The notes beneath the pieces were generated by a model, which worked only from the letters and a program-made list of their open reading frames with translations, did not search any database and was not told where the DNA came from. The position numbers were made by a program, and so were the translations under genes. Below are positions 1 through 64,000 of a stretch of DNA of 64,000 nucleotides, piece after piece (the first letter of the stretch is position 1; each line of letters starts with the position of its first letter). Source of the DNA: Patescibacteria group bacterium (GTDB lineage Bacteria; Patescibacteriota; Patescibacteriia; SBBC01; CAIJZX01); NCBI GenBank assembly GCA_038065275.1, contig JBBTRH010000012.1, positions 14,374 to 78,373 on the forward strand. The letters are read 5' to 3'.

Positions 1-140
1 AACTCAACGTTTAACGGCCTGGCCATATGGCCTGAACATCCTGATAGCCCTGGTGGTCATGTGCTACTGGGCCCGTCAACCGAAAACGATCGTCGAGTAT
101 CGATACTCGGGATCACCTGATTGAACAACAGTCAGGTTTT

Positions 141-2864
141 TTATACGGACGCCGCTTTCTCGACTCGAATAATACCACCCGGCTCAAGCACCGCCACGTC
201 GCGGCGACCGAGCTTCCCCTGGAGCATGGATTGGGCCAGGGCATTGTCGACGTGCTCTTGGACCGCGCGGCGGAGCGGCCGGGCGCCGAACAGCGGGTCA
301 AAACCGCTGATCGCCAACTCGGCCATCGCTTCCGGCGTCGCCCGGAAGGTGATCCCTTTCCGCCCCAGGCGGTCAGTAATGTCGTTCATCATCAAGCCGA
401 CGATCTTGTTCACCTCGATCGGGCTGAGCGGCGTGAAGACGATAATCGAATCGAAACGGTTGAGGAACTCCGGACGGAAATACTGGCTGAGCTCGCGATT
501 AATCAGCTCATCCTTAATGGTCGAGAGGGCCGCCCCGTCCCGCATCCGGTCTTGAATATGCTGGGTACCGGCGTTCGAAGTGGCAATCAGGATGACATTA
601 GTGAAATCGATCGTCCGGCCGTTGCCGTCGGTCAACCGGCCGTCGTCCATCACCTGAAGAAAGACGTTGAGCACATCGGGGTGGGCTTTTTCGAGTTCAT
701 CGAGCAAGACTAAGGAGAATGGCCGCTGGCGGACCGCTTCAGTCAGGTAGCCGGCGCTCGATCCGGCGTAGCCCGGCGGCGCGCCAATCAGGCGGTGGAT
801 ACTGGCCACGTCTTGATACTCGGACATGTCGAGCCGAATCATAACCTCTTCCGACCCGAAGTACACGGCCGCCACGGTTTTGGCCAGTTCGGTTTTTCCG
901 ACGCCGGTCGGACCGAGAAAAAGCAGGTTAGCGATCGGCCGCTTATTGTCTCTTAGCTCGGCCCGGGCGCGGCGCAAGGCGTTAGCCACCGCTTTGACCG
1001 CTTCGTCCTGGCCGACGACCCGCCGGTGCAGTTCCTCTTCGAGATGAAGCAACTTGCCCTGTTCATCGCTCGTCACGGCGGTGGCTTTAACGTGGCCTTG
1101 CTCGGAAACGATAGTCGCCACGTCCTCGCCGACGACCAGGCCGTTCGGTCCGCGTGACTTCCGGGCCAGGACCGCGGCTTGCTCAAGCACATCGAGGGCC
1201 GAGCCTGGTAGCGGCCGCTCATGCAAGTACCGCCGGGTCAGCTCGACCGCTTTATCAATCGCTTCCAGGGTAAAGTACACCTGATGATGAGCTTCCAATG
1301 GGCCGAGGCGCGATTCGATGACTACTAGCGCCTGCTCCGGCGGCATCTCGTTGACTTCAACTTTCTCGAAGGCCGACAATAACGGCCCGTGTTCTAGGGC
1401 CCGGCGGTAACTGGCTGGATCGGTCGTCCCGATCGCCAGAAAAGCATGTTGTTCCAGCTCCTGGGCGACCATCTGGGCCGCGTCCAGTCCTTGGCCGCCG
1501 GTACTCGAAATCCCGACCAGTTGATCGATGTTCTCGATCACTAGAATGATATTCCCCGAGCGGATGATTTCGTTTAATATTGCTTCCAGGCGCTGTTCGA
1601 GCTGACCCGACCCGGCCACCAACGCCGCGGCCGACAGGGCCACCAGGCGTTTGTCCTGTAGCGGTTCGGGCACGTCTTCGGCGGCCATCCGCTCGGCCAG
1701 CGCATACAACAGGTATGTTTTACCCACCCCGCCATCGCCGACCAGCATCACGCTTCGCCGGCCGCTCTCCATGATCCGGAATATCGTCTGCAACTCCTCG
1801 TCGCGCCCGACCACATAGGGTAGGCGGTTGCGGCTGGCGCGGAGCGTCAAATCAACGCTATATCGATCAAGCGTCGGCGTGGCCGCGGCCACGTAGCCGC
1901 GGTCGATGGCGCCCTGGGGTTTATTTGCGGCCCGCCGGAGGTACGACCGGACGCGCCGGCGAAGGTCTTCCTGCACCAGTAGCCAAGCGGTGGCCTGTTC
2001 CAGGCGGCGGACATCAACGCTGAACTCGTCCAACAACTCGCGAGCCGGATCATCGACCGTGCCCATGGCCGCCAGGAGGTAGGCCGGGGTGAGGCGCGAC
2101 CGGCGGTCCGCGGCGGCCAATCGGAAAGCGCGGGCCAAAAGTTCGCGGCTGGCGGCGGTAAAGACCGGGACTGCCGACATGGCCGGCAACTGTCCGACTA
2201 GCTGGTCGATGTGTTGGCGAAGTTCAGAGGCCGGAACCATCAGCCGGACGAGCATGCTCTCGACCTCCCGGGTGGCGCTCAGGGCGGCCAGGAGATGCAA
2301 GGGGCTCAACCCTTCGCGCCGGTGGCCTTTGGCCATCCGCCAGGCATGTTCGATCACCCGGAGCGTCGCTTCGTTACTAACGGCGGCAATATCGCCCATC
2401 GACTGCTCATTCCAGTCCGGAGCCGGCGGGTCCGCCGGCGTCGCCGTCGGAATGGTCGGGAACATCGTCAGGTCGCGTTCGAGCCGGTAGACGAGGTACA
2501 TGGCGCAGAGCAACCCCAGCCACAGCACGGCCATCGGCCAGCTGGGCGTCAGCAGGACATTCCAGACCTCGCCGTCAGCGATCGCTTCGAACAGACGCCG
2601 GCCGCCGAAGAACAGTCCGGTCAAAGCGAACACGAATATCAGGGCGGACAGCAAGCTTTTGACGGTGCGCTCCAGGTGACGTTCGAGAATCGACTGGGTG
2701 GAGATCGGATGCAACCACGACCACCACCGGCCGGCCCACCAGACCGCTACCCCTACCCCATGGCAGGTCGGGCAACCGACCAGCGCGCCGCGTTGGTTCT
2801 TAAGACCGCCGAATCCCTGGCAGGTCGGGCATTTCTCCACGAGTTCGGCGGGCGGTGCATCCAT
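141..2864 (-). CDS. ClpC/ClpB-family AAA+ ATPase with two nucleotide-binding domains; N-terminal CxxC..CxxC zinc ribbon and two hydrophobic helices precede a Clp_N-like domain
   Basis: Walker A GDGGVGKT (D1) and GPTGVGKTELAKTVA (D2); Clp-type D2 motifs; N-terminus CPTCQGFGG..CPTCHGVG followed by two TM-like segments. Confidence 0.85.
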   Translation of the reverse strand: MDAPPAELVEKCPTCQGFGGLKNQRGALVGCPTCHGVGVAVWWAGRWWSWLHPISTQSILERHLERTVKSLLSALIFVFALTGLFFGGRRLFEAIADGEVWNVLLTPSWPMAVLWLGLLCAMYLVYRLERDLTMFPTIPTATPADPPAPDWNEQSMGDIAAVSNEATLRVIEHAWRMAKGHRREGLSPLHLLAALSATREVESMLVRLMVPASELRQHIDQLVGQLPAMSAVPVFTAASRELLARAFRLAAADRRSRLTPAYLLAAMGTVDDPARELLDEFSVDVRRLEQATAWLLVQEDLRRRVRSYLRRAANKPQGAIDRGYVAAATPTLDRYSVDLTLRASRNRLPYVVGRDEELQTIFRIMESGRRSVMLVGDGGVGKTYLLYALAERMAAEDVPEPLQDKRLVALSAAALVAGSGQLEQRLEAILNEIIRSGNIILVIENIDQLVGISSTGGQGLDAAQMVAQELEQHAFLAIGTTDPASYRRALEHGPLLSAFEKVEVNEMPPEQALVVIESRLGPLEAHHQVYFTLEAIDKAVELTRRYLHERPLPGSALDVLEQAAVLARKSRGPNGLVVGEDVATIVSEQGHVKATAVTSDEQGKLLHLEEELHRRVVGQDEAVKAVANALRRARAELRDNKRPIANLLFLGPTGVGKTELAKTVAAVYFGSEEVMIRLDMSEYQDVASIHRLIGAPPGYAGSSAGYLTEAVRQRPFSLVLLDELEKAHPDVLNVFLQVMDDGRLTDGNGRTIDFTNVILIATSNAGTQHIQDRMRDGAALSTIKDELINRELSQYFRPEFLNRFDSIIVFTPLSPIEVNKIVGLMMNDITDRLGRKGITFRATPEAMAELAISGFDPLFGARPLRRAVQEHVDNALAQSMLQGKLGRRDVAVLEPGGIIRVEKAASV

Positions 2865-2868
2865 ACCG

Positions 2869-3336
2869 TCAGCGCAACGGAACGAGTTGACGAATCAGCA
2901 TGGCGGCGCTGATAATTGGCCCCAGCACCCAGGCCAGCAGGGCCACCAACTCGACCACCGTCCAACACCCAAGGGCAATCAGCCGCGCCGCTAAGATAAA
3001 AATGCGGAAAAAGAAACTGATGGCGCGGCCGCTCCGAGTGTAGTCGCCGTACATGGGCTTGCCCATCGTCCGGAGCAAGATGACAATGCTCAGCCGGTTG
3101 ACCAGGCCGAACCACTGTCGGATCAGCGTCCGTCCGGTTAACGCCAAGCCGTGGGTGTACCACCAGACGGGAAAATACAAAACTTCACCTACCAGCTCGC
3201 GGAGGATGAAGAGCGTGGCACGAGCAGTCGTTGATTGGGCCATGGTTTGTGGGGGTGGTTTGAGCGCCTGTATTCTACCATTTTTTTGGCCGGGCGCAAT
3301 GCGGTTCGAAATGAGAAGCGCCGCCTCGAGTATCAT
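2869..3336 (-). CDS. small polytopic membrane protein (hypothetical); alternative start at 3243
   Basis: ORF with 3-4 hydrophobic helices, immediately upstream of and co-oriented with the Clp ATPase gene. Confidence 0.35.
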   Translation of the reverse strand: MILEAALLISNRIAPGQKNGRIQALKPPPQTMAQSTTARATLFILRELVGEVLYFPVWWYTHGLALTGRTLIRQWFGLVNRLSIVILLRTMGKPMYGDYTRSGRAISFFFRIFILAARLIALGCWTVVELVALLAWVLGPIISAAMLIRQLVPLR

Positions 3337-3390
3337 TCAAGAGGCGGCGCTAATCCAAGGAGCGACCGGAAGCCATCATGGCCTTTCCTT

Positions 3391-3777
3391 TTATGGAGGG
3401 GGCAGGGGGGTAGCGGCGATGATGCAGGCGGGCGGCAATCGGAACTCGTGTTTTTCACCGCCGCCAGTCGGACCGTCGACGATGCCGTACGTCTCGACAC
3501 CATCGAAAACTAGAATTGCCTTGAGCCATCCTGACCGCGGCGGCAGTACAGATTTCCGCAGGTGAGCGGGCAACTGCTGTCGAATCTGTTCCTCCTTCAG
3601 CTCCTGGAGAGTCCGGAACAGCACCGGCGAATTGACCGTCAACCGTCGGATCTTGATTCCACCATTGCCGTTCTCCCGGATCTCCACTGTCTCTCCGCCC
3701 AGGGCGATCCGGTGCTCAGGATGGCCTTTCTGGTACCGCTCCAGCACCTGCCGTAGCTCATCACTAAGATACACCAT
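3391..3777 (-). CDS. hypothetical protein (129 aa, begins MVYLSDELRQ)
   Basis: ATG at 3777 preceded by GGAGGTG Shine-Dalgarno; the longer 181-aa track ORF runs through an intergenic inverted repeat and is not supported. Confidence 0.45.
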   Translation of the reverse strand: MVYLSDELRQVLERYQKGHPEHRIALGGETVEIRENGNGGIKIRRLTVNSPVLFRTLQELKEEQIRQQLPAHLRKSVLPPRSGWLKAILVFDGVETYGIVDGPTGGGEKHEFRLPPACIIAATPLPPP

Positions 3778-3864
3778 GTGGTTCACCTCCCTTCGGGTCG
3801 GGAGCCATGAATGCCGGTTTGGGAAAGAGCGCCGGGTTGGCTCCACGGTACACCCAGGCCAGGC

Positions 3865-3989
3865 GTTGTCAACCCCGTTAGAGGCGAATGCTGGCACTGG
3901 AAAAAACGGTTGATTTCCCAGCACCCTGATTGACATCAGTTAGGCCGGCAAACAAAGCTCGCCTCTAACGGGGTCAAGCTTGACAACCG
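3865..3989. promoter_or_regulatory. long inverted repeat in a divergent intergenic region: arms gttgtcaa..ccccgttagaggcga, 15 bp perfect, ~70-nt spacer
   Basis: left arm 3865-3887 is the reverse complement of right arm 3959-3989 apart from a 6-nt bulge; shares the CCCCGTTAGA core with the repeat at 21100-21232. Confidence 0.5.
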
Positions 3990-4073
3990 ACGGGTGTCAG
4001 CGCAGGATAGCGGCACGTCACTCCCGCCCTTTACATCACCCTCCCGCCAACGGCGAGAAGAAAGGACGCGCTA

Positions 4074-4877
4074 TTGACCTGGCTCAACTCTGGTTCGTGG
4101 GTGACGATCGGCGTCATCCTTTTCCTGTGTTTCATCGTCGCTCGGGCGGCGGCTAAGTTTCTGCCCGGCCTCGTCCGTAGCTTATTGGCCAAGCAAGACT
4201 TGGTCGAACGGTACGGCTGGGCCGGGCGCGCCTTCAAGTATCAACGGCTTGTCCCGTGGGTTGACCGGATTCCTATCTCCGCCGACCAGATGACCTGGTT
4301 GCGACTGGGCCTGGTCGGTGGAAGCCTGCTCTGTTTTCGCTTCCAGCTCGATCCGTACATCCTGCCGTTGTACATCATTGGTTGGTTGACCGACTACACC
4401 GATGGTCTTAAAGCCGGCGCTGAAGAACGGCGCCGCGGGCGTCCGACTCGACATGGGAAGTACCTCGACCCGACGATTGACCTGATCTGCTTCACGCTCA
4501 TGGCGGTCGTCCTGGGGCCGTACTACCCGCGCCGACTGTTGATCGCTTTCGCGGTCGCGATTGGCGCCCGGGTCCTCCTGTTCGCCGTCATCTTGGTCGG
4601 ACGACTGTGCCGGCCAACCTGGCGCCGGCGGCTGTCGTCAAACATCTTGCCGAAGACCATCACCGGCGAGGCCAAAGCCGCATTCATCGCCGTCAGTTTC
4701 GGACTGATCATGTTTAGCCGCACGGACCCGACGAATCTGTTCTGGGCCGGCCGGCTGTTGACCATGGCAATCGTCCTCGAGGGCTTCAGCTTGACTCATT
4801 TGGCGCGCCAAGCCTGGCGATCCATCTACGGTCGGCCTCAGCTGTCCATCGTCCCCGCCGATGATCGAACGGGGTAA
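4074..4877 (+). CDS. polytopic membrane protein with a divergent CDP-alcohol phosphatidyltransferase-like motif (DG..AG..G...D...D)
   Basis: TTG start 10 nt after GAAAGGA; ~6 TM helices; motif DYTDGLKAGAEERRRGRPTRHGKYLDPTIDLI. Confidence 0.4.
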   Translation: MTWLNSGSWVTIGVILFLCFIVARAAAKFLPGLVRSLLAKQDLVERYGWAGRAFKYQRLVPWVDRIPISADQMTWLRLGLVGGSLLCFRFQLDPYILPLYIIGWLTDYTDGLKAGAEERRRGRPTRHGKYLDPTIDLICFTLMAVVLGPYYPRRLLIAFAVAIGARVLLFAVILVGRLCRPTWRRRLSSNILPKTITGEAKAAFIAVSFGLIMFSRTDPTNLFWAGRLLTMAIVLEGFSLTHLARQAWRSIYGRPQLSIVPADDRTG

Positions 4878-4967
4878 TGGTGGAACCCCGCATCCGTCCC
4901 GCCCGTCCGGCGGGGCTGGTGCGTGGGACTGAACCTTCACGACCACGTCATTGACGCGGTCGTTTTC

Positions 4968-6974
4968 TTATGGCGCCGCGATCACCACGCCTTGACCGCT
5001 GACGGTCGGGTCGGACGGCAGGTCAGTCGTCAGCGTGGCCGCCGGGCTGGACAGCGCCTTGGCCGTGAAGCTGTCGGTGGCGGTGGCGGTCGCTGTTTCG
5101 ATTAGGATCGGGACGGTGCCGACCTGTTCGGCGGTTGGCGTAATCGCCAAGTCAAAGCGGGCCGTCAAAGCCGGCAGTCGTCCGCCGGTGCCGGCCGGGA
5201 CGGTGTTTAGCGTCCAACGGACGGTCCGGCTCGTCGGATCGAAGGTTAAATCGCCGGCATCACGGCTGAGGTTCTGACCGGTCCACAGCACGCTGGTCGG
5301 AATCCGGGCGCTGACCACCAGGGTCGCGGCGTCGCTGGTGCTGTCCGTCACCGTCCAGGTGACGCGGTAGGTGGTCGTCTTCCCGACCACCGGCGGCACC
5401 GGCCCGCTACCGACCGCTTGGCCCGGCGCCTCGTAGTACCGCGCGGCGGCGGCCAGTTGGAGCACCGTCGCCAGCTTGGTCACCACCACCGTACTCGGTT
5501 GACCGCCGCGATTAGCGTTGGTCGTCAAGCTCGGGGCGGTCACATCGATGCTAGCTGTCACCTTCGGATCGCGGTCAGCGTCAGTCTTAACCGCCAGATT
5601 CGGCAACGTACCGACGGCAAAGCTCAAGGTCACGGACTGGTTCGGTTTAAGGTTAGCCAGCGCGGCAACTTGGTCCTTGGTCCAAGTCAAAACGTTCGAC
5701 TTGACCGCCGCTTGGCTGTCATTCGCCAACTTGGACAGGTCGAGGGCCGCGCCGTCGAGCTTAACGGTGACCGTGGCTTGAGTGATTTCCAGGTCGCTAG
5801 CGTTGGTCACGCGAATCGAGTAGTTGAGCGTCTCGCCCGGATCAATCACCGCCGGATCGGTACTGCCATTCACCGCCACGGTGGTCGTCACCCCGGTCTT
5901 GACCAGGATGACCAATAGCGATTGCTCGTCTTGGAGATCGACGGTGTTGGTGGCCGTCACCAGCCCGGCACTGACCTTGAGGGGGAACGAGTCGCCGAGG
6001 TTACCATCAATCGATCCGACCACGGTGATACTCCCTTGGACGCCTTTTTTCAGCTCCGGGAATTTCCAGACCGCCGACCGCTCCTGGGCCGCCGGATTCG
6101 TACTGGTGACCGTGAAGCCGTCGGGGTAGGCGGCCGTGATCTGGACGTTCTTCAGGTCGCGATCGGAAGTATTCGCGTACGTTGCCGTCCAAGTACCGGT
6201 CCCGCCGGGAGCCAGCTGGGTCGGGCCGGTGAATTGCAAGCTGAGAATCGAAGCGGTGATGGTCACCTGGCGACTGGCTTTGGTCTGGAAGTCGGAGTTA
6301 AAATTCGCCGGCCGGTACGTTAATGTCGCTCCGAAGTCACGGGCCTCGCCGACGGCGCCGATGATCGTCCCGCTGATCGTCGTCCGGCCCGCTTGACCGC
6401 TGCGGATCGTCCCCAAGGTGAAAGCGTTACGGAACTCGTTGGCCGCGGCCGGCTGCGACGTGGTGTAAGTAAATCCTGCGGGATACTCAACCGTCAATTC
6501 AGCATTCGTTAAGTCGACTGGTTCAAGATTCTGGTACTCGACGGTCACGGTCAAATTGCTCCCGGAAATGGCCGAGGTCACGGGCTGGAACTGCAGTTGG
6601 ACGTTATCGTTGGTAAAACGTTTAGCGCGGTTGAAAAAGAAAAAACCAGCCACGCTGACGACGGCCAAGAGGGCGATGATTCCGATCACCCAGCCCCAGG
6701 GGAAACCCCGTTTTGATTTGGTCAGGTGTTGCATCTCCTCCGACGGTTGGCGTTCAAGGACCCGCGATAAATCAGCTTCGCCTTCGCTCAGCGACGATCG
6801 CCGATGTTTCGGCTCAGTTTCCTCGCGGACCGGTATCCTCCGGCCGGGTACCCCTGATTCAGCCGACGCAACCGGAGCGTCGCCGTCGGTTTCCAGGGCC
6901 GCCACGAACTCCGCGATATCATCCTCGCTGTACTTGCCGGGCGGTTGTTTTGGTTCGCCTTTGTGTTTGGCCAT
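4968..6974 (-). CDS. surface protein: charged cytoplasmic N-terminus, one TM helix, then tandem DUF11-like (conserved repeat domain) beta-repeats
   Basis: TM segment WVIGIIALLAVVSVAGFFFF; repeated T/V/S-rich units such as GTGTWTATYANTSDRDLKNVQITAAYPDGFTVTSTNPA. Confidence 0.6.
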   Translation of the reverse strand: MAKHKGEPKQPPGKYSEDDIAEFVAALETDGDAPVASAESGVPGRRIPVREETEPKHRRSSLSEGEADLSRVLERQPSEEMQHLTKSKRGFPWGWVIGIIALLAVVSVAGFFFFNRAKRFTNDNVQLQFQPVTSAISGSNLTVTVEYQNLEPVDLTNAELTVEYPAGFTYTTSQPAAANEFRNAFTLGTIRSGQAGRTTISGTIIGAVGEARDFGATLTYRPANFNSDFQTKASRQVTITASILSLQFTGPTQLAPGGTGTWTATYANTSDRDLKNVQITAAYPDGFTVTSTNPAAQERSAVWKFPELKKGVQGSITVVGSIDGNLGDSFPLKVSAGLVTATNTVDLQDEQSLLVILVKTGVTTTVAVNGSTDPAVIDPGETLNYSIRVTNASDLEITQATVTVKLDGAALDLSKLANDSQAAVKSNVLTWTKDQVAALANLKPNQSVTLSFAVGTLPNLAVKTDADRDPKVTASIDVTAPSLTTNANRGGQPSTVVVTKLATVLQLAAAARYYEAPGQAVGSGPVPPVVGKTTTYRVTWTVTDSTSDAATLVVSARIPTSVLWTGQNLSRDAGDLTFDPTSRTVRWTLNTVPAGTGGRLPALTARFDLAITPTAEQVGTVPILIETATATATDSFTAKALSSPAATLTTDLPSDPTVSGQGVVIAAP

Positions 6975-6986
6975 ACGAGTGATAGT

Positions 6987-7745
6987 CTACCGCGCGATGC
7001 GGCTGTTTGGCAACTGCGCCAGGCGCACTACCGACCGCAACACCCCTTCGCTTTTCAATGGCCGGTCGAGCGTGTGGTGGAGAATTGATTCGACGAGCCG
7101 GCGCAGCGCGGCGAACATCTGACGGTCGTCAGCGCTGTTTCCGCCGCGAAGATAGGCGACGACTGACGGCTTGACGACTGCCGCCTCGGCCGACGCTTCG
7201 CGACGGTGGACAAACCCGGCCGCGGGATGAAACGCGACGTCGTCTGCGGTCAGCGGCTGGTGACAAACGGCGCACCGCTCAAGCGATGGCGCAAATCCCT
7301 GGTGACCGAGAATCAGCCAGGCCCGGCGGAGCAGCCGGAGCCAGCGTTGTCCGGCCGGCGCGTCGGTTTCTTCCGCCATGTCGGCCAGCATGCCGACGAC
7401 GAGGTCGTACAGCGCCGGATCATGCTGATTCGGTTTCGTCACCCGCTCGACGAGTTCGAGCAGCCATTGGGCCATTATCAAACTGACGACCTCCCGGCGC
7501 AGGCGATTGAAACGATTGAGAATGACGCTACCGGTGACGACATCGGTCACCCGACCGTTAGCCAGGGTGAGATCAACTTCCATCATCGGCTCCAGTGAGC
7601 CGCCCAATTTAGCCGTACTTTTTTTCGTCCCCCGCGCTCGAATGCGCATCTGGCCGTACTGCGGGGTCAAGACGACGATTATCCGATCGTGTTCGCGGTC
7701 GGTAGTATGACGCAGAATAAGTGCTTTGGTTCGAATTACCGACAT
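6987..7745 (-). CDS. recO: DNA repair protein RecO
   Basis: N-terminus MSVIRTKALILRHTTDREHDRIIVVLT.. matches the RecO OB-fold; C-terminal zinc-finger-like CAVCHQ; a TATACT -10 ends 7 nt before the ATG, so it may be leaderless. Confidence 0.85.
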   Translation of the reverse strand: MSVIRTKALILRHTTDREHDRIIVVLTPQYGQMRIRARGTKKSTAKLGGSLEPMMEVDLTLANGRVTDVVTGSVILNRFNRLRREVVSLIMAQWLLELVERVTKPNQHDPALYDLVVGMLADMAEETDAPAGQRWLRLLRRAWLILGHQGFAPSLERCAVCHQPLTADDVAFHPAAGFVHRREASAEAAVVKPSVVAYLRGGNSADDRQMFAALRRLVESILHHTLDRPLKSEGVLRSVVRLAQLPNSRIAR

Positions 7746-7994
7746 AAAAAAAGTATAGCACGAAAGAAGAATCAACCCCGTACCACAATACCAAAAATGT
7801 TGTTATCGATTTGGTTGCGGGTTTTTATCGGCAAATTTTGCATGAAGAAAAAATACCGCACCAATTATTGTGGTGCGGGGTGGAGTGCCGCAGGATGAGC
7901 GCTTTAGTGCGGATGGCGGACATGGGTATAGTTTATCAAAAAGAAAGAGGGGCTATCCATAGTCATGGATAGCCCCCGGTGATTGTGCCAGCCG

Positions 7995-8573
7995 TTAGAC
8001 TGGCTTGCTGACGGCGGCGAAGCGCCAGATATCGGGCCACGTTGTGTTGAATGAGGCCTTGTAGAAGCGCCGATCCGACTCGTCCCCGCTGAGGCACGGG
8101 TGGTGGTGGTGGCCGTAGCCATCCAGGCACAAACACACTGAACCGAAAGCAACGATCGGGAACTGACGCTGGAGGTCGCGGGTCTTTAGATTCGCGCCGA
8201 GCGCGAGCAACTCCTCGATCTTAGCCGGACGGTAACCGTGCCGGAGGTCATTGTACACGTCGTCCTCGTCCATGGGGCGGTTGTAGTGGAACAACTTGAT
8301 GTCCACCTCGACCATGCCCGAGCCTTCCACCTGGAGGATGCGCTCGTCGGTGACGTCCGGGTCGGTCCAGTCGTACTGACCGGCCTCGATCATCGCCTTC
8401 AGGTTCTTGTCCCGATTCACCGTGACGCGGTAGACGGTGATGTCCGGGGCCAAGAGCTTGGCAATGGCCTCACCTACATCTACGCCCCGGAGGATGCCCT
8501 TGACGGCGGTCATACCACCGAGCTTGTTGATGAGAGCTTCGATCTGGCCGAGATTCAGGTCTCCGTACTTCAT
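7995..8573 (-). CDS. hypothetical protein (192 aa, His-rich C-terminal part GYGHHHHPC)
   Basis: ATG at 8573 with GAAGGGAG Shine-Dalgarno 7 nt upstream; perfect hairpin terminator ggggctatccatag/ctatggatagcccc at 7950-7978. Confidence 0.45.
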   Translation of the reverse strand: MKYGDLNLGQIEALINKLGGMTAVKGILRGVDVGEAIAKLLAPDITVYRVTVNRDKNLKAMIEAGQYDWTDPDVTDERILQVEGSGMVEVDIKLFHYNRPMDEDDVYNDLRHGYRPAKIEELLALGANLKTRDLQRQFPIVAFGSVCLCLDGYGHHHHPCLSGDESDRRFYKASFNTTWPDIWRFAAVSKPV

Positions 8574-8738
8574 GACGGGACTCCCTTCTGGCTGTTTGCC
8601 AAAAGCTTTGCCTCTGCCCGAGGTCGAGGGACTCGTCTCGCCTTGAGACAAGCATTCGAGGCGCCACCATGGCGCGCCAAATGCTTGTTTCAAGGTTTCC
8701 GCAAGTTATTGTAAAGAACAAAGGAGCATAGCACCTCT

Positions 8739-11700
8739 CTACGGTTTTGTCAACCCTATCGTTACCACTCCGCCATCCAGCGTAATTTCGACTACTTGAC
8801 TCGCCCCCTCCACCGACGGCGTCACCGCCTTCGCCTTGACCTCTTTCAGGAATTCCTGGCTGTATATCTCGACGACTTTCGCCGCAGTCGTGTTCGGCTG
8901 AACGTGGGCAATAATCTCATCGCTCGGCTTCAACTTGGCGGTTTTGCGCAAGGCGTTGAATTCGCGAATCAAGTCGCGGAGCAGGCCCTCGGCTTTCAGT
9001 TCATCGGTCACGGTGATGTCGAGCGCCATATTATTACTCACCGCCCATTCGCTTCCGGTCGGTAATTTATCCGCCTGATGCAATTCCTTGACGTTCAGTT
9101 CATCGCGCACAATCTCGTCGAGATCGGGTCGCAACTGTTCGGTCGTCACAACTTGCTGTAGCGGTTGCCTGACTTTCAACCCGAACTTGGCGCGCAGGGC
9201 ATGACCCTCCTCAACAACGCGTCGGGCCACAGTCATGTCGCTTAACAAACGATTGTCGACCTCACCGACATTCGGCCAGTCTGCCAAATGCACTGATTCC
9301 AGTTCACCGCCGACCGCATGGTAGACGTGCTCGGCCAGGAACGGCGTGAACGGCGCCATCACAGTTGAAAGTTGTAAAAGAACGTGTTTCAGGGTGACGC
9401 TGGCTAGCGGCGCTTGGTCGGATTTGAAACGGTCGCGCGATCGGCGGACATACCAAGTTGATAAATCCGTCACGAAATCACCGATCGCCCGCGCCGCGCC
9501 GGTGATATCGTACTGCTCCAAACGCTTGGTCACATCGGCCACCAGCGTATTCAACAGTGAGTGAACCCAGCGATCCAGTGGATGAGCGGCTGGCCCCACC
9601 TCGGCCCCCTCCTTCGTGGACCTCTCGGCCTTGAGCTCGAGGTCGAAAGGAGGAGGGGTTAGGGGGTGGTTAGAATTCAGCTTCCAGAAGCTGACCACGT
9701 TCGCCAGGATCAAAAATGTCTTTTTTACGCCCTGATCGACGATCTTGAGATCGAAGTTCTTGCTGTCCCACGGCTGATTGGCCGTATACATGAACCAGCG
9801 CACCGCGTCGGCCCCGTGCGTGGCGAACAACTCATCGAGATCGCCGTAATTCTTCAGCGACTTCGATAATTTTCTGCCCCGGGCGTCGTTCAGGAACCCC
9901 AACACCACGACATTTTTGTACGACGGTTTTTTTACCACCCCGGCCTTTTGCAACAGCGTGCTGATCGCCAACAACGTGTAGAACCAACCGCGCGTTTGAT
10001 CAATCGCTTCGGAAATGTAGTCGGCCGGGTAGGCTTCGCCATGGTCAATCTTGTTTTTATTCTCAAACGGATAATGCCATTGCGCGAACGGCATCGACCC
10101 CGAATCGAACCAGGCGTCAGCCACTTCCGGAATGCGTCTCATCCGGCCCGACTTACAACTTGCACACTGCCAACTTACAACATCAATAAACGGCCGGTGC
10201 GGATCGAACGAGCCGTCGGGCTGGAACAATGACGCCGGAAATTTCAGTTCGATTGGTTGAGCGTTGTCCAATAGCGGCACGTCGTGAAGCACGGATTCCG
10301 GTTGGAGCGACAAGGCCCACCGCACGACGTAAATCGGGTCGCTGTGGGTCACGATTAGGATCGTCTTCCCTTCGTACTTGGCGTCTAGCTGATGAAGTAT
10401 GTTGAACATTCTGGCGCGGATTTGTAGCCACGTCTCGCCGCCCGGTGGCGCTTCATGGAGCCGGACGGCTCGATCACCGAAACCCTGGTGGAATTCCTCA
10501 ATAGTTTTCCCTTCATAGACCAGGCCGATGTGGTACTCATTCACCCGCGACTCGGTCGTGACCGCTAGTTTAATTTCCTGACCAATGATGTCGGCAGTTT
10601 CCTTGGCGCGGGCGAATTGCGATGAGATAATGACGTCAATCTTCTCGGTTTTTAACTTCTGGGCAACCTGCCGCGCTTGTTCGCGCCCCCGCGCCGTGAG
10701 CCCGGCCGTGCCGTCAGACAGCTCGGTATCCAGAGTCTCATTCAGATTGTTCGTCGACTCGCCGTGGCGGATGAAAATGTAGCGATTCCTGGTCGGTATT
10801 CGTTCCCGCAGTTCCTGATAACTCCCCAGGCACTCCTGATGTTTGCACTGATCGCACTGCCAGATGGGAATTGGCGTGCCCCAGTACCGTTCGCGGGAAA
10901 TGGCCCAGTCTTTCACTTCCCGCAACCACTCACCAAACCGACCGTCTTTAATGTGACCTGGGTACCAATTGATCTTTTCGTTGTTCCTGATCAGTTCATC
11001 GCGCAGTTTCGACATCATGATGAACCACGACGTTTTGGCGTAGTACAAGAGCGGGTGCTTACAGCGCCAGCAGAAAGGATAGTCATGTCGGTAGTTCTCA
11101 GCTTTGTAGAGTTTGCCGTGTTCTTGCAGCCACGCCATGATTTTTTTCTGTGTCTCCCCTTTCGGATCTTTCACTTCCAATCCGACCCAGGGTTTGACCA
11201 ACCCGTTAAACCTGCCTGTTTCATCAACCGTGTGGATTTTCGGTAAATCAAGATTCTTTCCCAGTTCGAAATCCTCAACGCCGTACATGACCGCGGTGTG
11301 GACGACGCCGGTGCCGTCTTCGGTCGTGACGAAGTCGGCTGGAACAATGGTGTAGGCGTTTCTGTTCGCACCCGCCGCCCCGCCGTCATTTTTCTCCGTA
11401 GGGGCGGGTTTGAAACCTGCCCCTACGTCGGCGGGGTGGGCCCTCCGCAAATCAACAAAATCAAACAGCGGTTTATATTTTTTTCCAACCAATTCAGATC
11501 CGTGGATAATCTGCAATGAACTTAGTTTTAGCGGTGTGCCAACATCCGCTTGACTTGCTCCGGCCACTTTTTCGGCATCTTTCAAGGCTTCCATTCTTTT
11601 TTGCGCAACAATAAACCGTTCACCCTCAGCGTTCGGAGTGGTTTTTACGTAATTTATTTTCTCGTCAACCGCTAACGCCACATTCCCCGGCAACGTCCAC

Positions 11701-12365
11701 GGCGTCGTGGTCCACGCCAACACGAACGTGCCTGGTTCATCGACGAGTTCGAATTTCACGTAGACCGAATCTTCTTCAATGTTTTGGTATCCTTGCGCGA
11801 CTTCGTGTGACGACAAAGCTGTTCCGCATCGCGGGCAATATGGCACAACTTTGTAATCTTGGGCCAGCAGTTTCTGATCCCAAACCTGTTTGAAAATCCA
11901 CCACAGCGTCTCGATGTACTCCGGTTGATAGGTAATGTAGGGATGGTCAACGTCGAGCCAAAAACCGACGCGCTCCGTCATCTTCTCCCACCGGTCTTTA
12001 AATTTCCAAACCGATTCTTTCGCTTTGGCGTTGAATTTTTCAATGCCGTACTTTTCAATGTCTTTTTTTCCCGACAGACCTAAATCTTTTTCCACCTCGA
12101 GCTCAACCGGTAACCCTTGCGTATCCCAACCGGCTTTCCGCTCGACGCGGTAGCCTTGCATCGTCTTGAAACGCGGGATAATGTCTTTGAAGGCCCGAGT
12201 TTCGACGTGACCGATGTGCGGAATGCCGTTGGCCGTCGGCGGACCGTCGTAGAAGACGAAATTGCCCTGCGGCGAGGGTTTCTGGAGCGTTTTCTTGAAG
12301 ATGTCCCTTTCTTTCCAGTCCTTCAGGATCTGCTCTTCAAGTTCGGGGAATTTGGGGATGGCCAT
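8739..12365 (-). CDS. ileS: isoleucyl-tRNA synthetase, type 2 (eukaryote/archaea-like), with an inserted ~200-aa histidine-phosphatase (PGM-family) domain
   Basis: HIGH motif PHIGHV, KMSKS variant RKLSKSL, editing-domain and tRNA-binding regions; insertion YIFIRHGES...THSD between the WQCDQCK and WQCASCK zinc-knuckle halves (about nt 10200-10800). Confidence 0.95.
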   Translation of the reverse strand: MAIPKFPELEEQILKDWKERDIFKKTLQKPSPQGNFVFYDGPPTANGIPHIGHVETRAFKDIIPRFKTMQGYRVERKAGWDTQGLPVELEVEKDLGLSGKKDIEKYGIEKFNAKAKESVWKFKDRWEKMTERVGFWLDVDHPYITYQPEYIETLWWIFKQVWDQKLLAQDYKVVPYCPRCGTALSSHEVAQGYQNIEEDSVYVKFELVDEPGTFVLAWTTTPWTLPGNVALAVDEKINYVKTTPNAEGERFIVAQKRMEALKDAEKVAGASQADVGTPLKLSSLQIIHGSELVGKKYKPLFDFVDLRRAHPADVGAGFKPAPTEKNDGGAAGANRNAYTIVPADFVTTEDGTGVVHTAVMYGVEDFELGKNLDLPKIHTVDETGRFNGLVKPWVGLEVKDPKGETQKKIMAWLQEHGKLYKAENYRHDYPFCWRCKHPLLYYAKTSWFIMMSKLRDELIRNNEKINWYPGHIKDGRFGEWLREVKDWAISRERYWGTPIPIWQCDQCKHQECLGSYQELRERIPTRNRYIFIRHGESTNNLNETLDTELSDGTAGLTARGREQARQVAQKLKTEKIDVIISSQFARAKETADIIGQEIKLAVTTESRVNEYHIGLVYEGKTIEEFHQGFGDRAVRLHEAPPGGETWLQIRARMFNILHQLDAKYEGKTILIVTHSDPIYVVRWALSLQPESVLHDVPLLDNAQPIELKFPASLFQPDGSFDPHRPFIDVVSWQCASCKSGRMRRIPEVADAWFDSGSMPFAQWHYPFENKNKIDHGEAYPADYISEAIDQTRGWFYTLLAISTLLQKAGVVKKPSYKNVVVLGFLNDARGRKLSKSLKNYGDLDELFATHGADAVRWFMYTANQPWDSKNFDLKIVDQGVKKTFLILANVVSFWKLNSNHPLTPPPFDLELKAERSTKEGAEVGPAAHPLDRWVHSLLNTLVADVTKRLEQYDITGAARAIGDFVTDLSTWYVRRSRDRFKSDQAPLASVTLKHVLLQLSTVMAPFTPFLAEHVYHAVGGELESVHLADWPNVGEVDNRLLSDMTVARRVVEEGHALRAKFGLKVRQPLQQVVTTEQLRPDLDEIVRDELNVKELHQADKLPTGSEWAVSNNMALDITVTDELKAEGLLRDLIREFNALRKTAKLKPSDEIIAHVQPNTTAAKVVEIYSQEFLKEVKAKAVTPSVEGASQVVEITLDGGVVTIGLTKP

Positions 12366-12447
12366 AAAGTCGCGATATATCAGATCGCGTAGTGAGTATA
12401 CGGGTTTACCGTGCGGCGGTCAATTCCGCCTCCCCCAACCCCTCCTG

Positions 12448-12522
12448 AATTCAGGAGAGGGGCGGTACCGAATACCGTCAGTCAATCTTGGTTAAGGTTC
12501 CCCTCCTCAATTGAGGAGGGGT
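12448..12522. terminator. pair of GC-rich hairpins (cccctcctgaattcaggagagggg; cccctcctcaattgaggagggg) downstream of the DUF559 gene
   Basis: perfect or near-perfect palindromes; the same CCCCTCC..GGAGGGG hairpin recurs at 14826-14848, 21796-21816 and 40085-40110. Confidence 0.5.
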
Positions 12523-12883
12523 AAGGGGCGGTGGCAATTTCCTCAATCTTTATTAACACCCCACTAATGTCTCCTATTACTTCCTCATTCCGAAAACGCA
12601 CAATCCGAACATACATAGTCTTCAGCCAATCCGTCCGCATCGCGTCGTGTTGTTGCTGAACCGGAGTATCATGCCCGGCGCCATCAAGCTCTATTCCGAG
12701 CCGAAGTTTCGGACAGTAAAAATCGAGCATGTAGTTCCCAATACTGTACTGTCGCCTAAATTTCAATCCGAGAAATCGCCGGCTACGCAAGTATTCCCAA
12801 AGAGCAACTTCTGGGCGCGTCGAAGCGCGCCGTAAGTATCGGCGTCGTTCGAGATGCAGATTGAGCGTACGAATACGAGGCAT
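12482..12883 (-). CDS. DUF559 (Vsr-like) endonuclease-domain protein
   Basis: motifs LWEYLR..FRRQ..IGNYMLDFYCPKLRLGIELDG..H; ATG at 12883 preceded by GGAGGA. Confidence 0.75.
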   Translation of the reverse strand: MPRIRTLNLHLERRRYLRRASTRPEVALWEYLRSRRFLGLKFRRQYSIGNYMLDFYCPKLRLGIELDGAGHDTPVQQQHDAMRTDWLKTMYVRIVRFRNEEVIGDISGVLIKIEEIATAPYPSSIEEGNLNQD

Positions 12884-12973
12884 GCGTCCTCCGCAAGCCA
12901 CCAATCACCTTCTAAGCTAGATCAAATTGCAAATACCGTCAAGGTCATGAACCAAAAAAACCACCCGAACGTT

Positions 12974-13189
12974 TCAGGTGGCGGATCGCAGACCGCGAAT
13001 GGTGATTTCGATGAAAATTACGACCACGGCGAGGATGCATCCGGTGCCGATGACAATTAGGGCGGTATCAAGCATCGCTGAGATCGTCACTTCCAACCGC
13101 GACCACGGCACCACCAAGAGCATCACTAGAAAAATGAACACGCCGAACCAGGGTTTCATCTCTCCCTCCAATTTCACCAAATCGGGCAC
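12974..13189 (-). CDS. small membrane protein (71 aa, hypothetical)
   Basis: two hydrophobic helices; no other support. Confidence 0.25.
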   Translation of the reverse strand: MPDLVKLEGEMKPWFGVFIFLVMLLVVPWSRLEVTISAMLDTALIVIGTGCILAVVVIFIEITIRGLRSAT

Positions 13190-13233
13190 GCCAAGCAGTC
13201 TGCGGCTACCCTACAGCAGATACCTATCGGCCG

Positions 13234-13345
13234 TCAACCCAGCACCGCTTTTACCATCAGTATTTTGGATTTCGTTTTTGCTACCAGCCGCAAGATCAAA
13301 TGACGCCACCCTGTGATGGTTATCAAAAGTGGTGCTGGGTCAAGT
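13234..13345. mobile_element. MITE/REPIN-like element copy A (diverged) with terminal inverted repeats gtcaacccagcaccgctttt / caaaagtggtgctgggtcaag
   Basis: terminal inverted repeats ~15/20 matched; same family as copies at 30791-30903 and 33229-33342. Confidence 0.5.
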
Positions 13346-13606
13346 GTAGCGAATCAGCTTTAGTCGGCTTCGTTGTCCCCTGACAATTTTCAACGTGGAC
13401 GCCGCAACGTGCAAGTGCCGTGCCAGGATTTCTAAAACGGCGGCATTCGCTTGGCCATCATCCGCTGGCGCAGTCACGCGAACGACAAGACGACCGTCGC
13501 GTTCAACGATCTCGTTGTGCTTGGCGCGGGGAATAACCTTAACCTCGACCCCGTTAGAAGCGGATACAATCCTAGCCGGCTTCAAAGGCATGGCGCGTTG
13601 ATTCAA
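13340..13606 (-). CDS. DUF167/YggU-family protein
   Basis: pattern GVEVKVIPRAKHNEIVE..LVVRVTAPADDGQANAAVLEILA is typical of UPF0235. Confidence 0.7.
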   Translation of the reverse strand: MNQRAMPLKPARIVSASNGVEVKVIPRAKHNEIVERDGRLVVRVTAPADDGQANAAVLEILARHLHVAASTLKIVRGQRSRLKLIRYT

Positions 13607-13639
13607 CGAATAGCTACCGCGTGCGAGATGATATCGCTT

Positions 13640-14791
13640 CTAACGGGACCGGTCCGCCGCACGCTTGTAGACGGCCAGCGTTTCCCTCGCCACCCGTTTC
13701 CAGGAAAAAAGCTTCGCTTGCTGTTTTCCGGCCCGGCTGAGTTTCTTAGCCAGCGCCGGCCGGATCAGGACCTGGCGGATATGTTCCGCGAGCGCGTCAA
13801 CATCGTCCGGCTCAGTCAGTAAGGCGGCCGGACCGGTAATTTCCGGGATTGAAGAGACTTTGGTGGTGATGACCGGCGTCCCGAGTTGCATCGCCTCGAG
13901 CACCGGCAGACCGAACCCTTCGTACCGCGTCGGGAAGACGAAGGCCGCCGCCTCTTGCATCAGTTTCACTTTATGGTTATGCGGCACGTACCCCAAGTAG
14001 CGGACAAACGATTTTTTCAGCGTTTTAATCTGATCAAGTATCTCTTCCCCTCGATAGCCGGCTCCGCCGGCGATGACTAACGCTACGCCCTTCACCGCCG
14101 CTGGCCGCAATTTGACCAGGCGCTGCCAAGCCTGAATGAGGATGGTAAGATTCTTTCGCGGGTCAATCGTTCCGACGTAACAGATATATCGTGGCGGTAA
14201 TTTGTAGACTCGGCGAACATCAGCCGAGCGGTCGCGAAGTTTCAACAGCGCCGTGTCGGCCGCTTCTGGCACCACCGTCACTTTCTTCGCCGACACGTTG
14301 AACAAGTTCAACAAGTCGCGCTTGGTCGCTTTGGAAACAGCGATGATGCCGGCAGCTTTCTTTATGGTTTGCGGTACCAACAGTCGCGTCGAAGCGATCT
14401 GCGACGGGAACCATTCCGGATGTTCGTAAATCGCTAGATCATGGATCGTCACCACTGTCGGTCGGCCGTAGGACAGCGGCATGACATTGGCTGTGGCGTG
14501 GAAAACATCGAGTCGGTCGCGAGTCAGGAAGGCCGCCAGCAGGAGGTGAGAGTAGGCGAAAGGGAGAAATTTCCCGTATCGCGAAAACGGTAAGCGCCGG
14601 ACGGTGACGTTCGATCGTTCCAGGTCGTCGGTCACCGCCGCCGGCATGCGGTGATCGAAGTAGAGGTAGAATTCGTCGGTCCGGTCGATCGCCAACAGCG
14701 CCTTCACTAGGTGGAAAGTGTAATGACCGACGCCGGCCCGTTCACCGGACCCCGGGTTAAGCATTGTTCGACAGTTTATGCCAATTCGCAT
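13640..14791 (-). CDS. glycosyltransferase family 4 (GT-B, group 1)
   Basis: C-terminal EGFGLPVLEAMQLGTPVITT motif; ~380 aa. Confidence 0.85.
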   Translation of the reverse strand: MRIGINCRTMLNPGSGERAGVGHYTFHLVKALLAIDRTDEFYLYFDHRMPAAVTDDLERSNVTVRRLPFSRYGKFLPFAYSHLLLAAFLTRDRLDVFHATANVMPLSYGRPTVVTIHDLAIYEHPEWFPSQIASTRLLVPQTIKKAAGIIAVSKATKRDLLNLFNVSAKKVTVVPEAADTALLKLRDRSADVRRVYKLPPRYICYVGTIDPRKNLTILIQAWQRLVKLRPAAVKGVALVIAGGAGYRGEEILDQIKTLKKSFVRYLGYVPHNHKVKLMQEAAAFVFPTRYEGFGLPVLEAMQLGTPVITTKVSSIPEITGPAALLTEPDDVDALAEHIRQVLIRPALAKKLSRAGKQQAKLFSWKRVARETLAVYKRAADRSR

Positions 14792-14934
14792 AAAGCGATG
14801 TTATTCGTCTACTCGCCTCTTCCCCTCCTTAGTTGAGGAGGGGACCTGCGCGTAGCGCAGGCGGGGGTGGTCAGAGGAGAGAGGAGTTTGGGGTGAGAAG
14901 GGGGGTCCGGCAGTCGATGCCGGTGCGCTTTGGT

Positions 14935-15189
14935 TTATCTCGGTCCATACAATTCTAACCGAACCCCGCGGTAGCCGTAAACGATCAGTACGCCGCCGGC
15001 AAAGGAAGAACCGACCGCCGCCATGAGGACGCGAATAGGTGTCCATCCGAAGACCGGCATGGCGTGGACGTTCCACAGCGCGCCGAGAATGAACACCAAG
15101 CCGAATCCAAGTCCGATGCTGGCTAGAACAAATTGTCGGTGGAGATGCTTCATTTGCCTATAGGATATCACAAACCGCCACTCAATCAA
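14935..15189 (-). CDS. small membrane protein (hypothetical)
   Basis: two TM helices; weak support. Confidence 0.3.
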   Translation of the reverse strand: MIEWRFVISYRQMKHLHRQFVLASIGLGFGLVFILGALWNVHAMPVFGWTPIRVLMAAVGSSFAGGVLIVYGYRGVRLELYGPR

Positions 15190-15243
15190 GCGCCGAAAAA
15201 GATCCCTCGCTGTTGTGCTCGGGATGATCCGATTAAGGCCAGA

Positions 15244-16869
15244 TCACATCTTTTCCGGCGCCGTCACGCCCATCACCTTCAATGCCCGTTGGAGCACCAG
15301 TTGCGTCGCTTTCACCAGGTCGAGCCGGTGTAACCAGACTTTGTCCCCATCAATGACGCGGCAGTTCGTGTAGAACTCATGGAACTTGGTAGCTAGCTCA
15401 ATCGCGTAGAACGGCAGTTTCTGCGTTTCGTAACTCCGGGCCACGTCGTTAATGATGATCGGAAATTGCAACAGCGTTTTGACCAGGTTCAGTTCGGAGG
15501 TGTGCGGCGCCGATTTTGACGGAACCGGCGGGAGTTTCCCCACCTTTTTCAGGATACTACTGATTCGAGCATGCGCATACTGAACGTAGAACACCGGATT
15601 CTTGTCCGACTTTTCCTTGGCCAGCGTCAAATCGAAATCCATGTGCGTGTCTGCGCGGTGCATCAGAAAGAAGAATCGCGCCACATCGAGGCCGACTTCG
15701 TCAACGACTTCTTCGAGCGTCACGTACGTTCCCGCGCGCTTTGACATTTTAACTTCGTGTCCATCTTTCATCAATCGTACGAGTTGTAAAAACTCAATGT
15801 GCAGTTGCTTGGCGTAACCTAAGGCCGACATGGCCGCCTGGAGCCGCGATTCGAAACCATGATGATCGGCGCCAAGAAATAATATTTCCCGGTCGAATCC
15901 GCGCATAGCAAATCGGTAATACCGCAAGGCCACATCCGCCATGATGTAGGCATTGGTACCATCGGATTTAATAATGACTCGATCTTTATCGTCGCCGTAA
16001 GCAGTCGTCCGAAACCAAGTCGCATCATCCTTTTGGTACAACAAATCATGACTCTTCAACACCTCCAGTGCTTTGATATTTAGTTGCTTTGTATAGAGCG
16101 TGCTTTCACAGAACCACGAATCGAAGGTTATCTTGAGTTTTTTGGCCACGACCCTTTGTAATTCCTTAACCATCGTCTCCAAGATTCGCCCCCTGATCCG
16201 GTCGCGGATGTCGGTCATGTCCTTCAGCTTCAACTTGTCGATTTTCAACTTCCGGGCCAGATCGGACACGTACTCGCCTTGATAGCACTGGGCGGGGTAG
16301 TCGGTCGGAATCCCCTGTTGTTGGAAGTAGCGGCGGATGACCGACTCGGCCAGAATGTCGACTTGGCGGCCGATGTCATTCAGATAGAATTCGCGCCAGA
16401 CTTTCCAACCGTTCATGGCCAGCACGTTCGCCAGCGTATCACCGCCGAACGCGCCGCGACCGTTGCCGAGCGTCATCGGTCCGGTCGGATTGGCCGAGAT
16501 GTATTCGACTAACACTTTCTTGCCTTTGCCGTCGAGGTTGGAACCAAACTTTGTATCGGCCAAAATCCCCTTCACCTGTTTCATAATCCACTGCGGCTTG
16601 AGAGTAAAGTTAATAAACCCAGGACCCGCCACTTCCGCCTTCTCTAACATTGATGCTACTAAGCCTAACTGAGCGATCAAGTTGGTAGCAATATCGCGTG
16701 GACCCTGACCAACAACTTTTGCTAATTTCAACGCCACGGTCGAGCTATAATCACCAAACTGCGCTTCAGCCGTCGGCTCGATTGGAATCTCGACATCTTT
16801 CACTGCCGAATAGGCTTTGCCAATTGCCTGGCGCAGGAGTTTTCGTAGCTGTTCGTCGGGAAGAATCAT
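15244..16869 (-). CDS. argS: arginyl-tRNA synthetase
   Basis: class I signature ISANPTGPMTLGNGRGAFGGD and KMSKRAGT; ATG at 16869 (track start 16884 is an upstream GTG). Confidence 0.9.
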   Translation of the reverse strand: MILPDEQLRKLLRQAIGKAYSAVKDVEIPIEPTAEAQFGDYSSTVALKLAKVVGQGPRDIATNLIAQLGLVASMLEKAEVAGPGFINFTLKPQWIMKQVKGILADTKFGSNLDGKGKKVLVEYISANPTGPMTLGNGRGAFGGDTLANVLAMNGWKVWREFYLNDIGRQVDILAESVIRRYFQQQGIPTDYPAQCYQGEYVSDLARKLKIDKLKLKDMTDIRDRIRGRILETMVKELQRVVAKKLKITFDSWFCESTLYTKQLNIKALEVLKSHDLLYQKDDATWFRTTAYGDDKDRVIIKSDGTNAYIMADVALRYYRFAMRGFDREILFLGADHHGFESRLQAAMSALGYAKQLHIEFLQLVRLMKDGHEVKMSKRAGTYVTLEEVVDEVGLDVARFFFLMHRADTHMDFDLTLAKEKSDKNPVFYVQYAHARISSILKKVGKLPPVPSKSAPHTSELNLVKTLLQFPIIINDVARSYETQKLPFYAIELATKFHEFYTNCRVIDGDKVWLHRLDLVKATQLVLQRALKVMGVTAPEKM

Positions 16870-16943
16870 GATTCTAGTATACACTATTTTCCGGAAGAAG
16901 TGCGTGCTATACTGAATGTGTCCCTATCACTGACTACATCGAC

Positions 16944-17312
16944 ATGAAAAAGAGATTCTACCTGGTAATGCTTTCCGTTTTTTTAGTCTTGAGTCTTGGA
17001 GTGACGTATGGCCGAACCGGTTTCTATGACAACCGCTGTCACCAACCGAAACAAACAGTTACCTATGGAACTACCGTGTACACGATTGCCCCGTGTAGCG
17101 GAACAACCATCCAAGAAAAACGTTTTGGATTTCCCGCTTTCTATACATTTGGCCATCAAGCTGAGTTCGGCATAGCACCAAGCTTATTTGACACTGGTTT
17201 GTTTATTCTGAATTTGCTCTGGATCGGCACGGTGAGTTTTCTCGCCGCCGTATTCACGCTACCTCGGAAGAAGCAGTTGCCATCTCCAACACCGACATCT
17301 GATCATACGTAG
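16944..17312 (+). CDS. secreted/anchored hypothetical protein (signal peptide plus C-terminal TM); lower GC than neighbours
   Basis: N-terminal signal MKKRFYLVMLSVFLVLSLGV, Cys pair, C-terminal hydrophobic helix. Confidence 0.4.
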   Translation: MKKRFYLVMLSVFLVLSLGVTYGRTGFYDNRCHQPKQTVTYGTTVYTIAPCSGTTIQEKRFGFPAFYTFGHQAEFGIAPSLFDTGLFILNLLWIGTVSFLAAVFTLPRKKQLPSPTPTSDHT

Positions 17313-17329
17313 TATTCATTTCGTCCGTT

Positions 17330-17776
17330 ATGCCGAACTACGCCACCAACCGCGAAGCTTTCCATAACTACGAAATCCTCGAAAAAATCGAGGCCGGTGT
17401 TGTCTTGACCGGCGCGGAGGTGAAATCGGTCAAGAACGGCAACGTCTCGTTGAAAGGGAGCTACGCCGCCATCCAGCAATCCCAGCTCCAACTCCTGAAC
17501 ATGCACATCGGCCACTACAAACCGGCTGGACCATTAAAAATCGATACCGACCGCTCCCGACGTTTACTCATCCGGCGCACGGACATCGACCGCTTCATCG
17601 GCAAAATCCACTCCACCGGCCTGACCCTCGTTCCTCTTTCCGTTTACAGCAAGAGCGGATTAATTAAGGTCGAACTCGGCCTCGGCCGCGGTAAAAAATC
17701 TTATGACAAACGCGCCAGTATTAAGAAACGGGAAACGAACCGACAGATTGGCAGAGCGATGAGGGTGAAAGCATAA
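17330..17776 (+). CDS. smpB: SsrA-binding protein SmpB
   Basis: N-terminal NREAFHNYEILEKIEAGVVLTGAEVKSVK...GSYA is the SmpB signature. Confidence 0.9.
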   Translation: MPNYATNREAFHNYEILEKIEAGVVLTGAEVKSVKNGNVSLKGSYAAIQQSQLQLLNMHIGHYKPAGPLKIDTDRSRRLLIRRTDIDRFIGKIHSTGLTLVPLSVYSKSGLIKVELGLGRGKKSYDKRASIKKRETNRQIGRAMRVKA

Positions 17777-17808
17777 AGAATCGTGTTCCTACTAAGGCTA
17801 ATGTCGAA

Positions 17809-19476
17809 TTGTTATCTCGCATGAAGCATCGTCGGTATTGGCTACTCGCCGGACTCATTCTCTCCGCCGGTTTGGCGTTCCAAATCGCCGGCGCCTGGCA
17901 GGACGGCATGACCTCGGACGAAGGCAATCACCTGGCCGCGGGCGTGGTCTACTGGCAGACCGGAAATTTTACCTGGAATCCAGCCCACCCACCGTTGGTG
18001 AAATTGATGGCGGCGGTCCCGCTTCAAATCGGCCGAATGGTGTACGTCAATACCGCCTGGAGAGCCTGGCAGATACAATATCTCCCCGGCCTCATTACTA
18101 ACCTGTTCTACGATCAGACCGGCATAGCTCGCCCGCAATTGTTGTTCTTCCTGGGCCGCCTGCCGGTTTTAGCCTTTTGGCTGTTGCTCGGAATTCTTCT
18201 GTTTTGTTGGTCACGATCAAGATGGGGTTTTGGCGCAACGTTTTTGACGTTAGGGGTTTATGTGTTCGATCCGAATTTTCTCGGCCATGGCCATCTGATC
18301 AACACCGACGTGCCGGTGACGGCCATGATTTTTGCCACCCTCTGGGCGGCCGACCGGTATTTCCGTTCTCCAAAGCTGAAACCGTTGCTCCTATTGGCTT
18401 TGTTGTTTGGTCTAACGCAGGTAACAAAATTTTCCGCGGTCATCCTCTGGCCCATCGTGTTGGCCTTGGGAGTGCTCAAGATCTGGACCAGTCGCGGTGA
18501 GTTTCGCTGGCGGCAATGGTTGATGATGGCTGGCGCACTGGTCGCGGTGACGGGCGGAATTATCTGGACGACCTACGGTTTCGAAGCCCGTCGATTGCAT
18601 GTTTCGGGCTCTAGTCCGCGGCGGATCGTCAGAATGGTCAGCGCCATGGCCATCCCCTATCCAGCCGCCAGTTACTGGCGCGGTTTATACGACGTCATCA
18701 TACATAATGAGGGCGGTCACACATCGTACCTGAACGGCCAAACAACGACCAATGGGCAATGGAACTATTTCCCGGAGGCGCTGGCCTTGAAGACGCCGCT
18801 GTTGACCTTGGTGTTGTTCGCGATTTGGATGGCGGCCGGCGGCCGCACGTTGTACGGCGCGCTCCGCCGTCGGCCGTGGCGGCGTCCGTCGTTCGATGTC
18901 TGGGTACTTGGGCTGACGCCGGTGGTGATATTTACCATCAGCATTATCAGCAACCTCAACATCGGTCTCCGCCACATTTTTCCCATTTATCCCTTCATCT
19001 TCCTGGCGATCGGGAGCCTGGCCACGCTGAGCTGGCCGATGTTCCGTCACTACGGTGCCGCGCTCATTTCCGGGCTAACCGTCATCGCTCTGATCATCGC
19101 CTGGCGAGCATGGCCCAACACTATCGGCTACTTTAACGCCTTCGCCGGCGGCACGAACGGCGGCCATCGCTACCTCCTCGATTCGAACGTCGATTGGGGC
19201 CAGGACGTTTGGCGCCTCCGCCGTTTTCTCGATCAACAACAATTTCCGCTGGTGCGGATCCAATTATTCACTTCTGTCCCAACCGGTAAAATATTTCCCG
19301 AGTCGGATCACCTCATCCGCGACGCCGACATCGCCGCTGGAGTTCAACCGTCCGGGGTGATTGTCGTCTCGACCAACATCCTTTATCGGAATGGTTCGAA
19401 ACTGTCCTGGCTGCGGTCGCGGACGTCGAAGTGGCGCATCGGCTCGTCGATTTATGTTTTTGATTTTCGATCTTAA
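17809..19476 (+). CDS. GT-C membrane glycosyltransferase, family 39/ArnT-PMT-like (lipid-carrier dependent)
   Basis: ~12 TM helices; N-terminal loop TSDEGNHLAAGVVYW resembles the DE motif of GT39/PMT enzymes. Confidence 0.6.
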   Translation: MLSRMKHRRYWLLAGLILSAGLAFQIAGAWQDGMTSDEGNHLAAGVVYWQTGNFTWNPAHPPLVKLMAAVPLQIGRMVYVNTAWRAWQIQYLPGLITNLFYDQTGIARPQLLFFLGRLPVLAFWLLLGILLFCWSRSRWGFGATFLTLGVYVFDPNFLGHGHLINTDVPVTAMIFATLWAADRYFRSPKLKPLLLLALLFGLTQVTKFSAVILWPIVLALGVLKIWTSRGEFRWRQWLMMAGALVAVTGGIIWTTYGFEARRLHVSGSSPRRIVRMVSAMAIPYPAASYWRGLYDVIIHNEGGHTSYLNGQTTTNGQWNYFPEALALKTPLLTLVLFAIWMAAGGRTLYGALRRRPWRRPSFDVWVLGLTPVVIFTISIISNLNIGLRHIFPIYPFIFLAIGSLATLSWPMFRHYGAALISGLTVIALIIAWRAWPNTIGYFNAFAGGTNGGHRYLLDSNVDWGQDVWRLRRFLDQQQFPLVRIQLFTSVPTGKIFPESDHLIRDADIAAGVQPSGVIVVSTNILYRNGSKLSWLRSRTSKWRIGSSIYVFDFRS

Positions 19477-19699
19477 ATTCTGGCCGAGGAAGAAATCAAA
19501 CATCACCCCGCACAAAACTGTGAGCGATTCTTGTTATCACTCGGCAAAGTAACGTCGTAACTGCTTTTTCAGAAAACTTTTTCTTTGACCCCTCGTCTTC
19601 GAGAATGTAAACGTAAAACATAGCGTTGAAATAATTAACGCCAAGCCTTACAACATTGGTCACGTAAAGTTGCTTCGCAACCACGTGGCGCACCAACGT

Positions 19700-19725
19700 G
19701 AATTCGCCCGCGGCGAATTTTTTCG
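19700..19725 (+). terminator. hairpin gaattcgcc..ggcgaattc followed by TTTTTT (plus-strand intrinsic terminator)
   Basis: perfect 9-bp stem followed by a T-run. Confidence 0.5.
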
Positions 19726-19726
19726 T

Positions 19727-20129
19727 TGGTGGAGATGGCGGGTCTTGCACCCGCGTGGCGACGAACTTCCCGCTGGTACTGTTCACATGCGTAGTCCGCT
19801 GTTGCGATACGTCACCACGTAGACAACGGACGAGAAACCGTGATGACGTTGTTCAGACAATACCGATTGCTAGGACTGAACGGTCTACCAATCGGTCCGA
19901 CTAAATGACACCCGCGATTCCCCAGCCGGAGTCAGGAGACGGATGCGCCGACGCGTTTAGGCGAAGGCGGGAACAAACGACGGGGTCGCGAAAGCGCGAG
20001 CTACCGCGGTCCGAAGTTTGCTGAGAAGTGTATTGGCACTTATCATGTCCGACATTTTTACGAAGTTGTCGGCGTTTCGGCATGGTACCGAGCAGGTTGT
20101 CAAACATCGTTCGACGATTGAACATCCCC
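19727..20129 (-). ncRNA. ssrA: candidate tmRNA (ssrA), ~403 nt
   Basis: 5' GGGGAUG pairs with 3' CAUCUCC; 3' end CGCGGG-UGCAAGA-CCCGCC-AUCUCC-ACCA parallels the E. coli GCGGGUUCAACUCCCGCCAGCUCCACCA; internal frame ..AVARAFATPSFVPAFA-UAA; smpB lies 2 kb away; the T-loop deviates from TTCRA. Confidence 0.45.
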
Positions 20130-20329
20130 TGAACCAGTCGCTAGGTTCACCCCGCACCTTCTCGGTGCGTGGGCTCCGGTTCAGGGCGACGCCCTGAAAA
20201 CGAATAGCGCCTGCTGTAGGGAAGGTCCAAATCTCAAAGAATGGCTGGATTATAGGGCAAAATGCCGGATTTGTCAAGCTCCAGCGCTTGCTGTATACTT
20301 CCTCGTGCTTTACCAGTAACCAGAAGACC

Positions 20330-20443
20330 ATCAGTACTAAACGATTCCGCGTCAATCATTCGACCTCGCCGACGATGACATTATGGGTCGAATGCCCCGA
20401 GCCATTCAGCCCGACAAACGGGCGAGGGGCCTCTTGTAGGTAA
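20330..20443 (+). other. upstream ORF (38 codons, ATC start) that is a diverged duplicate of the infC 5' end (..TKRFRVNH..), ending 12 nt before the infC ATT start
   Basis: 19-bp exact direct repeat ctaaacgattccgcgtcaa at 20338-20356 and 20462-20480, with the flanking ~40 bp similar. Confidence 0.45.
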
Positions 20444-20454
20444 CCACAAACCAT

Positions 20455-20967
20455 ATTTCCGCTAAACGATTCCGCGTCAACCACTTCATCCGCATCCCGC
20501 AGGTGGCAGTGATCGACGAGACCGGCAAACCCCTCGGCGTCATGGAGACCGGCCCAGCGCTCGCCCTAGCCCAGAGCAAAGGGCTTGACCTGGTTGAGGT
20601 TGCGCCGATGGCCCGGCCGCCGGTCTGCAAGATCTTAGACTTCGGATCTTTCCAGTTCCAGCAGGAGAAAAAAGAACGCAAAGCCAAGGCCCACCAGAAG
20701 AAGGTCAACCTGAAGGGTATCCGCTTGACGTTCAAAATCGGCCAGCACGACAAGGACACCCGTAAACAGCAATCCTTGAAGTTCCTCGATGACGGCCACA
20801 AAGTGATGTTAGAAATGCGCCTCCGCGGCCGGGAAAATGCCCATAAAGACCTGGCCCGTAAGCACATGGAGGATTTCGCCGCTAACCTCGGACCGAGCGT
20901 GGTCGTCGAAACCCCCCTGTCCTTTATGGGAAACCGGTTGACGATGATCGTCGGAAAGAAGAAGTGA
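20455..20967 (+). CDS. infC: translation initiation factor IF-3 with a likely ATT start codon
   Basis: N-terminus ISAKRFRVNHFIRIPQVAVIDETGKPLGVM matches the IF3 N-domain; frame opens at 20440; ATT at 20455 is the first candidate start (AUU starts are typical for infC autoregulation); track start was GTG 20503. Confidence 0.85.
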   Translation: MSAKRFRVNHFIRIPQVAVIDETGKPLGVMETGPALALAQSKGLDLVEVAPMARPPVCKILDFGSFQFQQEKKERKAKAHQKKVNLKGIRLTFKIGQHDKDTRKQQSLKFLDDGHKVMLEMRLRGRENAHKDLARKHMEDFAANLGPSVVVETPLSFMGNRLTMIVGKKK

Positions 20968-21099
20968 CCATCCAGGGGTCACCCCGAGCCTCTCGCCGAG
21001 GGGTCTAACTGAACGGAGGTCAGGTCATTCCGAGCCAGGCGGCGAGAAATCAGCTCTTGACGATTTTCCCGTACCCTAGTATCCTATCCCAGCATTATG

Positions 21100-21232
21100 C
21101 CCCGTTAGAAATGAATCTGATGGACACCGCATAACGTTACCTCAGGTTTATCACTCTAATGGCTAGTCTTCTCCAACATTTCAACCCGGGACACAGTAAG
21201 ACTTTGACTAATTTCCTTCATTTCTAACGGGG
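21100..21232 (+). promoter_or_regulatory. long-range perfect 16-bp inverted repeat (ccccgttagaaatgaa ... ttcatttctaacgggg) enclosing ~100 nt and ending 2 nt before the rpmI ATG; candidate translational operator
   Basis: arms at 21100-21115 and 21217-21232 are exact reverse complements; the 3' arm covers the rpmI ribosome-binding region. Confidence 0.55.
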
Positions 21233-21233
21233 T

Positions 21234-21437
21234 ATGGCTAAGAAACTCAAGACTCACCAAGCCACCGCTAAGCGTTTCCGAAAAACCGGCCCTAAGAGAT
21301 TCCTGAAGCGCAAAGCCGGCCAGGACCACTTCAATTCGCGCGACCGCGGGGTTAATACCATGGGCAAGCGCCGTGACGTCAGCGTCAACGCGGTTGATAC
21401 CCCGGCTATTCAGCGTCTTTTACCAAACGCCCGATAA
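21234..21437 (+). CDS. rpmI: 50S ribosomal protein L35
   Basis: MAKKLKTHQATAKRFRKTGPKRFLKRKAG resembles the L35 N-terminus. Confidence 0.9.
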   Translation: MAKKLKTHQATAKRFRKTGPKRFLKRKAGQDHFNSRDRGVNTMGKRRDVSVNAVDTPAIQRLLPNAR

Positions 21438-21449
21438 CTTTTTGATCCC

Positions 21450-21794
21450 ATGAGAGTCAAGCGCGGAGTCGCCCACGTTAAACACCGCCGTTATATTCTG
21501 AAGGCCGCTAAAGGGTACAAGTGGGGCCGGAAGAATCAAATCCGCAAAGCCAAAACGGCCATCACCCGCGCCGGCCGTCATGCCTATAAGCACCGCCGAC
21601 TGAAGAAACGAGAGTTCCGGGCGCTCTGGCAGGTCCGCATCAACGCCGCCGCCCGCTTGAACGGTTTGACCTACGGCCAGTTCATCCATAAGCTGAAAGT
21701 CGCTCAGGTGGAACTCGACCGCAAAGTACTGTCCCAGATCGCGGCCGAACATCCGAAACTCTTCGCTTCGATCGTCGCCAAGGTTAACAAATAG
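21450..21794 (+). CDS. rplT: 50S ribosomal protein L20
   Basis: MRVKRGVAHVKHRRYILKAAKGYKWGRKN...FRALWQVRINAAARLNGLTYGQFIHKLK matches L20. Confidence 0.95.
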   Translation: MRVKRGVAHVKHRRYILKAAKGYKWGRKNQIRKAKTAITRAGRHAYKHRRLKKREFRALWQVRINAAARLNGLTYGQFIHKLKVAQVELDRKVLSQIAAEHPKLFASIVAKVNK

Positions 21795-21795
21795 C

Positions 21796-21830
21796 CCCCT
21801 CCTCATCTGAGGGGGTGGTGGGAAGTTTTC
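21796..21830. terminator. bidirectional hairpin ccccctcctcatctgagggggtgg plus T-rich tail, between rplT (+) and the YfhO gene (-)
   Basis: GC-rich palindrome followed by ttttcgttactttatttt. Confidence 0.5.
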
Positions 21831-21831
21831 G

Positions 21832-23946
21832 TTACTTTATTTTCGGCACCAGCCAACCCACAATTAGAAGTAACAGTAACGAGGCGAGGCTAATGACCAG
21901 ACCGATGATCATACTTTGCGGCGCATAACGGAACGTCAGCGTGTGCGTTCCTTTGTCAACGGTGGCGCCGAGAAAGGCGTGATTGACGTTGAGTTGCGCG
22001 GCGCCGGCGTCATGGCCGTCAATCGACAGGCGCCATCCGGGATACGATTGAAGATTGGTCACGACCGCGGTTGATCCGGAGCTGGTGATGTGTAGTTGAA
22101 GTTTAGTAGCCGTGCGCTGAATGACGGCAACTGCGGTAGTCGCGTTGACATCAACCGCCGGCAGATCACCGGCTACTAATGCCGTCGTTGACGGATCAAT
22201 AGCGGATAGTTGCGACGGGTTCTGTTCGGGTATGAGTTTTTGTACGGCGTGAATTGCCGGCTGAGCATCAATTTTCTTCGCTAGCTTCCAGTCCCCGCTG
22301 GTAGTGATTGTTTCCCAACCGCTTGGCGCCGGATCCGACGTCAGCATCAGGTTCGCGCCGGCCACCGCTAACAGTTGCGGCGACGGATCTTTAACATGAA
22401 GTTGATTGCGTTGGCGAAGTTCCGCATTGGTCGACCACAGTTCGAGATACTGCTTCGGATAAACCGAATCATAACCCATCGCCACTGGAATATCATAAGG
22501 CATGAATTGATCGAGCGTACCGTTCGGCGTCCAGAGCGTCGTCCCGTCGCGCGTTTCCGCATACGCCCGGGTCAATAAATCGTTTTGCGGAAACAGTGTC
22601 GCCCGCGGCGCAAACGGCAGTATCCCCCACCACTGCCAGAGCATCGTTACGACAGTCATCCCCACCAGCGGCCACGCCCAGCGGCTCAAGCGCCGCCGGA
22701 AAAGTTCATTCGCGCCAATTCCAGTGAGCAGAGATAAAACGAAAATAAACATGAACGACGTCCGCCAGACCGGCGTGACGGTGATCCACGGCGCGATTTT
22801 ACCGACTACGTCCCACCAGCCGGGAAAAACGTATAATCCACCGATCAGGATCGCGGTCGCGGTCAGCCATCGCCACCACCATTTCCGCCAAGCTAAACAA
22901 GAGGCGGCGATAAATAATAAAGCCAACGGCCCGATGTACAGGTTGCCCTCGAGGTAATTGCCCGGCCCGCGATAATGCGCTTCGTTACCAAGCACGTTCT
23001 GGTCGACTATGGTCGCCAGCGACGCCGCTTGCTTAATGTTCGGTTTAAACAGTCGTTTCGGATTGAGCACCGTGCTCCACGTCCGGTGCGAGGGTTGGCG
23101 GTAGGCTTGGTCAAGCGCTTCCTTGACAGGCATCATCTGCACGGCGGTTAAACCTAAGCCGAGACTGAAGGCCAGCGTGAAGAGGAGCAGGCGACGCCGC
23201 CACTGATCGCATCGCCACCAGATGAGCGTCCAACCAACGGCCAACCCAAACGAAAACGCCGCGAGTTGAACATGGCCGGCGAAAATCATGACGGCGATGA
23301 GCGCGGATACCGTCGTGGTCGCCGACCAGGTCAGGCGTTCATGGAGCCGCAACACCGCCCACAACGCCCAGGGCAGGACAGCGATCACCGCGCTCATGGT
23401 CGTGACCGTCAGCCGCATCACGAACGGGGCGCTTAATGTCAGCGTCAGTCCGGCGATGATCCCGGCCGCCGGTTTCCACCCCAGCTGGCGCCCCAGAACG
23501 TATATCCCCAGGCCGCCGACAACTGATTGAAGCAACGTGACGATCGTAAAGCTCAGCCACGGCGCCAACCACCAGAACGGCAGTTTGAACAACGACCACA
23601 CGCCGGCTTGGCCGTTAGCAAAAAAAGTCGTGCCGTTAAAAATCAGATTGTTCCAGAGCGGTAAATGCCCCGACTGGATAGCCTTGGCGGCAAATAAATG
23701 ATACGGATAGGCCTGAACGATCCGGTCGCGGAAAATGCTCGACTGGGCCGGCTTATTCGGCGCTCCCCACATCAGACCGGGTATGGACCGGGTTGGCAGC
23801 GGCACATCGCCGCGGAATATTGGACCGAATAAAAAAAACGCTGCTCCCGCGATAATGAGAATCGCAATGGATAGCGGTGACCGGATTATCTTGGGTAGTG
23901 TTGCATACTTCGGCGGTTGCATGAATACAGTATACAACAATGTCAA
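21832..23946 (-). CDS. YfhO-family polytopic membrane protein (GT-C-like glycosyltransferase)
   Basis: signature HLPLWNNLIFNGTTFFANGQAGVWS resembles the YfhO LPLWNPY.FSG.P..AN.Q motif; >12 TM helices plus a C-terminal extracytoplasmic domain. Confidence 0.6.
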   Translation of the reverse strand: MTLLYTVFMQPPKYATLPKIIRSPLSIAILIIAGAAFFLFGPIFRGDVPLPTRSIPGLMWGAPNKPAQSSIFRDRIVQAYPYHLFAAKAIQSGHLPLWNNLIFNGTTFFANGQAGVWSLFKLPFWWLAPWLSFTIVTLLQSVVGGLGIYVLGRQLGWKPAAGIIAGLTLTLSAPFVMRLTVTTMSAVIAVLPWALWAVLRLHERLTWSATTTVSALIAVMIFAGHVQLAAFSFGLAVGWTLIWWRCDQWRRRLLLFTLAFSLGLGLTAVQMMPVKEALDQAYRQPSHRTWSTVLNPKRLFKPNIKQAASLATIVDQNVLGNEAHYRGPGNYLEGNLYIGPLALLFIAASCLAWRKWWWRWLTATAILIGGLYVFPGWWDVVGKIAPWITVTPVWRTSFMFIFVLSLLTGIGANELFRRRLSRWAWPLVGMTVVTMLWQWWGILPFAPRATLFPQNDLLTRAYAETRDGTTLWTPNGTLDQFMPYDIPVAMGYDSVYPKQYLELWSTNAELRQRNQLHVKDPSPQLLAVAGANLMLTSDPAPSGWETITTSGDWKLAKKIDAQPAIHAVQKLIPEQNPSQLSAIDPSTTALVAGDLPAVDVNATTAVAVIQRTATKLQLHITSSGSTAVVTNLQSYPGWRLSIDGHDAGAAQLNVNHAFLGATVDKGTHTLTFRYAPQSMIIGLVISLASLLLLLIVGWLVPKIK

Positions 23947-24034
23947 TTATCCCGCCCGGTTCAATAGGACGAATCGAATGACGGACCCAGGGGGATTTGT
24001 CCGGCAGAGCCGGATCCGGCCTGTCCCGCACACT

Positions 24035-24110
24035 GCGGACCGTACGGGAGTCGAACCCGTGGTCTCCTCCGTGACAGGGAGGCGTGTTAACCACTACACT
24101 AACGGTCCGC
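24035..24110 (-). tRNA. tRNA-Asp (anticodon GTC) with an atypical 9-bp acceptor helix (or a 2-nt bulge); no encoded CCA
   Basis: GCGGACCGT-TA-GTGT..ACAC-G-CCTCC-CTGTCAC-GGAGG-AGACC-ACGGG-TTCGACT-CCCGT-ACGGTCCGC-A; anticodon and T arms are close to E. coli tRNA-Asp. Confidence 0.7.
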
Positions 24111-24254
24111 ACTATGCGGGGCAGGCAGGGAGACGTGTTAACCGCTACACTATGAGCCCGCTCGGCGAATAAATGTTGTGACGTGCTATCCCCCGCAGAG
24201 TCGTAGCGAAGCGGAGACTTGTGCGGGGTTAACCACTGCACTTTGAGCCCATGT
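24111..24254 (-). repeat. two tandem partial copies of a tRNA 5' half (acceptor plus D-arm) immediately 5' of tRNA-Asp
   Basis: GGGCTCATAGTGTAGCGGTTAACACGTCTCCCTG and GGGCTCAAAGTGCAGTGGTTAACCCCGCA resemble GCGGACCGTTAGTGTAGTGGTTAACACGCCTCCCTG; neither folds into a complete cloverleaf. Confidence 0.5.
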
Positions 24255-24510
24255 AAAACACAAACTTGCGTCGGCGGGAGTTTATCATTGTGAGAGGATT
24301 TTGTCTACGGTAATGACCGGTCAACTGTTGGGTCAGACAACCTCAAGGTAATTTTGGCGCGCGGACGATCGGCCCACCCGCAACGGCGGGAGAGAATGAG
24401 ATACATCGTGCGCTTCGCCAACTTTTGCCGTTTCGGGTACGCCGGGATGCACTAAACCGTAAGAAAAACCGCCTCACCATCTCCCGAAGGAAACGATGAG
24501 ACGGGTGAGC

Positions 24511-24945
24511 TTACGCGATCTGAATCTCACGCAGGAACTTGACCTGGTCGCGGACTCCGGTGGTCCTGGCCGCCAAGGCGTTGAGAACCTTGTGCAGATT
24601 GTGACGGACCGGACCCACGAACGCTGATGGCAAAGAGTTGAAGCCCCCTCGCCATCCCAGGTACTGGTGCCGTAGCGCCCCGAAGTAGACGTCGATTGCG
24701 ACGTAGCACCCTGCTCTGCAGACATCCTCGTAGTTCCATCGAAACACGATTTGCGTCGGCACCGGGGCGTCGAACAGCCGCACGTCAAGAACGCGTTCAT
24801 CCTCTGGGACGTTCCACGACTTGAACATCTGCTCCAACGTCGGCAAGAGCGTCGACACGACCTGGCGGATTTCCCGCTGCTGACGGTCGAGCGCTTCAGA
24901 CGCGCGGAGTATCATCTCAACGTCGTTCATGGTGTACTCGGGCAT
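24511..24945 (-). CDS. hypothetical protein (144 aa)
   Basis: ORF only; last gene of the accessory module downstream of the 368-aa membrane protein. Confidence 0.4.
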   Translation of the reverse strand: MPEYTMNDVEMILRASEALDRQQREIRQVVSTLLPTLEQMFKSWNVPEDERVLDVRLFDAPVPTQIVFRWNYEDVCRAGCYVAIDVYFGALRHQYLGWRGGFNSLPSAFVGPVRHNLHKVLNALAARTTGVRDQVKFLREIQIA

Positions 24946-25344
24946 AGTCCTCTCCTTTGTCCTGTCTCCAGGACGACCCTCTCGGGTTATGGAGTGTGTG
25001 AAAGTGCTTCGACCGGTTTGGTCGGTGGGTTCTTATCATGTTGACGAGTTTTTGTCAATGCCCACCCTCTCCGCGTCGCACACTTCGCAAAGTTTATCCC
25101 GCACCCTTGTGGTGCGGGGCTCGTCTGCTTGCTCCCGTTCCAAAGAGTACTGGGGCGGCGTATGAAGCTCCGCCAGTCGCCGCTCAAGCGGGATCCCCCG
25201 CCTTTGGCGGGGTGACAGGAGCTGGCGATATCTATGGTTACACGGCGCGGAGCCACGTAGAAGCGGAGCACTTTACGTGGCGGAGCGGAATCCCGCATCC
25301 TTCCCGAACCTGTCCCGACCTGTCCTGAGCGAAGCCGAGGGAGC

Positions 25345-25420
25345 CGTGCAGGAGGACTGGTGTGTAGATAAAAAACACCGTCCAGCTCCATCTCCTCGAA
25401 AAGAGAAGTGGCGCTGGACG
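25345..25420 (-). terminator. intrinsic terminator (hairpin ccgtccagc..gctggacgg plus TGTTTTTTAT) followed by conserved CACACACCAG
   Basis: stem-loop plus U-run ~20 nt after the stop of the 368-aa membrane protein gene; near-identical 3' flank to the terminator at 28268-28340. Confidence 0.6.
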
Positions 25421-25437
25421 GGCTAGAGAAAGAACGG

Positions 25438-26544
25438 CTACTTACCCAGGATCCACCGGTAGGGGATCATGGGCTCATGGGACGGGTCCATGAAGTAGAG
25501 CCCGACCCACAAACCAGCGGCGATAAGGAGCACGATGACGACCGGGTGCATCCGTCGCGGCGATTTGATAAATCGCTGGCTCGGGAACATGTAGCCGGCG
25601 ACGGCGGTCGGCTGGGGTTCTGGCTTCTGGCTCTTGGTGGCGAGCTTGATCGCGTAGATCACTTCGATCCCCACGACTCCCACCATGATGACCCGCGCCC
25701 AGAAATTACCATCCATGATCGGATCGTAGAGCTCTTCACGGAAGATAGCCAGGAGAGCGATGTCGATCAGGTAGAAGACCCCGGCCCAGAGAATCCAGGT
25801 ATATTGAGTTCCCCGCTTCAGCCATGGTTCCGCCAGCGGAATCATGAAGAACAGCGGAATGACCGGCAGGGCCATGGGGATCAGCCCCGGTGTCTGGTGC
25901 AACGGTACGAGGATGACGTACAGCACCCCGACCGCGTACCAGATGCAGATCATGGCCATCCACTTCCAAAAGTTGAGCACCCAGCTGATGCTGGGCGGAA
26001 CCTGCTTGATTCCCCCAAAGACAATCTGGAAAGGATTACGCAGGTTCTCCGTCGCTGACTTGGCCGCGGCCGCATCGATTGCGCCGATGGCCGCGCCGAT
26101 GCCGATGATAACCGGAATCCAGCGCACCCACAGGTCGTGCGTGATGTAGACGACCAGGACAATCCCGGCCGTCCCCACCAAGCCGCGAACCCCTCCCCAC
26201 GGGACATAGGCCACCGTTAGAAGCGACAGCGCGGCCGCCAATACAATCAGTCCGATGGCTCGGAGGATCGCTCGTCGGAACTGTTCGTAGGCGTGGACCG
26301 ACCATCCCGTAACATCCCTGGCGATCGGACCGCCTTCAATGCCGATCCGCTCGAAGGCATGGCCGGTCAGTCCAGCCAGATGCCCGACTATCTGACGACC
26401 CTGCTCCTCGCGGAGGAAGACCGTCACGATCGTGCCGACCAGACCGAGCTTACCAAGTTGCCAGACGTCATTGAACGCCTGGCCGATAGCTTGACTGAAC
26501 GTCAGTCGATCGGCCTTCGGGTCTTTCTGCTTGTCATCGGCCAT
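25438..26544 (-). CDS. polytopic membrane protein (368 aa), paralog of 28350..29198 (shared C-terminal P..MIP..WI.GK motif)
   Basis: ~9 TM helices; C-terminus PSHEPMIPYRWILGK compared with PGKPSSMIPSSWIMGKK in the paralog; start overlaps the stop of the upstream gene. Confidence 0.5.
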   Translation of the reverse strand: MADDKQKDPKADRLTFSQAIGQAFNDVWQLGKLGLVGTIVTVFLREEQGRQIVGHLAGLTGHAFERIGIEGGPIARDVTGWSVHAYEQFRRAILRAIGLIVLAAALSLLTVAYVPWGGVRGLVGTAGIVLVVYITHDLWVRWIPVIIGIGAAIGAIDAAAAKSATENLRNPFQIVFGGIKQVPPSISWVLNFWKWMAMICIWYAVGVLYVILVPLHQTPGLIPMALPVIPLFFMIPLAEPWLKRGTQYTWILWAGVFYLIDIALLAIFREELYDPIMDGNFWARVIMVGVVGIEVIYAIKLATKSQKPEPQPTAVAGYMFPSQRFIKSPRRMHPVVIVLLIAAGLWVGLYFMDPSHEPMIPYRWILGK

Positions 26545-26545
26545 G

Positions 26546-27929
26546 TTACCTCACCTCCTCAACGGTAGAAGACGCGTATCGCACCCGGATATCCGTGGTG
26601 CCGCGTCGACCTTGCCGGTCGCGGACCTCGACTCGAATGGTGTTCCATTCGGGCTTGAGACCCTTGACCTCGGTCGTCCATTCGACGGTTGACCCCGACG
26701 CCATGAAAACATTCCGCGGCATCTGGTCGTTCAGCCTGACCGTCAGCCTGCTCACTCGACGATCATCAGTCGCTTGACCGATCAGACGGATAGACGGCGT
26801 TGAGACCACGACCCCATCGTCCGGGGAAATGATCATCACGTGGGGAACCTCGTTCTGGCACCCGGTGGCGAACAGTCCAGCCGCGAGTGAAATCCCTACC
26901 AGTCCCACGAACACGACGGTTATCACCCAGCCGAGCCAGGGGCCTCGCGGGCGCGGAACCTCCCGACGCTCTTCCGGACATTCCGGCTCACGCTTGCGCC
27001 AAGGGTAACGCTCGAGATTCTCGGGCGTGTACCGATCCTCTTCAATCGCCGCCTCGCGCTCGGCATTGCACTCGACCATCCATTCGTTAGCGTCCCCGAG
27101 TCCCTGGTTGATGTCGCGCAGGACGCGACGTCCGTACCGAGCCACCTGCCGACGCCAGCGCCGGAACTCCTCTTCCTTACCTGGAGACATCAGCCGCAAT
27201 TTGTTGGCCTCCGTCATCTCCAGGAAAATCTGCCGCTCTCTCGGCGTCATCTTCAGAAAGTGGATCAGCGTTTCCGGTGTAGGGAAGAACTTGTCCAGAC
27301 GAATGAACTCATGCTTCTGCTGAGGAGTCCACCGGCCCCACATCTTGACCAAGGTCTTCCAGTCCTCGTCCTCGAGCCCGAGAATCGAACCGATGATCTG
27401 GTCAGACTGACCGAGACCAAGGGTGTCGATCACCCGAGCGAGGTTGAATCGCGAAGCCAGCCTGGCCAGCGCTGAGTTCGAGATCCGCTTGGCCATGAAA
27501 TCCCCGACTTCCCGGAAAATGTGCTTGACATCATCCACACCCGGTGGCGTGAAGCCTTCCGGATATTCATCCGGGTACTTCGGCTTGACCTTCATGGTCT
27601 CGAAGTAGTTGTTGATCTCGTTGGCGGCATCTGCCATGAGAGCAATACCGAGATCTTGGAAGATCTTCAGGGCCGGGGAGGCCTTGATCGCGATCTCGAT
27701 CGGCAGGAGCATGAAGCGCAAACCTGCGTCGACCGCGTCCTTGACACGATTTTCGGCCTCCAGGTAGAGGTAGGCCACCTTGTGCCACAGCATTGAGTGC
27801 TTGCGACGCAAGTAGTCGAGCGTACCGATGATGGTGGCGCGACTGATCTTCAGCGCGTAGCCAGTCCAGATCGACGAGGTCCGTTCGATGATCCCCGCGA
27901 CTCCTTCGTTATCGCGTTTCTTTGCCACG
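26546..27929 (-). CDS. membrane-anchored hypothetical protein: ~330-aa cytoplasmic domain, one TM helix, ~110-aa beta-rich extracytoplasmic C-terminal domain
   Basis: GTG at 27929 preceded by AAGGAAAGGAG; TM WLGWVITVVFVGLVGISLAAGLFA; the longer track ORF reads through the promoter region and is not supported. Confidence 0.5.
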
Positions 27930-28030
27930 ACCGACTCCTTTCCTTGCGACCAGGACGCTCCCGGCCTAGGAAACTGCCGTCCATGGACAACTCCGCCCTT
28001 CATCCGTGAAGGGCTGTTGATACATCGCAT

Positions 28031-28093
28031 GTTGTCAATCTGCGATCCTTTGCAGTTACCCGCAACACTACCAGATAATTCGATTTTGTCAAC
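28031..28093 (-). promoter_or_regulatory. conserved promoter/leader motif copy 1: -35 TTGACA (28087-28092), 16-nt spacer, -10 TAGTGT (28065-28070), then conserved leader GCGGGTAACTGCAAAGGATCGCAGATTGACAAC
   Basis: ~60 bp, ~85% identical to 30733-30796; sigma70-like spacing. Confidence 0.6.
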
Positions 28094-28267
28094 TATAGTT
28101 TTCCGAGTGAAGCTCCACGACTTTGCGGCCGTGCCATTTTGGAATACGGAGTTTTGGGGAGCGAAACTTTCCCCGCCACGAAGGGTGCAGGACAAGAACC
28201 CCGAACCAGTTATGGTTCGGGGCCGCACCGTCCCACCCGTTACTCCGAAACTATACGGCGGAGGCGG

Positions 28268-28340
28268 AACTGGTGTGTGAATAAAAAAACACCGCCCGCG
28301 AACGAAGTCCGAGATTCGGACCACGTTCGGGGCGGGTTGG
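28268..28340 (-). terminator. intrinsic terminator (stem ccgccccgaacg..cgttcgcgggcgg enclosing gtccgagattcggac, then TGTTTTTTTAT) followed by CACACACCAG
   Basis: hairpin plus U-run ~15 nt after the stop of the 282-aa membrane protein gene. Confidence 0.6.
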
Positions 28341-28349
28341 TGAAAGAGC

Positions 28350-29198
28350 TTACTTCTTCCCCATAATCCACGAGGAGGGAATCATGGAGGATGGTTTTCC
28401 AGGGGCGGGGTGGGTGACGTTGTTCATCACCCACATCCCGACGATGATGATGACGGCGCCGAATAACGCCACCGGTAGCAGGTTTTTGATCGGCGATGGG
28501 GCGCCGACCGGCACGTTCCGGAACAGCACCCACTGCGCGGCCGTCACCAATACCAGTCCGCCAAACAGGACATAGAGAGGCAGGATTGGCGGTCGCTGTG
28601 AAAGAAACACAGCGATAATCCAGACCAGCAACCCAACGCTGAGGCAGATCCAGATCAGGCCCTCGACGGTGTTGAAGAAGCCCTGCCAGACGCCGCCGGT
28701 CTTTGGGATGACCGGCTTCGGCTGGGTACTGCTGGAGGTACCTGTCGATTTGACTTTGCGGCGTTGGCGGAACCAGACAACTAGGGTCACCAGCGCTACA
28801 CTACCACCGATCCACGCCCCCCAGAACAGCATGTCGTGCGAGGAAAGGCGCGGCCAGTTGAAATGCAGTAACGTGATTTGCGTACTCGCATTCTTCAGTT
28901 TCGTCGCCAGGATCACGGCGACGATGATGGTCAGCGGGAAGGTCTTTTGCCATCCCGACGAATGTTGCCACCATCCTTGGAGTCTCTTGACCACGGACGG
29001 TGACGGCCGCCACATCCACAGTCCGTAGCCGATGGCTGACAGGCCGAGCGCTGAGCCAACAATCCGCACTACCGGATTGTTGAAGTGGGTCAAGATCGAC
29101 CAGAGAGCACCGATGATCAGCGCCACGACGATCGTTCCCACCACAATGATGTTGAGGGCGGCGGCGACTGGTCGCCACCCTGGAAACTTGAGAGCCAT
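28350..29198 (-). CDS. polytopic membrane protein (282 aa), paralog of 25438..26544
   Basis: ~8 TM helices; shared C-terminal motif; 19 nt downstream of the flotillin gene, so co-operonic. Confidence 0.5.
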   Translation of the reverse strand: MALKFPGWRPVAAALNIIVVGTIVVALIIGALWSILTHFNNPVVRIVGSALGLSAIGYGLWMWRPSPSVVKRLQGWWQHSSGWQKTFPLTIIVAVILATKLKNASTQITLLHFNWPRLSSHDMLFWGAWIGGSVALVTLVVWFRQRRKVKSTGTSSSTQPKPVIPKTGGVWQGFFNTVEGLIWICLSVGLLVWIIAVFLSQRPPILPLYVLFGGLVLVTAAQWVLFRNVPVGAPSPIKNLLPVALFGAVIIIVGMWVMNNVTHPAPGKPSSMIPSSWIMGKK

Positions 29199-29216
29199 GC
29201 TCCCCTCCTCTCGAGG

Positions 29217-30662
29217 TTACGAGGTCGGGGGAGACTCGGCGCCACCCACGACCTTCTTGAGTTTTGCCGCCAAGTCCTTCGGATCCCTCTCGCCCAGCTG
29301 TCGAAGCTCTTCGAACAGCGGGGCAAACGGAGTGAACTGCGCCGGCAACTGCAGATAGACGGTCCGACCCTCGGTAGTCAGACCCGTACGGTAGGCTTCG
29401 GTGGCGAACCACCGCAGAAACGCGTCGCGTCCGGCTTCATCCGGTTGCTCACCGATCGAGAAGCCGGTGATCCGTGATACCGCTGCCACCTGGTCGGCCG
29501 CCGCCACAACTTTGATGCGTTCAGCATCCGCACCGGCAATCTTCTTGATTCGATCAGCTTCGGCGACAGCCACTTTCTCGATGGCCGCCGCTTTGCCTTC
29601 GGCTTCCAAGATGGCCTGGTTCCTGCTGGTCTGCGCCTCGACCAAGCGTCCAGCCTGTTCGGCTTTCTTCTTGGCGAACGCCTCGGCCGCCCGTTCGATC
29701 TCGCCGCTGACTTCCTGGGCGTCCTTGACGACCGCATTGGCGATGAAGATGCCCCAATCACGGAGTACCCGACTCCGGATTATGCTCTTACCAGGGTCGT
29801 CATCACTACAAAAAAGCTTGTAATCATTGTACTTAACAATCCGGTCCCTAGGATTCACGCCCAGATCGTCTTGAAGTTCCTGCTGAATCTTATCCAGCAG
29901 ACCGCTTCGCTCGAACCTGACGATGTCGGCGACCTGGCCGCCCTCGACGGAAACGACATTGACCAGCTCCAGCTCGGCTGTCTTGGCGCGTATCACCGGG
30001 TCGATCAGGCCCTTCAGGTCGTCCTGGAAGTTCCGGGCCCGGGCAATCATGTCATCAGGCACGATAATCTGAACATACAGCGTGACGTGCAAGTTTATCT
30101 CGATTTGGTCCTTCGACCGCATCGATGGCATGTACGCCAGCTTGTCTGCCTCGTCCGGGGTGAGGTAGGCCACCCCCTCGTCCTTTCTCGCATCTCGCGC
30201 CGTAAAAGACGCTCGCGCTTCCTCCGCCTTCTTGCGCAAGGCCTGTAGTTCTGCTTCCGGGGGCTGAAACGGAAATTCCAACCGCAGGATCTGCATCGGC
30301 ACGGCGTGCCGAGTGCCGCCACGCACGTACTCGTGGTACTGCGTGGGAGTCCAGGCCGCCAAACGGAATCGGTTGGTCGGAAAGCCGACCCGGACCAAAC
30401 CGGGGTGGCCCTTACGAACCCGATAGTGCGATCTGCCATTCGCCGCCAGGTCATCGTAAAACTTTCGCCACGAATCATCGAGCGGATTGACCTCCACCCG
30501 ACAAATGTTGTCGCCATCGACGACGAGGTAAGCGAAGTTCGTCTTCATCCTCGCCACCCAAAATCCTCGATCGGCCCACTTGTACAGCACCCAGTCAATG
30601 AGCAGGCGCGCCGCCCAGCCCACGACCAGGATGAAGCCGAACCACAACAACCACGTGATCAT
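29217..30662 (-). CDS. SPFH/band-7 flotillin-like protein (YqiK/FloT-type): N-terminal TM anchor, SPFH domain, Ala/Glu-rich coiled-coil repeats
   Basis: ATG 30662 preceded by GAGGAG; TM MITWLLWFGFILVVGWAARLL; coiled-coil EAEGKAAAIEKVAVAEADRIKKIAGADAERIKVVAAADQ typical of flotillins. Confidence 0.75.
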   Translation of the reverse strand: MITWLLWFGFILVVGWAARLLIDWVLYKWADRGFWVARMKTNFAYLVVDGDNICRVEVNPLDDSWRKFYDDLAANGRSHYRVRKGHPGLVRVGFPTNRFRLAAWTPTQYHEYVRGGTRHAVPMQILRLEFPFQPPEAELQALRKKAEEARASFTARDARKDEGVAYLTPDEADKLAYMPSMRSKDQIEINLHVTLYVQIIVPDDMIARARNFQDDLKGLIDPVIRAKTAELELVNVVSVEGGQVADIVRFERSGLLDKIQQELQDDLGVNPRDRIVKYNDYKLFCSDDDPGKSIIRSRVLRDWGIFIANAVVKDAQEVSGEIERAAEAFAKKKAEQAGRLVEAQTSRNQAILEAEGKAAAIEKVAVAEADRIKKIAGADAERIKVVAAADQVAAVSRITGFSIGEQPDEAGRDAFLRWFATEAYRTGLTTEGRTVYLQLPAQFTPFAPLFEELRQLGERDPKDLAAKLKKVVGGAESPPTS

Positions 30663-30732
30663 ATCGGACTCCTCTCGCGCGTTTGGAGAAACCCCAAAGC
30701 CCGCGCTATTTGCGCGTGCTCGTTTATATTCA

Positions 30733-30796
30733 ATTGTCAATTTACTATCCCTTACAGTAACCCGCGACACTACCAGATAATTCGATTTTTGTCAAC
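30733..30796 (-). promoter_or_regulatory. conserved promoter/leader motif copy 2: -35 TTGACA (30790-30795), 17-nt spacer, -10 TAGTGT (30767-30772); the -35 overlaps the terminal repeat of MITE copy B
   Basis: aligns with 28031-28093 over ~60 bp. Confidence 0.6.
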
Positions 30797-30903
30797 CCAG
30801 CACCACTTTGGCTAAAACAGTGCTTTTTTTGACCAAAGTTTTCTATGTGGATAAGCAAGTTTTTCCATCTATCTGAGAATCAACCAAAGTAGTGCTGGGT
30901 CAA
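30791..30903. mobile_element. MITE/REPIN-like element copy B: 21-bp terminal inverted repeats gtcaacccagcaccactttgg / ccaaagtagtgctgggtcaac, ~70-bp AT-rich core
   Basis: 20/21 terminal-repeat match; the core is weakly similar to the reverse complement of copy C. Confidence 0.6.
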
Positions 30904-31775
30904 CCACCGCCTTTTTCCCACCCGCCGTGTCCGTCCGTCTTCAATTGTACATCACCCCGCTCATCCGTGCGCCAGATAGTCAAACCCGCTTGCTTCAGCC
31001 GCAACAGCGCCGTCGGATGCGGATGATAATATCGGTTTCCCGCGCCGACGGAGATCACCGCCCAGGTCGCATTCACCGCCTGCAACCAGCGCACGCTGGA
31101 AGAAAATCGCGAGCCGTGGTGACCGACTTTCAGCAGGCCGGCCCGGACATCGGCGCCGCCATCAAGAATCCGGTCCTCAATGTCGCTCGACGCGTCGCCC
31201 ATCAGCATGGCCGAACTGCCGCCGCAGGAGAGCTTCAGAACAACTGAGGCGTCATTGACTCCCCCGCCTTCCGCCGCATTGTCACCGACGATATTTTTCT
31301 TGGTCAGGTCCTGGGCTGGCCAGAGAACATCGAACGTGGCCGCGCCAACAACGTATCGCTGACCGGCCAGTGCGTTGGTAACCGGAACATGTTGTTCGCC
31401 GAGCAAGGCGTGCCAAGTTTCGTACGCCCGTTGCTGGTACGGCAGGCTCGTGGCGAGCACGCGGCGGACCGTAAACCGCTCGGCCACCGCCACCAGTCCA
31501 TTCACATGATCGGCGTGCGGGTGAGTCAGCACCATCAATTCGATATCGCGGTCGCCGGCCGGCAACGCTTGGCTTAATCGATCGACCACGGTGTCATCCG
31601 GACCGCCATCGATTAGAATATCCTGATGGTCGCTCGTTTGGATGAGAATGGCATCACCTTGGCCGACATCAAGCGCCGTGAACGTGCATGCCTGATATAC
31701 CCCCCGGGGGTATATCCAAACCACCGCCAGCAGAACAGCGGCGGCACTAAGTAGAAGAAGTTTTTTGCGCATCAC
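30900..31775 (-). CDS. MBL-fold metallo-hydrolase matching the ComEC/Rec2 C-terminal lactamase domain, as a separate ORF with its own N-terminal TM/signal helix
   Basis: LDVGQGDAILIQT.., LTHPHADHVNGL, HHGS motifs; overlaps the upstream ComEC membrane ORF by 29 nt in a different frame. Confidence 0.7.
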   Translation of the reverse strand: MMRKKLLLLSAAAVLLAVVWIYPRGVYQACTFTALDVGQGDAILIQTSDHQDILIDGGPDDTVVDRLSQALPAGDRDIELMVLTHPHADHVNGLVAVAERFTVRRVLATSLPYQQRAYETWHALLGEQHVPVTNALAGQRYVVGAATFDVLWPAQDLTKKNIVGDNAAEGGGVNDASVVLKLSCGGSSAMLMGDASSDIEDRILDGGADVRAGLLKVGHHGSRFSSSVRWLQAVNATWAVISVGAGNRYYHPHPTALLRLKQAGLTIWRTDERGDVQLKTDGHGGWEKGGG

Positions 31776-33186
31776 GAGTAATTAATTTAATTGCCAGGGC
31801 GACAAAGACCAGACCGCTAAAAATTGTTACGGCCGGGGCCAAGTAGATCAAGGCGTTCGGTAGCGACGCGCCGGTAGTAATCAACCACACAATTAACCGT
31901 AACAAGGCGTCACTCACCGGTACAGTCACCGGCGCCAGCCAGGGAATCCACAGCCCCAGCAAACTGACCGCCCCGACGGCCATTGACAGCGGAATCAACG
32001 GCAGGACCAGGGTGTTCACCAGGGGCGCCACTAGCGACAATCGCCCGAACCGCCACAGCAACAACGGTTCGGTCATGACGATGGCGGCCAGGGTGGTGGC
32101 GAGATTATCGCGCAACCCGAACTTGGCGGATACCCACGGCAAAACCGCCGTCATTGGTTTCGACAGCGCCACCAACCCGACCGTTGCCAGGAACGATAAC
32201 TGAAAACCAAGGTCGTGCCAGACGATCAACGGATTCACGATCGCCATCAATAGCGCCGTGTAGGCCAACAATCGCCCGACGTTGATCGGGCGGCCGATGA
32301 ACAGCCCGACTTGCACCACTACGGCCATGATCGCCGCTCGCACGACTGACGCCGAAGCGCCGCTCATGACCACAAACGCAATCAGTAATCCCAGCGCCGG
32401 TATCCACGCCCAGCGCCGACCAATTAACTTAACTAACCAATTGACTGCCATCGCCATGATGATCGTCACATTAAATCCCGACAATGCCACAATATGCGTT
32501 GTCCCCGTTGCCTGAAATGCCGTGTTCAGCCGATCCGGCATGCCGTCCGTGTTGCCGACCAGGATGCCGTTGAGCAACGACGCTTGCGGTTCGTTGTACT
32601 GCTGGCGGACGTAGGTCAGCAGGCGTTCCTGCCACCGCCCGAGCGTCGCCCGCCATGATACGAGATGGCGCCGGACAACATCAACCGTCAAAGTGGCGCA
32701 ACGGGCATGAACGCCGTGCGACCACCGCCGGCGTTGCGATATCTCGGTCAGCGCCGTTATTTCACACGTCACCCGAACTTGCGTTCCCGCGCGAATGGTC
32801 GGGATCGCCGGAACTGACACAAGAATTTTCCCAACCATAGGCTTGCCGCTGGCAGTGACATCAGTCAGTTCAAACCGTTGCGCCGTCCCGTCAATCGTCG
32901 ACGGCAGAACCACTTCGCCCTCGGCCGTCATCGTTTGTCCGACGTAGCGGCTGATGTCATTCGCCGCGACGGTCAAAGCGCCGCCCATCCGCCAAACACC
33001 GAGCATCGCGCCAAGCAACGCTACGCTCACCCACCGCCCGCGGCGGACGCTCAACAGCGCCACGGCGATACTGCCCGCCGCCACAGTCAGCGGTGTCGGC
33101 GCGCGCCAAACCTCACCGGCGGCTAATCCGGCGCAAAATGAAGTTAAGAATACAAACAACAGCGGCCTGGACATAATGTTGGCCAC
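31747..33186 (-). CDS. comEC: ComEC/Rec2-like competence membrane channel (DUF4131 plus Competence domains) lacking the fused lactamase domain
   Basis: N-terminal TM then OB-like region, then ~8 TM helices with ComEC-typical spacing. Confidence 0.65.
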   Translation of the reverse strand: MANIMSRPLLFVFLTSFCAGLAAGEVWRAPTPLTVAAGSIAVALLSVRRGRWVSVALLGAMLGVWRMGGALTVAANDISRYVGQTMTAEGEVVLPSTIDGTAQRFELTDVTASGKPMVGKILVSVPAIPTIRAGTQVRVTCEITALTEISQRRRWSHGVHARCATLTVDVVRRHLVSWRATLGRWQERLLTYVRQQYNEPQASLLNGILVGNTDGMPDRLNTAFQATGTTHIVALSGFNVTIIMAMAVNWLVKLIGRRWAWIPALGLLIAFVVMSGASASVVRAAIMAVVVQVGLFIGRPINVGRLLAYTALLMAIVNPLIVWHDLGFQLSFLATVGLVALSKPMTAVLPWVSAKFGLRDNLATTLAAIVMTEPLLLWRFGRLSLVAPLVNTLVLPLIPLSMAVGAVSLLGLWIPWLAPVTVPVSDALLRLIVWLITTGASLPNALIYLAPAVTIFSGLVFVALAIKLITRDAQKTSST

Positions 33187-33228
33187 CGAATCTGTCTAAA
33201 ATTAGACTATAACGTTTCTTACTTTTGT

Positions 33229-33342
33229 GTCAACCCAGCACCACTTTGGTTGAATTGTCGTTATTTCCTCAAATGCTCATTTTAGAACCAAAAACATTTC
33301 TTTGTCAGAACACCATTTGAGCCAAAGTGGTGCTGGGTCAAC
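33229..33342. mobile_element. MITE/REPIN-like element copy C: perfect 21-bp terminal inverted repeats gtcaacccagcaccactttgg / ccaaagtggtgctgggtcaac
   Basis: 21/21 terminal-repeat match; 72-bp AT-rich core. Confidence 0.65.
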
Positions 33343-33582
33343 ATTCACAATACAGTTACGGACTTTGCGAGATTTACCGGCTGGTCTACGTTCATTCCTC
33401 TACATTCCGCCGCCGCTAGGGCCAGGATCTGCAACGGGATCATGGCCGTGATGGCCGATAAGACGCCGTAGTGCACCGCCGGGACGGCGATGGCGCAGGG
33501 GATGCAGGTAAAGACCTGGTGGCCCGGGAAGCCGCCGCCCGCTGGCCGATGTACCCGACGATGCCGCACATAGAGAAAGAGT

Positions 33583-34723
33583 TTACCCGTTTTCGCCGCC
33601 ACCTTCAATTCTCGGCCGTCCGGCTTTGATCCAACGTAAATACGCTTCCATGAACGGCAGGAGGTCGCCGTTGAGCACCTGATCGACTTGCGACGTTTCC
33701 TGTTTGGTACGGTGGTCTTTGACCATCCGATACGGCTGGAGAACGTAGGAACGTATCTGGTTCCCCCAGGCGGCTTCGTGATATTCGCCTCGCAATTGAG
33801 ATTTCTCTTCCGCGCGTTTGGCTAGGCTCAGCTGGTGAAGTTTTGCTTTCAGAATTTTCATCGCCGTCTCCTTGTTTTGCGTCTGCGACCGTTCGTTCTG
33901 TACTGACACCATAATCTTCGTCGGCAAATGGACAACGCGGACCGCCGAATAGGTTGTTTGCACGCTCTGGCCGCCATGACCTGACGATAAGAACGTATCA
34001 ATGCGCAGATCTTTCGGGTCAAGTTTCACTTCCTCAACGTCCTCCAGTTCCGGAATCACTTCAACCAAGGCGAACGAGGTGTGGCGCATTTTTTCCGCGT
34101 CGAACGGCGATATCCGAACTAAGCGGTGGACACCGGCTTCACTTTTCAAGTAGCCAAACGCATACCGACCCTCCACTTCGAAGGTCATGCTCTTGATCCC
34201 CGCTTCGCCGCCTTTAGATTCGTCGAGGATTCTTATTTTCCAGCCCTGCCCGTCCGGCAGGCGGGCGCGTTGTTCGCAAAATCTGAGCAACATCCGCGCC
34301 AGCATCTCCGCCCAGTCCATGGCGTCGGTGCCGCCGGTGCCGGCGTGGACGCTGATGATGGCGTTCGATTGGTCGTGCTCGTCGTTCAGGAGCAAGGTGA
34401 ATTCCAGTTGCCGATATTGCTCCTCAAGTGTACCGATGTGACCTTCGACTTCTTTCCGCTGGCTCTCTTCAGCCATCGCCGCTAGTTCGATCCACGATTG
34501 GACCTCTTGTTCGATCGTCTGCCAGTCGTCAACTTCGTCTTTCAGCGTTTTCAACTGGCGGCTTTTGGCCTCGGCATTTTTCCGGTCCGCCCAAAACTCC
34601 GACGCGTTCATCGCCTCCTCAAGTTCACCGATCTGTTGACGTTTCTGATCGAGGTCAAAGCAAGCCCCGGGCAGAAAGCAGTTTCTGCCGGAGGCTCTCC
34701 AGTCGTCGAATAAGGTCGTTCAT
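33583..34723 (-). CDS. prfB: peptide chain release factor 2 with programmed +1 ribosomal frameshift (CTT TGA C, internal Shine-Dalgarno-like GGGGC 3 nt upstream)
   Basis: frame 0 MNDLIRRLESLRQKLLSARGLL-TGA; +1 frame continues DLDQKRQQIGELEEAMNASEFW..; SPF motif (VRISPFD) and GGQ (SGHGGQSVQ); shift site at 34654-34660 (minus). Confidence 0.85.
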
Positions 34724-34727
34724 GGTG

Positions 34728-34847
34728 TTATATGTGGGCGCAGTCCCGCACCGGAGCGACTGGAGGGAGTGACTGGTGCGTGGGCAAGCCCCGAGCAGAA
34801 GTGATCTTCTGCCGGAGGCTCTCCAGTTTACGTACTAAATCTTGCAT
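34728..34847 (-). other. uORF-2: 40-codon ORF whose first 21 codons duplicate the prfB N-terminus (MQDLVRKLESLRQKITSARGL) but lack the UGA shift site; stop 5 nt before the prfB ATG
   Basis: ~75% nucleotide identity to the first 66 nt of prfB, including the GGGGCTTGC element. Confidence 0.45.
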
Positions 34848-34852
34848 GCGAA

Positions 34853-34933
34853 TTAATAATTGTTGTGGCTTGCCCCGAACCCGAGCGAAGCGAGTGGTTT
34901 GGGGTGCTCCAGGCGTTTAACGAGATCGTTCAT
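34853..34933 (-). other. uORF-3: 27-codon ORF, a third more diverged copy of the prfB 5' end (MNDLVKRLEHPKPLASLGFGASHNNY)
   Basis: begins ATGAACGATCTCGTTAAACGCCTGGAG, compared with ATGAACGACCTTATTCGACGACTGGAG in prfB. Confidence 0.4.
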
Positions 34934-34956
34934 AGTCACAACACCTTACCCTATTT

Positions 34957-35382
34957 CTAATAACGACGCAAACATTGCACCAACTCGGCCGTCATTGTCC
35001 AGCCGCAAATCCCATTCAGCTGTCGTTCACACCTGGCCGATATGTAACAGGCATACTCCGGTCGCGCTTCGCAGGTGGTGATGACTTCGTGGTCGTCGCA
35101 GATTTGCCCGCTACAACCGGTAATGATACACCCGTTACTGGTTCGGCTGTTTGTATTTGTTACAGCCTTCGGGCAAACCGCAAACTCGCAGTTCGGTCCG
35201 GTCCGGACGACCGCGCTACCATCGGGACAAATCTTGGCTTCCGCGGTACAAGCGCGATTAACATGAGAATTATTCGTGACTTTTTGCGGAACTAATGAAA
35301 GGCTCCCCCAGATCAATCCCACCGTCAACAGTGAGAAAACTCCGACAAGGATCAGAAGCCGAGTATTGCCTTGATGATGCAT
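34957..35382 (-). CDS. secreted cysteine-rich small protein (14 Cys; signal anchor then C-rich domain)
   Basis: MHHQGNTRLLILVGVFSLLTVGLIWG signal; patterns CPDGS..NCEF.VCPK, GCIITGCSGQICDD. Confidence 0.4.
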   Translation of the reverse strand: MHHQGNTRLLILVGVFSLLTVGLIWGSLSLVPQKVTNNSHVNRACTAEAKICPDGSAVVRTGPNCEFAVCPKAVTNTNSRTSNGCIITGCSGQICDDHEVITTCEARPEYACYISARCERQLNGICGWTMTAELVQCLRRY

Positions 35383-35417
35383 GCAGGTATTATAGCGAAG
35401 TTTCAACAGAAAAAGAA

Positions 35418-35600
35418 ACCACCCGCGGGCTTTTCTATACCGCGGGTTCAGCCCTCCTGCCCAGCCGGCCCTGAGTTTATCGAAGGGAGGAGGGCGCGGG
35501 GTGGTGGGAGAAACCCGCGGTGTAGCAACAGAGATTGTGAACCGGCTATTTTCGTTCTTCGAGAACTTAAACACCGCGGGTTTCGAAACCCGCGGTGTTT
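35418..35600. terminator. cluster of CCGCGG-containing hairpins, including a perfect 32-nt palindrome aaacaccgcgggtttcgaaacccgcggtgttt (35569-35600) 27 nt downstream of htrA
   Basis: perfect palindrome; two further hairpins (acccgcgg..ccgcgggt at 35420-35446; aaacccgcggtgt repeat at ~35512). Confidence 0.5.
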
Positions 35601-35627
35601 AATATGGTGGTTTGACAGATGGTAGGT

Positions 35628-36824
35628 CTATTTTCTTTCCTCCAGTACGACTTTAACCTCTTTCGTCTCGCCCTTGTGATAAATTGTGAGCGTGACCGTA
35701 TCGCCGGGATTGAACTTGCTCAGCAGGCCAGACAACGATCGATCGGTGTTGATGTCGGCTCCGTTGACCGACAAGATGATATCATTTTCCACAATTCCCG
35801 CTTTATCGGCCGGCGAACCAGGCACCACGGCGACGCTGTTGTCATTCGCCGGTTTGATCAGGGCGCCGTTCTCGACCGGGAGTTTGTCCCGCTCGGCCAT
35901 GGTTTTGGTGATTAAGACGTAGCGGACGCCGAGATAGGCGCGGGTGATTTTACCGTCCTTGGCCACGCTGTCGAGGTCGCGCTTGACGACGTTGGCCGGG
36001 ATGGCGAACCCGATCAGTTGTCCTTGCGAATTAACCGCCGTGTTAATGGCGATGACGCGACCGGTCAGATCGAGGAGCGGGCCGCCGGAGTTTCCGGGGT
36101 TGATGGCGGCGTCCGTCTGAAAGACGTCTTCCAACGTTTCCGATTGTCCGGAATTGTCGCCAGCCGTAATGGTCCGCGCTTTACCGGAGATGATGCCTTT
36201 GGTCACCGTATTCCGGTACTGGCCGAGGGCGTTGCCGATGGCGATGACCGTCTGGCCGCTTTGAACATCATCCGAATTCGATAAGCTCAGCGTCGGCAAA
36301 TCTTTCGCGTCGATTTTTACCACCGCCACGTCGTTGGTCGGATCCTTAGCCACCACCTTGGCATCGTACTTCTTCCCGTCGTTCATGACCACCGTGTAAT
36401 CGGCTTGGTCATCGTCAACCACGTGCTTGTTCGTGACGATCAGCCCGCCGGCGCCGACGACGAAACCGCTCCCGCCGCCGATTTCCTGTTTACCCTGCGG
36501 GACTTGCTGCTGTCCGAACGGCCAACCAAAAAAGTTGTCGAACGGCGAGGTCGGCTGGTTGCTGAAAATCTTCGAATAGTCTTTGGTGATGACGATGCTG
36601 ACGACCGACGGGCTGGCTTTCTTCACCACCTCGACGGTGGCCGAATCTTCTTGGACGGAGAGCGATTGCTTGGCCGTCGGTGAACTGGTCGCCGATCCGC
36701 TGGTGGTGTTGAGCATCCCGGCGCTGACCAGGCCGCCGGCCAGACCGCCGATAGTCAGACTGATCAGGATCGTCAGCCACGGAGTTGGCGTTGACGGGGG
36801 TGGAGAGAAGGTTGGTTTGTCCAT
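35628..36824 (-). CDS. htrA: HtrA/DegP-family serine protease with N-terminal TM anchor and C-terminal PDZ domain
   Basis: catalytic-triad contexts TNKHVV, D..VVKID, GNSGGPLLD; PDZ-like C-terminus. Confidence 0.85.
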   Translation of the reverse strand: MDKPTFSPPPSTPTPWLTILISLTIGGLAGGLVSAGMLNTTSGSATSSPTAKQSLSVQEDSATVEVVKKASPSVVSIVITKDYSKIFSNQPTSPFDNFFGWPFGQQQVPQGKQEIGGGSGFVVGAGGLIVTNKHVVDDDQADYTVVMNDGKKYDAKVVAKDPTNDVAVVKIDAKDLPTLSLSNSDDVQSGQTVIAIGNALGQYRNTVTKGIISGKARTITAGDNSGQSETLEDVFQTDAAINPGNSGGPLLDLTGRVIAINTAVNSQGQLIGFAIPANVVKRDLDSVAKDGKITRAYLGVRYVLITKTMAERDKLPVENGALIKPANDNSVAVVPGSPADKAGIVENDIILSVNGADINTDRSLSGLLSKFNPGDTVTLTIYHKGETKEVKVVLEERK

Positions 36825-36896
36825 AGGTTGAATAGGTTGAGTCGATGGATAATATCTACTACAGTATGTAGTAGAATGATGATTCCGTCAAGCCCC

Positions 36897-37466
36897 TCAG
36901 AGAATGGAGAACTGCGGCGACGTGGCCCGCTCAATGCCGGTGGCCGGCCAACTGCCGGCGGTGACGTTCTTCCCTTTCAGGTAGGGCACGGCGATGCGAT
37001 AGGTGCCGGCGGGGGCGCCGATGAGGATATCGCCGATTTGCGGTCCGGGGACTAGGGCCGTCCACTGATCGGTTTTCAAGCTGTGGTTCGGAAAACGGAC
37101 CAAACCAACCGCCGGGCAGCTCTGCTTAGTGATCGCCACCGGTGACCAGCTTTCGCCGTCGGATGCCAGTCGTTCCACTGTCCACCACCGGGCGGCACAG
37201 CCGTCGCCGGGAAGCTGGATCCAGATCGGCGGGCGGCTGTCGTTGCGGACGGCCAAGAGCAGGGTCTCACCGCCGCGGTAAACGCGCTTATCAACCTGGA
37301 CGTTGACGCGAACGCCTGGCGGCGGAGCCAAGACGCGGTTGTCTTGAGCCTGCTGTGCTTCCAGCAACGTATTCGACGAAGCGAGGAAGAGCAGGAAGAA
37401 AATCCCCCAGCCGACGGTCAGGGCGATGACTATGGAGAAGTTGACGCGGCGTGAGACGTTGAACAC
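36897..37466 (-). CDS. secreted/anchored hypothetical protein (189 aa)
   Basis: N-terminal TM/signal; no recognisable motif. Confidence 0.4.
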   Translation of the reverse strand: MFNVSRRVNFSIVIALTVGWGIFFLLFLASSNTLLEAQQAQDNRVLAPPPGVRVNVQVDKRVYRGGETLLLAVRNDSRPPIWIQLPGDGCAARWWTVERLASDGESWSPVAITKQSCPAVGLVRFPNHSLKTDQWTALVPGPQIGDILIGAPAGTYRIAVPYLKGKNVTAGSWPATGIERATSPQFSIL

Positions 37467-37470
37467 AGGG

Positions 37471-38397
37471 TTACCCGTTCAAGAGCGTGGCTAAGGTGAC
37501 GATGGCCAACCCTTTGGCCTTCAGGGCGGCTACCAAGTCAGTGATCAATTGAGGCGTGATGTCGTACCCGGCGTGGAGACTAACAATGGCGCCGCCGGAC
37601 TGCTTGTCCAGGGCGGTCAGCACCCGTTCCTGGGCCTGCGCGGCGGTTATACCGTCCTGCCAGTCATAAGCGTCGACTGTCCACAGCACGGCGCAGTACC
37701 CCTGTTGGTTGAGTAGCTTAACCGTTTGGGCGGTGTAGTTGCCGCTAGGGGGGCGAAAAATTGGTTTCGGGCTGATGGCGGTAGCGCTGACGATGGCTGA
37801 TTCGGCTGTACTAATGGCGCTCAGGACGTCAGCGTCACTCATGGCGGCCAGGTTGGCGCTGTTATAGCTTTGGCTGTAAACGGCGTGGCCCGCCTGAGCA
37901 ATGGATTTGACCAGCGCCGAATTCTTGGCGGCGAACGACCCGGAGACGAAGATGTCGGCTGGCAGGCCTGCTTGCTTGAGCGCATCAAGCGCTTGCTGGG
38001 CCTGGTCATTGGCGGCCGACATGGCCACGGTCAGGACTACTTGCTTGGTCGTCCCGAAGCTGGAAATGGCGTTAGGACATTGCTTGACTGAAAAACCTTT
38101 CCAGTTGCCGCTGGTGATGACCATCTCCGGGGATGACAAGTTGGTATTCGTCGAACCGTTGGTATCGGTCGTTGAGGCGTTGGTGTTGGCGTTATCGGTC
38201 AGCAACGAAATAGCGGCGGTATCATTGCCGCCTGTTTTAGTCGTCGACTTTTTGCCTCCGAAAATGAGCCGGCCGATCAGGACCAGCACCACCACGACTA
38301 CCCCAACGACCAGCCACCGACCCCAGCTCCCTAAGGAGGAACTGCTCCGGTGCGGTTGGTAACGATGATAATCAGCCATGGGTCGTTGACGTCGCAA
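37471..38397 (-). CDS. polysaccharide deacetylase (NodB-homology domain), membrane anchored
   Basis: LWTVDAYDWQD and HAGYD.T motifs; N-terminal TM plus Thr/Asn-rich linker. Confidence 0.75.
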   Translation of the reverse strand: MRRQRPMADYHRYQPHRSSSSLGSWGRWLVVGVVVVVLVLIGRLIFGGKKSTTKTGGNDTAAISLLTDNANTNASTTDTNGSTNTNLSSPEMVITSGNWKGFSVKQCPNAISSFGTTKQVVLTVAMSAANDQAQQALDALKQAGLPADIFVSGSFAAKNSALVKSIAQAGHAVYSQSYNSANLAAMSDADVLSAISTAESAIVSATAISPKPIFRPPSGNYTAQTVKLLNQQGYCAVLWTVDAYDWQDGITAAQAQERVLTALDKQSGGAIVSLHAGYDITPQLITDLVAALKAKGLAIVTLATLLNG

Positions 38398-39025
38398 GGG
38401 CCTGACGCCACGTTAAGTATACCACCACCGCCCGGTATAAGCCAAAGAACAGCCCAACGAACCCGAGATCGCCTAGAACTGTATTGCGGAAGAATGGCAG
38501 ACCGGCCGCGTATGCCTGCATCAGTCCGGCGCCAGTGTGTGGATACATCGACTGGAACGCCCAGACCGCTGCATTGGTCACCAGGAAAAATACGATCGAT
38601 CCGGCCAAGCTGAACATTAGTAGGCGCCGCACGGCCAAGCGCTGTCGGAGCTGACGGCCGAATAAATTACTGGACGCAAACGAGGCATACACAGCGACCA
38701 TGACCGGTAAGGTGTAAAATCCGATGATTAGATCGCTGGCCAGCATGGCGGATAGCGGCACGACGAATGTCCACCGCCGCGGCAAGTACGCGCCGCTGAA
38801 GAGTGCCATGGCACTAATCGGGGCCACGTTGGGCGGGAGCGGCAACCAACCGGCGTCGCGGACAACGCGGATAACGGCGCCCAGGACAACTAGGCCGACC
38901 ACCATCACCGTGGTGAATGAAGCTCCGCGGGCTTCCATCCGCGGTATATTTAGGTTCTTCGGCAGAACGGAATCCGCCGAAGTCCCGCCGAGCGGGACGA
39001 AGGCGGATGAAACGCGGCGGGTCAT
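38372..39025 (-). CDS. ECF-transporter S-component-like membrane protein (possible cobalamin-specific CbrT-like)
   Basis: ~6 TM helices; lies downstream of the DUF4430 genes and the structured leader. Confidence 0.4.
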   Translation of the reverse strand: MTRRVSSAFVPLGGTSADSVLPKNLNIPRMEARGASFTTVMVVGLVVLGAVIRVVRDAGWLPLPPNVAPISAMALFSGAYLPRRWTFVVPLSAMLASDLIIGFYTLPVMVAVYASFASSNLFGRQLRQRLAVRRLLMFSLAGSIVFFLVTNAAVWAFQSMYPHTGAGLMQAYAAGLPFFRNTVLGDLGFVGLFFGLYRAVVVYLTWRQALATSTTHG

Positions 39026-39408
39026 GGCGATTGGCGCTCGACCGCGATCTGATCGCCTTGTTCCAGCGATCGGAGGCTGAGATCGGCGACCAGCACGCCG
39101 TTGACCCGGACCTGCCAGCCACCAGTGACGTCGTTAGACAGGTTGAGGAAACGGCGCAGGTAGATCGACGAGCCGCGGCTGGTGTACTCGAATGACGACC
39201 CAGCGGCCGCCTGTCCGAGCGCTTCCGCGATCGTCCCGTACTGCGGACGCGATATCAGCCGCCTCACCTGGTCACCGGACCGAACCGTGACCGGCACGGT
39301 CAGCGACGCGGCTGTCGCCGCGCCGAGGATTCGGTCCGGAGCAGTGGTCATGCTTCGATTCGCGGAGAGGAACGGCGACAGAAAGACCATTGACAAACCG
39401 CTGACCAT
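39022..39408 (-). CDS. DUF4430-like protein (second copy; start uncertain)
   Basis: C-terminus SIYLRRFLNLSNDVTGGWQVRVNGVLVADLSLRSLEQGDQIAVE resembles a DUF4430 beta-grasp; the longer track ORF would overlap 39551..39910. Confidence 0.35.
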   Translation of the reverse strand: MVSGLSMVFLSPFLSANRSMTTAPDRILGAATAASLTVPVTVRSGDQVRRLISRPQYGTIAEALGQAAAGSSFEYTSRGSSIYLRRFLNLSNDVTGGWQVRVNGVLVADLSLRSLEQGDQIAVERQSP

Positions 39409-39550
39409 TACCAGCGTCAATCCGATATCGCGCCATAGCACCCGGCGGGACAAAGACGGATGAAGATGATTCGCCGCCCGCGAGTTCAATCTCAACGGCG
39501 CCAAGCTTTTTCCAGGCTTGGTGACCGTCTTCCTGCCACTGGTGGGCATC

Positions 39551-39910
39551 TTAATAGCTTTCAAGCTTCCACTCAATCTTGTCGCCATTGGTCGTTTGGT
39601 AATCTTTCGCGCCGACTTCAGCTTGTTTACAGTTGACATAGAAAGCCCAGAATTGGCGATCACCCGGTTTCTTGCCATCAATGGCGTTGACGAACCCCTG
39701 GGTGGAGACGTCAACTTGGTGAGTAGACTGGAGCAATTCTAGAGCATTTTTCCCGTCTTGACCAGCGTAAGTTACGCTGTCAGCCGCGGCGACGCAGACG
39801 ACGGTGTTGGCATTCTTTACCGGAACCTTGACGGTCGTTGTTAAACCACAACCGGCACCGACCAAAGCCAGGCTAAGGACGATAATGAGAATTGATGAGA
39901 AACGTTTCAT
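39551..39910 (-). CDS. DUF4430 (BtuG-like) lipoprotein, putative extracellular corrinoid-binding protein
   Basis: lipobox ..LVGAGCG; FWAFYVNCKQAEVGAKDYQTTNGDKIEWK is the DUF4430 hallmark. Confidence 0.65.
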   Translation of the reverse strand: MKRFSSILIIVLSLALVGAGCGLTTTVKVPVKNANTVVCVAAADSVTYAGQDGKNALELLQSTHQVDVSTQGFVNAIDGKKPGDRQFWAFYVNCKQAEVGAKDYQTTNGDKIEWKLESY

Positions 39911-40299
39911 ACTGTTGGTGGGCTTGCCTGGTCCCGGAACGAAGTGACTGGTACCGGGCTAATGATAAATACCCCGCCAACGCGAGTCAGCAGACGAAGT
40001 CCCGAGTAAAACGAGGGATCTAACGTATGCCTTTCCACGAAGGTCTTGTCTTCGACTGAGGTTCGACGGCCTCGATCAGGCGTCCGACTTCCTCCCCCTC
40101 TCCTCTTCGAGGAGAGGGGTGCCCGAAGGGCGGGGTGAGGTCACGGTTGCGGGACAGTTCCGGACTGTGCCCCGTACCTGAGTCCCGTTAGGGACGCAAT
40201 GGCTCGGGGATTCACCGGATTGCCTTCTACTTTCGTATTTAGCTGTCTGGGTCGCTAGGGTCTAAATGCATCATGACGGAATGCTACCAGAACCCCCTA
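39911..40299 (-). ncRNA. 390-nt structured leader; candidate cobalamin riboswitch
   Basis: minus strand contains GGUGAAUCC, ..CUGUCCCGCAACCGUGA.. (compare CCCGCnACUGUnA) and AAGUCGGACGCCUGAUC (B12-box-like), plus several GC hairpins; genomic context (DUF4430, ECF-S, btuR, nrdJ) is B12-related. Confidence 0.3.
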
Positions 40300-40791
40300 C
40301 TAAGAGTCAACCGGCTTATGCACCTGCCGATGCGCCGTCGTCAAAAGCCACCGTGACAGCCAGAACACCGCCAGCACGGTCACCAAGCCGTACCCGAGCA
40401 AGGGAAAAACGAGAGCGGCTCCGACATCGCGCCATATAATGTTCAACGAAACTCCATGCACCACGTTCAAAATAATCTGTGAGATCGTGAACCACAGGAT
40501 AGTGAGTATGAAACTCAGGCCAACGGCCAACCACCGCACCCGCGGCGGCCGGCCCCACGACCATTGATTGAGCGCCGTCACCGCCAGCACCGCCGGTCCG
40601 AAGAAGCCGAGCATCGCGAACATCGCCATCAACCACGCCACAAACGGATTGGCCCCGTAGACCGACCACGGCACGAACAGCTGGAGAATATAGACGACCA
40701 TGAAAACCGCGATGCCGACCGCCGCCACGCGCCGAAAACGATGGTGGAGATTGGGTCCGGTCATGTTAGTAGTCAATTCCTTTCGTCGCAA
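40300..40791 (-). CDS. 4-TM membrane protein (hypothetical)
   Basis: hydrophobicity pattern; overlaps the 3' end of btuR by 26 nt. Confidence 0.45.
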   Translation of the reverse strand: MRRKELTTNMTGPNLHHRFRRVAAVGIAVFMVVYILQLFVPWSVYGANPFVAWLMAMFAMLGFFGPAVLAVTALNQWSWGRPPRVRWLAVGLSFILTILWFTISQIILNVVHGVSLNIIWRDVGAALVFPLLGYGLVTVLAVFWLSRWLLTTAHRQVHKPVDS

Positions 40792-41341
40792 TAATCCCTT
40801 TGTCGTAGGGGTGTTTCACTTTTTTCATCTCCGTCACCAAGTCGGCATACTTTAACATCCAGTCGAGTTTTTTATGTCCGGTCCAAATCAGGTGCGTCTG
40901 CCGGGCGGTCTTGTCTTTGACCCGGTCCTTCAGCGCCTGCTCAACCGGCTTTCGCTCCAAAAGTCCCTCCTCCACCGCCGTCCCGAGTTCATCGAGCACC
41001 ACCAGCTGATAGGCGCCGGATAAAAGTTTTTTCCGGCTTAGTTCAAGCGCTTTCTCCGCTGCGACTTTGTGCTGGTCTTCCGATTTTACATCGTTCAGTA
41101 TTTTATAAAACCCTTCGCCCATCACAAAAATTTCAATTCCGAGCTTACGCAAACTCGTGCGCTCGCCGCTCGGCCACTTGGCCTCCTTCATGAACTGGAT
41201 AAAAATTATTTTCCAGCCATACCCCGCGGCGCGGACGACAGTGCCAACCGCGGCGGTGGTTTTGCCTTTACCGTTGCCGATATAGGCGTGCACCAACCCT
41301 CGGTCAGCCGTGCATAATTTTTTTTCGTTGGACAGCGACAT
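40766..41341 (-). CDS. btuR: ATP:cob(I)alamin adenosyltransferase (CobA/BtuR/CobO family)
   Basis: HAYIGNGKGKTTAAVGTVVRAAGYGWKIIFIQFMK...SGE (P-loop GNGKGKTTAA), ..DLVTEM.K.KHPYDKGIIATKGIDY. Confidence 0.8.
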   Translation of the reverse strand: MSLSNEKKLCTADRGLVHAYIGNGKGKTTAAVGTVVRAAGYGWKIIFIQFMKEAKWPSGERTSLRKLGIEIFVMGEGFYKILNDVKSEDQHKVAAEKALELSRKKLLSGAYQLVVLDELGTAVEEGLLERKPVEQALKDRVKDKTARQTHLIWTGHKKLDWMLKYADLVTEMKKVKHPYDKGIIATKGIDY

Positions 41342-41409
41342 ACAACACCGCCACAGCGCGGGTTTTCCGGCGGAGCCGGACAAACGAAACCCGCGCTGTG
41401 GTCTGGAAA

Positions 41410-41733
41410 TTACAGATTAATCTTCTGCGACCAGCCGTAGATCAGCGGGATTTGATACTCTTTCCCCTGCCAGGCATTGATGAATCCGATGACCATGCCG
41501 ATAAAAGCAACGAACCCAATCAACCAGCCGATGACCGGAATAAAGGTGACTAAGCTGATGATCAACAGCACGACCGCTTGTTTCGCATGAAATTGGACGA
41601 ACTTATCGTCGCGCTTGACAAAGAGCATGACAATGGCCAACAACCAGACGTAGCTGACAGCGGCCATCAGATGGCTGTCGCTCTTCGGTTGGATGTTCGA
41701 TGGGGTATTTTTCTGTTCTGGGGGTGTGTCCAT
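41410..41733 (-). CDS. DUF4870-family small membrane protein
   Basis: KRDDKFVQFHAKQAVVLLIISLV..NAWQGKEYQIPLIYGW pattern. Confidence 0.55.
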   Translation of the reverse strand: MDTPPEQKNTPSNIQPKSDSHLMAAVSYVWLLAIVMLFVKRDDKFVQFHAKQAVVLLIISLVTFIPVIGWLIGFVAFIGMVIGFINAWQGKEYQIPLIYGWSQKINL

Positions 41734-41903
41734 AACGTGATGGATAGTAAATAAACGATACAGCGTTAGAGTAAACGACTATTACGCTAACATTGGCAGT
41801 ATAGCACAAGCCAACCCCGACCGCGAGTGGCCAGGGTTGGCGTTTTGTTTTGGTCCTTTTCCCAACTAATTAACTAATTAACCAATCAACTAATCAACCA
41901 ACC

Positions 41904-45416
<3,513 letters not shown>

Positions 45417-45444
45417 GGTCGTGATACTTCAGCTGAGAAAAAGA

Positions 45445-45912
45445 TTATCGTGGCGCGCGTTTGCCTTTGGCCAAGGCATTCAGTTCCCGCTTGAATGAAG
45501 CCGCATCCTGGAATTGGCGATAGACGGAAGCGAAACGGATGTAAGCCACCTGGTCGACCCGTTGCAGGCGTCGCATGGCCAGTTCGCCGATCTGTAACGA
45601 AGTGACTTCCACCCGGCCGCGAACCTGAATATCCCGTTCGACCTGGCCGATTAGGCGTTTGAAGGATTGGGCAGTGATCGGCCGCTTTTCCAGGGCTTTC
45701 CGCAACCCGTTTTCGAGCTTGTCGCGATTGTACGGTTCGCGTCGGCCGTCGCGCTTGATGACCGTTAAGTTGAGGATTTCCACCTCTTCCACCGTCGAAA
45801 AACGGTACCCGCAGCGGTCGCATTCGCGGCGGCGGCGGATGGCCAGCCCTTCGTCAGTCACCCGGGAATCCATGACGCTGGTATCGTGATGATGACAGGA
45901 CGGACACTTCAT
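45445..45912 (-). CDS. nrdR: transcriptional repressor NrdR
   Basis: MKCPSCHHHDTSVMDSRVTDEGLAIRRRRECDRCGYRFSTVE (zinc ribbon plus ATP-cone); TATAAT overlaps the ATG, so it may be leaderless. Confidence 0.9.
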   Translation of the reverse strand: MKCPSCHHHDTSVMDSRVTDEGLAIRRRRECDRCGYRFSTVEEVEILNLTVIKRDGRREPYNRDKLENGLRKALEKRPITAQSFKRLIGQVERDIQVRGRVEVTSLQIGELAMRRLQRVDQVAYIRFASVYRQFQDAASFKRELNALAKGKRAPR

Positions 45913-46158
45913 TATAGACACGGTGGGTTATCATATGACCCTTGGCGACCCGCGCAACTCCCCGGTTTGTGGTAAAACAGGCATTTTGTGGAGCATGGCG
46001 GGTTAGAATATAATCGGCCTCAACCCCGCCCCTCCGGAATATCAGGAGAACGTAGCCTATGCCGGACGGCCCGCGGGCGACACCAATCGGCGATCACAGG
46101 CAAATTATGTGTAAATGTTCTTTTATTTGGTTTTTTGCTTGATCAGCTACTGCCGGAA

Positions 46159-46207
46159 CCACTACATCTTGTGTCTGTAAAGAGCATTGTACCACTACAT
46201 CTAGGGT
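46159..46207 (-). promoter_or_regulatory. tandem NrdR boxes (CCACTACATCTTGTGT and CCACTACATCTAGGGT, 33-bp phasing) with an extended -10 TGgTACAAT between them
   Basis: 13/16 and 12/16 matches to the NrdR-box consensus acaCwAtATaTwGtgt; ~250 nt upstream of nrdR. Confidence 0.5.
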
Positions 46208-46405
46208 CAGTCAAACCCCATGCATTTCCTTATTTTTCGACCCTTTCCCGTGTTTAAGTGTCCGATTCACAATTTTTTTCCGACGCCATCAGGCCGGCGG
46301 CTTGTGGATAATCCCCTTGGCGACAGGTCACTCGCCTCCCCCACAACGAAGAACACCCGCCGGCAGGCGGGCGCACTGGGATCAATCGGGTCGACAAACA
46401 CTGCC

Positions 46406-47584
46406 CTAAAGCATCTTCTTCCGGATGAAAGCCGGAATTTCCAGGTCGTCCTCAGGTGCTGGTTTAGGAGCCGGACGCGATACCGGCGGGGTGAAGGTCG
46501 ACGCCTGAGCGGATGGGGCCGATGACACCGCCGGTTTTGAGCGTTCGACCGGCAAACTCGTATCAAATGACGCGCTACCGGCCGCCATGACCTTTTTCGG
46601 CGCCCGGGCGCCGCCGCCTTTGCCGAAGCCGGTGGCGATGACCGTCACCTTGAGCTCGTCTTTCAGCGCTTCGTCGATCACCGCACCGAAGATGATTTTG
46701 GCGTTCTGATCGGCTGATTGGGTGATGACGCGGGCCGCTTCGTTGACTTCGTACATGCTCATGTTCTGGCCGCCGGTGATGGTAAATAGGATGCCGCGCG
46801 CGCCGTCGATCGGCACTTCCAGCAACGGCGAGTCGATGGCCGCCTTGGCGGCGTCGACCGCGCGGGTTTCACCGGTGGCGCGGCCAATGCCCATCAGCGC
46901 CGTCCCCTGGTCTTTCATGATTGCCTTGACATCGGCGAAGTCGACGTTAATCAGGCCGGGAACGGTGATCAGTTCGGCGATACCCTGGATCCCCTGGCGC
47001 AACACGTCATCCACCACCTGGAACGATTCCAACAACGAGGTCTTCTTGTCGATGATCTGCAACAGACGGTCGTTGGGAATAGAGATGATGGTGTCGACTT
47101 GGCCGGCTAGCTCGTTATAGCCGTGGTCGGCGATCGCCCGACGTTGGACGCCCTCGAAGGAGAAGGGTTTGGTCACCACCGCCACCGTCAGCGCGCCGAG
47201 GTCTTTAGCGATCTCCGCAATCAACGGCGCCGCGCCGGTGCCGGTGCCGCCGCCCAGACCGCAGGTGATGAAGACCATGTCCGAATCTTTCAGCAGTTCG
47301 CGGATTTCGTCCTGGTCCTCTTCCGCCGCTTTCCGGCCGATGTCCGGATCCATGCCCGCCCCCAGACCGCGGGTGGTGGTCTTGCCGATATGAAGCTTGA
47401 CCGGCGCCACATTGTGGTGCAGGGCTTGAGCGTCGGTGTTGACCGCCACAAACTCAATCCCCCGGATTTTCTGTTGCATCATCCGGTTGATGGCCGAACC
47501 GCCGGATCCGCCGATGCCAAGAACTTTGATCTTGGCGAACGTTTCGATGTCGGGTTTCACTTCCATGGGCGATCGGGGAGGCAT
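46406..47584 (-). CDS. ftsZ: cell division GTPase FtsZ
   Basis: GGGTGTGAAPLIAEIAKDLGALTVAVVTKPFSFEG tubulin signature. Confidence 0.95.
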   Translation of the reverse strand: MPPRSPMEVKPDIETFAKIKVLGIGGSGGSAINRMMQQKIRGIEFVAVNTDAQALHHNVAPVKLHIGKTTTRGLGAGMDPDIGRKAAEEDQDEIRELLKDSDMVFITCGLGGGTGTGAAPLIAEIAKDLGALTVAVVTKPFSFEGVQRRAIADHGYNELAGQVDTIISIPNDRLLQIIDKKTSLLESFQVVDDVLRQGIQGIAELITVPGLINVDFADVKAIMKDQGTALMGIGRATGETRAVDAAKAAIDSPLLEVPIDGARGILFTITGGQNMSMYEVNEAARVITQSADQNAKIIFGAVIDEALKDELKVTVIATGFGKGGGARAPKKVMAAGSASFDTSLPVERSKPAVSSAPSAQASTFTPPVSRPAPKPAPEDDLEIPAFIRKKML

Positions 47585-47669
47585 GGCGTTAGTCTATCAA
47601 AGTTATGGCTAAAGGGGCAATGGCGGCCGGAACCGAGGGTGAACACCTCAAGTGTTCAGTCGGGATACG

Positions 47670-48935
47670 TTACGGCAACAGGCCTTTGAACCAGCGGCGT
47701 ATCCCGTCAACCGTGTCATTGACCGAGCCGAGGGCCGGGAGTTTACTGAACAGTCCGCGGTCGGCATTGGCGTCGGCGGCCCAGCTGGCTAAACCCAGCG
47801 CCGTGGTAAAGGCCGGGTCTTGGATTTTATCGATCGCGCTGGTGTAGCCCTGGGGAAAACCGACGCTGACCGGCAACCGAAAGTCGCGCTTGCCGATATC
47901 GACGAAGCCGGGAAGTTTGGCTCCCCCGCCGGTCAGGACGACGCCGGCCGGGAGCAACCCCGAGCGATCAATGGACTGGAGTTCACGGTCAACCATCTTG
48001 TCGATTTCTTCCGCTCGAGCTTCGATGATTTCAGCGATCTGACGCCGCGAAATCGCCAGGTCGTCACCGCCCAGGTCGTGCAGGTTAATCTCGTCGTGTT
48101 TGCCGACTTCGTTCGGGTTGGCCGTGCCCGCTTCAAGTTTCACCTTTTCGGCCAGGTCAATGGAAATGCGCAGGCCGATGGCGATGTCGTTGGTGATGTG
48201 ACTGCCGCCAATCGGCAAGATCTTGGTGTGCAGGACGTCGCCCTCTTCGAAGACCATCAGGCTGGTGGTGCTGGCGCCGACGTTCAGAACGGCCACGCCC
48301 AGGTCTTTCTGCCGTTTTGAAGTACAGGCTAGCGATGAGGCCAGCACCGCTAGGACCAGATCGTCAATGCTGACGCCGGTCCGGTAGATCGCTTTCTGCA
48401 AATTCTTAATTTGCGCCGTTTGACCCTCGATAATCTGGGCGTCAACTTCGAGGCGCATGGCCGACATGCCTACCGGATCTTTCACCCCGTGCTGGTTGTC
48501 AACCGTGTATGATCGCGGGATGACGTGGAGAATTTCGTAGTTCGGCGGCGCGGCCACCGCTTGCGCCGCTTCGATCACGCGGTCGACGTCATTCGGCTTA
48601 ATCTCGCCGTCCGCCTTGGCGACGGCCACGATGCCGTGGCTCTCGATGGAAGTGATGTGCGTGCCGTTGATGGCCACCGTGGCGTGTTCGGCCGGGACGC
48701 CGGTCATCCGCTCGGCTTTCTCCAGGGTCGCCGAAATCGACGACACCGCATCTTCGATGCTGGTGATCGTGCCCTTGGAAATGCCGTCCGCCGATCCTTC
48801 GGCCGCGCCGAGGATGTGCAATCCGTCCACTCCCGCTTGGCGCTGAGCCACGACCACGCGGATGGCCGAGGAGCCGACGTCGAGTCCGGTGTAGAGTTCA
48901 ATTTTTGCCATCGCCGCGACCACAATTTTGGTCAA
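47670..48935 (-). CDS. ftsA: cell division protein FtsA
   Basis: actin-fold motifs LDVGSSAIRVVVA, VLNVGASTTSLMVF, VVLTGGGAKLPG. Confidence 0.9.
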   Translation of the reverse strand: MTKIVVAAMAKIELYTGLDVGSSAIRVVVAQRQAGVDGLHILGAAEGSADGISKGTITSIEDAVSSISATLEKAERMTGVPAEHATVAINGTHITSIESHGIVAVAKADGEIKPNDVDRVIEAAQAVAAPPNYEILHVIPRSYTVDNQHGVKDPVGMSAMRLEVDAQIIEGQTAQIKNLQKAIYRTGVSIDDLVLAVLASSLACTSKRQKDLGVAVLNVGASTTSLMVFEEGDVLHTKILPIGGSHITNDIAIGLRISIDLAEKVKLEAGTANPNEVGKHDEINLHDLGGDDLAISRRQIAEIIEARAEEIDKMVDRELQSIDRSGLLPAGVVLTGGGAKLPGFVDIGKRDFRLPVSVGFPQGYTSAIDKIQDPAFTTALGLASWAADANADRGLFSKLPALGSVNDTVDGIRRWFKGLLP

Positions 48936-49022
48936 GCATACGTACCGGCAGTATATACCAACTTCCAGGAAAGGCGAAGGCTGTGGATAACATCAACTGT
49001 ACACAAAAAGTGTTCAATCCCT

Positions 49023-49403
49023 TCATCCTGGCCTGAACCAGTCTGCCAGGTACGGCCAGAACACCAGCCCGCCGACGCCGATCGCCGCCAGGGCGGCGAT
49101 GACCACGGTCGCGGCCATGATGTCTTTAATGATATGGACGTAAGGGTGCACGCGCGGCTCAAGCAGGTCGGCGAAGCGCTCGACGATGGTGTTGACCAGT
49201 TCCAGAATGAGCATGGAAGCGATGACTAGGATGATCATCGCCGCATCCGAGCGGGAGATGCGAAGGACGACGGCCAAGCCCGCCACTGCCAGGGCGATGA
49301 CGGTGTGGATGCGAAAGTTATTCTCGGTGGTAAAAGCGTGCGCCAAACCATGCATGGCGTGGCGGGTGCTCCGGGCGAAGCGCGGAAAGCTGATGGTAGT
49401 CAT
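49023..49403 (-). CDS. dgkA: diacylglycerol/undecaprenol kinase DgkA family
   Basis: 3-TM DgkA fold, ..ELVNTIVERFADLLEPRVHPYVHIIKD..; ATGA overlap with the ybeY stop. Confidence 0.75.
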   Translation of the reverse strand: MTTISFPRFARSTRHAMHGLAHAFTTENNFRIHTVIALAVAGLAVVLRISRSDAAMIILVIASMLILELVNTIVERFADLLEPRVHPYVHIIKDIMAATVVIAALAAIGVGGLVFWPYLADWFRPG

Positions 49404-49837
49404 GTCAATCGTTGTTCGTAGCGTTCCCAGCGACGCTGGTCGGCGGCCGTGGCGTGGTCGAAACCGAGCAGATGAATCAGGCCGTGTTCCAAGAGCATTC
49501 GCAGTCGACCGCGGTACGGCGTTCCGCTGTGCTGAGCTTCCCGCCGGATGACGGCCGGACACAGGAGTACTTCACCAGCCAGCGGATCGGCCGATCGGGC
49601 CCGCGGGTCGTGAGCGTAATCAAAGGTCAGGACGTTGGTCGCCCGGCGGCGGCGGCGATACCGTCGATTCAGTCGCTGGCTGATGGACGGCGTGATAGCA
49701 TTGATGACGATCCGGCCCGGGAGCCGCAGGCGTCGCCGGGCGCGGAGCGTCCAGCGGCGCAAGGTATCTCGGCTGACTCCCGCCGGAGTCAACAGCATGA
49801 TGATCGTGGCGGAACGGCGACTAGCTAGTCGCGACAA
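49400..49837 (-). CDS. ybeY: rRNA maturation endoribonuclease YbeY
   Basis: HGLIHLLGFDH zinc-binding motif, NVLTFDY. Confidence 0.8.
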   Translation of the reverse strand: MSRLASRRSATIIMLLTPAGVSRDTLRRWTLRARRRLRLPGRIVINAITPSISQRLNRRYRRRRRATNVLTFDYAHDPRARSADPLAGEVLLCPAVIRREAQHSGTPYRGRLRMLLEHGLIHLLGFDHATAADQRRWERYEQRLT

Positions 49838-50969
49838 GCTTAAAGCTCTTCATCATCATCTCGAAAGTCGTCCAGTAGTTGAGCTGGCTGAGCCCGGTGG
49901 CGGTGTAAGTCAGGCCGTATATTTTGGTTCCCTTGAATAGGTAGACCGATGAACCGTCAGGACTAACCAGGCCTTCGAGGCCATTGACGGCGACGGATTT
50001 AGTCAGGCTGAGTTGATCCGTCGGGTAATTAGCCTGATACCACTGGGACGGCGTCTGGCTGGCGGCGTTGTCGTAGACGCGGACCTGGAAAAATTCACCG
50101 GTTTGCGTAGTCGGCGTGACTACTAACAGACCGCTTGATTCGTTGGTCGTCCAGCTGGTCGGGACTAATAGGCTGAAAGCTTTAGTCGCGTTTTCCACGC
50201 GCTTCACCAATCCCGATCCTTCCAGTTGACCGACGCCTCTGGGGTTGTATAGATTAGCCAGTTCACCGATGACCGTCCCGTCCGGACGGATTTGCTTCCC
50301 GTCGATGAACGTATCGCCGTCGCTGTCGGCGTTCGCGACATCGGTGCCATACACCGCTTCCTCGGTATTGGTCAATCCGTCGCTGTCGGCGTCGGCACTC
50401 GACGGCAACGGGCCGGTGGCGATCGCGGTGTTGGTGTTCGCGGCGGTGTTCGTATTGCTCGCCGCATTCGTATTGGCGGCATTAATGTTCTGGTTGGCGT
50501 TGGCGGCGCTGTTGACGTTAGCGGCGGTATTCACGTTTTCGTTCGCGTTTCCGGCGGAGCCGGACCCGGCTCCGCCGGGTGCATTGACATTGGCGTTGTC
50601 ATTAACCGCGCTATTCGTCACCGCGGTATTGTTATTGACCGGCGCGACATTCGTGTTGCCGGTATTGGCCGTGTTCCCGTTCGTCTTCACCACCCGGTTG
50701 AAGATAAATAGCCCGGCCACGCCCAGTCCCGCTACGACCACTACTACGACCAGAATGATGATCAGTTTCTTGGTCGTATGCGATCCCGGCGGACCGCCCG
50801 GCGTGGAACCGGCGCTCCGAAAACGCTCGGGCATGGTGTGCACCGGCGGCTGCGGCGCGACGAAGGGCGGTGGTACCGTCGGGCCTTGCGAACTCGACAT
50901 GCCCGGCGCCGGCATGACCGGATTTAACGGATTCATCGGCGGCGTTTGGGGGGTGGTGTTTTCAAACAT
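49821..50969 (-). CDS. membrane-anchored surface protein with N/T/A-rich low-complexity linker and thrombospondin-type-3-like Ca-binding repeats (DADSDG..DSDGD)
   Basis: Pro-rich N-terminus, TM LIIILVVVVVVAGLGVAGLFIF, ~80-aa NTANTGNTNVAPVNNN.. linker, globular C-terminal domain. Confidence 0.5.
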   Translation of the reverse strand: MFENTTPQTPPMNPLNPVMPAPGMSSSQGPTVPPPFVAPQPPVHTMPERFRSAGSTPGGPPGSHTTKKLIIILVVVVVVAGLGVAGLFIFNRVVKTNGNTANTGNTNVAPVNNNTAVTNSAVNDNANVNAPGGAGSGSAGNANENVNTAANVNSAANANQNINAANTNAASNTNTAANTNTAIATGPLPSSADADSDGLTNTEEAVYGTDVANADSDGDTFIDGKQIRPDGTVIGELANLYNPRGVGQLEGSGLVKRVENATKAFSLLVPTSWTTNESSGLLVVTPTTQTGEFFQVRVYDNAASQTPSQWYQANYPTDQLSLTKSVAVNGLEGLVSPDGSSVYLFKGTKIYGLTYTATGLSQLNYWTTFEMMMKSFKLVATS

Positions 50970-51010
50970 AGGCGGGTGGATTGGTTGATAATGACTGCGG
51001 GCGGAAAAAA

Positions 51011-51352
51011 TTATTTGGTGGAATTAGTATTTTTGAGTTGATCGATGGCCTGGCGCAAGTCTTGCTGAGTCGGCGGGCGATAGGCCGGCGGGAGCGTGGT
51101 CGGCGTGTTGGTGACGGTTGACCGTTGGAAAGTCGGGCGGTCGTAATTCGCGGCTGAAGCGGGAGCGTTCGTTGCTGGCGTTGCGCCCGGGGCGGGGCGG
51201 TTGGCCGGCGTCCGGCGCGGGATAATGGCCGTGATTACCGCGGTCGCGCCGAGCAGGGCGGCTAGTCCTACCAGTATAGCGAGTTTCCGGTTACGCGCCA
51301 ACCAGGGGGTCGGTTCGTCGGCGGGGAGCGCTGGCAGTTGATCGTCCGGCAT
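51011..51352 (-). CDS. small membrane-anchored Pro/Thr-rich protein (113 aa)
   Basis: TM LAILVGLAALLGATAVITAII; 3 nt downstream of the giant gene. Confidence 0.4.
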   Translation of the reverse strand: MPDDQLPALPADEPTPWLARNRKLAILVGLAALLGATAVITAIIPRRTPANRPAPGATPATNAPASAANYDRPTFQRSTVTNTPTTLPPAYRPPTQQDLRQAIDQLKNTNSTK

Positions 51353-51355
51353 AGA

Positions 51356-54300
51356 CTAGGGACCGACGCGGAGCGTATAATTGAAACAGTCGCAACTATT
51401 GGGCGCGGTACAGATGTTGCTGGGCCGCGAGCTGGGAACGAAACTTCCCGGACCGGTGTATTCCATGGTGGTGTACAGGTCGACGCCGTTCCCCTGGGCG
51501 CGGTAGCCATAGAGATGAGAATCCGGCGGATTCGGGGGAATGGGGCAGGTAAACGTCTTGGTCGATTCCGCCCAGCAAGTCGCCGCTTCGTACGGCGCCT
51601 GGCACTCGGCGCTGAAGGTATTGGTCGGGTCGAGCGGCAGTGTTTTGCCCAGCTCGGCGCCGAGCGTCGCCTGCCAGGACGGCCACTTCGAAGTAGAGAA
51701 GCCGGGCAGGTACGAACCGCTAGCCAGGGCCGGGTAGGTACCGTTCTTTGTTTGGTAGACGTCTAACAGCAACTTCAACGAGGTCAGATCCTGACGGCGT
51801 TTGGTGTCGCGGATGACCTGGTCTTTAACGTCGGCGTTCGGGAAGTTAGTGTTGAAGGCGATGGCGGACAGCATCTGATCGGCGATGTTGACCGTCTCCG
51901 GACTGGCGTTATTCGAGTTGTAGTCAAAGACGAACATCAGTCCGCGCATCACCGCGCCGTCATAATCAGTTACGCCGACGTAGGTGGTGGTGCCCGATTT
52001 GACTGCCGGATATCCGGCTACAGTTGTTGACGAAGCGCCGGTATCGAGCGGGAAGCGCTTAGTAAACCAGTCGCTGGGCGATAAGAATTCGTCGTTCTTG
52101 AAGATCAGCAACCCGATTGTATCGCGGCTAGTCTGCGACTCCTTGAAGAAAAAACTTTTTAGGCGCGTCGGATCGGTGGTATTGACGCCCTCGATTGATC
52201 CGAGCGTGTCGGGCGCCGCTGAGGTTGCTGATCCGGTGTAGCTGAAATCCGGCAATGGCGTCGCGCCGTTATCGCGGCAGTAGAACATATCAAAATTGAA
52301 ATTCTGGCAACCATTAGCAGTCAGATCGCAATTAGTCGAAGCGTCGGTAAACTGCCATGGACTGACGCAGAACTTGACGCGGACCCGGCTCTGGCCGTAA
52401 TACTCGCGGCCGGCGGTGTTATTCAGCGTATCCTTTGTCACTTTCGCCTTGGCTTTAATCATGGTGGTGCCGTTGGCCCGAGCCGTGACGGCGGCCAGCG
52501 AAGGGTTGGCAACCGCCGGCGGCGTCATGGCGACCAACGCGATCGTGCTCGTCTCGGACGACCAGTCCCAGGCCCACTCGTATTTACCGGTCACCGGCAT
52601 AATCGGCGCCGCTGACCCGGCCGGATATGCTTCAGCTTTGAAATCGCTATGGACCTCGCCGAGAGCGGTAAAGATGTCATCGGTCGGCTCGACCGCCACC
52701 GTATTGATGGCGCAGATGTTCTGGCCGGTATTGAATGTCAGCGGCGTGCCGGTCACGTCGGCCAGGACGCCGTTCTGGCCGCGAATGCTGGTTGGGGCCG
52801 CCGGAATTTTCGTCAGCGTCAAGTCATCGCACCACACTTTCGCTTTCGGATTGGCGAAGCAGTTGACATGGAGAACGGCGGCCGGATTGGCCGACTTGGT
52901 CACGATGGCGTCGATCTTCTTCCAGCCGTTTGAATTGCCGGTGGACAGCCCCGGCGCATCGTTCGACAGGTCATATCCGCAATTATTGAAGTTCGGATTC
53001 ATGCATTGGGTAATCAGCCCGGATTGCACGCCGTCAGGTTGTTCGACTTTTATCCAGCCGGTGAGACGGTAGCGGCTGCCGACCGGTTCGGCCGGAGCGA
53101 TGTCTTGCGCGGCAAACGCCTGACCGGCGGTGCAGGTCGAACAGTCAACCAGCACGGACGAACCAGTATGTCCCGGGGGCAGATCGGTCGACTTCTTCGC
53201 CCGGGCCGCGTCCCAACCGACCGGCTGGGTATCCGACGACCAGGTTTCGAAATCAGGATCCTGCAAGCCGGAGACCGCTTGTTCGACGAAGGTGTCGAGA
53301 ATGAGCGACTGCGGCCGGTTGGCGGTGAGCAGTCCGGGCTGGTAGACGATCGTGCCCGATACCGCATCATTCCGCACCGCCATGGCGCCGTCCACCGGCG
53401 AGTAGCCGTTGAGGTAGTGCACGGTCGTCCGATTCACGGTTGACGGGTCGAGAGGCTGGTTGAATTCAACCTCGGCGGTGGTATTGCGGCAGACGTTGGT
53501 TGCTCCCGCCAGCGGAGCGGTGCTTTTCACCGTCGGCCGCGGACCACAGCACCCCAGCCCATTAGCGCCGGGATAGCCGCATCCCTGACCGGCTGGACAA
53601 GCCGCATCATTGCCGAACTGGCACGAAGTGGCACAGGCCGACGCGGCGGTCACGATGTACGGCAAGGAATTGCTTGATTGAATCCCCTTCACTACTCGCA
53701 CTTCATTCGGAGCGATGGCTGCCGCGTCTGGGACACGAATGGCGATTTTCTGATCAGTCCAGGCCGGCTGTGGGTCTGGGTAGAAGGAAACCGGCAGCGC
53801 CGTCAAGCTACCGATTTCGGTGAAGGTGACTTGATCGCCGACGGCCTTGGTCGTGAAAGTGTGACCGGTCACTGTCGCCGGATCATCCCGCTGACCGGTG
53901 GCGGGAAATATTTTGCATATCCCCGGTTCAACTGCGTTATTGTTAACCGTAAAACCAGCCGCGAAAGTAGCCGTCGCCTCGTCATTGCGGACAACTTTCA
54001 CCGGCACCTTGCCCGGACTTAGGCCGGCCGGCACTTCCCGCACGATTCGTTCGTTCCACCAGGAATTTCCGCATTGCGCTTGGTCGGGCACCAGGCCATT
54101 CAACGGTGGTTGAGCGTCGAAAACGACGTTGCTTTTGGCTGGATCATAGGCGCCGAACCAACACCCCTTGATGGTCGTCCAGTTGCCGACCGGGCCGTTG
54201 TCTTTGTCGAGCGCGTTAATAACCGGCGTGCAGTTCCCATTGACGCAAGCGGACGCGCCGCAGGACTCTCCCAGGGCATTCTTTGCGCACTGGCTGGAGA

Positions 54301-57300
54301 CGGTGCAAGCGGTTGGACTGTAGGTCAGTGTAAATTTCGGTGACATATATGATTGGGCCGAGACGGTCACGTCGGTGATGCCCTTAGACGCATCCGGAAC
54401 ACCCGTCTTAGCACCGCTGGCCGGTGGAGACAATGTTTTATCATCCGTGGTATCGCTGAGCGGCGGGTTGACGATGCCCACGTCACCGTTAGTCGAATTC
54501 CAGTTAAACTTGAGGCCGGTATGGGTCAACGTATGGCAAGCGTTATCCATCGGCCACGCTTTCAAGCTGATCGGCGAATAATTAGGGTCATTGACGGTCC
54601 TTAAACCGTTCGGGTTGAGGCCGACGTTATCGATTACACACAGCTCAGCCCCGGCCTTGGTGGTGAACTGCCAGGTATACGGCGCCGCCATCTGCCGGCC
54701 CGATCCTGGCGTAAAGCCGGGCGGCACGGCGGCCGCTCTGATGCCGGTGGTCAGACGGACCTGGTACATAGTATCGGGATCCAAATTAACCGGTACCGCC
54801 CGCGTGCCGGGGGTGATGGACAACAGCGCGCCGCTCGTTTCAACTACCGCGGCGATGGGACTGAGGTTGCAGGTCCCCGCCGGGCAGGCGAATAAACTGA
54901 CCGTCGAATTATAGACGACCGTCGTCGGATCGAGCGGGATATTGAAACGCACCGTCACCTGGGTGTTCAAACAAGCCGCCGTATCGTTCTTGTATGGATT
55001 CGGGCTGGGGTACGCGCCGGCCGCGATGTTACAAGTACTATCCTCCACCACGGCCGGAACGCCGGTCTCTCCGCCGGGGGTGGGGCTTGGCTTTTCGACG
55101 TCGAATGGCAGGGGGTTGCTCTCGTCACCGTCCTTATTGACCACGCGAACTTGAGTTCGATAAGGATTCCGGGCGGTAAGCGGAACTGTGATGCCGGCGA
55201 TCGTATCGGGGTTTCCTTGAGTCCAGGCGCCGCTTGACCATGGCGAATCGTTATCGGTGGCGATACTCGCTTGGCCCGTCTTGGTTCCGAAGTTATCCCC
55301 GCTGGCCGAGAATTGCGATCCCGGGATGCCATGGTTCGGATCGAGTGAGTAGAGGCACGGTCGAGTGCCGGCTAATCCGTCGTCGAGCCGGAACTGGCTG
55401 GCCACGCTGGGTGGCGTTCTTAACGGACCAATCGGGCTGGGATAACTAACCGTGACCTGATAGTTGTAAGTCTGGTTAGGGGCAAGCGCGCCCGGATCAC
55501 TGGCGTTTAGTTTATTGACGATTGAAGTATTCTGCCAATTTTTTATTTCGGCGTCGCTCTGCACTTTCGGGCCGAGTCTCAGTTCATCGCCAGTTTCCGG
55601 CCGCCCATCCGAGGGGTTCTCAGTCGGCTTTTCAAAATAATTACCCTGCACCGAAACGCAGGCTCCGTTCGCGTCTTGACCCGGGTCGACGCGGGAAATG
55701 TATGGCGCTTGGTAACACTGGTCGGCCGGCTTGACGGTAAAGTGCCACGGCGGCGTGCCGGGCGGCGGGGTGAAACCGGGGACGGCATCGCCGTAGACCA
55801 GCGTCTCCCCGCTTTGGTTCACCACCCGGTCAGATTTCAAGCCGATGGAGTACTGGTGGTCAACCGGCAGGCCGGCCGTGGTCGGATCGAAAGCCAGATG
55901 TTTACAGTATGGATTAGGATCGAGCGTAGCGCTGGCCGGCTGATCGGTAAAACCGAAGGTGCGAATGACGACCGGGTTGCCGGCGGTTTGGTCAAAAACT
56001 AACGCCTTGGTGTTGTAAGAATCCGCTTGACCGAGTTCGCAGGTCGCGCCTTTGGTGATATCCCACATCGATGTTTTGAACTGCGCGAAAACTTCGCTTG
56101 TCGGGCAGGCGGCCGGAAATTCATTGGCCGGATAGACGTAGTCCACGCCGGGGGTGACGTCGTTCGTCTCGAATACCCACTGGTACCTATCCGCCGCGGT
56201 GCCGCACAGATCACGAAAATTCTCCACGATCACCTGGTACCAAGTAAACGGCTCGAACCATTGGTTATTCTTTAATTGCAGCCAGGCGCCGGTGCCGTCG
56301 CCGTTGACGCGCAGGTCGAAATTATTCGGATCGAGTTGTGCCCCGCTGCATTCGCCGCCGCCGCAGGTCCCGCGGTCCGGATTGTCCGGGACGCCGGTGA
56401 TTTTATATACGCGGAAGTTAGCCGTGGTGGCGGAGACCGGATCAAGACCGCGGGAAAAGTTGATACCGAGGATGGCCGAGCGGGGCACGCTCCGATCGGG
56501 TTTTAACAGCGGTTTAGTCAGGTAGTCCGATGATGGAGCGGTGCTGCGCACCTGCAACGGCTGGCCGGAGTTGAGGTCGACGCCGGTGGTGAAAGTATAG
56601 AGAATTTTACCGGGCACCGAGGCATCGTCGCAGTGCGGGATGGCGCCGCCGATATCCGGCGATGAACGGCAGTACGACAGGACGCGGTCACGGACGTCGC
56701 GGATGGCCCGACTGTTCGATTCCTTGGGGACGCTGATGCGGTAGGTAGTGGTCGGTTCGAAGTAGCGGTTGTCGGCCGGCGTATCGCTGAAGGACAAGTG
56801 GTAGAAGGTCAGGGTGTTGTTGATGGCCAGCCACTCCGCTTTCGGTGCCGCCGCCGTGCCAGCCGTGGTCGCGCCGGGCGTGTACGCTTGGCTGTCAATC
56901 GGCCGCGGGTTCGGGCTGATGACGCTGGTACAGTCCGGATCAACGCACTTCTGGATTTGCAACTCGCCCGAGGTGACCGCCAAGTAGATCGGGTCGTTCG
57001 GCAAGTCGTCGACCTTGGTCTGGAGATCCGTGTTGAAAGCGAACGACACGGCGCTCAATCGCGGCACGTTTTTCCAGCTGTCCGGCGGCGGCGTACAGGT
57101 GTTGACGGCGGTGATGTCGAACGTTGAGGTTTGACCCGGAGGACAGTCGTCGATGTTAACGCAACCGCCGCCCGGCCCGCCGCCGCCGGAATCGGTCGTG
57201 ACGTTGGCAAACGTCTTAGCTACGAAGAACACGATCGCCCAGGCCAGGAGGATAATCACCAGGCCGATGGCCGCTTGGAGGATGATCTGTTTGGCCTTCT

Positions 57301-57586
57301 CGATACGCGCCTCATTGCCGCCCGAAGTCATCCAGACGATCCCGCCGTAAATCATGTACGACACCGCCGCCAAGGTCAGAATGCCGAGCGCCCAGCGGAT
57401 GATGTTCAGCACCACCTGCTTCAGGTCGGCGTTACCGAGACCGACCTGGCCGCCGATGGATTCAACGCTAAACGACGTCGGCGTAGCCGCCTGGGAGGTT
57501 GAACCAGATACCAACAACGATCCGCCTATAACTAGGATGGCGGCGAGGATGATGGTGCGTTGTTTCAGCATGGTCGAACGACGCAT
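51356..57586 (-). CDS. giant (2076 aa) Cys-rich extracellular protein with N-terminal signal peptide and TrbC/VirB2-like pilin module (two hydrophobic helices around an MTSGGN loop)
   Basis: N-terminus LNIIRWALGILTLAAVSYMIYGGIVWMTSGGNEARIEKAKQIILQAAIGLVIILLAWAIVFFV matches the conjugative-pilin/T4SS pilin pattern; remainder Gly/Thr/Pro/Cys-rich, beta-rich. Confidence 0.7.
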   Translation of the reverse strand: MRRSTMLKQRTIILAAILVIGGSLLVSGSTSQAATPTSFSVESIGGQVGLGNADLKQVVLNIIRWALGILTLAAVSYMIYGGIVWMTSGGNEARIEKAKQIILQAAIGLVIILLAWAIVFFVAKTFANVTTDSGGGGPGGGCVNIDDCPPGQTSTFDITAVNTCTPPPDSWKNVPRLSAVSFAFNTDLQTKVDDLPNDPIYLAVTSGELQIQKCVDPDCTSVISPNPRPIDSQAYTPGATTAGTAAAPKAEWLAINNTLTFYHLSFSDTPADNRYFEPTTTYRISVPKESNSRAIRDVRDRVLSYCRSSPDIGGAIPHCDDASVPGKILYTFTTGVDLNSGQPLQVRSTAPSSDYLTKPLLKPDRSVPRSAILGINFSRGLDPVSATTANFRVYKITGVPDNPDRGTCGGGECSGAQLDPNNFDLRVNGDGTGAWLQLKNNQWFEPFTWYQVIVENFRDLCGTAADRYQWVFETNDVTPGVDYVYPANEFPAACPTSEVFAQFKTSMWDITKGATCELGQADSYNTKALVFDQTAGNPVVIRTFGFTDQPASATLDPNPYCKHLAFDPTTAGLPVDHQYSIGLKSDRVVNQSGETLVYGDAVPGFTPPPGTPPWHFTVKPADQCYQAPYISRVDPGQDANGACVSVQGNYFEKPTENPSDGRPETGDELRLGPKVQSDAEIKNWQNTSIVNKLNASDPGALAPNQTYNYQVTVSYPSPIGPLRTPPSVASQFRLDDGLAGTRPCLYSLDPNHGIPGSQFSASGDNFGTKTGQASIATDNDSPWSSGAWTQGNPDTIAGITVPLTARNPYRTQVRVVNKDGDESNPLPFDVEKPSPTPGGETGVPAVVEDSTCNIAAGAYPSPNPYKNDTAACLNTQVTVRFNIPLDPTTVVYNSTVSLFACPAGTCNLSPIAAVVETSGALLSITPGTRAVPVNLDPDTMYQVRLTTGIRAAAVPPGFTPGSGRQMAAPYTWQFTTKAGAELCVIDNVGLNPNGLRTVNDPNYSPISLKAWPMDNACHTLTHTGLKFNWNSTNGDVGIVNPPLSDTTDDKTLSPPASGAKTGVPDASKGITDVTVSAQSYMSPKFTLTYSPTACTVSSQCAKNALGESCGASACVNGNCTPVINALDKDNGPVGNWTTIKGCWFGAYDPAKSNVVFDAQPPLNGLVPDQAQCGNSWWNERIVREVPAGLSPGKVPVKVVRNDEATATFAAGFTVNNNAVEPGICKIFPATGQRDDPATVTGHTFTTKAVGDQVTFTEIGSLTALPVSFYPDPQPAWTDQKIAIRVPDAAAIAPNEVRVVKGIQSSNSLPYIVTAASACATSCQFGNDAACPAGQGCGYPGANGLGCCGPRPTVKSTAPLAGATNVCRNTTAEVEFNQPLDPSTVNRTTVHYLNGYSPVDGAMAVRNDAVSGTIVYQPGLLTANRPQSLILDTFVEQAVSGLQDPDFETWSSDTQPVGWDAARAKKSTDLPPGHTGSSVLVDCSTCTAGQAFAAQDIAPAEPVGSRYRLTGWIKVEQPDGVQSGLITQCMNPNFNNCGYDLSNDAPGLSTGNSNGWKKIDAIVTKSANPAAVLHVNCFANPKAKVWCDDLTLTKIPAAPTSIRGQNGVLADVTGTPLTFNTGQNICAINTVAVEPTDDIFTALGEVHSDFKAEAYPAGSAAPIMPVTGKYEWAWDWSSETSTIALVAMTPPAVANPSLAAVTARANGTTMIKAKAKVTKDTLNNTAGREYYGQSRVRVKFCVSPWQFTDASTNCDLTANGCQNFNFDMFYCRDNGATPLPDFSYTGSATSAAPDTLGSIEGVNTTDPTRLKSFFFKESQTSRDTIGLLIFKNDEFLSPSDWFTKRFPLDTGASSTTVAGYPAVKSGTTTYVGVTDYDGAVMRGLMFVFDYNSNNASPETVNIADQMLSAIAFNTNFPNADVKDQVIRDTKRRQDLTSLKLLLDVYQTKNGTYPALASGSYLPGFSTSKWPSWQATLGAELGKTLPLDPTNTFSAECQAPYEAATCWAESTKTFTCPIPPNPPDSHLYGYRAQGNGVDLYTTMEYTGPGSFVPSSRPSNICTAPNSCDCFNYTLRVGP

Positions 57587-57625
57587 CGAGAAGCGGGTTG
57601 TAAGATTAAAGTTTAAAGCGCTTGA

Positions 57626-58069
57626 TTATTTAAGCAATTGTTTGACCGCGGCCGCGACGCGGTTGCCGTCGGCTTGGCCTTTGATCTTGGCCATCACGGC
57701 CGACATCACGCGGCCGAAATCTTTTGGCGTCGGTTTAAGTTCGGCCACGGCGGCGCCGACGGCCATTGCGATCTCCTCGTCGCTTATCTGCGTCGGCAAG
57801 TAAGAGCTGATGGCCGTCAGTTCGGCCTCTTCAGCCGCCGCCAGCTCGGGCCGATTCCCCTGCCGGTACATGGCGATTGATTCTTTGCGTTTTTTCGCTT
57901 CTTTCATCAGCACCGTCGTCGCCTCCGCGTCGGTCAATTCATGTTTGCGTAAATCAATTTCCGCGTTCTTAATCGCCGCCTTGACCAAGCGCAAGACGTC
58001 AACCCGCGCCTGGTCATGAGCTTTAAAAGCGGTCAGGTAGTCCTGTTCAATCTGCTGATGGATCAGCAT
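57626..58069 (-). CDS. yqeY: GatB/YqeY-domain protein
   Basis: LTAFKAHDQARVDVLRLVKAAIKNAEID..KDFGRVMSAVMAKIKGQADG pattern. Confidence 0.85.
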   Translation of the reverse strand: MLIHQQIEQDYLTAFKAHDQARVDVLRLVKAAIKNAEIDLRKHELTDAEATTVLMKEAKKRKESIAMYRQGNRPELAAAEEAELTAISSYLPTQISDEEIAMAVGAAVAELKPTPKDFGRVMSAVMAKIKGQADGNRVAAAVKQLLK

Positions 58070-58075
58070 GGTGTC

Positions 58076-58354
58076 TTAGAGTGTTGAGGGAATGCGCGGC
58101 AACGGTTTGCGGCGCGGTCCGCGCTTCTTCAGGTCGTACTCTTCGAGTTTGCCTTGGCGGCGCAGAAGTTCGCGTTGTTCGCGGATGGCCTGGCGGCGCA
58201 GGGCGTCTTCGCGGACGGCCCGTTTATTCTTCGGATTCTCGTAAAAACGCCGTTTTTTAGCGCGGATTAGGACGCCGCTTTGCTGGACACGCTTGGTGAA
58301 CCGCCGGACGAGGCTCTCCGACGATTCATTCTCCCGTTTCTTGACTTCAATCAT
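58076..58354 (-). CDS. rpsU: 30S ribosomal protein S21 with basic C-terminal extension
   Basis: MIEVKKRENESSESLVRRFTKRVQQSGVLIRAKKRRFYE matches S21; ATG 58354 preceded by AAGGAGGTG. Confidence 0.8.
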   Translation of the reverse strand: MIEVKKRENESSESLVRRFTKRVQQSGVLIRAKKRRFYENPKNKRAVREDALRRQAIREQRELLRRQGKLEEYDLKKRGPRRKPLPRIPSTL

Positions 58355-58775
58355 GGCGTCACACCTCCTTTCAGTAGTGTCGGTGCGGACGAGGAAAAGA
58401 CAGGAAACATACCCCGAGACTGTACCAACTTTTCGATGGTCTGTCAAACTTGGACGTCGGCGCGCCAGAAGCGAAGAATGTTATACCCCGCCCCTAAGCA
58501 AGCGGCCCAAGCGGCTGGCTGTGAAACATTGGGGGTCTAGTTCCTACTCCACAGCCAATGCTCATTCAGCGCCTCTTGCCCTATCTTGTGCGTATCGCCG
58601 TGTTTCACTAAACCTACGTATGACTGCACCGTTTTGTCTGTAGTATGTTCGCGAACCCACCGCATCACTCTCCGCCTCGTCGCCGTACGCGAGATACGGC
58701 GGGTTGGAAAATGAACCCGACCGGGAAAATCGACGCCGGAATAAGCTAAAAGTTCCTTGATATATTCTGGTCACC

Positions 58776-58806
58776 TTGACATAGCCGCCTTCCTTCTATA
58801 CATTGA
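58776..58806 (+). promoter_or_regulatory. sigma70-like promoter TTGACA-17-TACATT upstream of the HUH transposase gene
   Basis: ccTTGACAtagccgccttccttctaTACATTgatg. Confidence 0.4.
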
Positions 58807-58834
58807 TGTCCATTCGGTGGCTAGCAGGAACTTC

Positions 58835-59410
58835 ATGACCCAACGCGCCATCGACGGGGAGTATATCTATTTCGTGACCACTAACGTCCAGGATCGGCGG
58901 TGGTTTTTCGTTACACCAGAAAAGGCAACGCAACTAGGACAAACAATCCGGACGTGTTGCCGGATGAAGAAGTTTGAGCTCTTAGCCTACTGCATCTTAC
59001 CGAATCACATTCATCTGTTGGTCAGGAAGCTTCCGGCTGACGAAGGCTTGAGAGGCGCACCAGCGGCACAACGCACGCTGGGGAGCGTGCGTTGTGAAAC
59101 TGAAGATGACGCTTTTCTCTTCTCACATCGCCGGCTCCCCAGCCGGCGATCGCTGGAGAAGCGCCCGACGCTGTCCCACTTGATGCATTCGATCAAGAGT
59201 GCCTTCTCTCAACATCTTCACCATGGAAAGTTCTGGCAACACCGCTCCAACTTCCGGATTATCGAAACCGAGGAGTACTTGTCTAACGTAGTCGAGTACA
59301 TCCAGTACAATTATCAGAAAATGGATCTTCCTGAACACTACGGAGAAACGCCGTTTGTCTTTGTTGATCAAGCCGCGATTGATCGTGCTTTTGGATTCTC
59401 GTTGTCCTAA
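58835..59410 (+). CDS. IS200/IS605-type HUH (Y1) transposase-like protein; REP-associated tyrosine transposase (RAYT)-like
   Basis: YIYFVTTNVQDRRWFF (Y1_Tnp N-terminal motif) and HUH motif LPNHIHLLV; the only plus-strand gene in a 20-kb minus-strand block. Confidence 0.6.
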   Translation: MTQRAIDGEYIYFVTTNVQDRRWFFVTPEKATQLGQTIRTCCRMKKFELLAYCILPNHIHLLVRKLPADEGLRGAPAAQRTLGSVRCETEDDAFLFSHRRLPSRRSLEKRPTLSHLMHSIKSAFSQHLHHGKFWQHRSNFRIIETEEYLSNVVEYIQYNYQKMDLPEHYGETPFVFVDQAAIDRAFGFSLS

Positions 59411-59471
59411 AGTTCAACCGTCTCGAGTCGTAGCCAGGGACCGTATCGTTTACTATCCAAAACCCTCCCAA

Positions 59472-59834
59472 CTATCCCAATGGTCCTAATGGCCAGCCAC
59501 CCAGCAGATGCAGATGGACATGATCCACCTCCTGACCGCCGTGGCGGCGGACGTTAAAGACGAGGCGATAGCCGTCGGCGGCAATACCCTGCTCTTCGGC
59601 CAGGAGTTTTGCCCGTAACAGCATCCGCCCGAGCAGTCCGGTTTCCGCCGCGGACATCTCCGCGACCGAGCGAAGAATATGCTCTTTCGGAATAATCAAC
59701 AAATGCACCGGCGCCTTGGGGCGGATGTCGGGGAAAGCGTACAGTTCGTCGTCTTCATACGCGACCGTGCTCGGTACGGCCCGGGCCACGATCCGGCAGA
59801 AAATACAAGCGGGGTCTTTGCCGGCCGAAGTCAT
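59472..59834 (-). CDS. HIT-family (histidine triad) nucleotide hydrolase
   Basis: CIFCRI..; HVHLHLLGG triad. Confidence 0.8.
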   Translation of the reverse strand: MTSAGKDPACIFCRIVARAVPSTVAYEDDELYAFPDIRPKAPVHLLIIPKEHILRSVAEMSAAETGLLGRMLLRAKLLAEEQGIAADGYRLVFNVRRHGGQEVDHVHLHLLGGWPLGPLG

Positions 59835-59849
59835 GCGTAGACCGGAGCT

Positions 59850-61253
59850 TTAAACATCGGCGTCGATGTTGCGGGGAACCGTCGCTTCTTCCTCGGCCGG
59901 CGCTTCGTCGCGGTACTTATCGAGCCGCTCGGGGACGACTTGGCCGGTGACCGGCGTGACGCCGTTGGCGCGGTTCTTATCCAGCCGCTTCTTGATTTCC
60001 GATTCGACTTTGGCGAACGGGACCACTTCCTGAATGCCGTTTTCCATGTCTCGGATTAGGATGGTATCATCCATCATTTCTTTCTGGCCGACGATCAGCG
60101 TATAGTGGGCGCCGAGCCGGTTGGCGACTTCGAGCTGTTGTTTGATGCCGTCTTTAGTCATACTCTCGGCGACGCGAATGCCTTGGATCCGAAGCTGTTC
60201 AAAGAGTTTCAGCATTTTCCGCCGCGCCGGGTCGCCAAGCTGAGCGACAAAAATTTCCGGGGTAGCCGACGGACGAGGCGGAATCTGTTTCTCCTTGAGC
60301 TTCAAGATGATCCGTTCGATCCCGCCGGCAAAGCCGAGCGCCGGGGTCGGACGACCGCCGAGCTTTTCAATCAGCGTATCATACCGGCCGCCGCCGCCGA
60401 GGCTGACCTGACCGGCCTCGTCGTCAGCCGCCCAGAACTCGAAGACGGTGCGGTTGTAGTAGTCGAGCCCGCGGACCAGGCGCGGATTGAGAACAAACGG
60501 CACATCGAGTTCATCCAAGTACCCGAGAACCCCCTGGAAGTGTTGTTGCGAGTCCGGATCGAGCGCGTCGAGGATTTGCGGCGCATCAGCCAGAAGTTCT
60601 TGCACCGGCGGGTCTTTGCTGTCCAGCAGTCGGAGCGGATTCTTCTGGAGCGTCAAGCGTTGCTCTTCGTTCAGTTCGGACTTCTTCGTCTTCAGGTATC
60701 CTTGCAACGTCTTGGCGTATTGGGCGCGCGTCGCCTGGTCGCCGATGCTGTTCACCTGGAGCGTCGTCTCCAGGCCGACCGACTGGTAGATGGCGCGGAC
60801 CATCATGATCAGTTGGGCTTCGAGGATGGCCGACTGGCCGCCGAAGATCTCGAAACCGAATTGCCAGAACTGGCGGTAGCGGCCGGCTTGAGGCCGGTCA
60901 TGGCGGAAAAACGGACTGAAGTACCACAGTTTCACCGGTTGGGGCAGGTTGAGCATGCCGTGTTCGATGAAGGCCCGGGCCACGCCGGCCGTTCCTTCCG
61001 GACGGAGGCTGACATGGTCGCCGCTATTGTCGGCGAAGGTGTACATTTCCTTGCCGACGATATCGGTTCCCTCCCCGACCGAACGGGTAAACAGGCTGGT
61101 CGCTTCGAGCACCGGCGTTTCGATCCGTTCAAACCCGTAACAATCGGCCAGGTGGCGGGTGGTATCGAACAACCACCACCAGTACGGCTGGTCGACGGGG
61201 AGGATGTCTTTCATGCCGCGGAGGAGTTGCGGCGGCTGGAGCTCGCGGGGCAT
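59850..61253 (-). CDS. hisS: histidyl-tRNA synthetase
   Basis: class II motifs, GGGRYDTL, anticodon-binding C-terminal domain. Confidence 0.9.
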   Translation of the reverse strand: MPRELQPPQLLRGMKDILPVDQPYWWWLFDTTRHLADCYGFERIETPVLEATSLFTRSVGEGTDIVGKEMYTFADNSGDHVSLRPEGTAGVARAFIEHGMLNLPQPVKLWYFSPFFRHDRPQAGRYRQFWQFGFEIFGGQSAILEAQLIMMVRAIYQSVGLETTLQVNSIGDQATRAQYAKTLQGYLKTKKSELNEEQRLTLQKNPLRLLDSKDPPVQELLADAPQILDALDPDSQQHFQGVLGYLDELDVPFVLNPRLVRGLDYYNRTVFEFWAADDEAGQVSLGGGGRYDTLIEKLGGRPTPALGFAGGIERIILKLKEKQIPPRPSATPEIFVAQLGDPARRKMLKLFEQLRIQGIRVAESMTKDGIKQQLEVANRLGAHYTLIVGQKEMMDDTILIRDMENGIQEVVPFAKVESEIKKRLDKNRANGVTPVTGQVVPERLDKYRDEAPAEEEATVPRNIDADV

Positions 61254-61256
61254 GGG

Positions 61257-61967
61257 CTAGGGCGAGGTCAGATCGATCTTCGGGGTCGAAAAACCGGTGG
61301 CTCGTGACAACGGCCAGGCCCGAAAAGCAGTCCGGCCGATGATATCCCGGCGGGTGACCGGACCGAAACTCCGCGAGTCAAGGCTGGCCGGCCGGTTGTC
61401 ACCCAGCACGAAGTACTGACCATCGCCGAGGGTCAAGTCAAGATTGCCGAAGGTGATGACGCTACCGGCCAAGTAGGTGCGCTCATCGAGGACGACGCCG
61501 GCGGGGTAGGCGGCGTTGGCGATAGTGATTTTACCGTCGTTGATCGTCAGCCGCTCACCCGGCAAGCCGATCAGCCGTTTGATCAAGAATTCGCCCAGCG
61601 ACGGGTTGCGAAGCACCACCACGTCTCCCCGTTGAGGCTGATGCAGGCGGTACGACAGTTCGTCGATGATCAGGTATTCATTATCGCGAAAGGTCGGTTC
61701 CATCGACGCCCCTTTGACGTAGAACGGCTGGAGAATGAACGTCCGGATGGGGACGATAATGGCCAGGGCGATGACCACGATTTTCACCAGCTCGACCAAG
61801 AAACCGCCGAACGAGCTGTTGAATGACGGCAGGAAATCCGACCGCTTGGCCGGCGCCGCTAATTTTTTAAAATTGGTCGACATCCCCCGGAATGATCGCG
61901 GGTCGCCGAGCGGGTTGGACGCGGGTGCGCTGTTTTTTGGTTTGGGGTTGGGTTTCGTGATAGGCAT
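61257..61967 (-). CDS. lepB: signal peptidase I
   Basis: SMEPTF (Ser box), KRLIGLPGE, GDNRPASLDSRSFG boxes. Confidence 0.8.
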   Translation of the reverse strand: MPITKPNPKPKNSAPASNPLGDPRSFRGMSTNFKKLAAPAKRSDFLPSFNSSFGGFLVELVKIVVIALAIIVPIRTFILQPFYVKGASMEPTFRDNEYLIIDELSYRLHQPQRGDVVVLRNPSLGEFLIKRLIGLPGERLTINDGKITIANAAYPAGVVLDERTYLAGSVITFGNLDLTLGDGQYFVLGDNRPASLDSRSFGPVTRRDIIGRTAFRAWPLSRATGFSTPKIDLTSP

Positions 61968-61989
61968 GAAGAATAGAAGTCGAAATAAT

Positions 61990-62345
61990 GTTTCTTGGCG
62001 GCCTAACTCCGCTGCACCATCTATCCACTGGTGGTCGCACCCCGCAGAACACTCACTTTGTTCGTGTCTACGGGGCAGGCCTGGGCTCGAACCAGGGACC
62101 TTACGGATGTGACGGCGCGCTCCCCGGCCCGCTTCGCCTGCGGTTAAAATTAGTAAATAGTTTCTGGTGGGGATGAGAGGATTCGGACCTCTGACCTTTC
62201 CGACCCCGCTGGTGGTCGCACCTGGGCTCGAACCAGGGACCTTACGGATGTGAACCGTACGCTCTGACCAACTGAGTCCCGACGTTCCGTGCGACGGAAG
62301 TCGGGATCCCGACTCTCGCTTAGCGAGACGTCGGGACTACTGTCA
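61990..62345 (-). other. three tandem tRNA-like modules ending ..ACCA (T-arm GGTTCGAGCCC/GGTCCGAATCC plus acceptor 3' strand), one with a TTCACAT anticodon-like loop; none folds into a canonical cloverleaf
   Basis: minus strand: ..GUACGG-UUCACAU-CCGUA-AGGUC-CCUGG-UUCGAGC-CCAGG-GUGCGACCACCA; mini GGGGUCGGAAAGGUCAGAGGUCCGAAUCCUCUCAUCCCCACCA; third copy has a 40-nt hairpin between T-arm and 3' acceptor. Confidence 0.45.
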
Positions 62346-62580
62346 ATAATGAGTTTAATTACTTTTCGACTCTTTTTCGTTTTAAGGGCCCGTTCTCTTT
62401 TCCGAGCCTCCGACAACGTTGGATACCGTTCTACTCGCACCAGCTTCCAGGGTCGATAGGGCTTCGTGGAAAAACTCTTTCCAGTGTTATGCTCGCGTAG
62501 CCTCTTTCGTACATTACCGGTCGTACCAATGTAGTAGCGTCCATTCTTCTCACTCTCTAGGAAATATACGTGCCACATTA
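62150..62580 (-). CDS. GIY-YIG nuclease-domain protein (~85-aa domain; C-terminal extension overlaps the tRNA-like modules and may not be real)
   Basis: MWHVYFLESEKNGRYYIGTTGNVRKRLREHN...EARKRERALK is a canonical GIY-YIG motif; no Shine-Dalgarno seen; stop position uncertain. Confidence 0.5.
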
Positions 62581-62608
62581 TACAGGAGGGTTTACATTTT
62601 AGCCTTAT

Positions 62609-62685
62609 TGGTGGCCACTGCTGGATTCGGACCAGCGACCTCACCGATGTGAACGGTGCGCTCTAACCGACTGAGCTAAGTGGCC
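62609..62685 (-). tRNA. tRNA-Val (anticodon CAC) with encoded CCA
   Basis: GGCCACT-TA-GCTCAGTCGGTTAGAGC-G-CACCG-TTCACAT-CGGTG-AGGTC-GCTGG-TCCGAAT-CCAGC-AGTGGCC-A-CCA; all stems are Watson-Crick paired. Confidence 0.85.
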
Positions 62686-62763
62686 GTGGCGGGCAGGTAT
62701 GTCCGGCGCTTTCACTGAGGCGACCAGAAACCGCTAAAATAACGCCAGAATAGCCACAGGATA

Positions 62764-63480
62764 TCACCTTTTTCCATTCGATGCAAGGGTGCGGCGTCGG
62801 GCGAGTTGCCAAGCCAGCCGGACATCCTCGGCCGCAATCCGCCAGGAAAATTTCGACCGGCCGCCGCGGCGCTCGCGGAAAATCAGCGGGACTTCGCCGA
62901 TCCGGCCTCGCCGGCGCCGGGCCAACCAGGTCATCTCCATTAACCAGGCGTAGCCGACGCCGGTCATTGGTTCAGACATCACCTGCCGCAGAAAATCAGC
63001 TCGCCAGCCCTTGTATCCCGTACTCCAGTCGCGCACCGTCCATCCGAGCAGGGACCGGATGTAGATATTGCCCAGGGTGCTGACCCAGCGACGATACCAG
63101 ACGATCGGGAATCGGCCGCCGCGCACGTAGCGTGAAGCCAACACCAGGTCGAGATCGCGCAAGCGTTCCAGGAGCACCGGGATAAGAGCCGGATCGTGGG
63201 ACCCGTCGGCGTCCATTTGCACCACCAACGTCGCTCCCTGCCGAAGCGCGTATCGAAATCCGTCCCGGTAGGCCGATCCCAGCCCGAGCTTGCCGGCCCG
63301 ATGGAGGACGTGGAGGTGGGTGTCTTGAACCTGGAGTCGGTCAGCGATACGACCGGTTCCGTCCGGCGAGTTGTCGTCGACAATCAGCAACTCAGCTGTC
63401 GTCCGCCGACGAATGTCGCGGAGGAGCGCCTCCAGGTTTTCCGCTTCGTTGTAGGTGGGCAGGACGATCCAGGTCGACAT
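62764..63480 (-). CDS. GT2 glycosyltransferase, polyprenol-phosphate mannose/glucose synthase (DPM1-like)
   Basis: VLPTYNEAENL, VDDNSPDGT, MDADGSHDP motifs. Confidence 0.85.
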   Translation of the reverse strand: MSTWIVLPTYNEAENLEALLRDIRRRTTAELLIVDDNSPDGTGRIADRLQVQDTHLHVLHRAGKLGLGSAYRDGFRYALRQGATLVVQMDADGSHDPALIPVLLERLRDLDLVLASRYVRGGRFPIVWYRRWVSTLGNIYIRSLLGWTVRDWSTGYKGWRADFLRQVMSEPMTGVGYAWLMEMTWLARRRRGRIGEVPLIFRERRGGRSKFSWRIAAEDVRLAWQLARRRTLASNGKR

Positions 63481-63557
63481 AGTTCAAGCCTCGGTCTACG
63501 CCTGGGCCGACCTTAAGTCGCCCGCTGTTTCCTCATCGACGAGTAGCACCCGGCGGG

Positions 63558-63941
63558 TCATGGAAACGGCGGGGTCGGCGGCTGATAGCGATAGGGAGAC
63601 GGCGACACCGGCGGCGGGGCGGACGCCGGATTGCTTGGTGACGGCGGAATTGCGACGGGCGGCGGTGAGCTGACCGGCGGAGCCAGATCTTGCTGGACCA
63701 GTTGCTGGGCCTGGCGCAGTTCCTCGAGTTCACGTTGGAGCACCTCTGACTTATGCCGGGCATCACGTTCCAGGGTCGCTAAGTCATGGTGAAAGGTGCT
63801 CCGAATGCGGACCCGGCGGAGGACGGCCAGTCCGATGCTGGCCAGTACGCCGCCCCCCAGGACGATGATGGCGCCGTTGGCCACGGCCGGATTACGAAGC
63901 AGCGGGACGCGGGCCAGGAACGGCAAACCGCCGGCGACCAC
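63558..63941 (-). CDS. membrane-anchored Pro-rich hypothetical protein
   Basis: TM plus coiled-coil plus PPPV repeats; weak support; may be edge-truncated. Confidence 0.3.
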   Translation of the reverse strand: MVAGGLPFLARVPLLRNPAVANGAIIVLGGGVLASIGLAVLRRVRIRSTFHHDLATLERDARHKSEVLQRELEELRQAQQLVQQDLAPPVSSPPPVAIPPSPSNPASAPPPVSPSPYRYQPPTPPFP

Positions 63942-64000
63942 GGTTAGTTTCGCTGAGCTGTCGGTGAAATTGCCGGCCCGGTCGAACGCCCGGACGATGT

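Follow-up and report, generated by a model that had tools for sequence, protein, structure and literature searches.

The ileS locus and the site of the insert

The window, by which we mean the whole stretch of 64,000 nucleotides analyzed from a Patescibacteria group bacterium, carries an ileS gene whose isoleucyl-tRNA synthetase (IleRS) product is interrupted by an additional domain. The following features, given in window coordinates, define the locus:

12207..12218, minus strand: HIGH motif of IleS, aa 50-53, identified in the sequence
10845..10856, minus strand: first CxxC of the second zinc knuckle (C504, C507), aligned with WECEGC of 8C8U
~10212..10796, minus strand: inserted segment, aa ~524-718, relative to insert-less IleRS2
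10155..10166, minus strand: second CxxC of the same knuckle (C734, C737), aligned with CPVC of 8C8U
9858..9872, minus strand: KLSKS (KMSKS-type) loop, aa 832-836, ~115 residues past the insert
8739..12365, minus strand: ileS, a type-2 isoleucyl-tRNA synthetase with insert, encoded by a single ORF of 1208 aa
6987..7775, minus strand: recO, the downstream neighbor of ileS, with RecO_N and RecO_C matches (Pfam)

The list of ORFs confirmed that the ileS reading frame contains neither a stop nor a frameshift, a point that the initial annotation of this DNA had wanted checked for its 1208-aa ORF. The product scores 833.5 bits against the ileS equivalog model TIGR00392 (cutoff 621.4), with the match split into two stretches, and a Pfam scan detects tRNA-synt_1, Anticodon_1, and DUF5915 (aa 1113-1207) in addition to the phosphatase family described below. 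The CP1 editing motifs are represented by TTTPWT (aa 219-224), GTGVVH (aa 351-356), and D365. Among 56 full-length fused representatives, all conserve TTTPWT, GTGxVHxA, and D365, and all retain K-[ML]-S-K-x at the KMSKS position; every relative tested also exceeded the TIGR00392 cutoff, with scores of 827-947 bits. Taken together, these sequence features indicate that the host IleRS is otherwise complete, with its synthetic and editing motifs intact. The DUF5915 C-terminal region and the closest PDB structures, which are IleRS2 enzymes, identify the host by sequence as a type-2 IleRS, and the type-1 structures 1FFY and 8C9E score far below 8C8U and 1ILE against the window protein. The mupirocin-resistance models for MupA and MupB (NF000257 and NF000258) gave 707-710 bits against 1900, which indicates that the window IleS is not a member of either family. 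An exact match to the protein is present at NCBI as MEK7637342.1, from a Patescibacteria MAG. Proteins of this kind are named "class I tRNA ligase family protein" at NCBI, and their fragments "histidine phosphatase family protein."

The position of the insert was defined by comparison with insert-less enzymes. When aa 524-716 are removed, the window protein is colinear with residues 385-627 of the Priestia megaterium IleRS2 8C8U (E=7e-83) and, without its insert, with the Thermus thermophilus IleRS 1ILE (E=2.5e-81). The insert-less IleS proteins of three Patescibacteria (CPR) loci (L084, L133, and L140) have just a short loop at this site. All peptides quoted in the initial annotation are present: WQCDQCKHQECLGSYQEL corresponds to aa 502-519 (10809-10862, minus strand), WQCASCKSGRMRRIPEV to aa 732-748 (10122-10172, minus strand), RYIFIRHGES to aa 528-537, and ILIVTHSDPIY to aa 669-679. 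The interval of 10200-10800 proposed for the additional domain was likewise correct, and the domain does lie between the two halves of a zinc knuckle. These halves had been described as normally adjacent, which does not hold, because the Cys pairs are ~35 residues apart in the insert-less 8C8U; the net insertion is therefore ~190 aa. The placement before KMSKS was also right, except that the motif itself reads KLSKS. The junctions of the insert read PTRN|RYIF and PDGS|FDPH, and the insert occupies a surface-exposed loop within the Rossmann-fold insertion bearing the second zinc knuckle. The zinc-ligand cysteines are retained in ~65% of fused relatives and lost in about one third.

Identity and catalytic residues of the inserted domain

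We examined the inserted segment with profile, structure, and alignment comparisons, which mapped the following features:

10239..10778, minus strand: His_Phos_1 (PF00300) match, aa 530-709, Pfam E=1.7e-34
10761..10769, minus strand: RHG motif (R533, nucleophile H534, G535), aligned to the RHG of PhoE
10608..10610, minus strand: R586, second phosphate-binding Arg, within an S-x-x-x-R-x-x-x-T-A motif, kept in 151/152 relatives
10536..10538, minus strand: E610, putative proton donor, aligned with the Glu of PhoE "rEihlG"
10344..10346, minus strand: H674, second catalytic His, conserved in 152/152 relatives

The His_Phos_1 match, which supports the superfamily assignment made in the initial annotation, reaches 119.6 bits (cutoff 21.7), well above what chance would produce, covers model positions 2-181 of 194, and is nested in a split tRNA-synt_1 match. 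An AF2 model of aa 520-725 was predicted with a pLDDT of 92.9 and a pTM of 0.90. Foldseek returned 311 PDB matches at E<=0.001 for the domain; the top 50 all belong to the histidine phosphatase superfamily, and the top matches were MgpP/GpgP, PspA, CobC, and PhoE, with TM scores of ~0.77 for the best and ~0.73-0.78 for this group of small phosphatases. By sequence, the closest solved protein is PhoE (1EBB/1H2E, E=1.6e-12, phmmer). The second His motif is found where the segment had been thought to end, at ILIVTHSDPIY, but the fold runs ~35 residues beyond the THSDP motif. From its profile match and predicted structure, the insert is a complete branch-1 histidine phosphatase with a phosphoglycerate-mutase-like alpha/beta fold. 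Identity as a dPGM was rejected, as the relevant models gave 87.1 against 225 bits (NF038349), 56 against 261 bits (NF002901), and 36.4 against 316 bits (NF002339); true mutases are longer and ranked under the small phosphatases in Foldseek. Among the NCBIfam equivalog models, the insert reached no phosphatase cutoff.

Histidine phosphatases work through a covalent phospho-histidine intermediate. Both His motifs of the insert occupy catalytic positions in the alignment to PhoE, as had been proposed, and their residues are conserved in relatives. R533 and H534 are each found in 147/147 diverged representatives, and among 152 relatives, position 610 is Glu in 143 and Asp in 8, while E644 is conserved in 151. 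The motif around the second His reads THSDP in the window protein and HGDPLW in most relatives. The phosphatase domains of different lineages are otherwise just ~33% identical, and the near invariance of the catalytic residues (94-100%) despite this divergence suggests purifying selection on catalysis. Based on these sequence patterns, the insert is very probably an active phosphatase. The loss of the zinc-ligand cysteines in about one third of carriers would fit an inactive structural or tRNA-binding expansion that enlarges the zinc-knuckle lobe, as the structural role could have passed to the domain. However, pseudo-enzymes normally lose the Arg, His, Arg, Glu, and His residues that are preserved here, which makes this explanation highly improbable.

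Spread of the fusion and its association with ileS

We used an exhaustive profile search to determine how widely the architecture occurs. All 150 of the best representatives of clusters formed at 50% identity contained flank, phosphatase, and flank in one stretch, and we take at least 150 protein clusters as a safe lower bound for the fusion; the 1178 proteins found at E<=1e-30 do not represent the number of fusions, as free-standing phosphatases reach ~130-170 bits on such profiles. Fused clusters are all from Patescibacteria wherever a taxon is named, and 12 GTDB species representatives share the fused architecture. Together with the metagenome loci described below, these results show that the insertion is lineage-wide and not a singleton, a question that the initial annotation had raised. 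A word-index search, which listed ~15 short fused fragments and no entry longer than 481 aa, had hinted that the fusion is rare, and this impression was overturned by the profile search.

In its commonest form, the fused protein has one phosphatase copy, situated in the zinc-knuckle loop. Some fused proteins contain 2-4 copies, and some IleS proteins use an alternative insertion site ~75 residues after KMSKS, so that one site precedes the KMSKS loop and the other follows it. Within clades, pairwise alignments indicate that the IleS body (67-76% identical) and the phosphatase (42-65%) diverge together. Non-vertical inheritance, as suggested by identity over columns of a multiple alignment (r=0.05), was rejected, because the pairwise alignments show co-divergence in close relatives and saturation beyond.

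The insert is large and in frame, it interrupts an essential gene, and it recurs at more than one site and in multiple copies. Such features could in principle point to an intein-like or otherwise mobile parasitic element, which the initial annotation had raised, or to an artefact of assembly or gene calling. A Pfam scan detected no Hint, intein, or homing-endonuclease family, and splice-junction residues are absent from both junctions. The insert is instead a whole enzyme fold with invariant catalytic residues, and the same domain also occurs as a separate gene that is translationally coupled to ileS. As for an artefact, there is no compositional break, the identical protein is encoded on independent contigs in NCBI, ENA, and Logan, and the insert is carried by the diverged clusters counted above. 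We therefore consider the chance that either explanation applies to be virtually negligible.

The association with ileS was evaluated in a metagenome scan that used a 7-sequence alignment and a pattern internal to the phosphatase only, [ILV][VI][SG]HGDPLW. The scan, whose best-80 ranking took an inserted phosphatase as its reference and may favor fused forms, gave 82 phosphatase ORFs, with 73 inside ileS, 7 free-standing beside ileS, and 2 undecidable. Five of the seven free-standing genes immediately precede an ileS that lacks the insert, and in three of the loci (L084, L140, and L152) the stop codon of the phosphatase gene overlaps the start codon of ileS as ATGA. The neighbors of the free-standing phosphatases are IleS proteins by equivalog score. 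Among the members judged in this best-80 scan, none with HGDPLW was found in or beside any other gene, which suggests that, in Patescibacteria, members of the HGDPLW subfamily are virtually never found apart from IleRS. This specific, recurrent link, as read from sequence, favors a role connected with IleRS over accidental moonlighting.

Across 91 related loci, ileS is followed by recO in 33 and preceded by argS in 42. The neighbors in these loci are the housekeeping genes argS, recO, trpS, and smpB, and the analysis of conserved neighbors revealed no partner of the kinase, toxin, or RNA-repair kind. A tRNA-related context of distant free-standing homologs was rejected, since a tRNA_bind domain beside one homolog (P0316) and a weak 2H/CPDase match near another (P0328) were not recurrent. 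A related free-standing phosphatase, P0284, adjoins a ROK kinase and a HAD hydrolase.

These observations bear on the possibility that a housekeeping small-molecule phosphatase, acting for example on phosphoserine or a sugar phosphate, has been joined, in these very small genomes, to an essential, constitutive gene for co-expression and has no mechanistic link to aminoacylation. Such a role would be consistent with the metabolic functions of the nearest solved relatives, with the genomic setting of P0284, with a phosphatase whose divergence outpaces that of the IleS body and levels off at ~33% identity, and with the several diverged copies, which suggest extra or different catalytic capacity. 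However, joining for co-expression predicts other host genes as well, yet every judged HGDPLW member of the scan lies in or beside ileS. Furthermore, at least three different insertion points all fall in ileS, although argS, trpS, and recO are close by, and nesting inside a folded catalytic domain would be a costly path to co-expression alone. On this evidence, we find a purely co-expressed phosphatase somewhat doubtful.

Proposed function and comparison with known systems

The fusion, the tandem copies, and the overlapping upstream gene together suggest that IleRS and the phosphatase form a two-enzyme module, which would hold them in close proximity at a stoichiometry of 1:1 or higher. Our overall reading, which we favor by a modest degree of confidence, is that the insert is an active phosphomonoesterase and an obligate partner of IleRS. 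It would hydrolyze a phosphomonoester through a phospho-histidine intermediate, and its reaction may be functionally coupled to aminoacylation; that the coupling extends beyond mere co-expression seems probable. We propose that the phosphatase would act on a ligand in or close to the synthetic site, beside the KMSKS loop. The likeliest target may be a 2'/3'-phosphorylated acceptor end of tRNA(Ile) or an adenine nucleotide, although we assign a tRNA end or nucleotide substrate only tentatively. A phosphoserine of the KMSKS loop is a less likely target and, in our estimation, quite improbable. Tandem diverged copies are a better fit to "more or different catalytic capacity" than to one repair role acting in cis.

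Toxins that pyrophosphorylate CCA ends and HipA-like kinases are known as general classes of enzymes. Drawing on such activities, the phosphatase could be integral to isoleucine charging as a "reset" or repair enzyme that, from a position beside the KMSKS loop and the acceptor-end path, strips a blocking phosphate. It would then act either on the 2'/3' end of tRNA(Ile), after nuclease damage or toxin-type CCA pyrophosphorylation, or on a KMSKS-loop Ser modified by a HipA-like kinase. We regard this specific proposal as unlikely.

Alternatively, a phosphorylated metabolite (a glycolytic intermediate, for example, or an alarmone) might bind to the domain or transiently phosphorylate it on H534 and so tune the KMSKS loop allosterically. 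The capacity of the superfamily to form a covalent phospho-histidine and the location of the loop between the two insertion sites are compatible with a switch or sensor of this kind, and ligand binding or phosphorylation predicts conservation of the catalytic residues equally well. Nothing specific speaks in its favor, however, and the separately translated versions would require a stable complex for allostery, while tandem arrays are hard to explain in this way. We thus hold such a sensor to be very doubtful, and the same applies to its corollary, a tie between Ile-tRNA charging and metabolic state.

An active phosphatase partnered with IleRS would be significant because aminoacyl-tRNA synthetases rank with the most thoroughly studied enzymes, new catalytic domains in their cores are rare, and past additions pointed to editing, signaling, or resistance. 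Here, an entire phosphatase subfamily seems to be confined to partnership with IleRS, throughout a major and poorly understood bacterial radiation. Reduced CPR genomes seldom retain useless sequence. The repeated reinvention of the partnership in several geometries, namely two to three nested sites, tandem arrays, and a coupled upstream gene, suggests strong selection for proximity. Identification of the substrate would expose either a previously unrecognized phospho-dependent event in the charging of tRNA(Ile), be it a step or a lesion, or a novel coupling of metabolism and translation in CPR bacteria. The repair proposal, if true, would describe a phosphatase that is built into an aminoacyl-tRNA synthetase and counters phospho-inactivation of translation, the first of its kind. 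The architecture is invisible in present annotation because the NCBI names are generic. A literature search found no description of a partnership between a histidine phosphatase and IleRS, and a look into a 2026 preprint on IleRS domain evolution likewise turned up none.

Among known systems, PhoE (YhfR of Geobacillus stearothermophilus), PspA, GpgP/MgpP, and CobC share with the insert their fold, their size of ~190-200 aa, and their catalytic residues. In contrast to the insert, which is nested in or translationally coupled to IleRS, these enzymes are free-standing and act on small metabolites; the substrates of the nearest characterized relatives are phosphoserine, glucosyl-3-phosphoglycerate, and alpha-ribazole phosphate, with no RNA or protein among them. 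The insert also differs from this group in having its own HGDPLW-type motif. A branch-1 histidine phosphatase is likewise joined to a nucleic-acid enzyme in the mycobacterial RNase H/acid phosphatase (NF005567), but that protein is an end-to-end fusion with RNase H rather than a domain nested in a synthetase, and the insert scores 80 bits against its model, under the cutoff of 326.

On the side of the synthetase, the window IleS has in common with 8C8U and 1ILE two zinc knuckles, the HIGH and KMSKS motifs, CP1 editing, and DUF5915, whereas its ~190 extra residues make up an entire enzyme domain at the short loop that separates the Cys pairs. A curated precedent for an IleRS with an additional enzymatic domain is provided, by its family name, by NF040702 (ileS_w_GNAT); the domain in question is a GNAT rather than a histidine phosphatase, and the window protein is not a member, as it scores 265 bits (cutoff 1999). 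Class Ia synthetases also carry lineage-specific modules in the second Rossmann half shortly before KMSKS, such as the leucine-specific domain and CP3-type modules, and the LeuRS module affects the KMSKS loop and handling of the acceptor end. Those modules are small and non-enzymatic, whereas the insert in the window is a whole phosphatase with conserved catalytic residues.

Architecture of the IleS-phosphatase fusion

The ileS gene of the window is one continuous 1208-aa ORF, with neither frameshift nor stop, and encodes a class Ia synthetase into which a histidine phosphatase is nested, as the initial annotation had claimed from four quoted peptides, all of which were found in place. Pfam matches run in the order tRNA-synt_1, His_Phos_1 (PF00300; aa 530-709, E=1.7e-34, 119.6 bits versus a cutoff of 21.7) and tRNA-synt_1, then Anticodon_1 and DUF5915. 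The NCBIfam model TIGR00392 identifies the host as IleS (833.5 bits versus a cutoff of 621.4), with its match split in two stretches, and the HIGH motif is canonical (aa 50-53, 12207-12218).

Features of the window
7995-8693, minus strand: 232-aa ORF between ileS and recO, without Pfam match
8739-12365, minus strand: ileS, uninterrupted (ORF list)
12482-12904, minus strand: DUF559 (endonuclease-like) ORF immediately upstream of ileS
19727-20129, minus strand: tmRNA (81.9 bits)
24036-24108, minus strand: tRNA
62213-62279, minus strand: marginal tRNA (32.4 bits versus a gathering score of 29)
62612-62685, minus strand: tRNA

The stretch with the 232-aa ORF has a G+C of ~0.60 versus ~0.52. Base composition shows no break across the insert, and the window yielded no second phosphatase or second IleS. 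An identical protein in NCBI, MEK7637342.1, comes from a Patescibacteria-group MAG and is named 'class I tRNA ligase family protein'; the protein was also recovered on independent contigs.

Once aa 524-716 are taken out, IleS is colinear with residues 385-627 of 8C8U (Priestia megaterium IleRS2, E=7e-83) and also with 1ILE (Thermus thermophilus IleRS), which sets the net size of the insert at ~190 residues (~10212-10796). Alignment to known IleRS places the excision point in a short loop between two Cys pairs, '...ELQKH-ASHY-VDDSIELHKP...', so that the insert splits the second zinc knuckle (C504/C507 and C734/C737), with KLSKS (aa 832-836) ~115 residues C-terminal of it. AlphaFold2 models aa 520-725 as a single compact domain (pLDDT 92.9, pTM 0.90), whose Foldseek neighbours are the small branch-1 histidine phosphatases MgpP/GpgP, PspA, CobC, PhoE and riboflavin-pathway HFP (TM ~0.77). 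The nearest solved protein by sequence is PhoE (1EBB/1H2E, E=1.6e-12), whose RHG, R, E and H line up with those of the insert. In NCBIfam, scores fell below the equivalog cutoffs for dPGM, CobC and PspA; the dPGM result rejects a true phosphoglycerate mutase. A complete IleRS here encloses a histidine-phosphatase fold that is itself complete and whose catalytic set does not vary.

Distribution and conservation

A word-index search returned four fragments and no protein longer than 481 aa, despite the hundreds of ~1200-aa matches found by profile search, and the rarity that it implied was overturned by exhaustive profile search of 1.84 billion cluster representatives. At least 150 matches (280-526 bits) span flank, phosphatase and flank, nearly always as one stretch of 330-400 residues that starts at approximately residue 420-530 of full-length proteins of mostly ~1100-1280 aa. 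Each match represents a separate 50%-identity cluster, which puts the architecture in at least 150 clusters; the 1178 proteins at E<=1e-30 are an upper bound only, because free-standing phosphatases reach ~130-170 bits. Six of six diverse fused representatives exceed the IleS equivalog cutoff (827-947 bits, TIGR00392). The insertion, whose spread the initial annotation had left to be checked, also recurs in 12 GTDB species representatives, mainly Candidatus Kerfeldbacteria, with others labelled Liptonbacteria, Harrisonbacteria and 'Saccharibacteria'; every IleS locus found from other phyla in this set has a short loop. Named carriers are 'Patescibacteria group' or 'Candidatus Paceibacterota'. 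The IleS-phosphatase regions of L001 and L007, two MAGs filed under 'uncultured Gammaproteobacteria', share 69% and 52% identity with that of the window, and these bins are probably mislabelled, since all other carriers are Patescibacteria.

Across 152 representatives whose phosphatase domains share a mean pairwise identity of only ~33%, the catalytic set is near-invariant: R533 and H534 (both 147/147), R586 (151/152), E610 (143/152, plus 8 Asp), E644 (151/152) and H674 (152/152), along with N540 (130/147) and S582 (152/152). Judged from this alignment, the catalytic residues are under strong purifying selection, and a pseudo-enzyme was rejected. The initial annotation's intein-like parasitic insertion, and likewise a mobile element or artefact, did not survive the Pfam and NCBIfam scans, the independent contigs, the cluster count and the invariant residues. 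In the host, TTTPWT, GTGxVHxA, D365 and K-[ML]-S-K are intact in 56 of 56 full-length fused representatives and the CP1 zinc cysteines are present in at least 54; the four cysteines of the second knuckle are retained in only ~65% of fused relatives.

In close relatives, bodies are 67-76% identical and phosphatases 42-65%, which indicates co-divergence, and phosphatase identity then levels off near 33% (Mantel r=0.27, p=0.001). The domain is thus inherited with the gene within clades and evolves faster than the synthetase. One Candidatus Kerfeldbacteria locus (L012, 4513-8088) combines a body 76% identical to that of the window with a 42% identical phosphatase, versus 51-65% in other relatives with bodies 67-75% identical, a sign that in this lineage the domain either evolved faster or was replaced.

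Linkage of the phosphatase to ileS

We scanned metagenome contigs with a purely phosphatase-internal pattern, [ILV][VI][SG]HGDPLW, which gave at least 600 matching stretches, 585 of them verified as relatives. In the best 80 loci of these 585, 73 of 82 phosphatase ORFs lie within ileS (71 at the zinc-knuckle site), seven are free-standing beside ileS, and two sit at contig ends, outside either class. Five of the seven, and the independently found L084, lie immediately upstream of an insert-less ileS on the same strand. Their junctions are ATGA stop/start overlaps (L084, L140, L152), another overlap (L133) and gaps of 12 and 46 nt (L117 and L144, respectively). Scored against TIGR00392, the neighbours other than the L152 ileS fragment comprise four complete genes (~940-975 aa, 672-982 bits) and the incomplete L144 ileS, whose best match is still ileS (542 bits). 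The upstream phosphatases form one coherent group (51-63% identity) whose nearest relatives are particular inserted domains (50-60%), which indicates one or few switches between adjacent gene and inserted domain, with linkage kept throughout.

The ileS genes of L117, L144 and L152 share G-x-H-H ('MGVHHAWGR') in place of H-x-G-H at the HIGH motif, as do 23 of 56 fused representatives (among P0126-P0273). A mupirocin hyper-resistant IleRS2 reportedly has an altered active-site signature motif, the change being this HxGH-to-GxHH swap.

A single copy occupies the zinc-knuckle site in 144 of 153 proteins. Three (P0209, P0217, P0244) carry a tandem pair there, an old duplication, since first copies are mutually orthologous and second copies likewise. 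In P0251 the copy follows the second Cys pair; P0141, P0210, P0260 and P0263 have a second copy ~75 residues past KMSKS, immediately before the anticodon-binding domain; and P0230 has its phosphatase solely at this post-KMSKS site, its zinc loop being of the usual short kind. P0257, a 1161-aa IleS incomplete at its contig end, bears four copies (426-613, 695-878, 885-1056 and 1070-1157) that are mutual best matches, which looks like serial intragenic duplication. Taken together, the phosphatase-IleRS partnership is widespread in Patescibacteria, IleS-specific and realized in several geometries.

Gene surroundings are otherwise ordinary: argS lies upstream in 42 of 91 loci and recO downstream in 33, the ileS-recO order being common to the window, and trpS, smpB and RNase J also occur. 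At L093 an additional, divergent free-standing phosphatase gene (1527-2171, minus strand), ~30% identical to inserted ones, lies just upstream of an insert-bearing ileS (2254-5907, plus strand) and is transcribed away from it; L094 is alike. A distant free-standing homologue, P0316, occurs in the Candidatus Liptonbacteria loci L085 (2600-5588) and L086, in a same-strand row of a faint PP2C-like gene, an APH-type kinase, a 107-aa tRNA_bind (PF01588) gene and the phosphatase. P0328, 70% identical to it, follows PAP2, two genes from a weak 2H/CPDase match. These surroundings (L085, L086 and L170/L171) are suggestive of RNA-end chemistry, in a pattern that does not recur.

Proposed role and known systems

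The inserted domain is likely an active phosphomonoesterase, and selection would act on its proximity to, or stoichiometry with, IleRS. The chief alternative to a function tied to IleRS is that a metabolic phosphatase merely hitch-hikes on an essential gene; against it, ileS is chosen exclusively over neighbouring essential genes. The second-half Rossmann insertion that holds this knuckle presumably lies, as in class Ia synthetases generally, next to both the KMSKS loop and the route that the tRNA acceptor end takes, and the second insertion site follows shortly after KMSKS in sequence. These positions hint that the phosphatase may act in cis on a target held in the synthetic site or close to it, the leading candidates being an adenine nucleotide or the phosphorylated 3' end of tRNA(Ile), ahead of a phospho-Ser of the KMSKS loop. 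Several points count against a cis-acting role: small metabolites are the substrates of the nearest relatives with characterised activity, diverged copies in tandem are more readily explained by added catalytic capacity than by one repair function, and the neighbours at the 91 related loci include no kinase, toxin or repair gene that could be a partner.

The domain belongs to Pfam His_Phos_1 and resembles PhoE-type phosphatases, whereas true phosphoglycerate mutases are longer and rank lower in Foldseek; the host is a TIGR00392 member and IleRS2-like. NCBIfam includes a curated model named 'IleRS with GNAT domain', for an IleRS with a different accessory domain, and none of its models matching the window protein joins IleRS to a histidine phosphatase. 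Full-text literature searches, and a 2026 preprint on how the domains of IleRS evolved, yielded no description of the combination. Synthetases that bear an accessory domain are already known, as is the phosphatase fold; their combination, undescribed and evidently selected, is directly testable and should clearly interest those who work on synthetases or on CPR bacteria.

Follow-up and report, generated by a model that had tools for sequence, protein, structure and literature searches.

Correia elements (CREE/NEMIS) of Neisseria are hairpin-forming MITEs of ~105–155 bp with long terminal inverted repeats, and the family described here is like them in these features, in being very abundant in a small genome, and in a preference for sites immediately 5′ of genes, the element ends carrying sigma-70-type promoter signals. 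Correia elements duplicate TA, and we know of no cognate transposase for them. RNase III cuts their transcripts where the repeats pair (PMC10969869). The REPINs of Pseudomonas and Enterobacteria, with their RAYTs, offer a further parallel in their inverted conserved arms, discrete spacer lengths, dissimilar hairpin-capable spacers and long persistence, and in the presence of a RayT-like gene in the genome. Cognate REPs are defined by their flanking of the RAYT gene (PMC3337134). At the extreme ends, the likeness is to piggyBac and IS1380 elements, which have CCC termini (with the GGG end on the same strand) and a 4-bp duplication of T...A symmetry. IS1380 elements end in CC and are flanked by direct repeats of 4–5 bp. 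IS1380 is the prokaryotic relative of piggyBac, whose target variants include TCAA, TAAA and TATG, also present in the family described here (PMC10813416), and IS1380 members have outward promoters (PMC9330008). In the fusion promoters formed by insertion sequences, a -35 at the edge of the mobile element and a resident -10 at 16–18 bp drive the neighboring gene (PMC9330008).

A 64-kb stretch of Patescibacteria DNA, analyzed as a whole and referred to here as the window, carries at least seven hairpin elements, which most probably belong to a family of MITEs, small non-coding transposons that leave 4-base target duplications. The family is new; the kind of element is well known. Copies A, B and C are of the main type, and copies D, E, F and G represent sister families with different arms (CCCCGTTAGA..., CCCCGTACCAC...; four window copies). 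The coordinates, arms and target-site duplications (TSDs) are as follows.

3873–3973: copy D, D-type sister family, 101 bp; arms CCCCGTTAGAGGCGA / TCGCCTCTAACGGGG; TSD TCAA at 3869–3872 and 3974–3977.
7776–7880: copy E, variant arms CCCCGTACCACAATA / TATTGTGGTGCGGGG, 105 bp; upstream of recO; flanks TCAA and TGGA, non-identical.
13238–13339: copy A, main type, 102 bp; diverged arms CCCAGCACCGCTTTT / AAAAGTGGTGCTGGG; TSD TCAA at 13234–13237 and 13340–13343.
13550–13647: copy G, D-type variant with three C, CCCGTTAGAAGCGG...CGCTTCTAACGGG(A), 98 bp; no recognizable duplication.
21100–21232: copy F, D-type, 133 bp; arms CCCCGTTAGAAATGAA / TTCATTTCTAACGGGG; TSD TATG at 21096–21099 and 21233–21236.
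30796–30899: copy B, main type, 104 bp; one arm mismatch (AGTAGTG); TSD TCAA at 30792–30795 and 30900–30903.
33234–33337: copy C, main type, 104 bp; arms CCCAGCACCACTTTGG / CCAAAGTGGTGCTGGG, perfect; TSD TCAA at 33230–33233 and 33338–33341.

Identical 4-bp flanks are found in five of these seven copies, and copy E looks like an old copy because its flanks no longer match. Copy G lies between a glycosyltransferase gene and a small minus-strand ORF (13340–13606) for which no search gave an identification. Together, the seven elements account for ~10% of the intergenic DNA in this compact genome; element sizes range from 98 to 133 bp in the window and from 35 to 171 bp overall. The ORFs that cross copy A are short (no more than 112 codons in the longest frame) and have no protein-family match. 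None of the elements matched an Rfam covariance model, either at the gathering threshold or at E ≤ 1, and a literature search returned no paper containing the element sequence.

The original prediction had described only A, B and C, as copies bounded by 21-bp terminal inverted repeats that were perfect in C, with B and C in inverted orientation. These three elements are indeed present, the 21-mer GTCAACCCAGCACCACTTTGG or its reverse complement occurring at 13233, 30791, 30884, 33229 and 33322 (≤3 mismatches; 0 in 100 shuffles), and four more copies share their architecture with other arms. The supposed 21-bp repeat is really a 4-bp target duplication joined to a shorter inverted repeat: each of the three begins CCCAGCACCACTTT and finishes AAAGTGGTGCTGGG, the inverted repeat is ACCCAGCACCACTTTGG (16–17 bp across A–C; 17 bp in C), and the outer TCAA (TTGA on the gene strand) stands as a direct repeat on both sides. 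Over 21 positions the ends of C differ at two (GTCAAC vs GTTGAC). As predicted, the arms enclose ~70 AT-rich bases with no significant mutual similarity, and folding of these elements beats that of shuffled sequence (z -3 to -6.7). With the direct repeat as the criterion, all copies point the same way, and the inverted orientation of B and C could not be confirmed: aligned in reverse, their cores reach a z of only ~2.8, a score that some shuffles exceed. B and C do bracket the split comEC locus, in the form of two overlapping comEC ORFs (Competence/DUF4131; metallo-beta-lactamase).

Arms of the window elements were also found in ~80 metagenome or MAG loci, mostly of Patescibacteria, and the hairpin family is common in groundwater Patescibacteria. 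Rather than being confined to three sites, the 21-mer has matches in 16 genome loci, and 91 metagenome loci match a 19-mer taken from that arm, nearly all of the matches forming inverted-repeat pairs. Because the two database search patterns included TTGAC (or, in the first scan, GTYRAC), ascertainment accounts in part for the near-universal presence of a TTGA flank and promoter context in the hits. Among the 24 elements that these patterns did not select, 14 nevertheless had identical 4-nt flanks (permutation mean 3.0; maximum 8 of 10,000; p < 1e-4), as did 61 of the 77 pattern-selected elements; in that set the duplication was never 5 nt. The flanking 4-mers vary (TTGA, TTCA, TTTA, TAAA, TATA, TATG, CTTG), the duplication being usually TNNA and often containing TGA (TTGA, ATGA/TCAT, TTCA).

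Mobility is also evident from comparisons among related loci. In locus L027, a 79-bp CCCC...GGGG element is flanked on each side by TTCA, whereas the 99%-identical contigs L042 and L058 contain a single TTCA, which provides the insertion polymorphism between relatives that the original prediction had proposed as a check. For the window's own copies no such polymorphism was found, L108 being identical to the window. Whole elements recur at separate loci within single metagenome populations at 85–94% identity, the similarity stopping exactly at the TTGA/CCC...GGG/TTGA boundaries, and a related copy is inserted the other way round. Tandem stacks with one common TTGA were seen in L020, L053 and L057/L066, and two different families occupy the same orthologous TTGA in the window (copy D) and in L001. 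The elements are thus shorter than 500 bp and lack coding capacity, with terminal inverted repeats, flanking direct repeats and evidence of mobility, in agreement with the published definition of prokaryotic MITEs (PMC10969869).

A common anatomy underlies this family. Each unit starts with CCC, ends with GGG, and contains an inverted repeat conserved over 14 nt (CCCAGCACCACTTT for the main family), then 2–3 variable complementary bases and an AT-rich, unconstrained loop, which is nearly absent from the 35–42-bp form. Arm positions 1–14 are conserved at ≥94% in a position profile, while positions 15–16 vary in sequence yet pair in 95% and 81% of elements, respectively, with all four Watson-Crick types represented; from position 18 on, pairing is at the random level. 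There are two main size classes, ~38 bp (35–42) and ~103 bp (99–108), with unrelated AT-rich loops. Some of these features do not sit easily with a MITE, namely the tight length classes despite unrelated loops and the presence of the same 14-nt arm in hosts of 27–60% GC. In addition, at an orthologous site in L110 and L118 the arms match at 100%, two pairs of the inner stem carry differences on each side that preserve pairing, and loop identity is at the random level; a decaying selfish copy should be less well conserved than this, unless the site has been re-used.

In the 64-kb window neither an autonomous element nor a DDE transposase sharing these ends was found, and no such element turned up in ~0.76 Mb of sequence from related loci, where the screen covered unpaired arms and long-range repeat pairs only. 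Likewise, no matching transposase was found among the Pfam-annotated genes of seven further contigs. The sole transposase-like gene seen, at 58835–59410 in the window, encodes a RayT-like Y1 enzyme, and the hairpins might accordingly be REP doublets copied by this single-copy Y1 (HUH) transposase, inherited vertically and conserved by co-evolution, a reading that we consider doubtful. The enzyme matches Pfam Y1_Tnp (PF01797; 35 bits, above cut-off) with a visible HUH motif, and NCBIfam NF047646, REP-associated tyrosine transposase (72.7 bits, E 2.8e-20), although the latter score is below the curated cut-off of 80. RayT homologues occur widely among MAGs of Patescibacteria and Kerfeldbacteria, and it is in these groups that the hairpins are found as well. 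The layout, with a pair of inverted arms, spacer lengths in discrete classes and every spacer different, is as published for REPINs (PMC3337134). Arm conservation over very different hosts is also compatible with long vertical persistence. However, main-, D- and E-type arms were absent within 300–400 nt of the RayT gene in nine of nine loci (window, L002, L110, L113, L116–L120), and because the gene and its eight homologues have no flanking arms, the REPIN reading is left unsupported. Furthermore, the arms CCCAGCACCACTTT(GG) and CCCCGTTAGA have, by inspection, no internal palindrome, unlike REP cores. The 4-mers on the two sides of an element vary in step with each other, and only one copy is present at the empty site, which is the mark of a staggered cut and not of IS200/IS605-type single-strand insertion; to our knowledge, enzymes of the RayT-like Y1 class do not make target duplications. 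A better REP candidate for the RayT-like enzyme is another palindrome, AAACCCGCG[CG]TGTG, which abuts the RayT stop codon in L116 and occurs in the window as well. Of the MITE/REPIN-like character originally predicted, the MITE part is therefore upheld, by the terminal inverted repeats, 4-bp duplications, non-coding nature, sharp-edged multi-copy subfamilies and empty site, whereas the REPIN part is not supported, given the non-palindromic arms, the duplications and the unflanked RayT gene.

A transposing MITE would depend on a transposase supplied in trans, which would bind both element ends and make a 4-bp staggered cut in the target, with gap repair creating the 4-bp duplication. The CCC...GGG ends and the 4-bp TNNA duplication resemble those of the piggyBac/IS1380 superfamily, a likeness of end and target signatures only, which would suggest an enzyme of that type. 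The duplication would rebuild the target tetranucleotide at both sides of the element. Because of this regeneration, insertion in a -35 box (between TTGA and CA), a TGA stop or an ATGA stop/start would spare both signals, and copies at such regenerated signals would persist in a compact genome.

The placement of the elements can be examined in this light. Four window copies, A–D, occupy TTGAC(A) -35 boxes (copy A reads TTGACG), at the following promoter-like sites.

3845–3872, minus strand: site at copy D; TTGACA, 16 nt, TACCGT.
13208–13237, minus strand: site at copy A; TTGACG, 18 nt, TAGGGT; upstream of a 71-aa membrane ORF (13189–12974).
30767–30795, minus strand: site at copy B; TTGACA, 17 nt, TAGTGT; upstream of an SPFH/Band-7 gene (30662–29217).
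33206–33233, minus strand: site from copy C; TTGACA (TSD TTGA + CA), 16 nt, TATAGT, an 11/12 consensus match; upstream of comEC (33174–31747).

The 71-aa membrane ORF is followed by a terminator-like hairpin (12982–12960). At copy D, conservation in the relative L001 begins at GGGTTGACA. In two of the four copies the same TTGA also carries the TGA stop of the upstream gene, and the duplication preserves promoter box and stop alike: the TSD of copy B at 30900–30903 holds the minus-strand stop of the comEC beta-lactamase-fold ORF (30900–31772), and that of copy A at 13340–13343 holds the stop of the small ORF 13340–13606. In the 3′ TSD of copy F, the ATG at 21234–21236 is the rpmI start codon. 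Elsewhere (rnc/DUF456 in L110 and L118; parA/parB in L119), D-type copies are placed precisely at the ATGA where one gene stops and the next starts, and their left and right flanks change in concert.

Such placement raises the alternative that the inverted repeat is host promoter or regulatory architecture, i.e. an operator, or else a cruciform or RNA-terminator hairpin lying upstream, that is built into sigma-70-type promoters, bound by a conserved Patescibacteria factor and not mobile, which we judge very unlikely. A TAnnnT follows the TTGA at 16–18 nt in all four TTGA-flanked window elements, compared to 9 of the 58 other intergenic TTGA sites of the window. Of 81 unique pattern-selected loci, 64 have TTGAC(A) after the 3′ arm and then, at 16–18 nt, TAnnnT, with the ORF start a median of 34 nt past the predicted transcription start, although this promoter association is partly built into the search patterns. 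Conservation of the arms over hosts of very different GC content, and the pairing of the terminal GTTGAC hexamers via two G.U wobbles on the gene strand, would also suit a host function. Nevertheless, TTGA is a duplicated target that lies outside the repeat, and the elements that the patterns did not select are mostly at non-promoter sites with other flanks, one of them inside a stretch matching the bacterial 23S rRNA model. No shared function links the downstream genes (clpB-like region, recO, small membrane ORF, SPFH, comEC), and internal wobble pairs are found on either strand. Elements are also located between divergent genes, so that a read-through RNA hairpin cannot be general. In MITEs of this form, the long hairpin may still influence transcription or RNA as a terminator or RNase III substrate, by analogy with Correia elements.

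Finally, integron attC-like recombination sites (attC sites span 57–141 bp) or TIGR-Tas guide-RNA units are scarcely credible explanations: a conserved structure, stem sequences that vary between families and an overlapping size range recall the former, and stem-loop tigRNAs are known from candidate phyla radiation (CPR) bacteria, but complementary R''/R' boxes (RYYYAAC/GTTRRRY) are absent, with GTTGAC read at either end on the same strand, the elements lie 2–9 kb apart amid housekeeping genes and not in a cassette array, the window Pfam hits include no integrase or tas gene, no box C/D motifs were noticed by inspection, and the elements have target duplications.

As a MITE family, the elements differ from each of the systems that they resemble. 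In contrast to Correia elements, which are limited to one genus, the family spans hosts of 27–60% GC; its repeat sequence is unrelated, its duplication is 4 bp (TNNA), and its -35 box is the regenerated target, outside the element. REPINs are distinguished from it by its non-palindromic arms, the RayT gene left unflanked in nine loci, the variable 4-bp duplications and the clean empty site. Unlike piggyBac/IS1380 elements, it lacks TTAA specificity, and no such transposase was found near any copy or in the annotated contigs examined. In the fusion promoters of insertion sequences the mobile element brings the -35, whereas here the target duplication restores a resident TTGACA that the insertion has split, for which reason an insertion should be close to neutral instead of activating.

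Elements A, B and C of the original prediction (13234-13345, 30791-30903 and 33229-33342) are present, and all three fold into long hairpins with a stability far above that of shuffled sequence; the 21-mer named as their terminal repeat, or its reverse complement, matches the window five times with up to 3 mismatches and none of 100 shuffles. The perfect 21-bp inverted repeat proposed for C has to be shortened, because its ends read GTCAAC...GTCAAC on one strand, which makes the outer TCAA a direct repeat and leaves ACCCAGCACCACTTTGG as the inverted repeat proper. The cores, described as weakly similar, are at most that: no significant similarity was found among those of A, B and C in either orientation. 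The inverted arrangement of B and C is therefore not established, and the score of B against reversed C (z ~2.8) was exceeded by some shuffles. Nor is the family confined to three copies, as a scan for inverted repeats with the end motif recovered the same architecture with other stems at four further positions:

3873-3973: element D, arm CCCCGTTAGAGGCGA...
7776-7880: element E, arm CCCCGTACCACAATA...
13550-13647: element G, arm CCCGTTAGAAGCGG...
21100-21232: element F, arm CCCCGTTAGAAATGAA...

A, B and C are of the main type, D, F and G of the D type (G as a variant), and E has variant arms. The seven elements sum to 747 bp, or ~10% of the ~7.4 kb of intergenic DNA. B and C each possess their own target duplication and thus arose by separate insertions, rather than as the two ends of one composite transposon. 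The comEC locus (30900-33174, minus strand) consists of two ORFs overlapping by ~26 nt, one with Competence/DUF4131 domains (475 aa) and one with a metallo-beta-lactamase fold (290 aa). All seven elements lie to the left of the cumulative GC-skew minimum (34000-41000), and almost all genes stay on the minus strand across the whole window despite that minimum.

The features that define prokaryotic MITEs (PMC10969869) are matched by these elements, and this part of the original prediction holds: they possess a terminal inverted repeat, target duplications, an empty site and sharp-edged subfamilies. The four nucleotides before CCC equal the four after GGG in 14 of the 24 elements that were not picked by our search patterns (permutation mean 3.0, maximum 8 in 10,000) and in 61 of the 77 that were, a set in which the match was never 5 nt. 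A D-type element of a related contig (L027), TTCA[79 bp]TTCA, is missing from two others (L042, L058), each of which has a single TTCA and is 99% identical to the filled site across 240 flanking bases. Insertion polymorphism was thus found within the family; for the window's own copies, one look-up had no matches, and the other returned a contig from Hainich groundwater with 99.9% identity to the window and one from the Logan assemblies (ERR3858126) with 100% identity. In three metagenome populations, whole elements are repeated at unrelated loci with 85-94% identity, one related copy lying in the opposite orientation, and subfamily similarity breaks off exactly at TTGA|CCC and GGG|TTGA. Elements stacked in tandem have one TTGA in common. 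The arm profile, 14 conserved positions followed by 2-3 that are variable yet complementary and then by random pairing, is that of a terminal inverted repeat. The nearest GTDB genome is a 'Patescibacteria group bacterium' MAG, and its contig L001 is syntenic with the window at 67-72% nucleotide identity; at one orthologous -35 box a D-type element is present in the window and a main-type element in L001, homology starting exactly at GGGTTGACA. Only one other orthologous site was found, shared by contigs L110 and L118; the candidates B/L004 and A/L009 were rejected, the former because the flanking genes are not homologous and the latter because the flanking DNA could not be aligned. Copies of one subfamily with different duplications, which would tell true duplication from a cleavage site borne by the element, were sought among the elements, and no pair was similar enough.

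The window carries housekeeping genes, namely those for a ClpB-like ATPase, RecO, IleRS and ArgRS, smpB and tmRNA, infC-rpmI-rplT, comEC, a peptide chain release factor, ftsA/Z and nrd. The proposed genome-wide search for the 21-mer (with YR at two asymmetric positions) yielded 16 genome loci, mostly in Patescibacteria MAGs, Kerfeldbacteria included, and the match was almost always one arm of an inverted pair. The same was true of nearly all of the 91 loci that the arm 19-mer matched in groundwater and sediment metagenomes. De-duplication left 78 loci, of 27 to 60% GC, with 89 elements of the main type, 9 of the D type and 3 of the E type. Main-type elements form two sharp size groups, 35-42 and 99-108 bp, apart from a few at ~49-63, 80-90 and 114-131 bp, and D-type lengths fall at ~77-79, 98-102, 131-133 and 171 bp. 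The loops are AT-rich (32% GC vs 47% in the hosts) and unrelated between lineages; narrow length classes with unrelated loops point to a constraint that acts on length and not on sequence. Viral contigs contained no match to either size class.

The same 14-nt arm occurs in hosts from 27 to 60% GC. At the orthologous rnc/DUF456 junction, the arms of L110 and L118 are identical, whereas the loops match no better than chance and the flanking genes are ~78% identical; at two inner pairs of the stem both partners differ yet remain complementary (AAAG/CTTT vs AAGC/GCTT). Either the hairpin is under selection in place, or family members of 77-79 bp have inserted again and again at the sole permissive site; the D/L001 case indicates that site re-use does happen. 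It is conceivable, albeit unlikely, that the arms are kept across Patescibacteria by host-level selection as seamless intergenic modules, or else that they are copied, with 4-bp duplications, by a RayT-like enzyme. Under host selection, the duplication would keep -35, stop and start signals intact, and the 17-20-bp stem could act as a terminator, an insulator or an RNase III processing signal. Favoring such selection are the identical arms and compensated stem pairs at rnc/DUF456 despite a saturated loop, the D-type arm sequences on either side of a 23S rRNA gene, placed as in a processing stem, and a main-type copy that sits in the 23S gene like an intervening sequence. Both of the latter occur in contig L041, where a 90-bp main-type element (7763-7852) lies inside a stretch (6875-9918) matching the bacterial 23S rRNA model, and where the D-type arm sequences ACAGATTTTCTAACGGG / CCCGTTAGAAAATCTGT (4498-4514 and 9918-9934), in inside-out order, flank the 23S gene and adjoining LAGLIDADG endonuclease ORFs; this pair could form a pre-23S processing stem. 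In the alternative, the single-copy RayT-like enzyme of the lineage would copy the hairpins in a way that produces 4-bp duplications, which would be new for Y1 transposases. Either outcome, if true, would give the family a bearing on the origin of REPIN-like elements.

The original prediction also allowed that the hairpins are REPINs, which would tie them to the following gene of the window:

58835-59410, plus strand: RayT-like Y1 (HUH) transposase gene, 72.7 bits against the NCBIfam model 'REP-associated tyrosine transposase' (cut-off 80)

The presence of this gene, the 65 homologues of its protein, several of them source-labelled as Patescibacteria or Kerfeldbacteria MAGs, and the fact that REPINs also fall into discrete spacer classes whose spacers are never alike (PMC3337134) are in keeping with such a tie. 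Nevertheless, we consider it quite improbable. The arms are not palindromic REPs, and they flank the RayT-like gene in none of nine loci, the window being one of these, in which it occurs as a single gene amid housekeeping genes. Furthermore, variable, co-varying 4-mers and an empty site do not fit single-strand insertion of the IS200/IS605 type, and a different palindrome, AAACCCGCG[CG]TGTG, which occurs five times in the window, adjoins the RayT stop in contig L116 and may be the enzyme's own REP. This second repeat family, AAACCCGCG[CG]TGT(G/T), occupies 35432-35602 and 41351-41401 in the window and includes a perfect 36-nt palindrome (35567-35602); in L116 this motif (10602) lies 11 nt past the RayT-like stop codon, and a degenerate copy follows the L110 gene. 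The window's RayT-like gene is the sole plus-strand gene of its neighborhood. Two short perfect palindromes fall within its coding region, at 59067-59096 and 59127-59150, and the first is kept inside the L110 homologue (10253-10284). TIGR-Tas stem-loop guide RNAs were rejected, as inspection revealed no box C/D motifs, the window has no tas gene and the elements are dispersed; integron attC sites were likewise rejected, as the ends are not complementary boxes and form no array.

Among database matches, the 3′ arm is followed by TTGAC(A), 16-18 nt and TAnnnT in 64 of 81 unique cases, with the ORF start a median of 34 nt past the predicted transcription start, a context that was partly selected by the search, since both patterns held the end hexamer (TTGAC, or GTYRAC). 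Elements that the matched loci happened to contain in addition are flanked by TAAA/TAAA, TTTA/TTTA, TATA/TATA, CTTG/CTTG and TTCA/TTCA (F has TATG/TATG), and most lie away from promoter-like sites. A conserved promoter hairpin or transcription-factor operator with helical phasing, suggested by lengths that at first seemed ~10.5-bp periodic, was therefore dropped, because TTGA is the target duplication and the search patterns forced the TTGAC context. A function at the RNA level, suggested by G.U wobbles at the GTTGAC ends, was also rejected, since the direct repeat explains these and internal wobbles occur on both strands. Within the window, a -10-like hexamer lies at the right distance from all four TTGA-flanked elements (A-D) vs only 9 of 58 other intergenic TTGA sites. 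A and B have the preceding gene's TGA stop inside the upstream copy of their duplication, the rpmI start codon lies within the 3′ TATG copy of F, and three-C D-type copies sit exactly on ATGA-type stop/start junctions, at rnc/DUF456 in two Kerfeldbacteria MAGs and at parA/parB in contig L119, their flanks TGAT, TCAT and ACAT co-varying on both sides. We infer that many target 4-mers contain TGA and that duplication restores the tetranucleotide on each side; an insertion that hits a -35 box, a stop or an overlapping stop/start codon would then do almost no harm and be kept. F, with its duplications (21096-21236), stands between infC-side sequence and rpmI; a 3-codon mini-ORF (ATG CCC CGT TAG) starts in the 5′ copy, and the rpmI ATG stands at the 3′ foot of the 133-nt hairpin without a normally spaced Shine-Dalgarno sequence, hairpin-mediated coupling being one possibility for L35 translation. 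The B loop (30842-30854) contains a perfect DnaA box, TTATCCACA, on the minus strand inside a 13-nt block, TATGTGGATAAGC, which B has in common with L004 together with 15 nt of promoter flank, while the neighboring genes are not homologous. A DnaA-box cluster or origin near B was rejected, given 10 near-matches vs 7.3 expected and no window-wide enrichment.

Other structured sequences of the window were also recorded. The gene for tRNA-Asp (24035-24108, minus strand) lies inside a 28-bp, 86% complementary inverted repeat (24016-24129) that lengthens the acceptor stem by ~20 bp on each side, has CCC...GGG ends and no target duplication, and may be a pre-tRNA processing stem; the idea that the loops derive from tRNA, which this resemblance to the elements had prompted, was rejected, as none contains a tRNA or other Rfam signal. 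GC-rich 22-nt palindromes, CCCCTCCTNAATTNAGGAGGGG, at gene 3′ ends (12439-12460, 12500-12521, 14822-14843 and 21795-21815) look like a terminator or REP-like family apart from the MITEs. An isoleucyl-tRNA synthetase-like ORF (8739-12365, minus strand), with class I tRNA-synthetase and anticodon-binding domains, has a complete His_Phos_1 (histidine-phosphatase) domain inserted at residues 530-709. A weak Rfam tRNA match (62213-62279, minus strand; 32 bits, just above threshold, and not called by ARAGORN) lies inside or beside a GIY-YIG ORF (62150-62644) and adjoins a 32-nt palindrome at 62275-62338.

The genomes of Patescibacteria are very small and densely packed with genes, and few mobile elements have been described from them. 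Because no element matched Rfam, the literature searched contained no paper with the arm sequence, and Patescibacteria are absent from the text of a large survey of prokaryotic MITEs (bioRxiv 10.1101/2024.01.18.576219), we conclude that the hairpins form a so far undescribed family within a known kind of element. Seven copies in 64 kb amount to ~109 per Mb, a density within the range of the densest genomes of that survey (123 per Mb for Wolbachia). The family illustrates how a transposon can be tolerated in a compact genome, as whichever -35 box, stop codon or start codon is hit is restored by the 4-bp duplication. In practical terms, these lineages are marked by the conserved 14-nt arm, which is also a source of assembly breaks, the elements cause gene-caller errors because ORFs are extended into them, and they flag promoter positions in organisms that lack transcriptome data.

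Neither an IS-length element bounded by the same ends nor a DDE transposase turned up in the window, in the related loci examined or among the annotated genes of further contigs. A search for an autonomous partner, by way of unpaired arms, long-range repeat pairs with duplications and Pfam domains in ORFs beside solo arms, found no partner, and returned only housekeeping genes, a segmental duplication in contig L035 and rRNA introns. In their ends and target sites, the hairpins bear a resemblance of signatures, as distinct from demonstrated membership, to the piggyBac superfamily (bacterial relative IS1380), which is characterized by CCC...GGG termini and a 4-bp duplication of the T..A type, both found here too. 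The variant piggyBac duplications TCAA, TAAA and TATG (PMC10813416) all occur among these elements as well.

Follow-up and report, generated by a model that had tools for sequence, protein, structure and literature searches.

The translation factors IF3 and RF2 are textbook cases of self-sensing, IF3 being autoregulated through a poor start codon and RF2 through a frameshift. In E. coli, discrimination by IF3 against AUU-type start codons is the established basis of infC autoregulation. IF3 discriminates against Ile start codons in general and also promotes the release of post-termination 30S subunits. That this discrimination underlies infC autoregulation has been described together with the position of E. 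coli infC, 3 nt past the thrS stop codon (UAA GGU AUU), and about half of its translation has been credited to reinitiation (PMC3592434). Cistrons without a Shine-Dalgarno sequence are translated only by reinitiation, which decays with distance (PMC3592434).

Here, a stretch of DNA of 64 kb (the window) was analysed, the host of which is a member of Candidatus Kerfeldbacteria (Patescibacteria/CPR) as judged from IF3 matches. Comparison with relatives showed the original infC initiation region to be parted from the gene body by a two-hairpin segment of 70-100 nt and a re-created start. As in E. coli, infC carries a non-canonical Ile start codon (ATT or ATC), which was found at every locus examined. 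The window differs from E. coli in that a second, upstream AUC start, putatively IF3-sensitive, heads an upstream ORF (uORF), in lacking Shine-Dalgarno sequences and in having no thrS upstream. Similar to thrS-infC, a stop codon lies a few nt 5′ of the infC AUU or AUC, and reinitiation can serve a cistron without a Shine-Dalgarno sequence. However, the upstream cistron is not a real gene but an ORF of 33-46 codons made from the 5′ end of infC itself, and the gap is 4-15 nt in the insert-bearing loci compared to 3 nt in E. coli.

Three further systems are related in part. Bacterial leader uORFs acting by coupling or RBS occlusion (e.g., PMC13285730) share with the infC uORF that a short leader ORF ends beside the main start; in the infC uORF, the start duplicates the initiation region of the main gene, the start codon is non-canonical and two conserved hairpins are present. 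Autoregulation of eIF5 by uORFs (PMC3326321) is a conceptual analogue from another domain of life and for another factor, and the eIF5 uORFs are inhibitory and, unlike the infC uORF, not copies of the main ORF. The Firmicutes L20 leader (RF00558) is, according to PMC1865079, likewise a structured leader upstream of infC in infC-rpmI-rplT; the infC leader of the window showed no sequence or structure match to it, no terminator follows the hairpins, and rpmI-rplT have a separate promoter in the window. The arrangement varies the known themes of AUU autoregulation and uORF coupling. No description of self-derived uORFs at infC or prfB was found in the literature searched.

Genomic setting and promoters

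The gene order in this part of the window is smpB, a PMT_2-type membrane glycosyltransferase gene (named from the Pfam matches of its counterpart in relative L091), a truncated GIY-YIG remnant, the tmRNA gene (minus strand), infC, rpmI, rplT and a YfhO-like gene (minus strand). The following features are referred to below:

19727-20129, minus strand, tmRNA gene (Rfam)
Minus strand, tmRNA-directed promoter TTGACA-17-TATAAT (promoter scan, 12 of 12 matches)
20271-20299, plus strand, infC promoter TTGTCA, 17-nt spacer, TATACT (promoter scan, 10 of 12 matches)
20301-20358, plus strand, copy 1 of the duplicated unit: whole 5′ UTR, ATC start at 20330 and codons 1-10 (comparison with relatives)
20330-20443, plus strand, uORF: ATC, 37 sense codons, TAA at 20441-20443; begins ISTKRFRVNH (ISTKRFRVNHSTSPT...)
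20337-20355, plus strand, upstream copy of the 19-nt repeat (exact match)
20357-20394, plus strand, hairpin A: CAUUCGACC, 18-20-nt loop, GGUCGAAUG; fold -11.8 kcal/mol
20394-20431, plus strand, hairpin B: (G)CCCC-GA-GCC, variable distal part, GGC-GA-GGGG(C); fold -18.2 kcal/mol
20429-20483, plus strand, copy 2 of the duplicated unit, reaching into infC
20432-20454, plus strand, leader 2, a copied 5′ UTR: unstructured, CA-rich, without Shine-Dalgarno; TAG at 20437, TAA at 20441
20455-20967, plus strand, infC (IF3, 170 aa), ATT start, TGA stop (frame, relatives, Pfam, solved structures)
20462-20480, plus strand, downstream copy of the 19-nt repeat, within infC codons 3-9 (exact match)

The -35 elements of the divergent infC and tmRNA promoters overlap. 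From the promoter consensus alone, transcription of infC is predicted to start near 20306. Wherever upstream DNA could be examined (11 Kerfeldbacteria loci), a TATACT hexamer was found 28-32 nt 5′ of the first Ile start codon.

Start codon of infC

In the frame of infC, an in-frame TAG (20437-20439) is followed by no ATG, GTG or TTG until GTG 20503, so that none of these codons is present ahead of infC codon 17, and ATT 20455 was shown to be the only near-cognate codon within this interval. An ATT or ATC was found at the aligned start codon in all 13 Kerfeldbacteria loci, and 8 of these loci contain no canonical start codon from the upstream in-frame stop to the aligned ATT or ATC. The Pfam domain IF3_N begins at residue 8 counted from ATT, which is 9 codons 5′ of GTG 20503, and the residues encoded from ATT 20455 to GTG 20503 (KRFRVNHFIRIPQV) belong to this domain. 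Besides, residue 2 of solved 171-aa IF3 chains pairs with residue 4 of the window's 170-aa IF3 in the alignment. Relatives, domain boundary and solved chains thus lend good support to the ATT start, and IF3 almost certainly starts at ATT 20455, as had been proposed in a preliminary description of this DNA. That description had named, as evidence against its reading, a start of IF3 at GTG 20503 and an upstream repeat absent from relatives; IF3_N begins upstream of that GTG, which speaks against the former, and 9 of 12 relatives lack the second copy. Shine-Dalgarno sequences are absent at both ATC 20330 and ATT 20455 and strong at many other genes in the window.

Duplication of the infC initiation region

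The 19-nt sequence CTAAACGATTCCGCGTCAA was found exactly twice in the 64 kb (20337-20355 and 20462-20480), and two matches were obtained in none of 100 shuffles. An exact direct repeat of this length with similar flanks upstream of infC had been described before; the spacing, previously given as 124 bp, is 125 nt when counted from start to start. Similarity was shown to extend past the 19-nt core (20316-20358 compared to 20440-20483) and, when gaps were allowed, to begin at about 20301, just 3′ of the -10 box, which paired with about 20429. The 19-mer is the core of a duplication of roughly 55 nt reaching from just past the -10 box of the promoter to infC codon 10. From the extent of similarity, the duplicated unit therefore takes in all of the 5′ UTR plus the start codon and codons 1-10. 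Besides a tRNA region near 62 kb, the 5′ ends of infC and prfB were the only places in the window with significant local direct repeats. A direct repeat at 42121/42247 (spacing 126 nt) is unrelated and lies inside a ribonucleotide reductase gene.

Comparison of infC upstream regions, which the preliminary description had suggested, gave a divided picture. The layout of the window was common to 3 of 12 relatives, all from other samples (L085, L089, and L095), and 9 of 12 contained a single copy right behind the promoter (L081, L084, L086, L090, L093, L094, L096, and the more distant L091 and L092). The four independent assemblies with the insert (window, L085, L089, and L095) showed the same order: promoter, copy 1 with ATC and ten codons, hairpin A, hairpin B, leader 2 of 24-25 nt, and copy 2 with ATT or ATC followed by the IF3 body. 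Copy 1 starts 28-30 nt past TATACT, compared to 28-32 nt for the infC start of the single-copy relatives, and the start region of the single-copy locus L093 (ATCAGTACTAAACGATTCCGCGTCAATCA) has the same sequence as window positions 20330-20358. Between the window and L089, 29 of 30 positions of copy 1 are identical, compared to about 60% of four-fold sites. Thus, by its distance to the promoter and by the sequence shared with single-copy relatives, copy 1 is the ancestral infC initiation region. Within L085, L089 and L095, copies 1 and 2 differ by many synonymous changes (e.g., CGC GTC vs. AGA GTA), and the exact identity over 19 nt is therefore peculiar to the window genome; it represents either gene conversion or ancestral sequence retained in both copies. 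Locus P0005 probably contains a fifth, divergent version of the insert, based on 'RGLL' located 9 residues before its start.

Neighbour-joining trees were poorly resolved, with insert-bearing and single-copy lineages interspersed. This pattern fits a single origin followed by repeated precise loss via the flanking direct repeats, or transfer by recombination. Since 9 of 13 lineages are without the arrangement and the two states are interspersed in the trees, the arrangement cannot be essential. The earlier reading describes the locus largely correctly, but to regard the duplication as a conserved regulatory feature was an overstatement, with 9 of 12 relatives being single-copy; the arrangement is lineage-restricted and dispensable, and carries clearly constrained predicted RNA hairpins. 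A 30-base pattern of the infC 5′ coding sequence matched one locus only (L090) in metagenome contigs, and a scan of genome contigs with the IF3 protein found Chloroflexota and similar IF3 genes, with no Kerfeldbacteria among the matches listed.

Several origins of the inserted segment were considered and rejected. As diverged infC codons 11-37, i.e., a simple tandem duplication, it gave alignments no better than shuffles in three of the four loci, and in the fourth the match to the infC coding sequence was not colinear (local and global alignments). Similarity to the 3′ flank of infC was not above background, and a search for a dispersed repeat with a pattern and a covariance model found no other copy in the window. 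Nor does the segment resemble a MITE-like element: terminal inverted repeats are absent, the flanking repeat is about 45-55 nt, and the window contains no further copy.

Two conserved hairpins between the copies

The constrained feature of the locus is the predicted hairpin pair located between the two copies, which was absent from the earlier reading. Hairpin A begins exactly where the similarity between copy 1 and copy 2 ends. It was present in all four insert-bearing loci with the consensus (C/U)AUUCGAC...GUCGAAU(G/A); seven of nine pairs were invariant, and one compensatory change from C-G to U-A was found in L095. Hairpin B has the form CCCCGAG...CGAGGGGCC in the insert-bearing loci, with a base motif (CCCCGAG...CGAGGGG) that is invariant in the four loci and a distal part of variable length (5 to about 25 nt). 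Tandem G.A pairs are suggested by the symmetry of the CGAG/CGAG context.

Across the four loci, the stems of hairpins A and B, with the CGAG/CGAG internal loop counted in, had 30 of 36 columns invariant, compared to 15 of 53 four-fold degenerate sites in infC, showing the stems to be far more conserved (Fisher p = 3.5e-7). The loops and linkers resembled neutral sites (9 of 48 columns invariant). Judged by this comparison of sequences, the stems are under strong purifying selection and the loops are not.

In each of the four insert-bearing loci, 24-25 nt separate the base of hairpin B from the infC start. Leader 2, which makes up this interval, carries stop codons in two frames, and the infC initiation region (20432-20500) folds at -3.6 kcal/mol, which is weaker than shuffles. 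On the plus strand, no terminator-like site was found between 20300 and 20460, where hairpin B is followed by CCUCUUGU; canonical terminators are present at other places in the window. As no intrinsic terminator lies within or after the leader ORF, the locus falls outside the definition of a leader-peptide transcription attenuator. Rfam families including the L20 leader gave no match in 20130-21460 (E up to 10 or gathering threshold), and viral contigs scanned for hairpins A and B gave no matches.

The upstream ORF

The uORF encodes a predicted peptide of 37 residues (ISTKRFRVNHSTSPTMTLWVECPEPFSPTNGRGASCR), crosses both hairpins and stops 11 nt 5′ of infC ATT 20455. Its frame differs from that of infC because the spacing of the copies modulo 3 is 2. 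The preliminary description had reported a self-derived ORF of 38 codons in a different frame, abutting the infC start and ending 12 nt before it; origin, position and frame were confirmed, and the counts are corrected to 37 sense codons and 11 nt. The equivalent uORFs have 46 codons in L085, 35 in L089 and 33 in L095, with gaps to the infC start of 4, 15, and 11 nt, respectively. The uORF is open in all four loci at copy spacings of 125, 145, 123, and 113 nt (window, L085, L089, and L095), i.e., 2, 1, 0, and 2 modulo 3.

Chance openness of the 22-33 insert codons was estimated by dinucleotide shuffles at 0.38-0.53 per locus, with a product of 0.047 over loci that are related. Openness by chance is thus weakly unlikely, and chance could explain it. 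That the uORF stops close to the infC start is nearly automatic because the copied leader is rich in TAG and TAA. The uORF peptide is conserved over about 13 residues only, and beyond these, indels shift the frame against the conserved RNA motifs. No candidates for the uORF peptides of infC and prfB were found among 5.8 billion predicted proteins. The ATC at 20330 lies about 24 nt past the predicted transcription start, and in site and spacing to TATACT it corresponds to the codon where infC starts in single-copy relatives. The case for translation of the uORF comes mainly from this correspondence of copy 1, in sequence and position, to the infC start site of single-copy relatives.

Similar arrangements at prfB and rpmI

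On the minus strand of the window, ORF1 of prfB starts at 34723 and has 22 codons, and the canonical frameshift site CTT TGA C follows it. Upstream, the prfB 5′ end is present two more times, in the form of short ORFs:

34933/34939 to 34853, minus strand, short ORF; alone among the copies in having a Shine-Dalgarno sequence
34847 to 34728, minus strand, short ORF; 21-nt exact repeat in common with prfB

These end 5 and 4 nt before the next start, in agreement with the earlier statement that the pattern of a self-derived uORF recurs at prfB. A promoter-like site was not found between the prfB 5′-end copies. In this one CPR genome, infC and prfB have each gained upstream ORFs that are copies of the gene's own 5′ end.

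In rpmI, an ancestral, nearly leaderless ATG (21097) is followed by a 133-nt palindromic element, and a duplication of TATG at the flanks of this element has provided a new start at 21234. The element is MITE-like in having terminal inverted repeats, a short duplication (TATG, within the 2-10 bp of such elements) and multiple genomic copies. Thus, in three translation genes within 64 kb (infC, prfB, and rpmI), an old start is still found ahead of a structured insertion. The infC locus illustrates how essential genes can survive an insertion at the start by re-creating the start.

Possible function and alternative explanations

We tentatively propose, at a little less than an even chance, that the infC leader contains a relay uORF that is sensitive to IF3 and coupled to infC through termination and reinitiation. 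Ribosomes would load at AUC 20330, which is expected because the same site, without a Shine-Dalgarno sequence, starts infC in single-copy relatives. They would then translate the 37-codon uORF, unwinding hairpins A and B, and terminate at the UAA 11 nt before the infC AUU, and part of them would reinitiate at AUU 20455; direct entry of some ribosomes at the unstructured copy 2 site is likely too. Because IF3 discriminates against Ile start codons and promotes release of 30S subunits after termination, an excess of IF3 would lower initiation of the uORF, reinitiation and direct initiation of infC, and the combined effect would sharpen the classical AUU-based autoregulation. The patchy distribution of the arrangement would follow from easy loss by recombination between the direct repeats. 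Counted in favour of the relay were the placement of copy 1 where single-copy relatives start infC, the ATT or ATC at all 13 loci, the layout common to four assemblies, the uORF open in all of these, the lack of a Shine-Dalgarno sequence at either start, the unstructured infC initiation region, the constrained hairpin stems, the thrS-infC precedent and the uORF chain at prfB. Against it stand the weak statistics of uORF openness, the nearly automatic stop and the lineages without the arrangement. If it is true that the uORF relays ribosomes to the AUU, the locus would be a natural two-step fidelity sensor and, in bacteria, a counterpart to the eIF1/eIF5 uORF circuits. The relay leaves unexplained that the stems are conserved at the level of sequence and not of pairing only, which gives room for a protein-binding operator.

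In a wider version, which we consider unlikely, Kerfeldbacteria would more than once have equipped essential translation genes that sense their own activity (infC and prfB) with 'relay leaders', the hairpins acting as operator. The ancestral start would head a uORF, a conserved structured insert would follow, and the re-created start would need termination-reinitiation. By this means, infC would read IF3 activity twice, via start-codon fidelity and via post-termination recycling, and prfB would read release-factor activity through the uORF chain before its frameshift site.

The absence of the arrangement from 9 of 13 lineages with interspersed states, a pattern that repeated precise deletion between the repeats could produce, also agrees with a tolerated relic, i.e., a one-time partial 5′ duplication or insertion that is slowly being lost. 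Initiation would then occur directly at copy 2, which is a full and unstructured replica of the ancestral 5′ UTR, initiation at copy 1 would be incidental, and the hairpins would be kept for an unrelated reason, e.g., mRNA stability. Chance and the copied, stop-rich leader can explain the openness of the uORF and the position of its stop. However, copy 1 is conserved far above the synonymous rate (29 of 30 positions in L089 vs. 60% of four-fold sites), the hairpin stems are under strong constraint, and the same layout arose at prfB in the same genome, which makes a relic somewhat unlikely. The constraint on the stems could instead reflect a protein-binding operator, for which the duplicated start would serve as a scaffold: hairpins A and B would bind L20, L35, IF3 or another protein, and the bound protein would control ribosome passage or mRNA stability. 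This would fit invariant stem sequences with freely varying loops and the constant 24-25 nt between the base of hairpin B and the start codon. Besides, L20 of Bacillus controls the infC operon via a leader upstream of infC, as reported in PMC1865079, and a weak echo of two hairpins is present at the infC stop (20962-21007). The echo can fold otherwise, however, and is absent from relatives, neither the Rfam L20 leader nor another family matched (E up to 10), and a separate promoter serves rpmI-rplT in the window; an operator as the main explanation therefore appears quite improbable.

Two further explanations were considered. If the leader were cut at hairpin B or 3′ of it, the mature 5′ end would lie 24-25 nt before the AUU, giving a leader like that of single-copy loci, the 5′ UTR of which is deduced to be equally long (28-32 nt past the -10 box minus about 7). 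However, the equal length simply follows from the duplication taking in the whole 5′ UTR, and no ribozyme or processing motif was found in 20130-21460 by Rfam, making such processing very improbable. Matching Asn codons close both copies in all four loci, and hairpin A starts exactly where ribosomes would take off if they bypassed about 125 nt from an Asn/His codon at the foot of the hairpin and landed in copy 2. Yet a stop codon is absent after the take-off site, the gap of 113-145 nt exceeds the 50 nt of T4 gene 60, the His codon is mismatched in L095 (TAT vs. CAC), and in all four loci copy 2 has retained a start codon and a complete leader of its own, which bypassing does not require. We give bypassing hardly any credence.

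Gene calls in Kerfeldbacteria

In the long ORF calls of the distant relatives P0036, P0039, P0054, and P0076, an apparent 'PAIST...ISTK' duplication was shown to be the translated 3′ end of a tmRNA gene (GCCATCTCCACCA) located just upstream, and not a second infC start. Gene callers mostly placed the infC start at an internal GTG (152-154-aa products) or extended long calls through the leader, which is a practical warning that infC is mis-started in Kerfeldbacteria genomes.

infC stop codon, infC-rpmI spacer and rpmI start

A segment overlapping the infC stop codon weakly echoes the two-hairpin module that lies between the two copies of the infC start region (window 20962-21007; covariance-model match, E = 0.04). 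This echo consists of GUGACC..GGUCAC followed by CCCCGAGCC..CGAGGGG, an alternative fold is possible for the segment, and no such echo of the module was found at the infC stop in the relatives.

The infC-rpmI spacers were compared among the infC loci of relatives (those listed are L081, L084, L086, L089, and L093-L095), and the counts refer to the eight closer relatives with sequence in this region. Directly 3′ of infC, seven of the eight have a G+C-rich hairpin lacking a U tract, the exception being L093, which has no such hairpin. The rpmI-rplT promoter, TTGAC(G/A)-17-TAGTAT or TATCCT, was conserved in all eight and located only 9-11 nt upstream of the ATG, which implies that the rpmI mRNAs are nearly leaderless. 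In L091 and L092, which are distant relatives, the spacers looked different.

In the window, a promoter of its own (TTGACG-17-TATCCT) precedes rpmI, whose start region carries an insertion:

21057-21236, rpmI promoter and start region with inserted element

The ancestral, nearly leaderless start, ATG 21097, is followed directly by a 133-nt palindromic element (21100-21232), which is absent from relatives such as L084. TATG is duplicated on the two sides of the element, which re-creates the rpmI start at 21234, leaving a mini-ORF of three codons (ATG CCC CGT TAG) at the ancestral start.

MITE-like hairpin elements

The element at rpmI belongs to a family of MITE-like hairpin elements. Their termini (CCCCGTTAGA...TCTAACGGGG) are conserved, their interiors vary, and they are accompanied by target duplications of 4 nt (TCAA, TATG, CTTG). 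The members found are:

Window 3873-3973
Window 13549-13648
Window 21100-21232 (at rpmI)
L085, about 870-990
L090, about 820-925

For the L090 insertion, a matching empty site was found in L086.

tmRNA and GIY-YIG genes

19727-20277, minus strand, tmRNA gene and promoter
Window 19496-19620, minus strand, truncated GIY-YIG remnant
L093 1097-1351, GIY-YIG gene
L095 243-557, GIY-YIG gene

The tmRNA gene was matched by Rfam at 81.9 bits (19727-20129) and was missed by ARAGORN; a promoter with a perfect consensus precedes the mature 5′ end by about 110 nt. In L091 and L092, both distant relatives, tmRNA and infC are on the same strand, the tmRNA ending only about 27 nt ahead of the infC start. Relatives contain a small GIY-YIG gene close to this locus, of which only the truncated remnant (MFYVYILEDEGSKKKF...) is present in the window.

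prfB 5′ end

34655-34965, minus strand, prfB 5′ region with upstream ORFs

Besides a +1 frameshift site of canonical type (CTT TGA C), this region contains the prfB 5′ end copied as two short upstream ORFs (MNDLVKRLE... and MQDLVRKLESLRQKITSARGL...), whose stops lie 5 and 4 nt ahead of the following start. The second ORF and prfB share a 21-nt exact repeat at a spacing of 124 nt.

tRNA region

62028-62690, repeat/tRNA region

A 33-nt exact direct repeat occurs at 62080 and 62221 (spacing 141). Positions 62210-62276 showed 79% similarity to tRNA-Val (62609-62675), and 62213-62279 was matched by Rfam as a weak tRNA (32 bits). The region may represent a decayed or duplicated tRNA array.

Follow-up and report, generated by a model that had tools for sequence, protein, structure and literature searches.

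Do two adjacent operons with closely similar promoters and terminators descend from one duplicated ancestor, or do they owe these flanks to the chromosomal site that they occupy? The question is raised by a locus in the window, the 64,000-nucleotide stretch of DNA analysed here, which derives from a groundwater Patescibacteria genome with a Kerfeldbacteria-like chromosome. The locus lies 3' of comEC, a DNA-uptake gene, and is bordered by lactB (part of the comEC operon) and tRNA-Asp/yfhO. Its minus strand holds two operons, one consisting of an SPFH-like gene and the gene for a 282-aa protein (A1, B1), the other of genes for 460-aa and 368-aa proteins (A2, B2). The evidence presented here indicates that the region is probably an accessory swap slot filled by exchangeable two-gene cassettes, both of which stand here in tandem, rather than the duplicated, co-regulated flotillin system of the original prediction.

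A1 (29217..30662, minus strand) encodes a 481-aa protein which, judging from its sequence, is a very divergent SPFH/Band-7 protein. It scores 24.2 against Pfam Band_7 (cut-off 23.6), and its family profile matches QmcA (1.2e-12), stomatin (1e-6) and flotillin-2 (1e-4), in agreement with the earlier assignment of the first gene of module 1 to the SPFH family. Just 14 cluster representatives among 1.84 billion proteins match this profile, and the closest homolog is 57 % identical. A TM helix is located at the N-terminus (residues 4–22), and the rest of the protein is predicted to be cytoplasmic. B1 (28350..29198, minus strand) is a 282-aa polytopic membrane protein with about 5–6 TM helices, the core of which has relatives in L017_279 (35 %) and the N-terminus of L003_461 (27 %). 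The coordinates originally given for the four genes are correct except for A2, which had been set one nucleotide too long (27929, 461 aa): the gene starts with GTG and spans 26546..27928 (minus strand, 460 aa). Its product combines an all-helical, predicted cytoplasmic N-terminal part of ~330 aa with one TM helix (335–353) and, at the C-terminus, an Ig-like domain (Big_7) predicted to lie outside. The start codon of B2 (25438..26544, minus strand; 368 aa, polytopic, about 8 TM helices) is located 1 nt past the A2 stop. A2, B1 and B2 had been described as lacking a recognisable family, and family searches indeed yielded no known relatives; likewise, none of the cassette proteins had matches in PADLOC, PHROG or NCBIfam. 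Two AlphaFold models (pLDDT 37 and 49) were unusable.

Both operons possess a promoter of the form TTGACA-N16/17-TGG-TAGTGT, and the close similarity previously noticed between the two promoter/leader regions was borne out over 56 nt at 88 % identity (28032–28087 vs 30734–30789; 63 nt at 87 % in the BLAST alignment). P1 (30734..30795, minus strand; core TTGACA-17-TAGTGT, 30795–30767) comprises the -35 box TTGACA (30795–30790), a 17-nt spacer ending in TGG, the -10 box TAGTGT (30772–30767), the leader start and a second TTGACAA box (30740–30734). P2 (28032..28104, minus strand; core TTGACA-16-TAGTGT, 28092–28065) has the corresponding elements at 28092–28087 (-35), 28070–28065 (-10, after a 16-nt spacer) and 28038–28032 (second TTGACAA box). 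Only two copies of the promoter block exist in the 64 kb (0 expected from shuffles), both at these gene starts, and JGI metagenome contigs contain no copy; these sequences do not support a regulon. The two leaders have nothing in common past their first ~30 transcribed nt. In that of module 1 (30663..30733, minus strand), the SD sequence GAGAGGAG is accompanied by a small hairpin (CGCGC/GCGCG); the class-2 leader (27929..28031, minus strand) contains three conserved hairpins, the last of which pairs UUCCU with AAGGA of the SD, and is ~85 % conserved in L008, L009 and L014. In L010, a module-1-type hairpin leader stands 5' of a class-2 cassette; the leaders are thus mosaic.

At the 3' ends, similarity sets in ~35 nt ahead of each stop codon (alignment score 33 vs −8 ± 4.7 for shuffles). 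Copy 1 of this arm (28270..28387, minus strand) is made up of the motif-coding tail of B1 (its last 12 codons, SSMIPSSWIMGKK), the stop codon, terminator T1 (hairpin 28288–28338, U-run) and CACACACCAG, and copy 2 (25357..25472, minus strand) of the tail EPMIPYRWILGK, the stop codon, T2 (hairpin 25374–25424, U-run) and CACACACCAG. Both terminators consist of a long, strong hairpin (−36.4 and −32.8 kcal/mol; z about −6.8) with a U-run behind it (U7/U6). The string GGTGTTTTTTAT..ACACACCAG, on which their relatedness had been based, is confined to the two terminator sites (25357–25379 and 28270–28292), and the C-terminal motif MIPxxWIxGK is present in B1 and B2 as reported. Besides the two window copies, L010 and L005 retain the 3' arm. 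T1 is separated from P2 by a spacer of about 164 nt (28105..28269, minus strand), which harbours a second small GC hairpin (28199–28222) and has no counterpart in L014; each of the tandem cassettes has its own copy of the slot promoter and terminator.

While the layout and the homologous flanks of the supposed duplicated module are confirmed, the genes between these flanks are not duplicated. A1 and A2 are unrelated (hhalign probability 1.9 %). The polytopic proteins had been taken for paralogs, but pairwise alignment of B1 with B2 is limited to the last 44 aa (E = 0.014; profile-profile probability 6 %), with a common part of the last ~12 codons. Since there is no relation beyond this C-terminal peptide, a duplication into paralogous modules is unsupported. 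The B1 homolog L017_279 stops just short of the motif tail, so that the tail of B1 looks grafted.

The comparison covered about 12 independent relatives (Kerfeldbacteria/Patescibacteria contigs), most on short contigs, in which the slot is either empty or holds a pair of SPFH type or of class 2. Type 1 alone is present in L003/L004, L016, L018, L019 and the P0001 contig, type 2 alone in L005–L010, L013 and L014; no cassette adjoins lactB in L012, where lactB is followed by tRNA-Asp, and in L011, where other genes come next. Both types in tandem were detected only in the window genome and on two contigs from other assemblies, L001 (100 %) and L002 (99.95 %, covering B1-T1-P2-A2), which confirm the arrangement. 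In strains with flanks 93–98 % identical, the cassette is merely 20–34 % identical: on the amino acid level, L006 shares 93 % of ComEC and 95 % of LactB with the window and L005 98 % of YfhO and 97 % of the orf144 product, whereas B of their cassettes reaches 34 % and A is undetectable by tblastn. DNA identity amounts to 92.7–98 % up to 30924 and again from 25602, with nothing alignable in between. The left breakpoint is the lactB stop and the right one position 25602 inside B2, the last 54 aa of which (25602 downward) belong to the conserved right flank. From 25602 down to 16442 the window is 97–98 % identical to L005, and alignment with L006 and L007 also resumes at 25602, their cassettes upstream being unalignable at the DNA level. 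In L006 the promoter falls within the replaced segment and is therefore not always the left arm. L014 (LactB 89 %, A2 90 %) carries the type-2 unit alone, and its homology with the window breaks off at 30918 and resumes at 28104, the upstream edge of P2. Because this chromosomal position is occupied in relatives by either of the modules, the shared flanks are best read as arms of a cassette-exchange locus and not as parts of the suggested envelope-stress circuit.

The surroundings of the block agree with the original prediction in having a tRNA-Asp with tRNA fragments on one side and a MITE on the other. Upstream of tRNA-Asp (24035–24108, minus strand; region 24035..24250) lie a 5'-half tRNA-Asp fragment (24126–24159) and a tRNA-like piece (24184–24250). 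orf144 (24511..24945, minus strand), for which no family was found, constitutes a unit of its own, with a promoter (about 25057–25029) and a terminator (24504–24469), and belongs to the right-hand flank conserved in L005/L007 (97 %). The MITE-like element (30795..30900) measures 106 bp and has 16–17-nt terminal inverted repeats (CCCAGCACCACTTTGG), bordered by TTGA at both ends; of these tetranucleotides, the left one overlaps the stop codon of lactB and the right one starts the P1 -35. A second copy is located at 33234–33337, 5' of comEC, and L006 and L014 lack the element at the lactB/cassette junction.

Under the proposed explanation, the slot would hold in different strains and species one self-contained transcription unit, in which an extended -10 sigma-70-type promoter is followed by a leader, genes A and B and a strong intrinsic terminator. 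A codes for a protein that is anchored in the membrane and has a large cytoplasmic domain, B for a polytopic membrane protein. At least two kinds of unit, unrelated to each other, exist: type 1, in which A is a very divergent SPFH protein, and type 2, with a helical tail-anchored A with or without an Ig-like ectodomain and a ~8-TM B. We infer that lineages trade these units by homologous recombination of imported DNA, with crossovers in the conserved surroundings. On the left these would fall in the 3' end of lactB or in the promoter, on the right in the terminal B codons plus the terminator. In the window genome, a type-1 unit (30917–28105) stands before the resident type-2 unit, hence two diverged copies of the promoter arm and the 3' arm, the pattern noticed in the original prediction; from the slot occupancy in relatives, the shared promoter and C-terminal-peptide/terminator would be inherited slot arms. 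The tandem may represent a type-1 gain or a relic lost by relatives. A1 shares 39 % identity with its L003 homolog, a level of divergence similar to that of the flanks (42–47 %), so A1-B1 could be vertically inherited and lost in close relatives. Further points against the exchange reading are that no recombinase, integrase or repeat machinery is present and that no A1-B1 donor is known.

Several other histories were weighed. A tandem duplication yielding two paralogous flotillin-plus-partner modules, co-regulated via the common promoter/leader in a membrane-microdomain or envelope-stress function and possibly within a regulon, appears quite improbable. It accommodates the homologous terminators, the C-terminal motif common to both B proteins and promoter blocks equally distant from the second TTGACAA box, and the near-identical core promoters would give similar transcription regardless of origin; it requires, however, coding regions diverged past recognition beside non-coding flanks still at 63–88 % identity, and is at odds with the different leaders, the lack of a third motif copy in the window and the JGI contigs, and the presence of either module, not both, in relatives. 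Conceivable, if unlikely, is that the clade ancestor possessed both units and lineages lost one by recombination between the repeated arms, type 1 via the promoter arms and type 2 via the 3' arms. The segments missing in relatives are bounded exactly by direct repeats (about 60 and 120 nt), deep-branching relatives (LactB 46–58 %) have SPFH-type units in the same slot, the A1-to-L003 divergence matches that of the flanks, and the lactB stop of L019 overlaps the -35 like that of the window minus the MITE. Yet several independent losses would be needed in the type-2 subclade (L005–7, L008, L010, L013, L014), the type-2-for-type-2 replacement in L005–7 would be left unexplained and still need cassette exchange, and L014 has the sequence upstream of P2, not P1, unlike a P1×P2 deletion product.

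Very unlikely is the entry of an integrative mobile element at tRNA-Asp, with module 2 plus orf144, or module 1, as cargo and the repeats as att-like scars. The 5'-half copy, from another tRNA-Asp allele, and the second tRNA-like piece before tRNA-Asp would fit such an event, as would the varying orientation of tRNA-Asp among relatives and an SPFH+B1-like pair beside T4SS-like genes in another genome. The tRNA pieces, however, adjoin the tRNA and not the far end of any inserted block, are identical in L005 despite its different cassette, and 1.4 kb separate the tRNA from the end of the variable segment (25602). From lactB to yfhO, genes for an integrase, excisionase or transposase were not found, and there is no compositional anomaly; nor was the block, bounded by the repeats, found at other tRNA genes or on plasmid or phage contigs, the profile searches covering non-viral contigs. 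An assembly artefact, in which alternative cassettes of two co-existing strains were joined through the repeats into a false tandem, is scarcely credible. The locus varies between strains within the same aquifer (L002, L005 and L007 are Hainich samples) and the repeats have an exact 23-mer in common, but besides the 84-kb NCBI MAG contig, Logan L001 and ENA L002 (including the spacer) show the tandem, the unique spacer would not exist in a bubble, and the longest exact repeat is far below usual final k-mers.

If the locus is an accessory swap slot, its fast-swapping cassettes would provide a membrane scaffold and a polytopic client. Tentatively, A1 might assemble into an oligomeric cage of SPFH type that corrals B1 at the cytoplasmic membrane face, and A2/B2 could, with similar reserve, act as scaffold and client in an analogous way. 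That the cassettes are dispensable and rapidly replaced suggests a role under diversifying selection; our preferred guess would be phage or foreign-DNA exclusion at the membrane, with host-cell contact as the alternative.

SPFH genes (stomatin/QmcA/HflKC/flotillin) are usually co-transcribed with a membrane protein gene, as in SPFH-NfeD operons such as QmcA-YbbJ(NfeD); HflK/C-FtsH is a further example. A1 resembles them in its N-terminal TM anchor, in an SPFH core and following helical region that align with QmcA residues 107–300 and PH stomatin, and in its predicted co-transcription with a membrane protein gene. It differs in its extreme divergence, in an extra ~130-aa segment between TM and SPFH core and in the absence of any flotillin-specific domain; its partner B1 is not NfeD (no PF01957 match, polytopic, without OB domain), and the pair is accessory and swappable.

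In replacement-type flexible genomic islands (O-antigen, capsule loci), one locus carries non-homologous gene sets in different strains. The slot shares with them conserved flanks (93–98 %) around contents that are 20–34 % identical or unrelated, sharp boundaries, alternative occupants and empty sites. It differs in its tiny size (2 genes, 2–2.8 kb), the promoter-A-B-terminator layout of every allele, an intragenic breakpoint, so that B keeps a constant tail and final TM helix, mostly cytoplasmic/intramembrane products in place of surface polysaccharide enzymes, and a CPR bacterium as host. Polymorphic toxin/CDI loci contain tandem 'orphan' cassettes, alternative modules with short homologous stretches permitting swaps. 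The window units are likewise tandem alternative modules, each with a short common flank, one of them in-frame coding; unlike orphan cassettes, both are full operons with promoters of their own, the conserved coding stretch is located at the C-terminus instead of the N-terminus, and no toxin or immunity domains were detected in them. Lambda RexA/RexB is a two-gene phage-exclusion pair of cytoplasmic sensor and polytopic membrane effector. It differs from the window pairs in the absence of any sequence relationship (no PADLOC match), in their membrane-anchored A proteins and in their lack of phage context. The likeness, a large cytoplasm-facing protein paired with a small-loop polytopic one in an accessory, fast-turnover unit, may serve as an analogy for a possible mechanism and is not a claim of membership.

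The interval between lactB, the rear part of comEC, and the tRNA-Asp/yfhO pair is most likely an accessory cassette slot, which in the window holds two units of similar design. Between 21.8 and 33.2 kb every gene locates on the minus strand. comEC (30900–33186) is split into a DUF4131/Competence-domain ORF (31747–33186), which comes first in transcription order, and a Lactamase_B ORF (lactB, 30900–31775) overlapping it by 29 nt (31747–31775), a split seen in all relatives examined. Then follow module 1 with the SPFH-like A1 (29217–30662, 481 aa) and the polytopic B1 (28350–29198, 282 aa), module 2 with A2 (26546–27928, GTG start, 460 aa) and the polytopic B2 (25438–26544, 368 aa), orf144 (24511–24945), tRNA-Asp (24035–24108) and a YfhO-family gene (21832–23946). 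A search of Rfam with 23500–31500 retrieved tRNA-Asp as the only match, and GC content and skew show no anomaly that would mark a compositional island. orf144, which matched no family, represents a stand-alone unit with a promoter at ~25029–25057 (TTGACAAAAACTCGTCAACATGATAAGAA) and a terminator at 24469–24504; a similar promoter at 24279–24307 faces tRNA-like pieces. Upstream of the release-factor/comEC region, a 65-nt direct repeat was detected (34660–34724 and 34784–34848, 75% identical, 124 nt apart).

The tandem is not an assembly artefact, since it recurs in contigs from two other assemblies: L001 (Logan assembly, run ERR3858126) equals the window at 100% over 9.9 kb, and L002 (ENA assembly ERZ1292631, contig Hain_H32_02um) matches it at 99.95% and spans B1, the module 1 terminator (T1), the spacer, the module 2 promoter (P2) and A2. 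Additionally, B2 is identical to protein AAB402_03170, encoded on an 84-kb contig of a 'Patescibacteria group bacterium' MAG, and the nearest genomes by lactB carry the label Candidatus Kerfeldbacteria. Contigs of relatives were collected via homologs of A1, A2 and B2 and via lactB as anchor; the lactB anchor search of metagenome contigs yielded one uninformative 1.8-kb fragment. From lactB to tRNA-Asp/yfhO, these contigs carry an SPFH-type pair, a class-2 pair (i.e., of the module 2 type) or no cassette beside lactB. Solely an SPFH-type pair is present in L003/L004, with the order RF-comEC-lactB-A1like-partner-tRNA-Asp-yfhO-L20, and in the same slot of L016, L018, L019 and the contig encoding the homologous protein P0001. 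Solely a class-2 pair is present in L014 (A2 90%, lactB 89% identical), L008, L009, L010, L013 and L005/L006/L007. In L012 tRNA-Asp directly follows lactB, and in L011 other genes do.

The comparison with L005–L007 is decisive for a slot with swapped contents. Compared to the window, ComEC and LactB of L006 are 93% and 95% identical, YfhO of L005 98%, and orf144 97% in both L005 and L007; the B protein of these contigs, however, is only 34% identical to B2, and their A protein (332 aa, without Ig domain) ~21% identical to A2. In each of the three contigs, the DNA identity of 92.7–98% ends at 30924 and sets in again precisely at 25602. Between the latter breakpoint and the end of B2 are 54 codons, so that the last TM helix and tail of B form part of the conserved flank. 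In the comparison with L014, homology breaks off at 30918 and continues at 28104; the segment 30917–28105, containing a MITE, the module 1 promoter (P1), A1, B1, T1 and the spacer, is absent from that contig. Overall, this variable locus combines flanks of 93–98% identity with cassettes of 20–34% identity or unalignable sequence, breakpoints at 30924/30918, 28104 and 25602, and several alternative occupants next to sites without a cassette beside lactB. The 3′ arm, i.e., motif codons, stop, hairpin and T-run, is recognisable in L010 (lactB 80% identical), L005 and both copies of the window.

In MAG GCA_964383765.1, which is labelled 'Gammaproteobacteria' and has a Patescibacteria-like gene order, the lactB/tRNA-Asp slot is empty (L012, 10807–10995), and the SPFH-like protein P0009 is encoded elsewhere together with a B1-like 279-aa protein (L017, 6001–8522). 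This pair adjoins PrgI-, TraC- and VirB4/TraG-like (T4SS-like) genes as well as genes for giant fn3 proteins. An SPFH-type pair can thus be carried along with a T4SS-like module, or act in its service.

The repeated promoter/leader region of the original prediction was recovered, 28032–28087 and 30734–30789 being 88% identical over 56 nt. The block (ATTATCTGNTAGTGTNGCGGGTNACTG) is composed of TTGACA, a spacer of 16 or 17 nt with TGG at its end, TAGTGT, a leader of ~26 nt and a second TTGACAA. With TTGACA-17-TAGTGT in P1, TTGACA-16-TAGTGT in P2 and TGG before both −10 boxes, the hexamers fit a predicted sigma-70-type promoter (−35/−10 at 16–18 nt), and the same predicted layout was found in L003, L006, L008–L010, L013, L014, L016, L018 and L019. 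As the −10 boxes agree with the consensus in only 3 of 6 positions, the promoter scanner did not list P1 and P2; their predicted start sites are at about 30760 and 28058. With ≤3 mismatches allowed, a pattern search of the 64 kb retrieved these two copies alone (0 expected by chance), and no further copy of the motif was found in the 64-kb window (of a ~0.8-Mb genome) or in JGI metagenome contigs. In each of the slot promoters examined, TTGACA(A) is combined with a TAGT-like −10 and followed, 51–73 nt further on, by a second TTGACAA. The latter (30734–30740 and 28032–28038 in the window; likewise in L003, L006, L008, L009, L010, L013, L014, L016, L018 and L019) is kept even where LactB is only 46–58% identical to that of the window; a function as tandem promoter was rejected, because no −10 stands at usable distance in any of 12 loci.

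The leaders within the slot are likewise mosaic: the CGCGC hairpin leader of module 1 stands before the class-2 gene in L010, and the class-2 leader of the window is common to L008, L009 and L014. The single promoter of L014, with P1-like 5′ sites and P2-like 3′ sites, was rejected as evidence for a crossover, because informative sites are too few and the flank upstream of it matches P2. The class-2 5′ UTR (27929–28031) is ~85% conserved in L008, L009 and L014, the coding regions being only ~70% identical, and folds into three hairpins (MFE −50.7 kcal/mol, z −2.8), one of which shows a compensatory CG-to-UA change; in the last stem, UUCCU pairs with AAGGA of the Shine-Dalgarno region. This UTR, for which Rfam gave no match, may represent a translational control element.

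T1 and its module 2 counterpart T2 are stable GC-rich hairpins (−36.4 and −32.8 kcal/mol, z −6.85 and −6.79) followed by U7 and U6, respectively, as in intrinsic terminators; due to their long loops and inner stems, both were missed by a simple terminator scanner. The string GGTGTTTTTTAT..ACACACCAG, proposed to be shared by the terminators, indeed occurs only at the two operon ends. Similarity of the operons at the 3′ side starts ~35 nt before each stop, within the MIPxxWIxGK codons, and continues through the terminator (alignment score 33 versus −8 ± 4.7 in shuffles).

A1 scores 24.2 bits against Pfam Band_7 (cut-off 23.6), and its relatives reach 19.7–31.5 bits, matching the same model region. 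A family profile of 10 sequences matches QmcA (8z5g, 1.2e-12), PH stomatin (1.1e-6), flotillin-2 (1.2e-4) and HflC (0.009), with profile positions 254–452 aligning to QmcA 107–300 including the helical wall region. From these scores, A1 is a very divergent SPFH protein nearer to QmcA/stomatin than to flotillin; the earlier designation as flotillin is not supported, the best solved relatives being QmcA and stomatin, flotillin-2 being weaker, and no flotillin-specific Pfam family matching. A1 has the SPFH layout of N-terminal membrane anchor (TM helix at residues 4–22, remainder predicted cytoplasmic), SPFH core and long helical (coiled-coil) region. Only two homologs were retrieved from 5.8 billion proteins by word-indexed search, and 14 family members, several of them with weak Band_7 matches, from 1.84 billion cluster representatives by exhaustive profile search. 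The AlphaFold2 model, built from only 3 sequences (pLDDT 37, pTM 0.21), was too poor for a fold search, and a single-sequence search of A1 against PDB gave only noise (Aap G5 0.002, QmcA 0.55), for which reason the family profile was used.

A2 consists of an all-helical N-terminal part of ~330 aa, one TM helix and a Big_7 Ig-like domain that its relatives in L006, L010 and L013 lack. Its family profile matched nothing below E=0.5 in PDB, no A2-like protein was found in PDB, Pfam, NCBIfam, PHROGs or PADLOC, and the AlphaFold model from 4 sequences (pLDDT 49) was too poor to use. Searches of PADLOC, PHROGs and NCBIfam with all five proteins gave 0 matches; none of them matched a described anti-phage defence family (PADLOC 0).

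The polytopic proteins had been considered paralogs. BLASTP, however, aligns only the last 44 aa of B1 and B2 (E=0.014; hhalign probability 6.4%), and A1 and A2 have only an 11-mer in common (WTPxQxHE[FY]xR), rejected as a sign of homology at an hhalign probability of 1.9%. With similarity so limited, the genes of the two modules are not detectable paralogues; what the modules have in common is confined to the layout and to the flanks, be they non-coding or terminal. The motif M[IL]PxxW stands after the last or penultimate TM helix in B2, P0005, P0006, L010_382 and L013_445, is degenerate in P0004 and is also carried by B1. The closest full-length relative of B1, L017_279 (35%, E=1e-16), stops just before the start of the B1 motif tail, which suggests that this tail was acquired together with the 3′ arm.

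The MITE suspected beside module 1 is real: the element of 106 bp (30795–30900) has terminal inverted repeats of 16–17 nt with 94% complementarity, and a second full copy (33234–33337) and a solo end (13324–13339) were found. Small size, terminal inverted repeats and more than one copy characterize it as a MITE, and TTGA borders each full copy on either side, in agreement with a target-site duplication. In each case, the right-hand TTGA starts the −35 TTGACA of the downstream operon, i.e., of P1 before the SPFH operon (the left TTGA overlapping the lactB stop) and of a predicted promoter, TTGACA-N17-TATAGT, before comEC. The element thus seems to target, or to regenerate, −35 boxes.

Among the presumed tRNA fragments is the 5′ half (24126–24159) of another tRNA-Asp allele, one that is intact and functional in L010 (5720–5990). 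A second tRNA-like piece (24184–24250) also lies before tRNA-Asp; the arrangement is the same in L005 (2385–2528) and similar in the distant L016 (downstream of 9840), and tRNA-Asp is inverted relative to lactB in L010, L012, L013 and L019. The pattern indicates that tRNA-Asp has been rearranged repeatedly, with no integrase close by. Additionally, behind tRNA-Val (62609–62685, minus strand) stand two identical copies of a 33-nt sequence resembling a tRNA 3′ half (62080–62112 and 62221–62253; 79% identity to the matching part of tRNA-Val), which could be remnants of integration at a second tRNA.

Each occupant of the cassette slot is most likely a complete unit, in which a promoter and leader precede the genes for membrane-anchored A and polytopic B and a terminator closes the operon, and lineages would exchange such units through recombination in conserved surroundings. 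As two alternative units stand one behind the other in the window, both the promoter arm and the 3′ arm are present twice, in diverged copies. From core promoters that are nearly identical, transcription should be similar; this would follow from their common descent rather than point to a regulon. The SPFH unit may have been gained in the lineage of the window, consistent with its absence from close relatives and with the nearest A1 homolog being only 57% identical, or it may have been retained from an older tandem, for which speak the divergence of A1 from L003, similar to that of the flanks, and the overlap of the lactB stop with the −35 in L019, as in the window minus the MITE.

By analogy with SPFH cages in the case of A1, we infer that A and B form scaffold-client pairs at the cytoplasmic membrane face. 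Cells can dispense with the pairs, which are swapped rapidly. As to their function, the leading guess, put forward with low confidence, is that they exclude phage or foreign DNA, and host contact is the alternative. A literature search brought up neither a link of SPFH proteins to defence systems nor a description of the slot locus in Kerfeldbacteria. It is rather doubtful that Kerfeldbacteria-like CPR possess, behind comEC, a dedicated exchange site for in-frame swapped scaffold and polytopic units constituting a new membrane immunity or host-recognition system diversified by cassettes. There, complete promoter-to-terminator units of membrane scaffold and polytopic partner would be swapped via the conserved coding arm (last TM helix and extracellular MIPxxW tail) and the promoter or lactB end, one version being built around an SPFH cage, the other around an unrelated helical scaffold.

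CPR/Patescibacteria are uncultured episymbionts with reduced genomes, and to our knowledge almost nothing has been reported on envelope variation between their strains or on their phage resistance. The cassette slot provides a compact, sharply bounded case of strain-level gene-cassette replacement in a CPR genome, adjoins the DNA-uptake gene comEC, which could supply incoming DNA, and comprises three protein families without characterised relatives as well as an SPFH lineage that ranks among the most divergent recorded. It represents a concrete target for population genomics and metatranscriptomics in Hainich aquifer data, and a warning that shared promoters read as a regulon may be inherited recombination arms. 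Neither B1 nor the partner proteins of L003, L016, L017 and L018 matched NfeD at E≤0.1; in contrast to the SPFH-NfeD operon, the SPFH protein A1 is here paired with B1, a polytopic partner other than NfeD.
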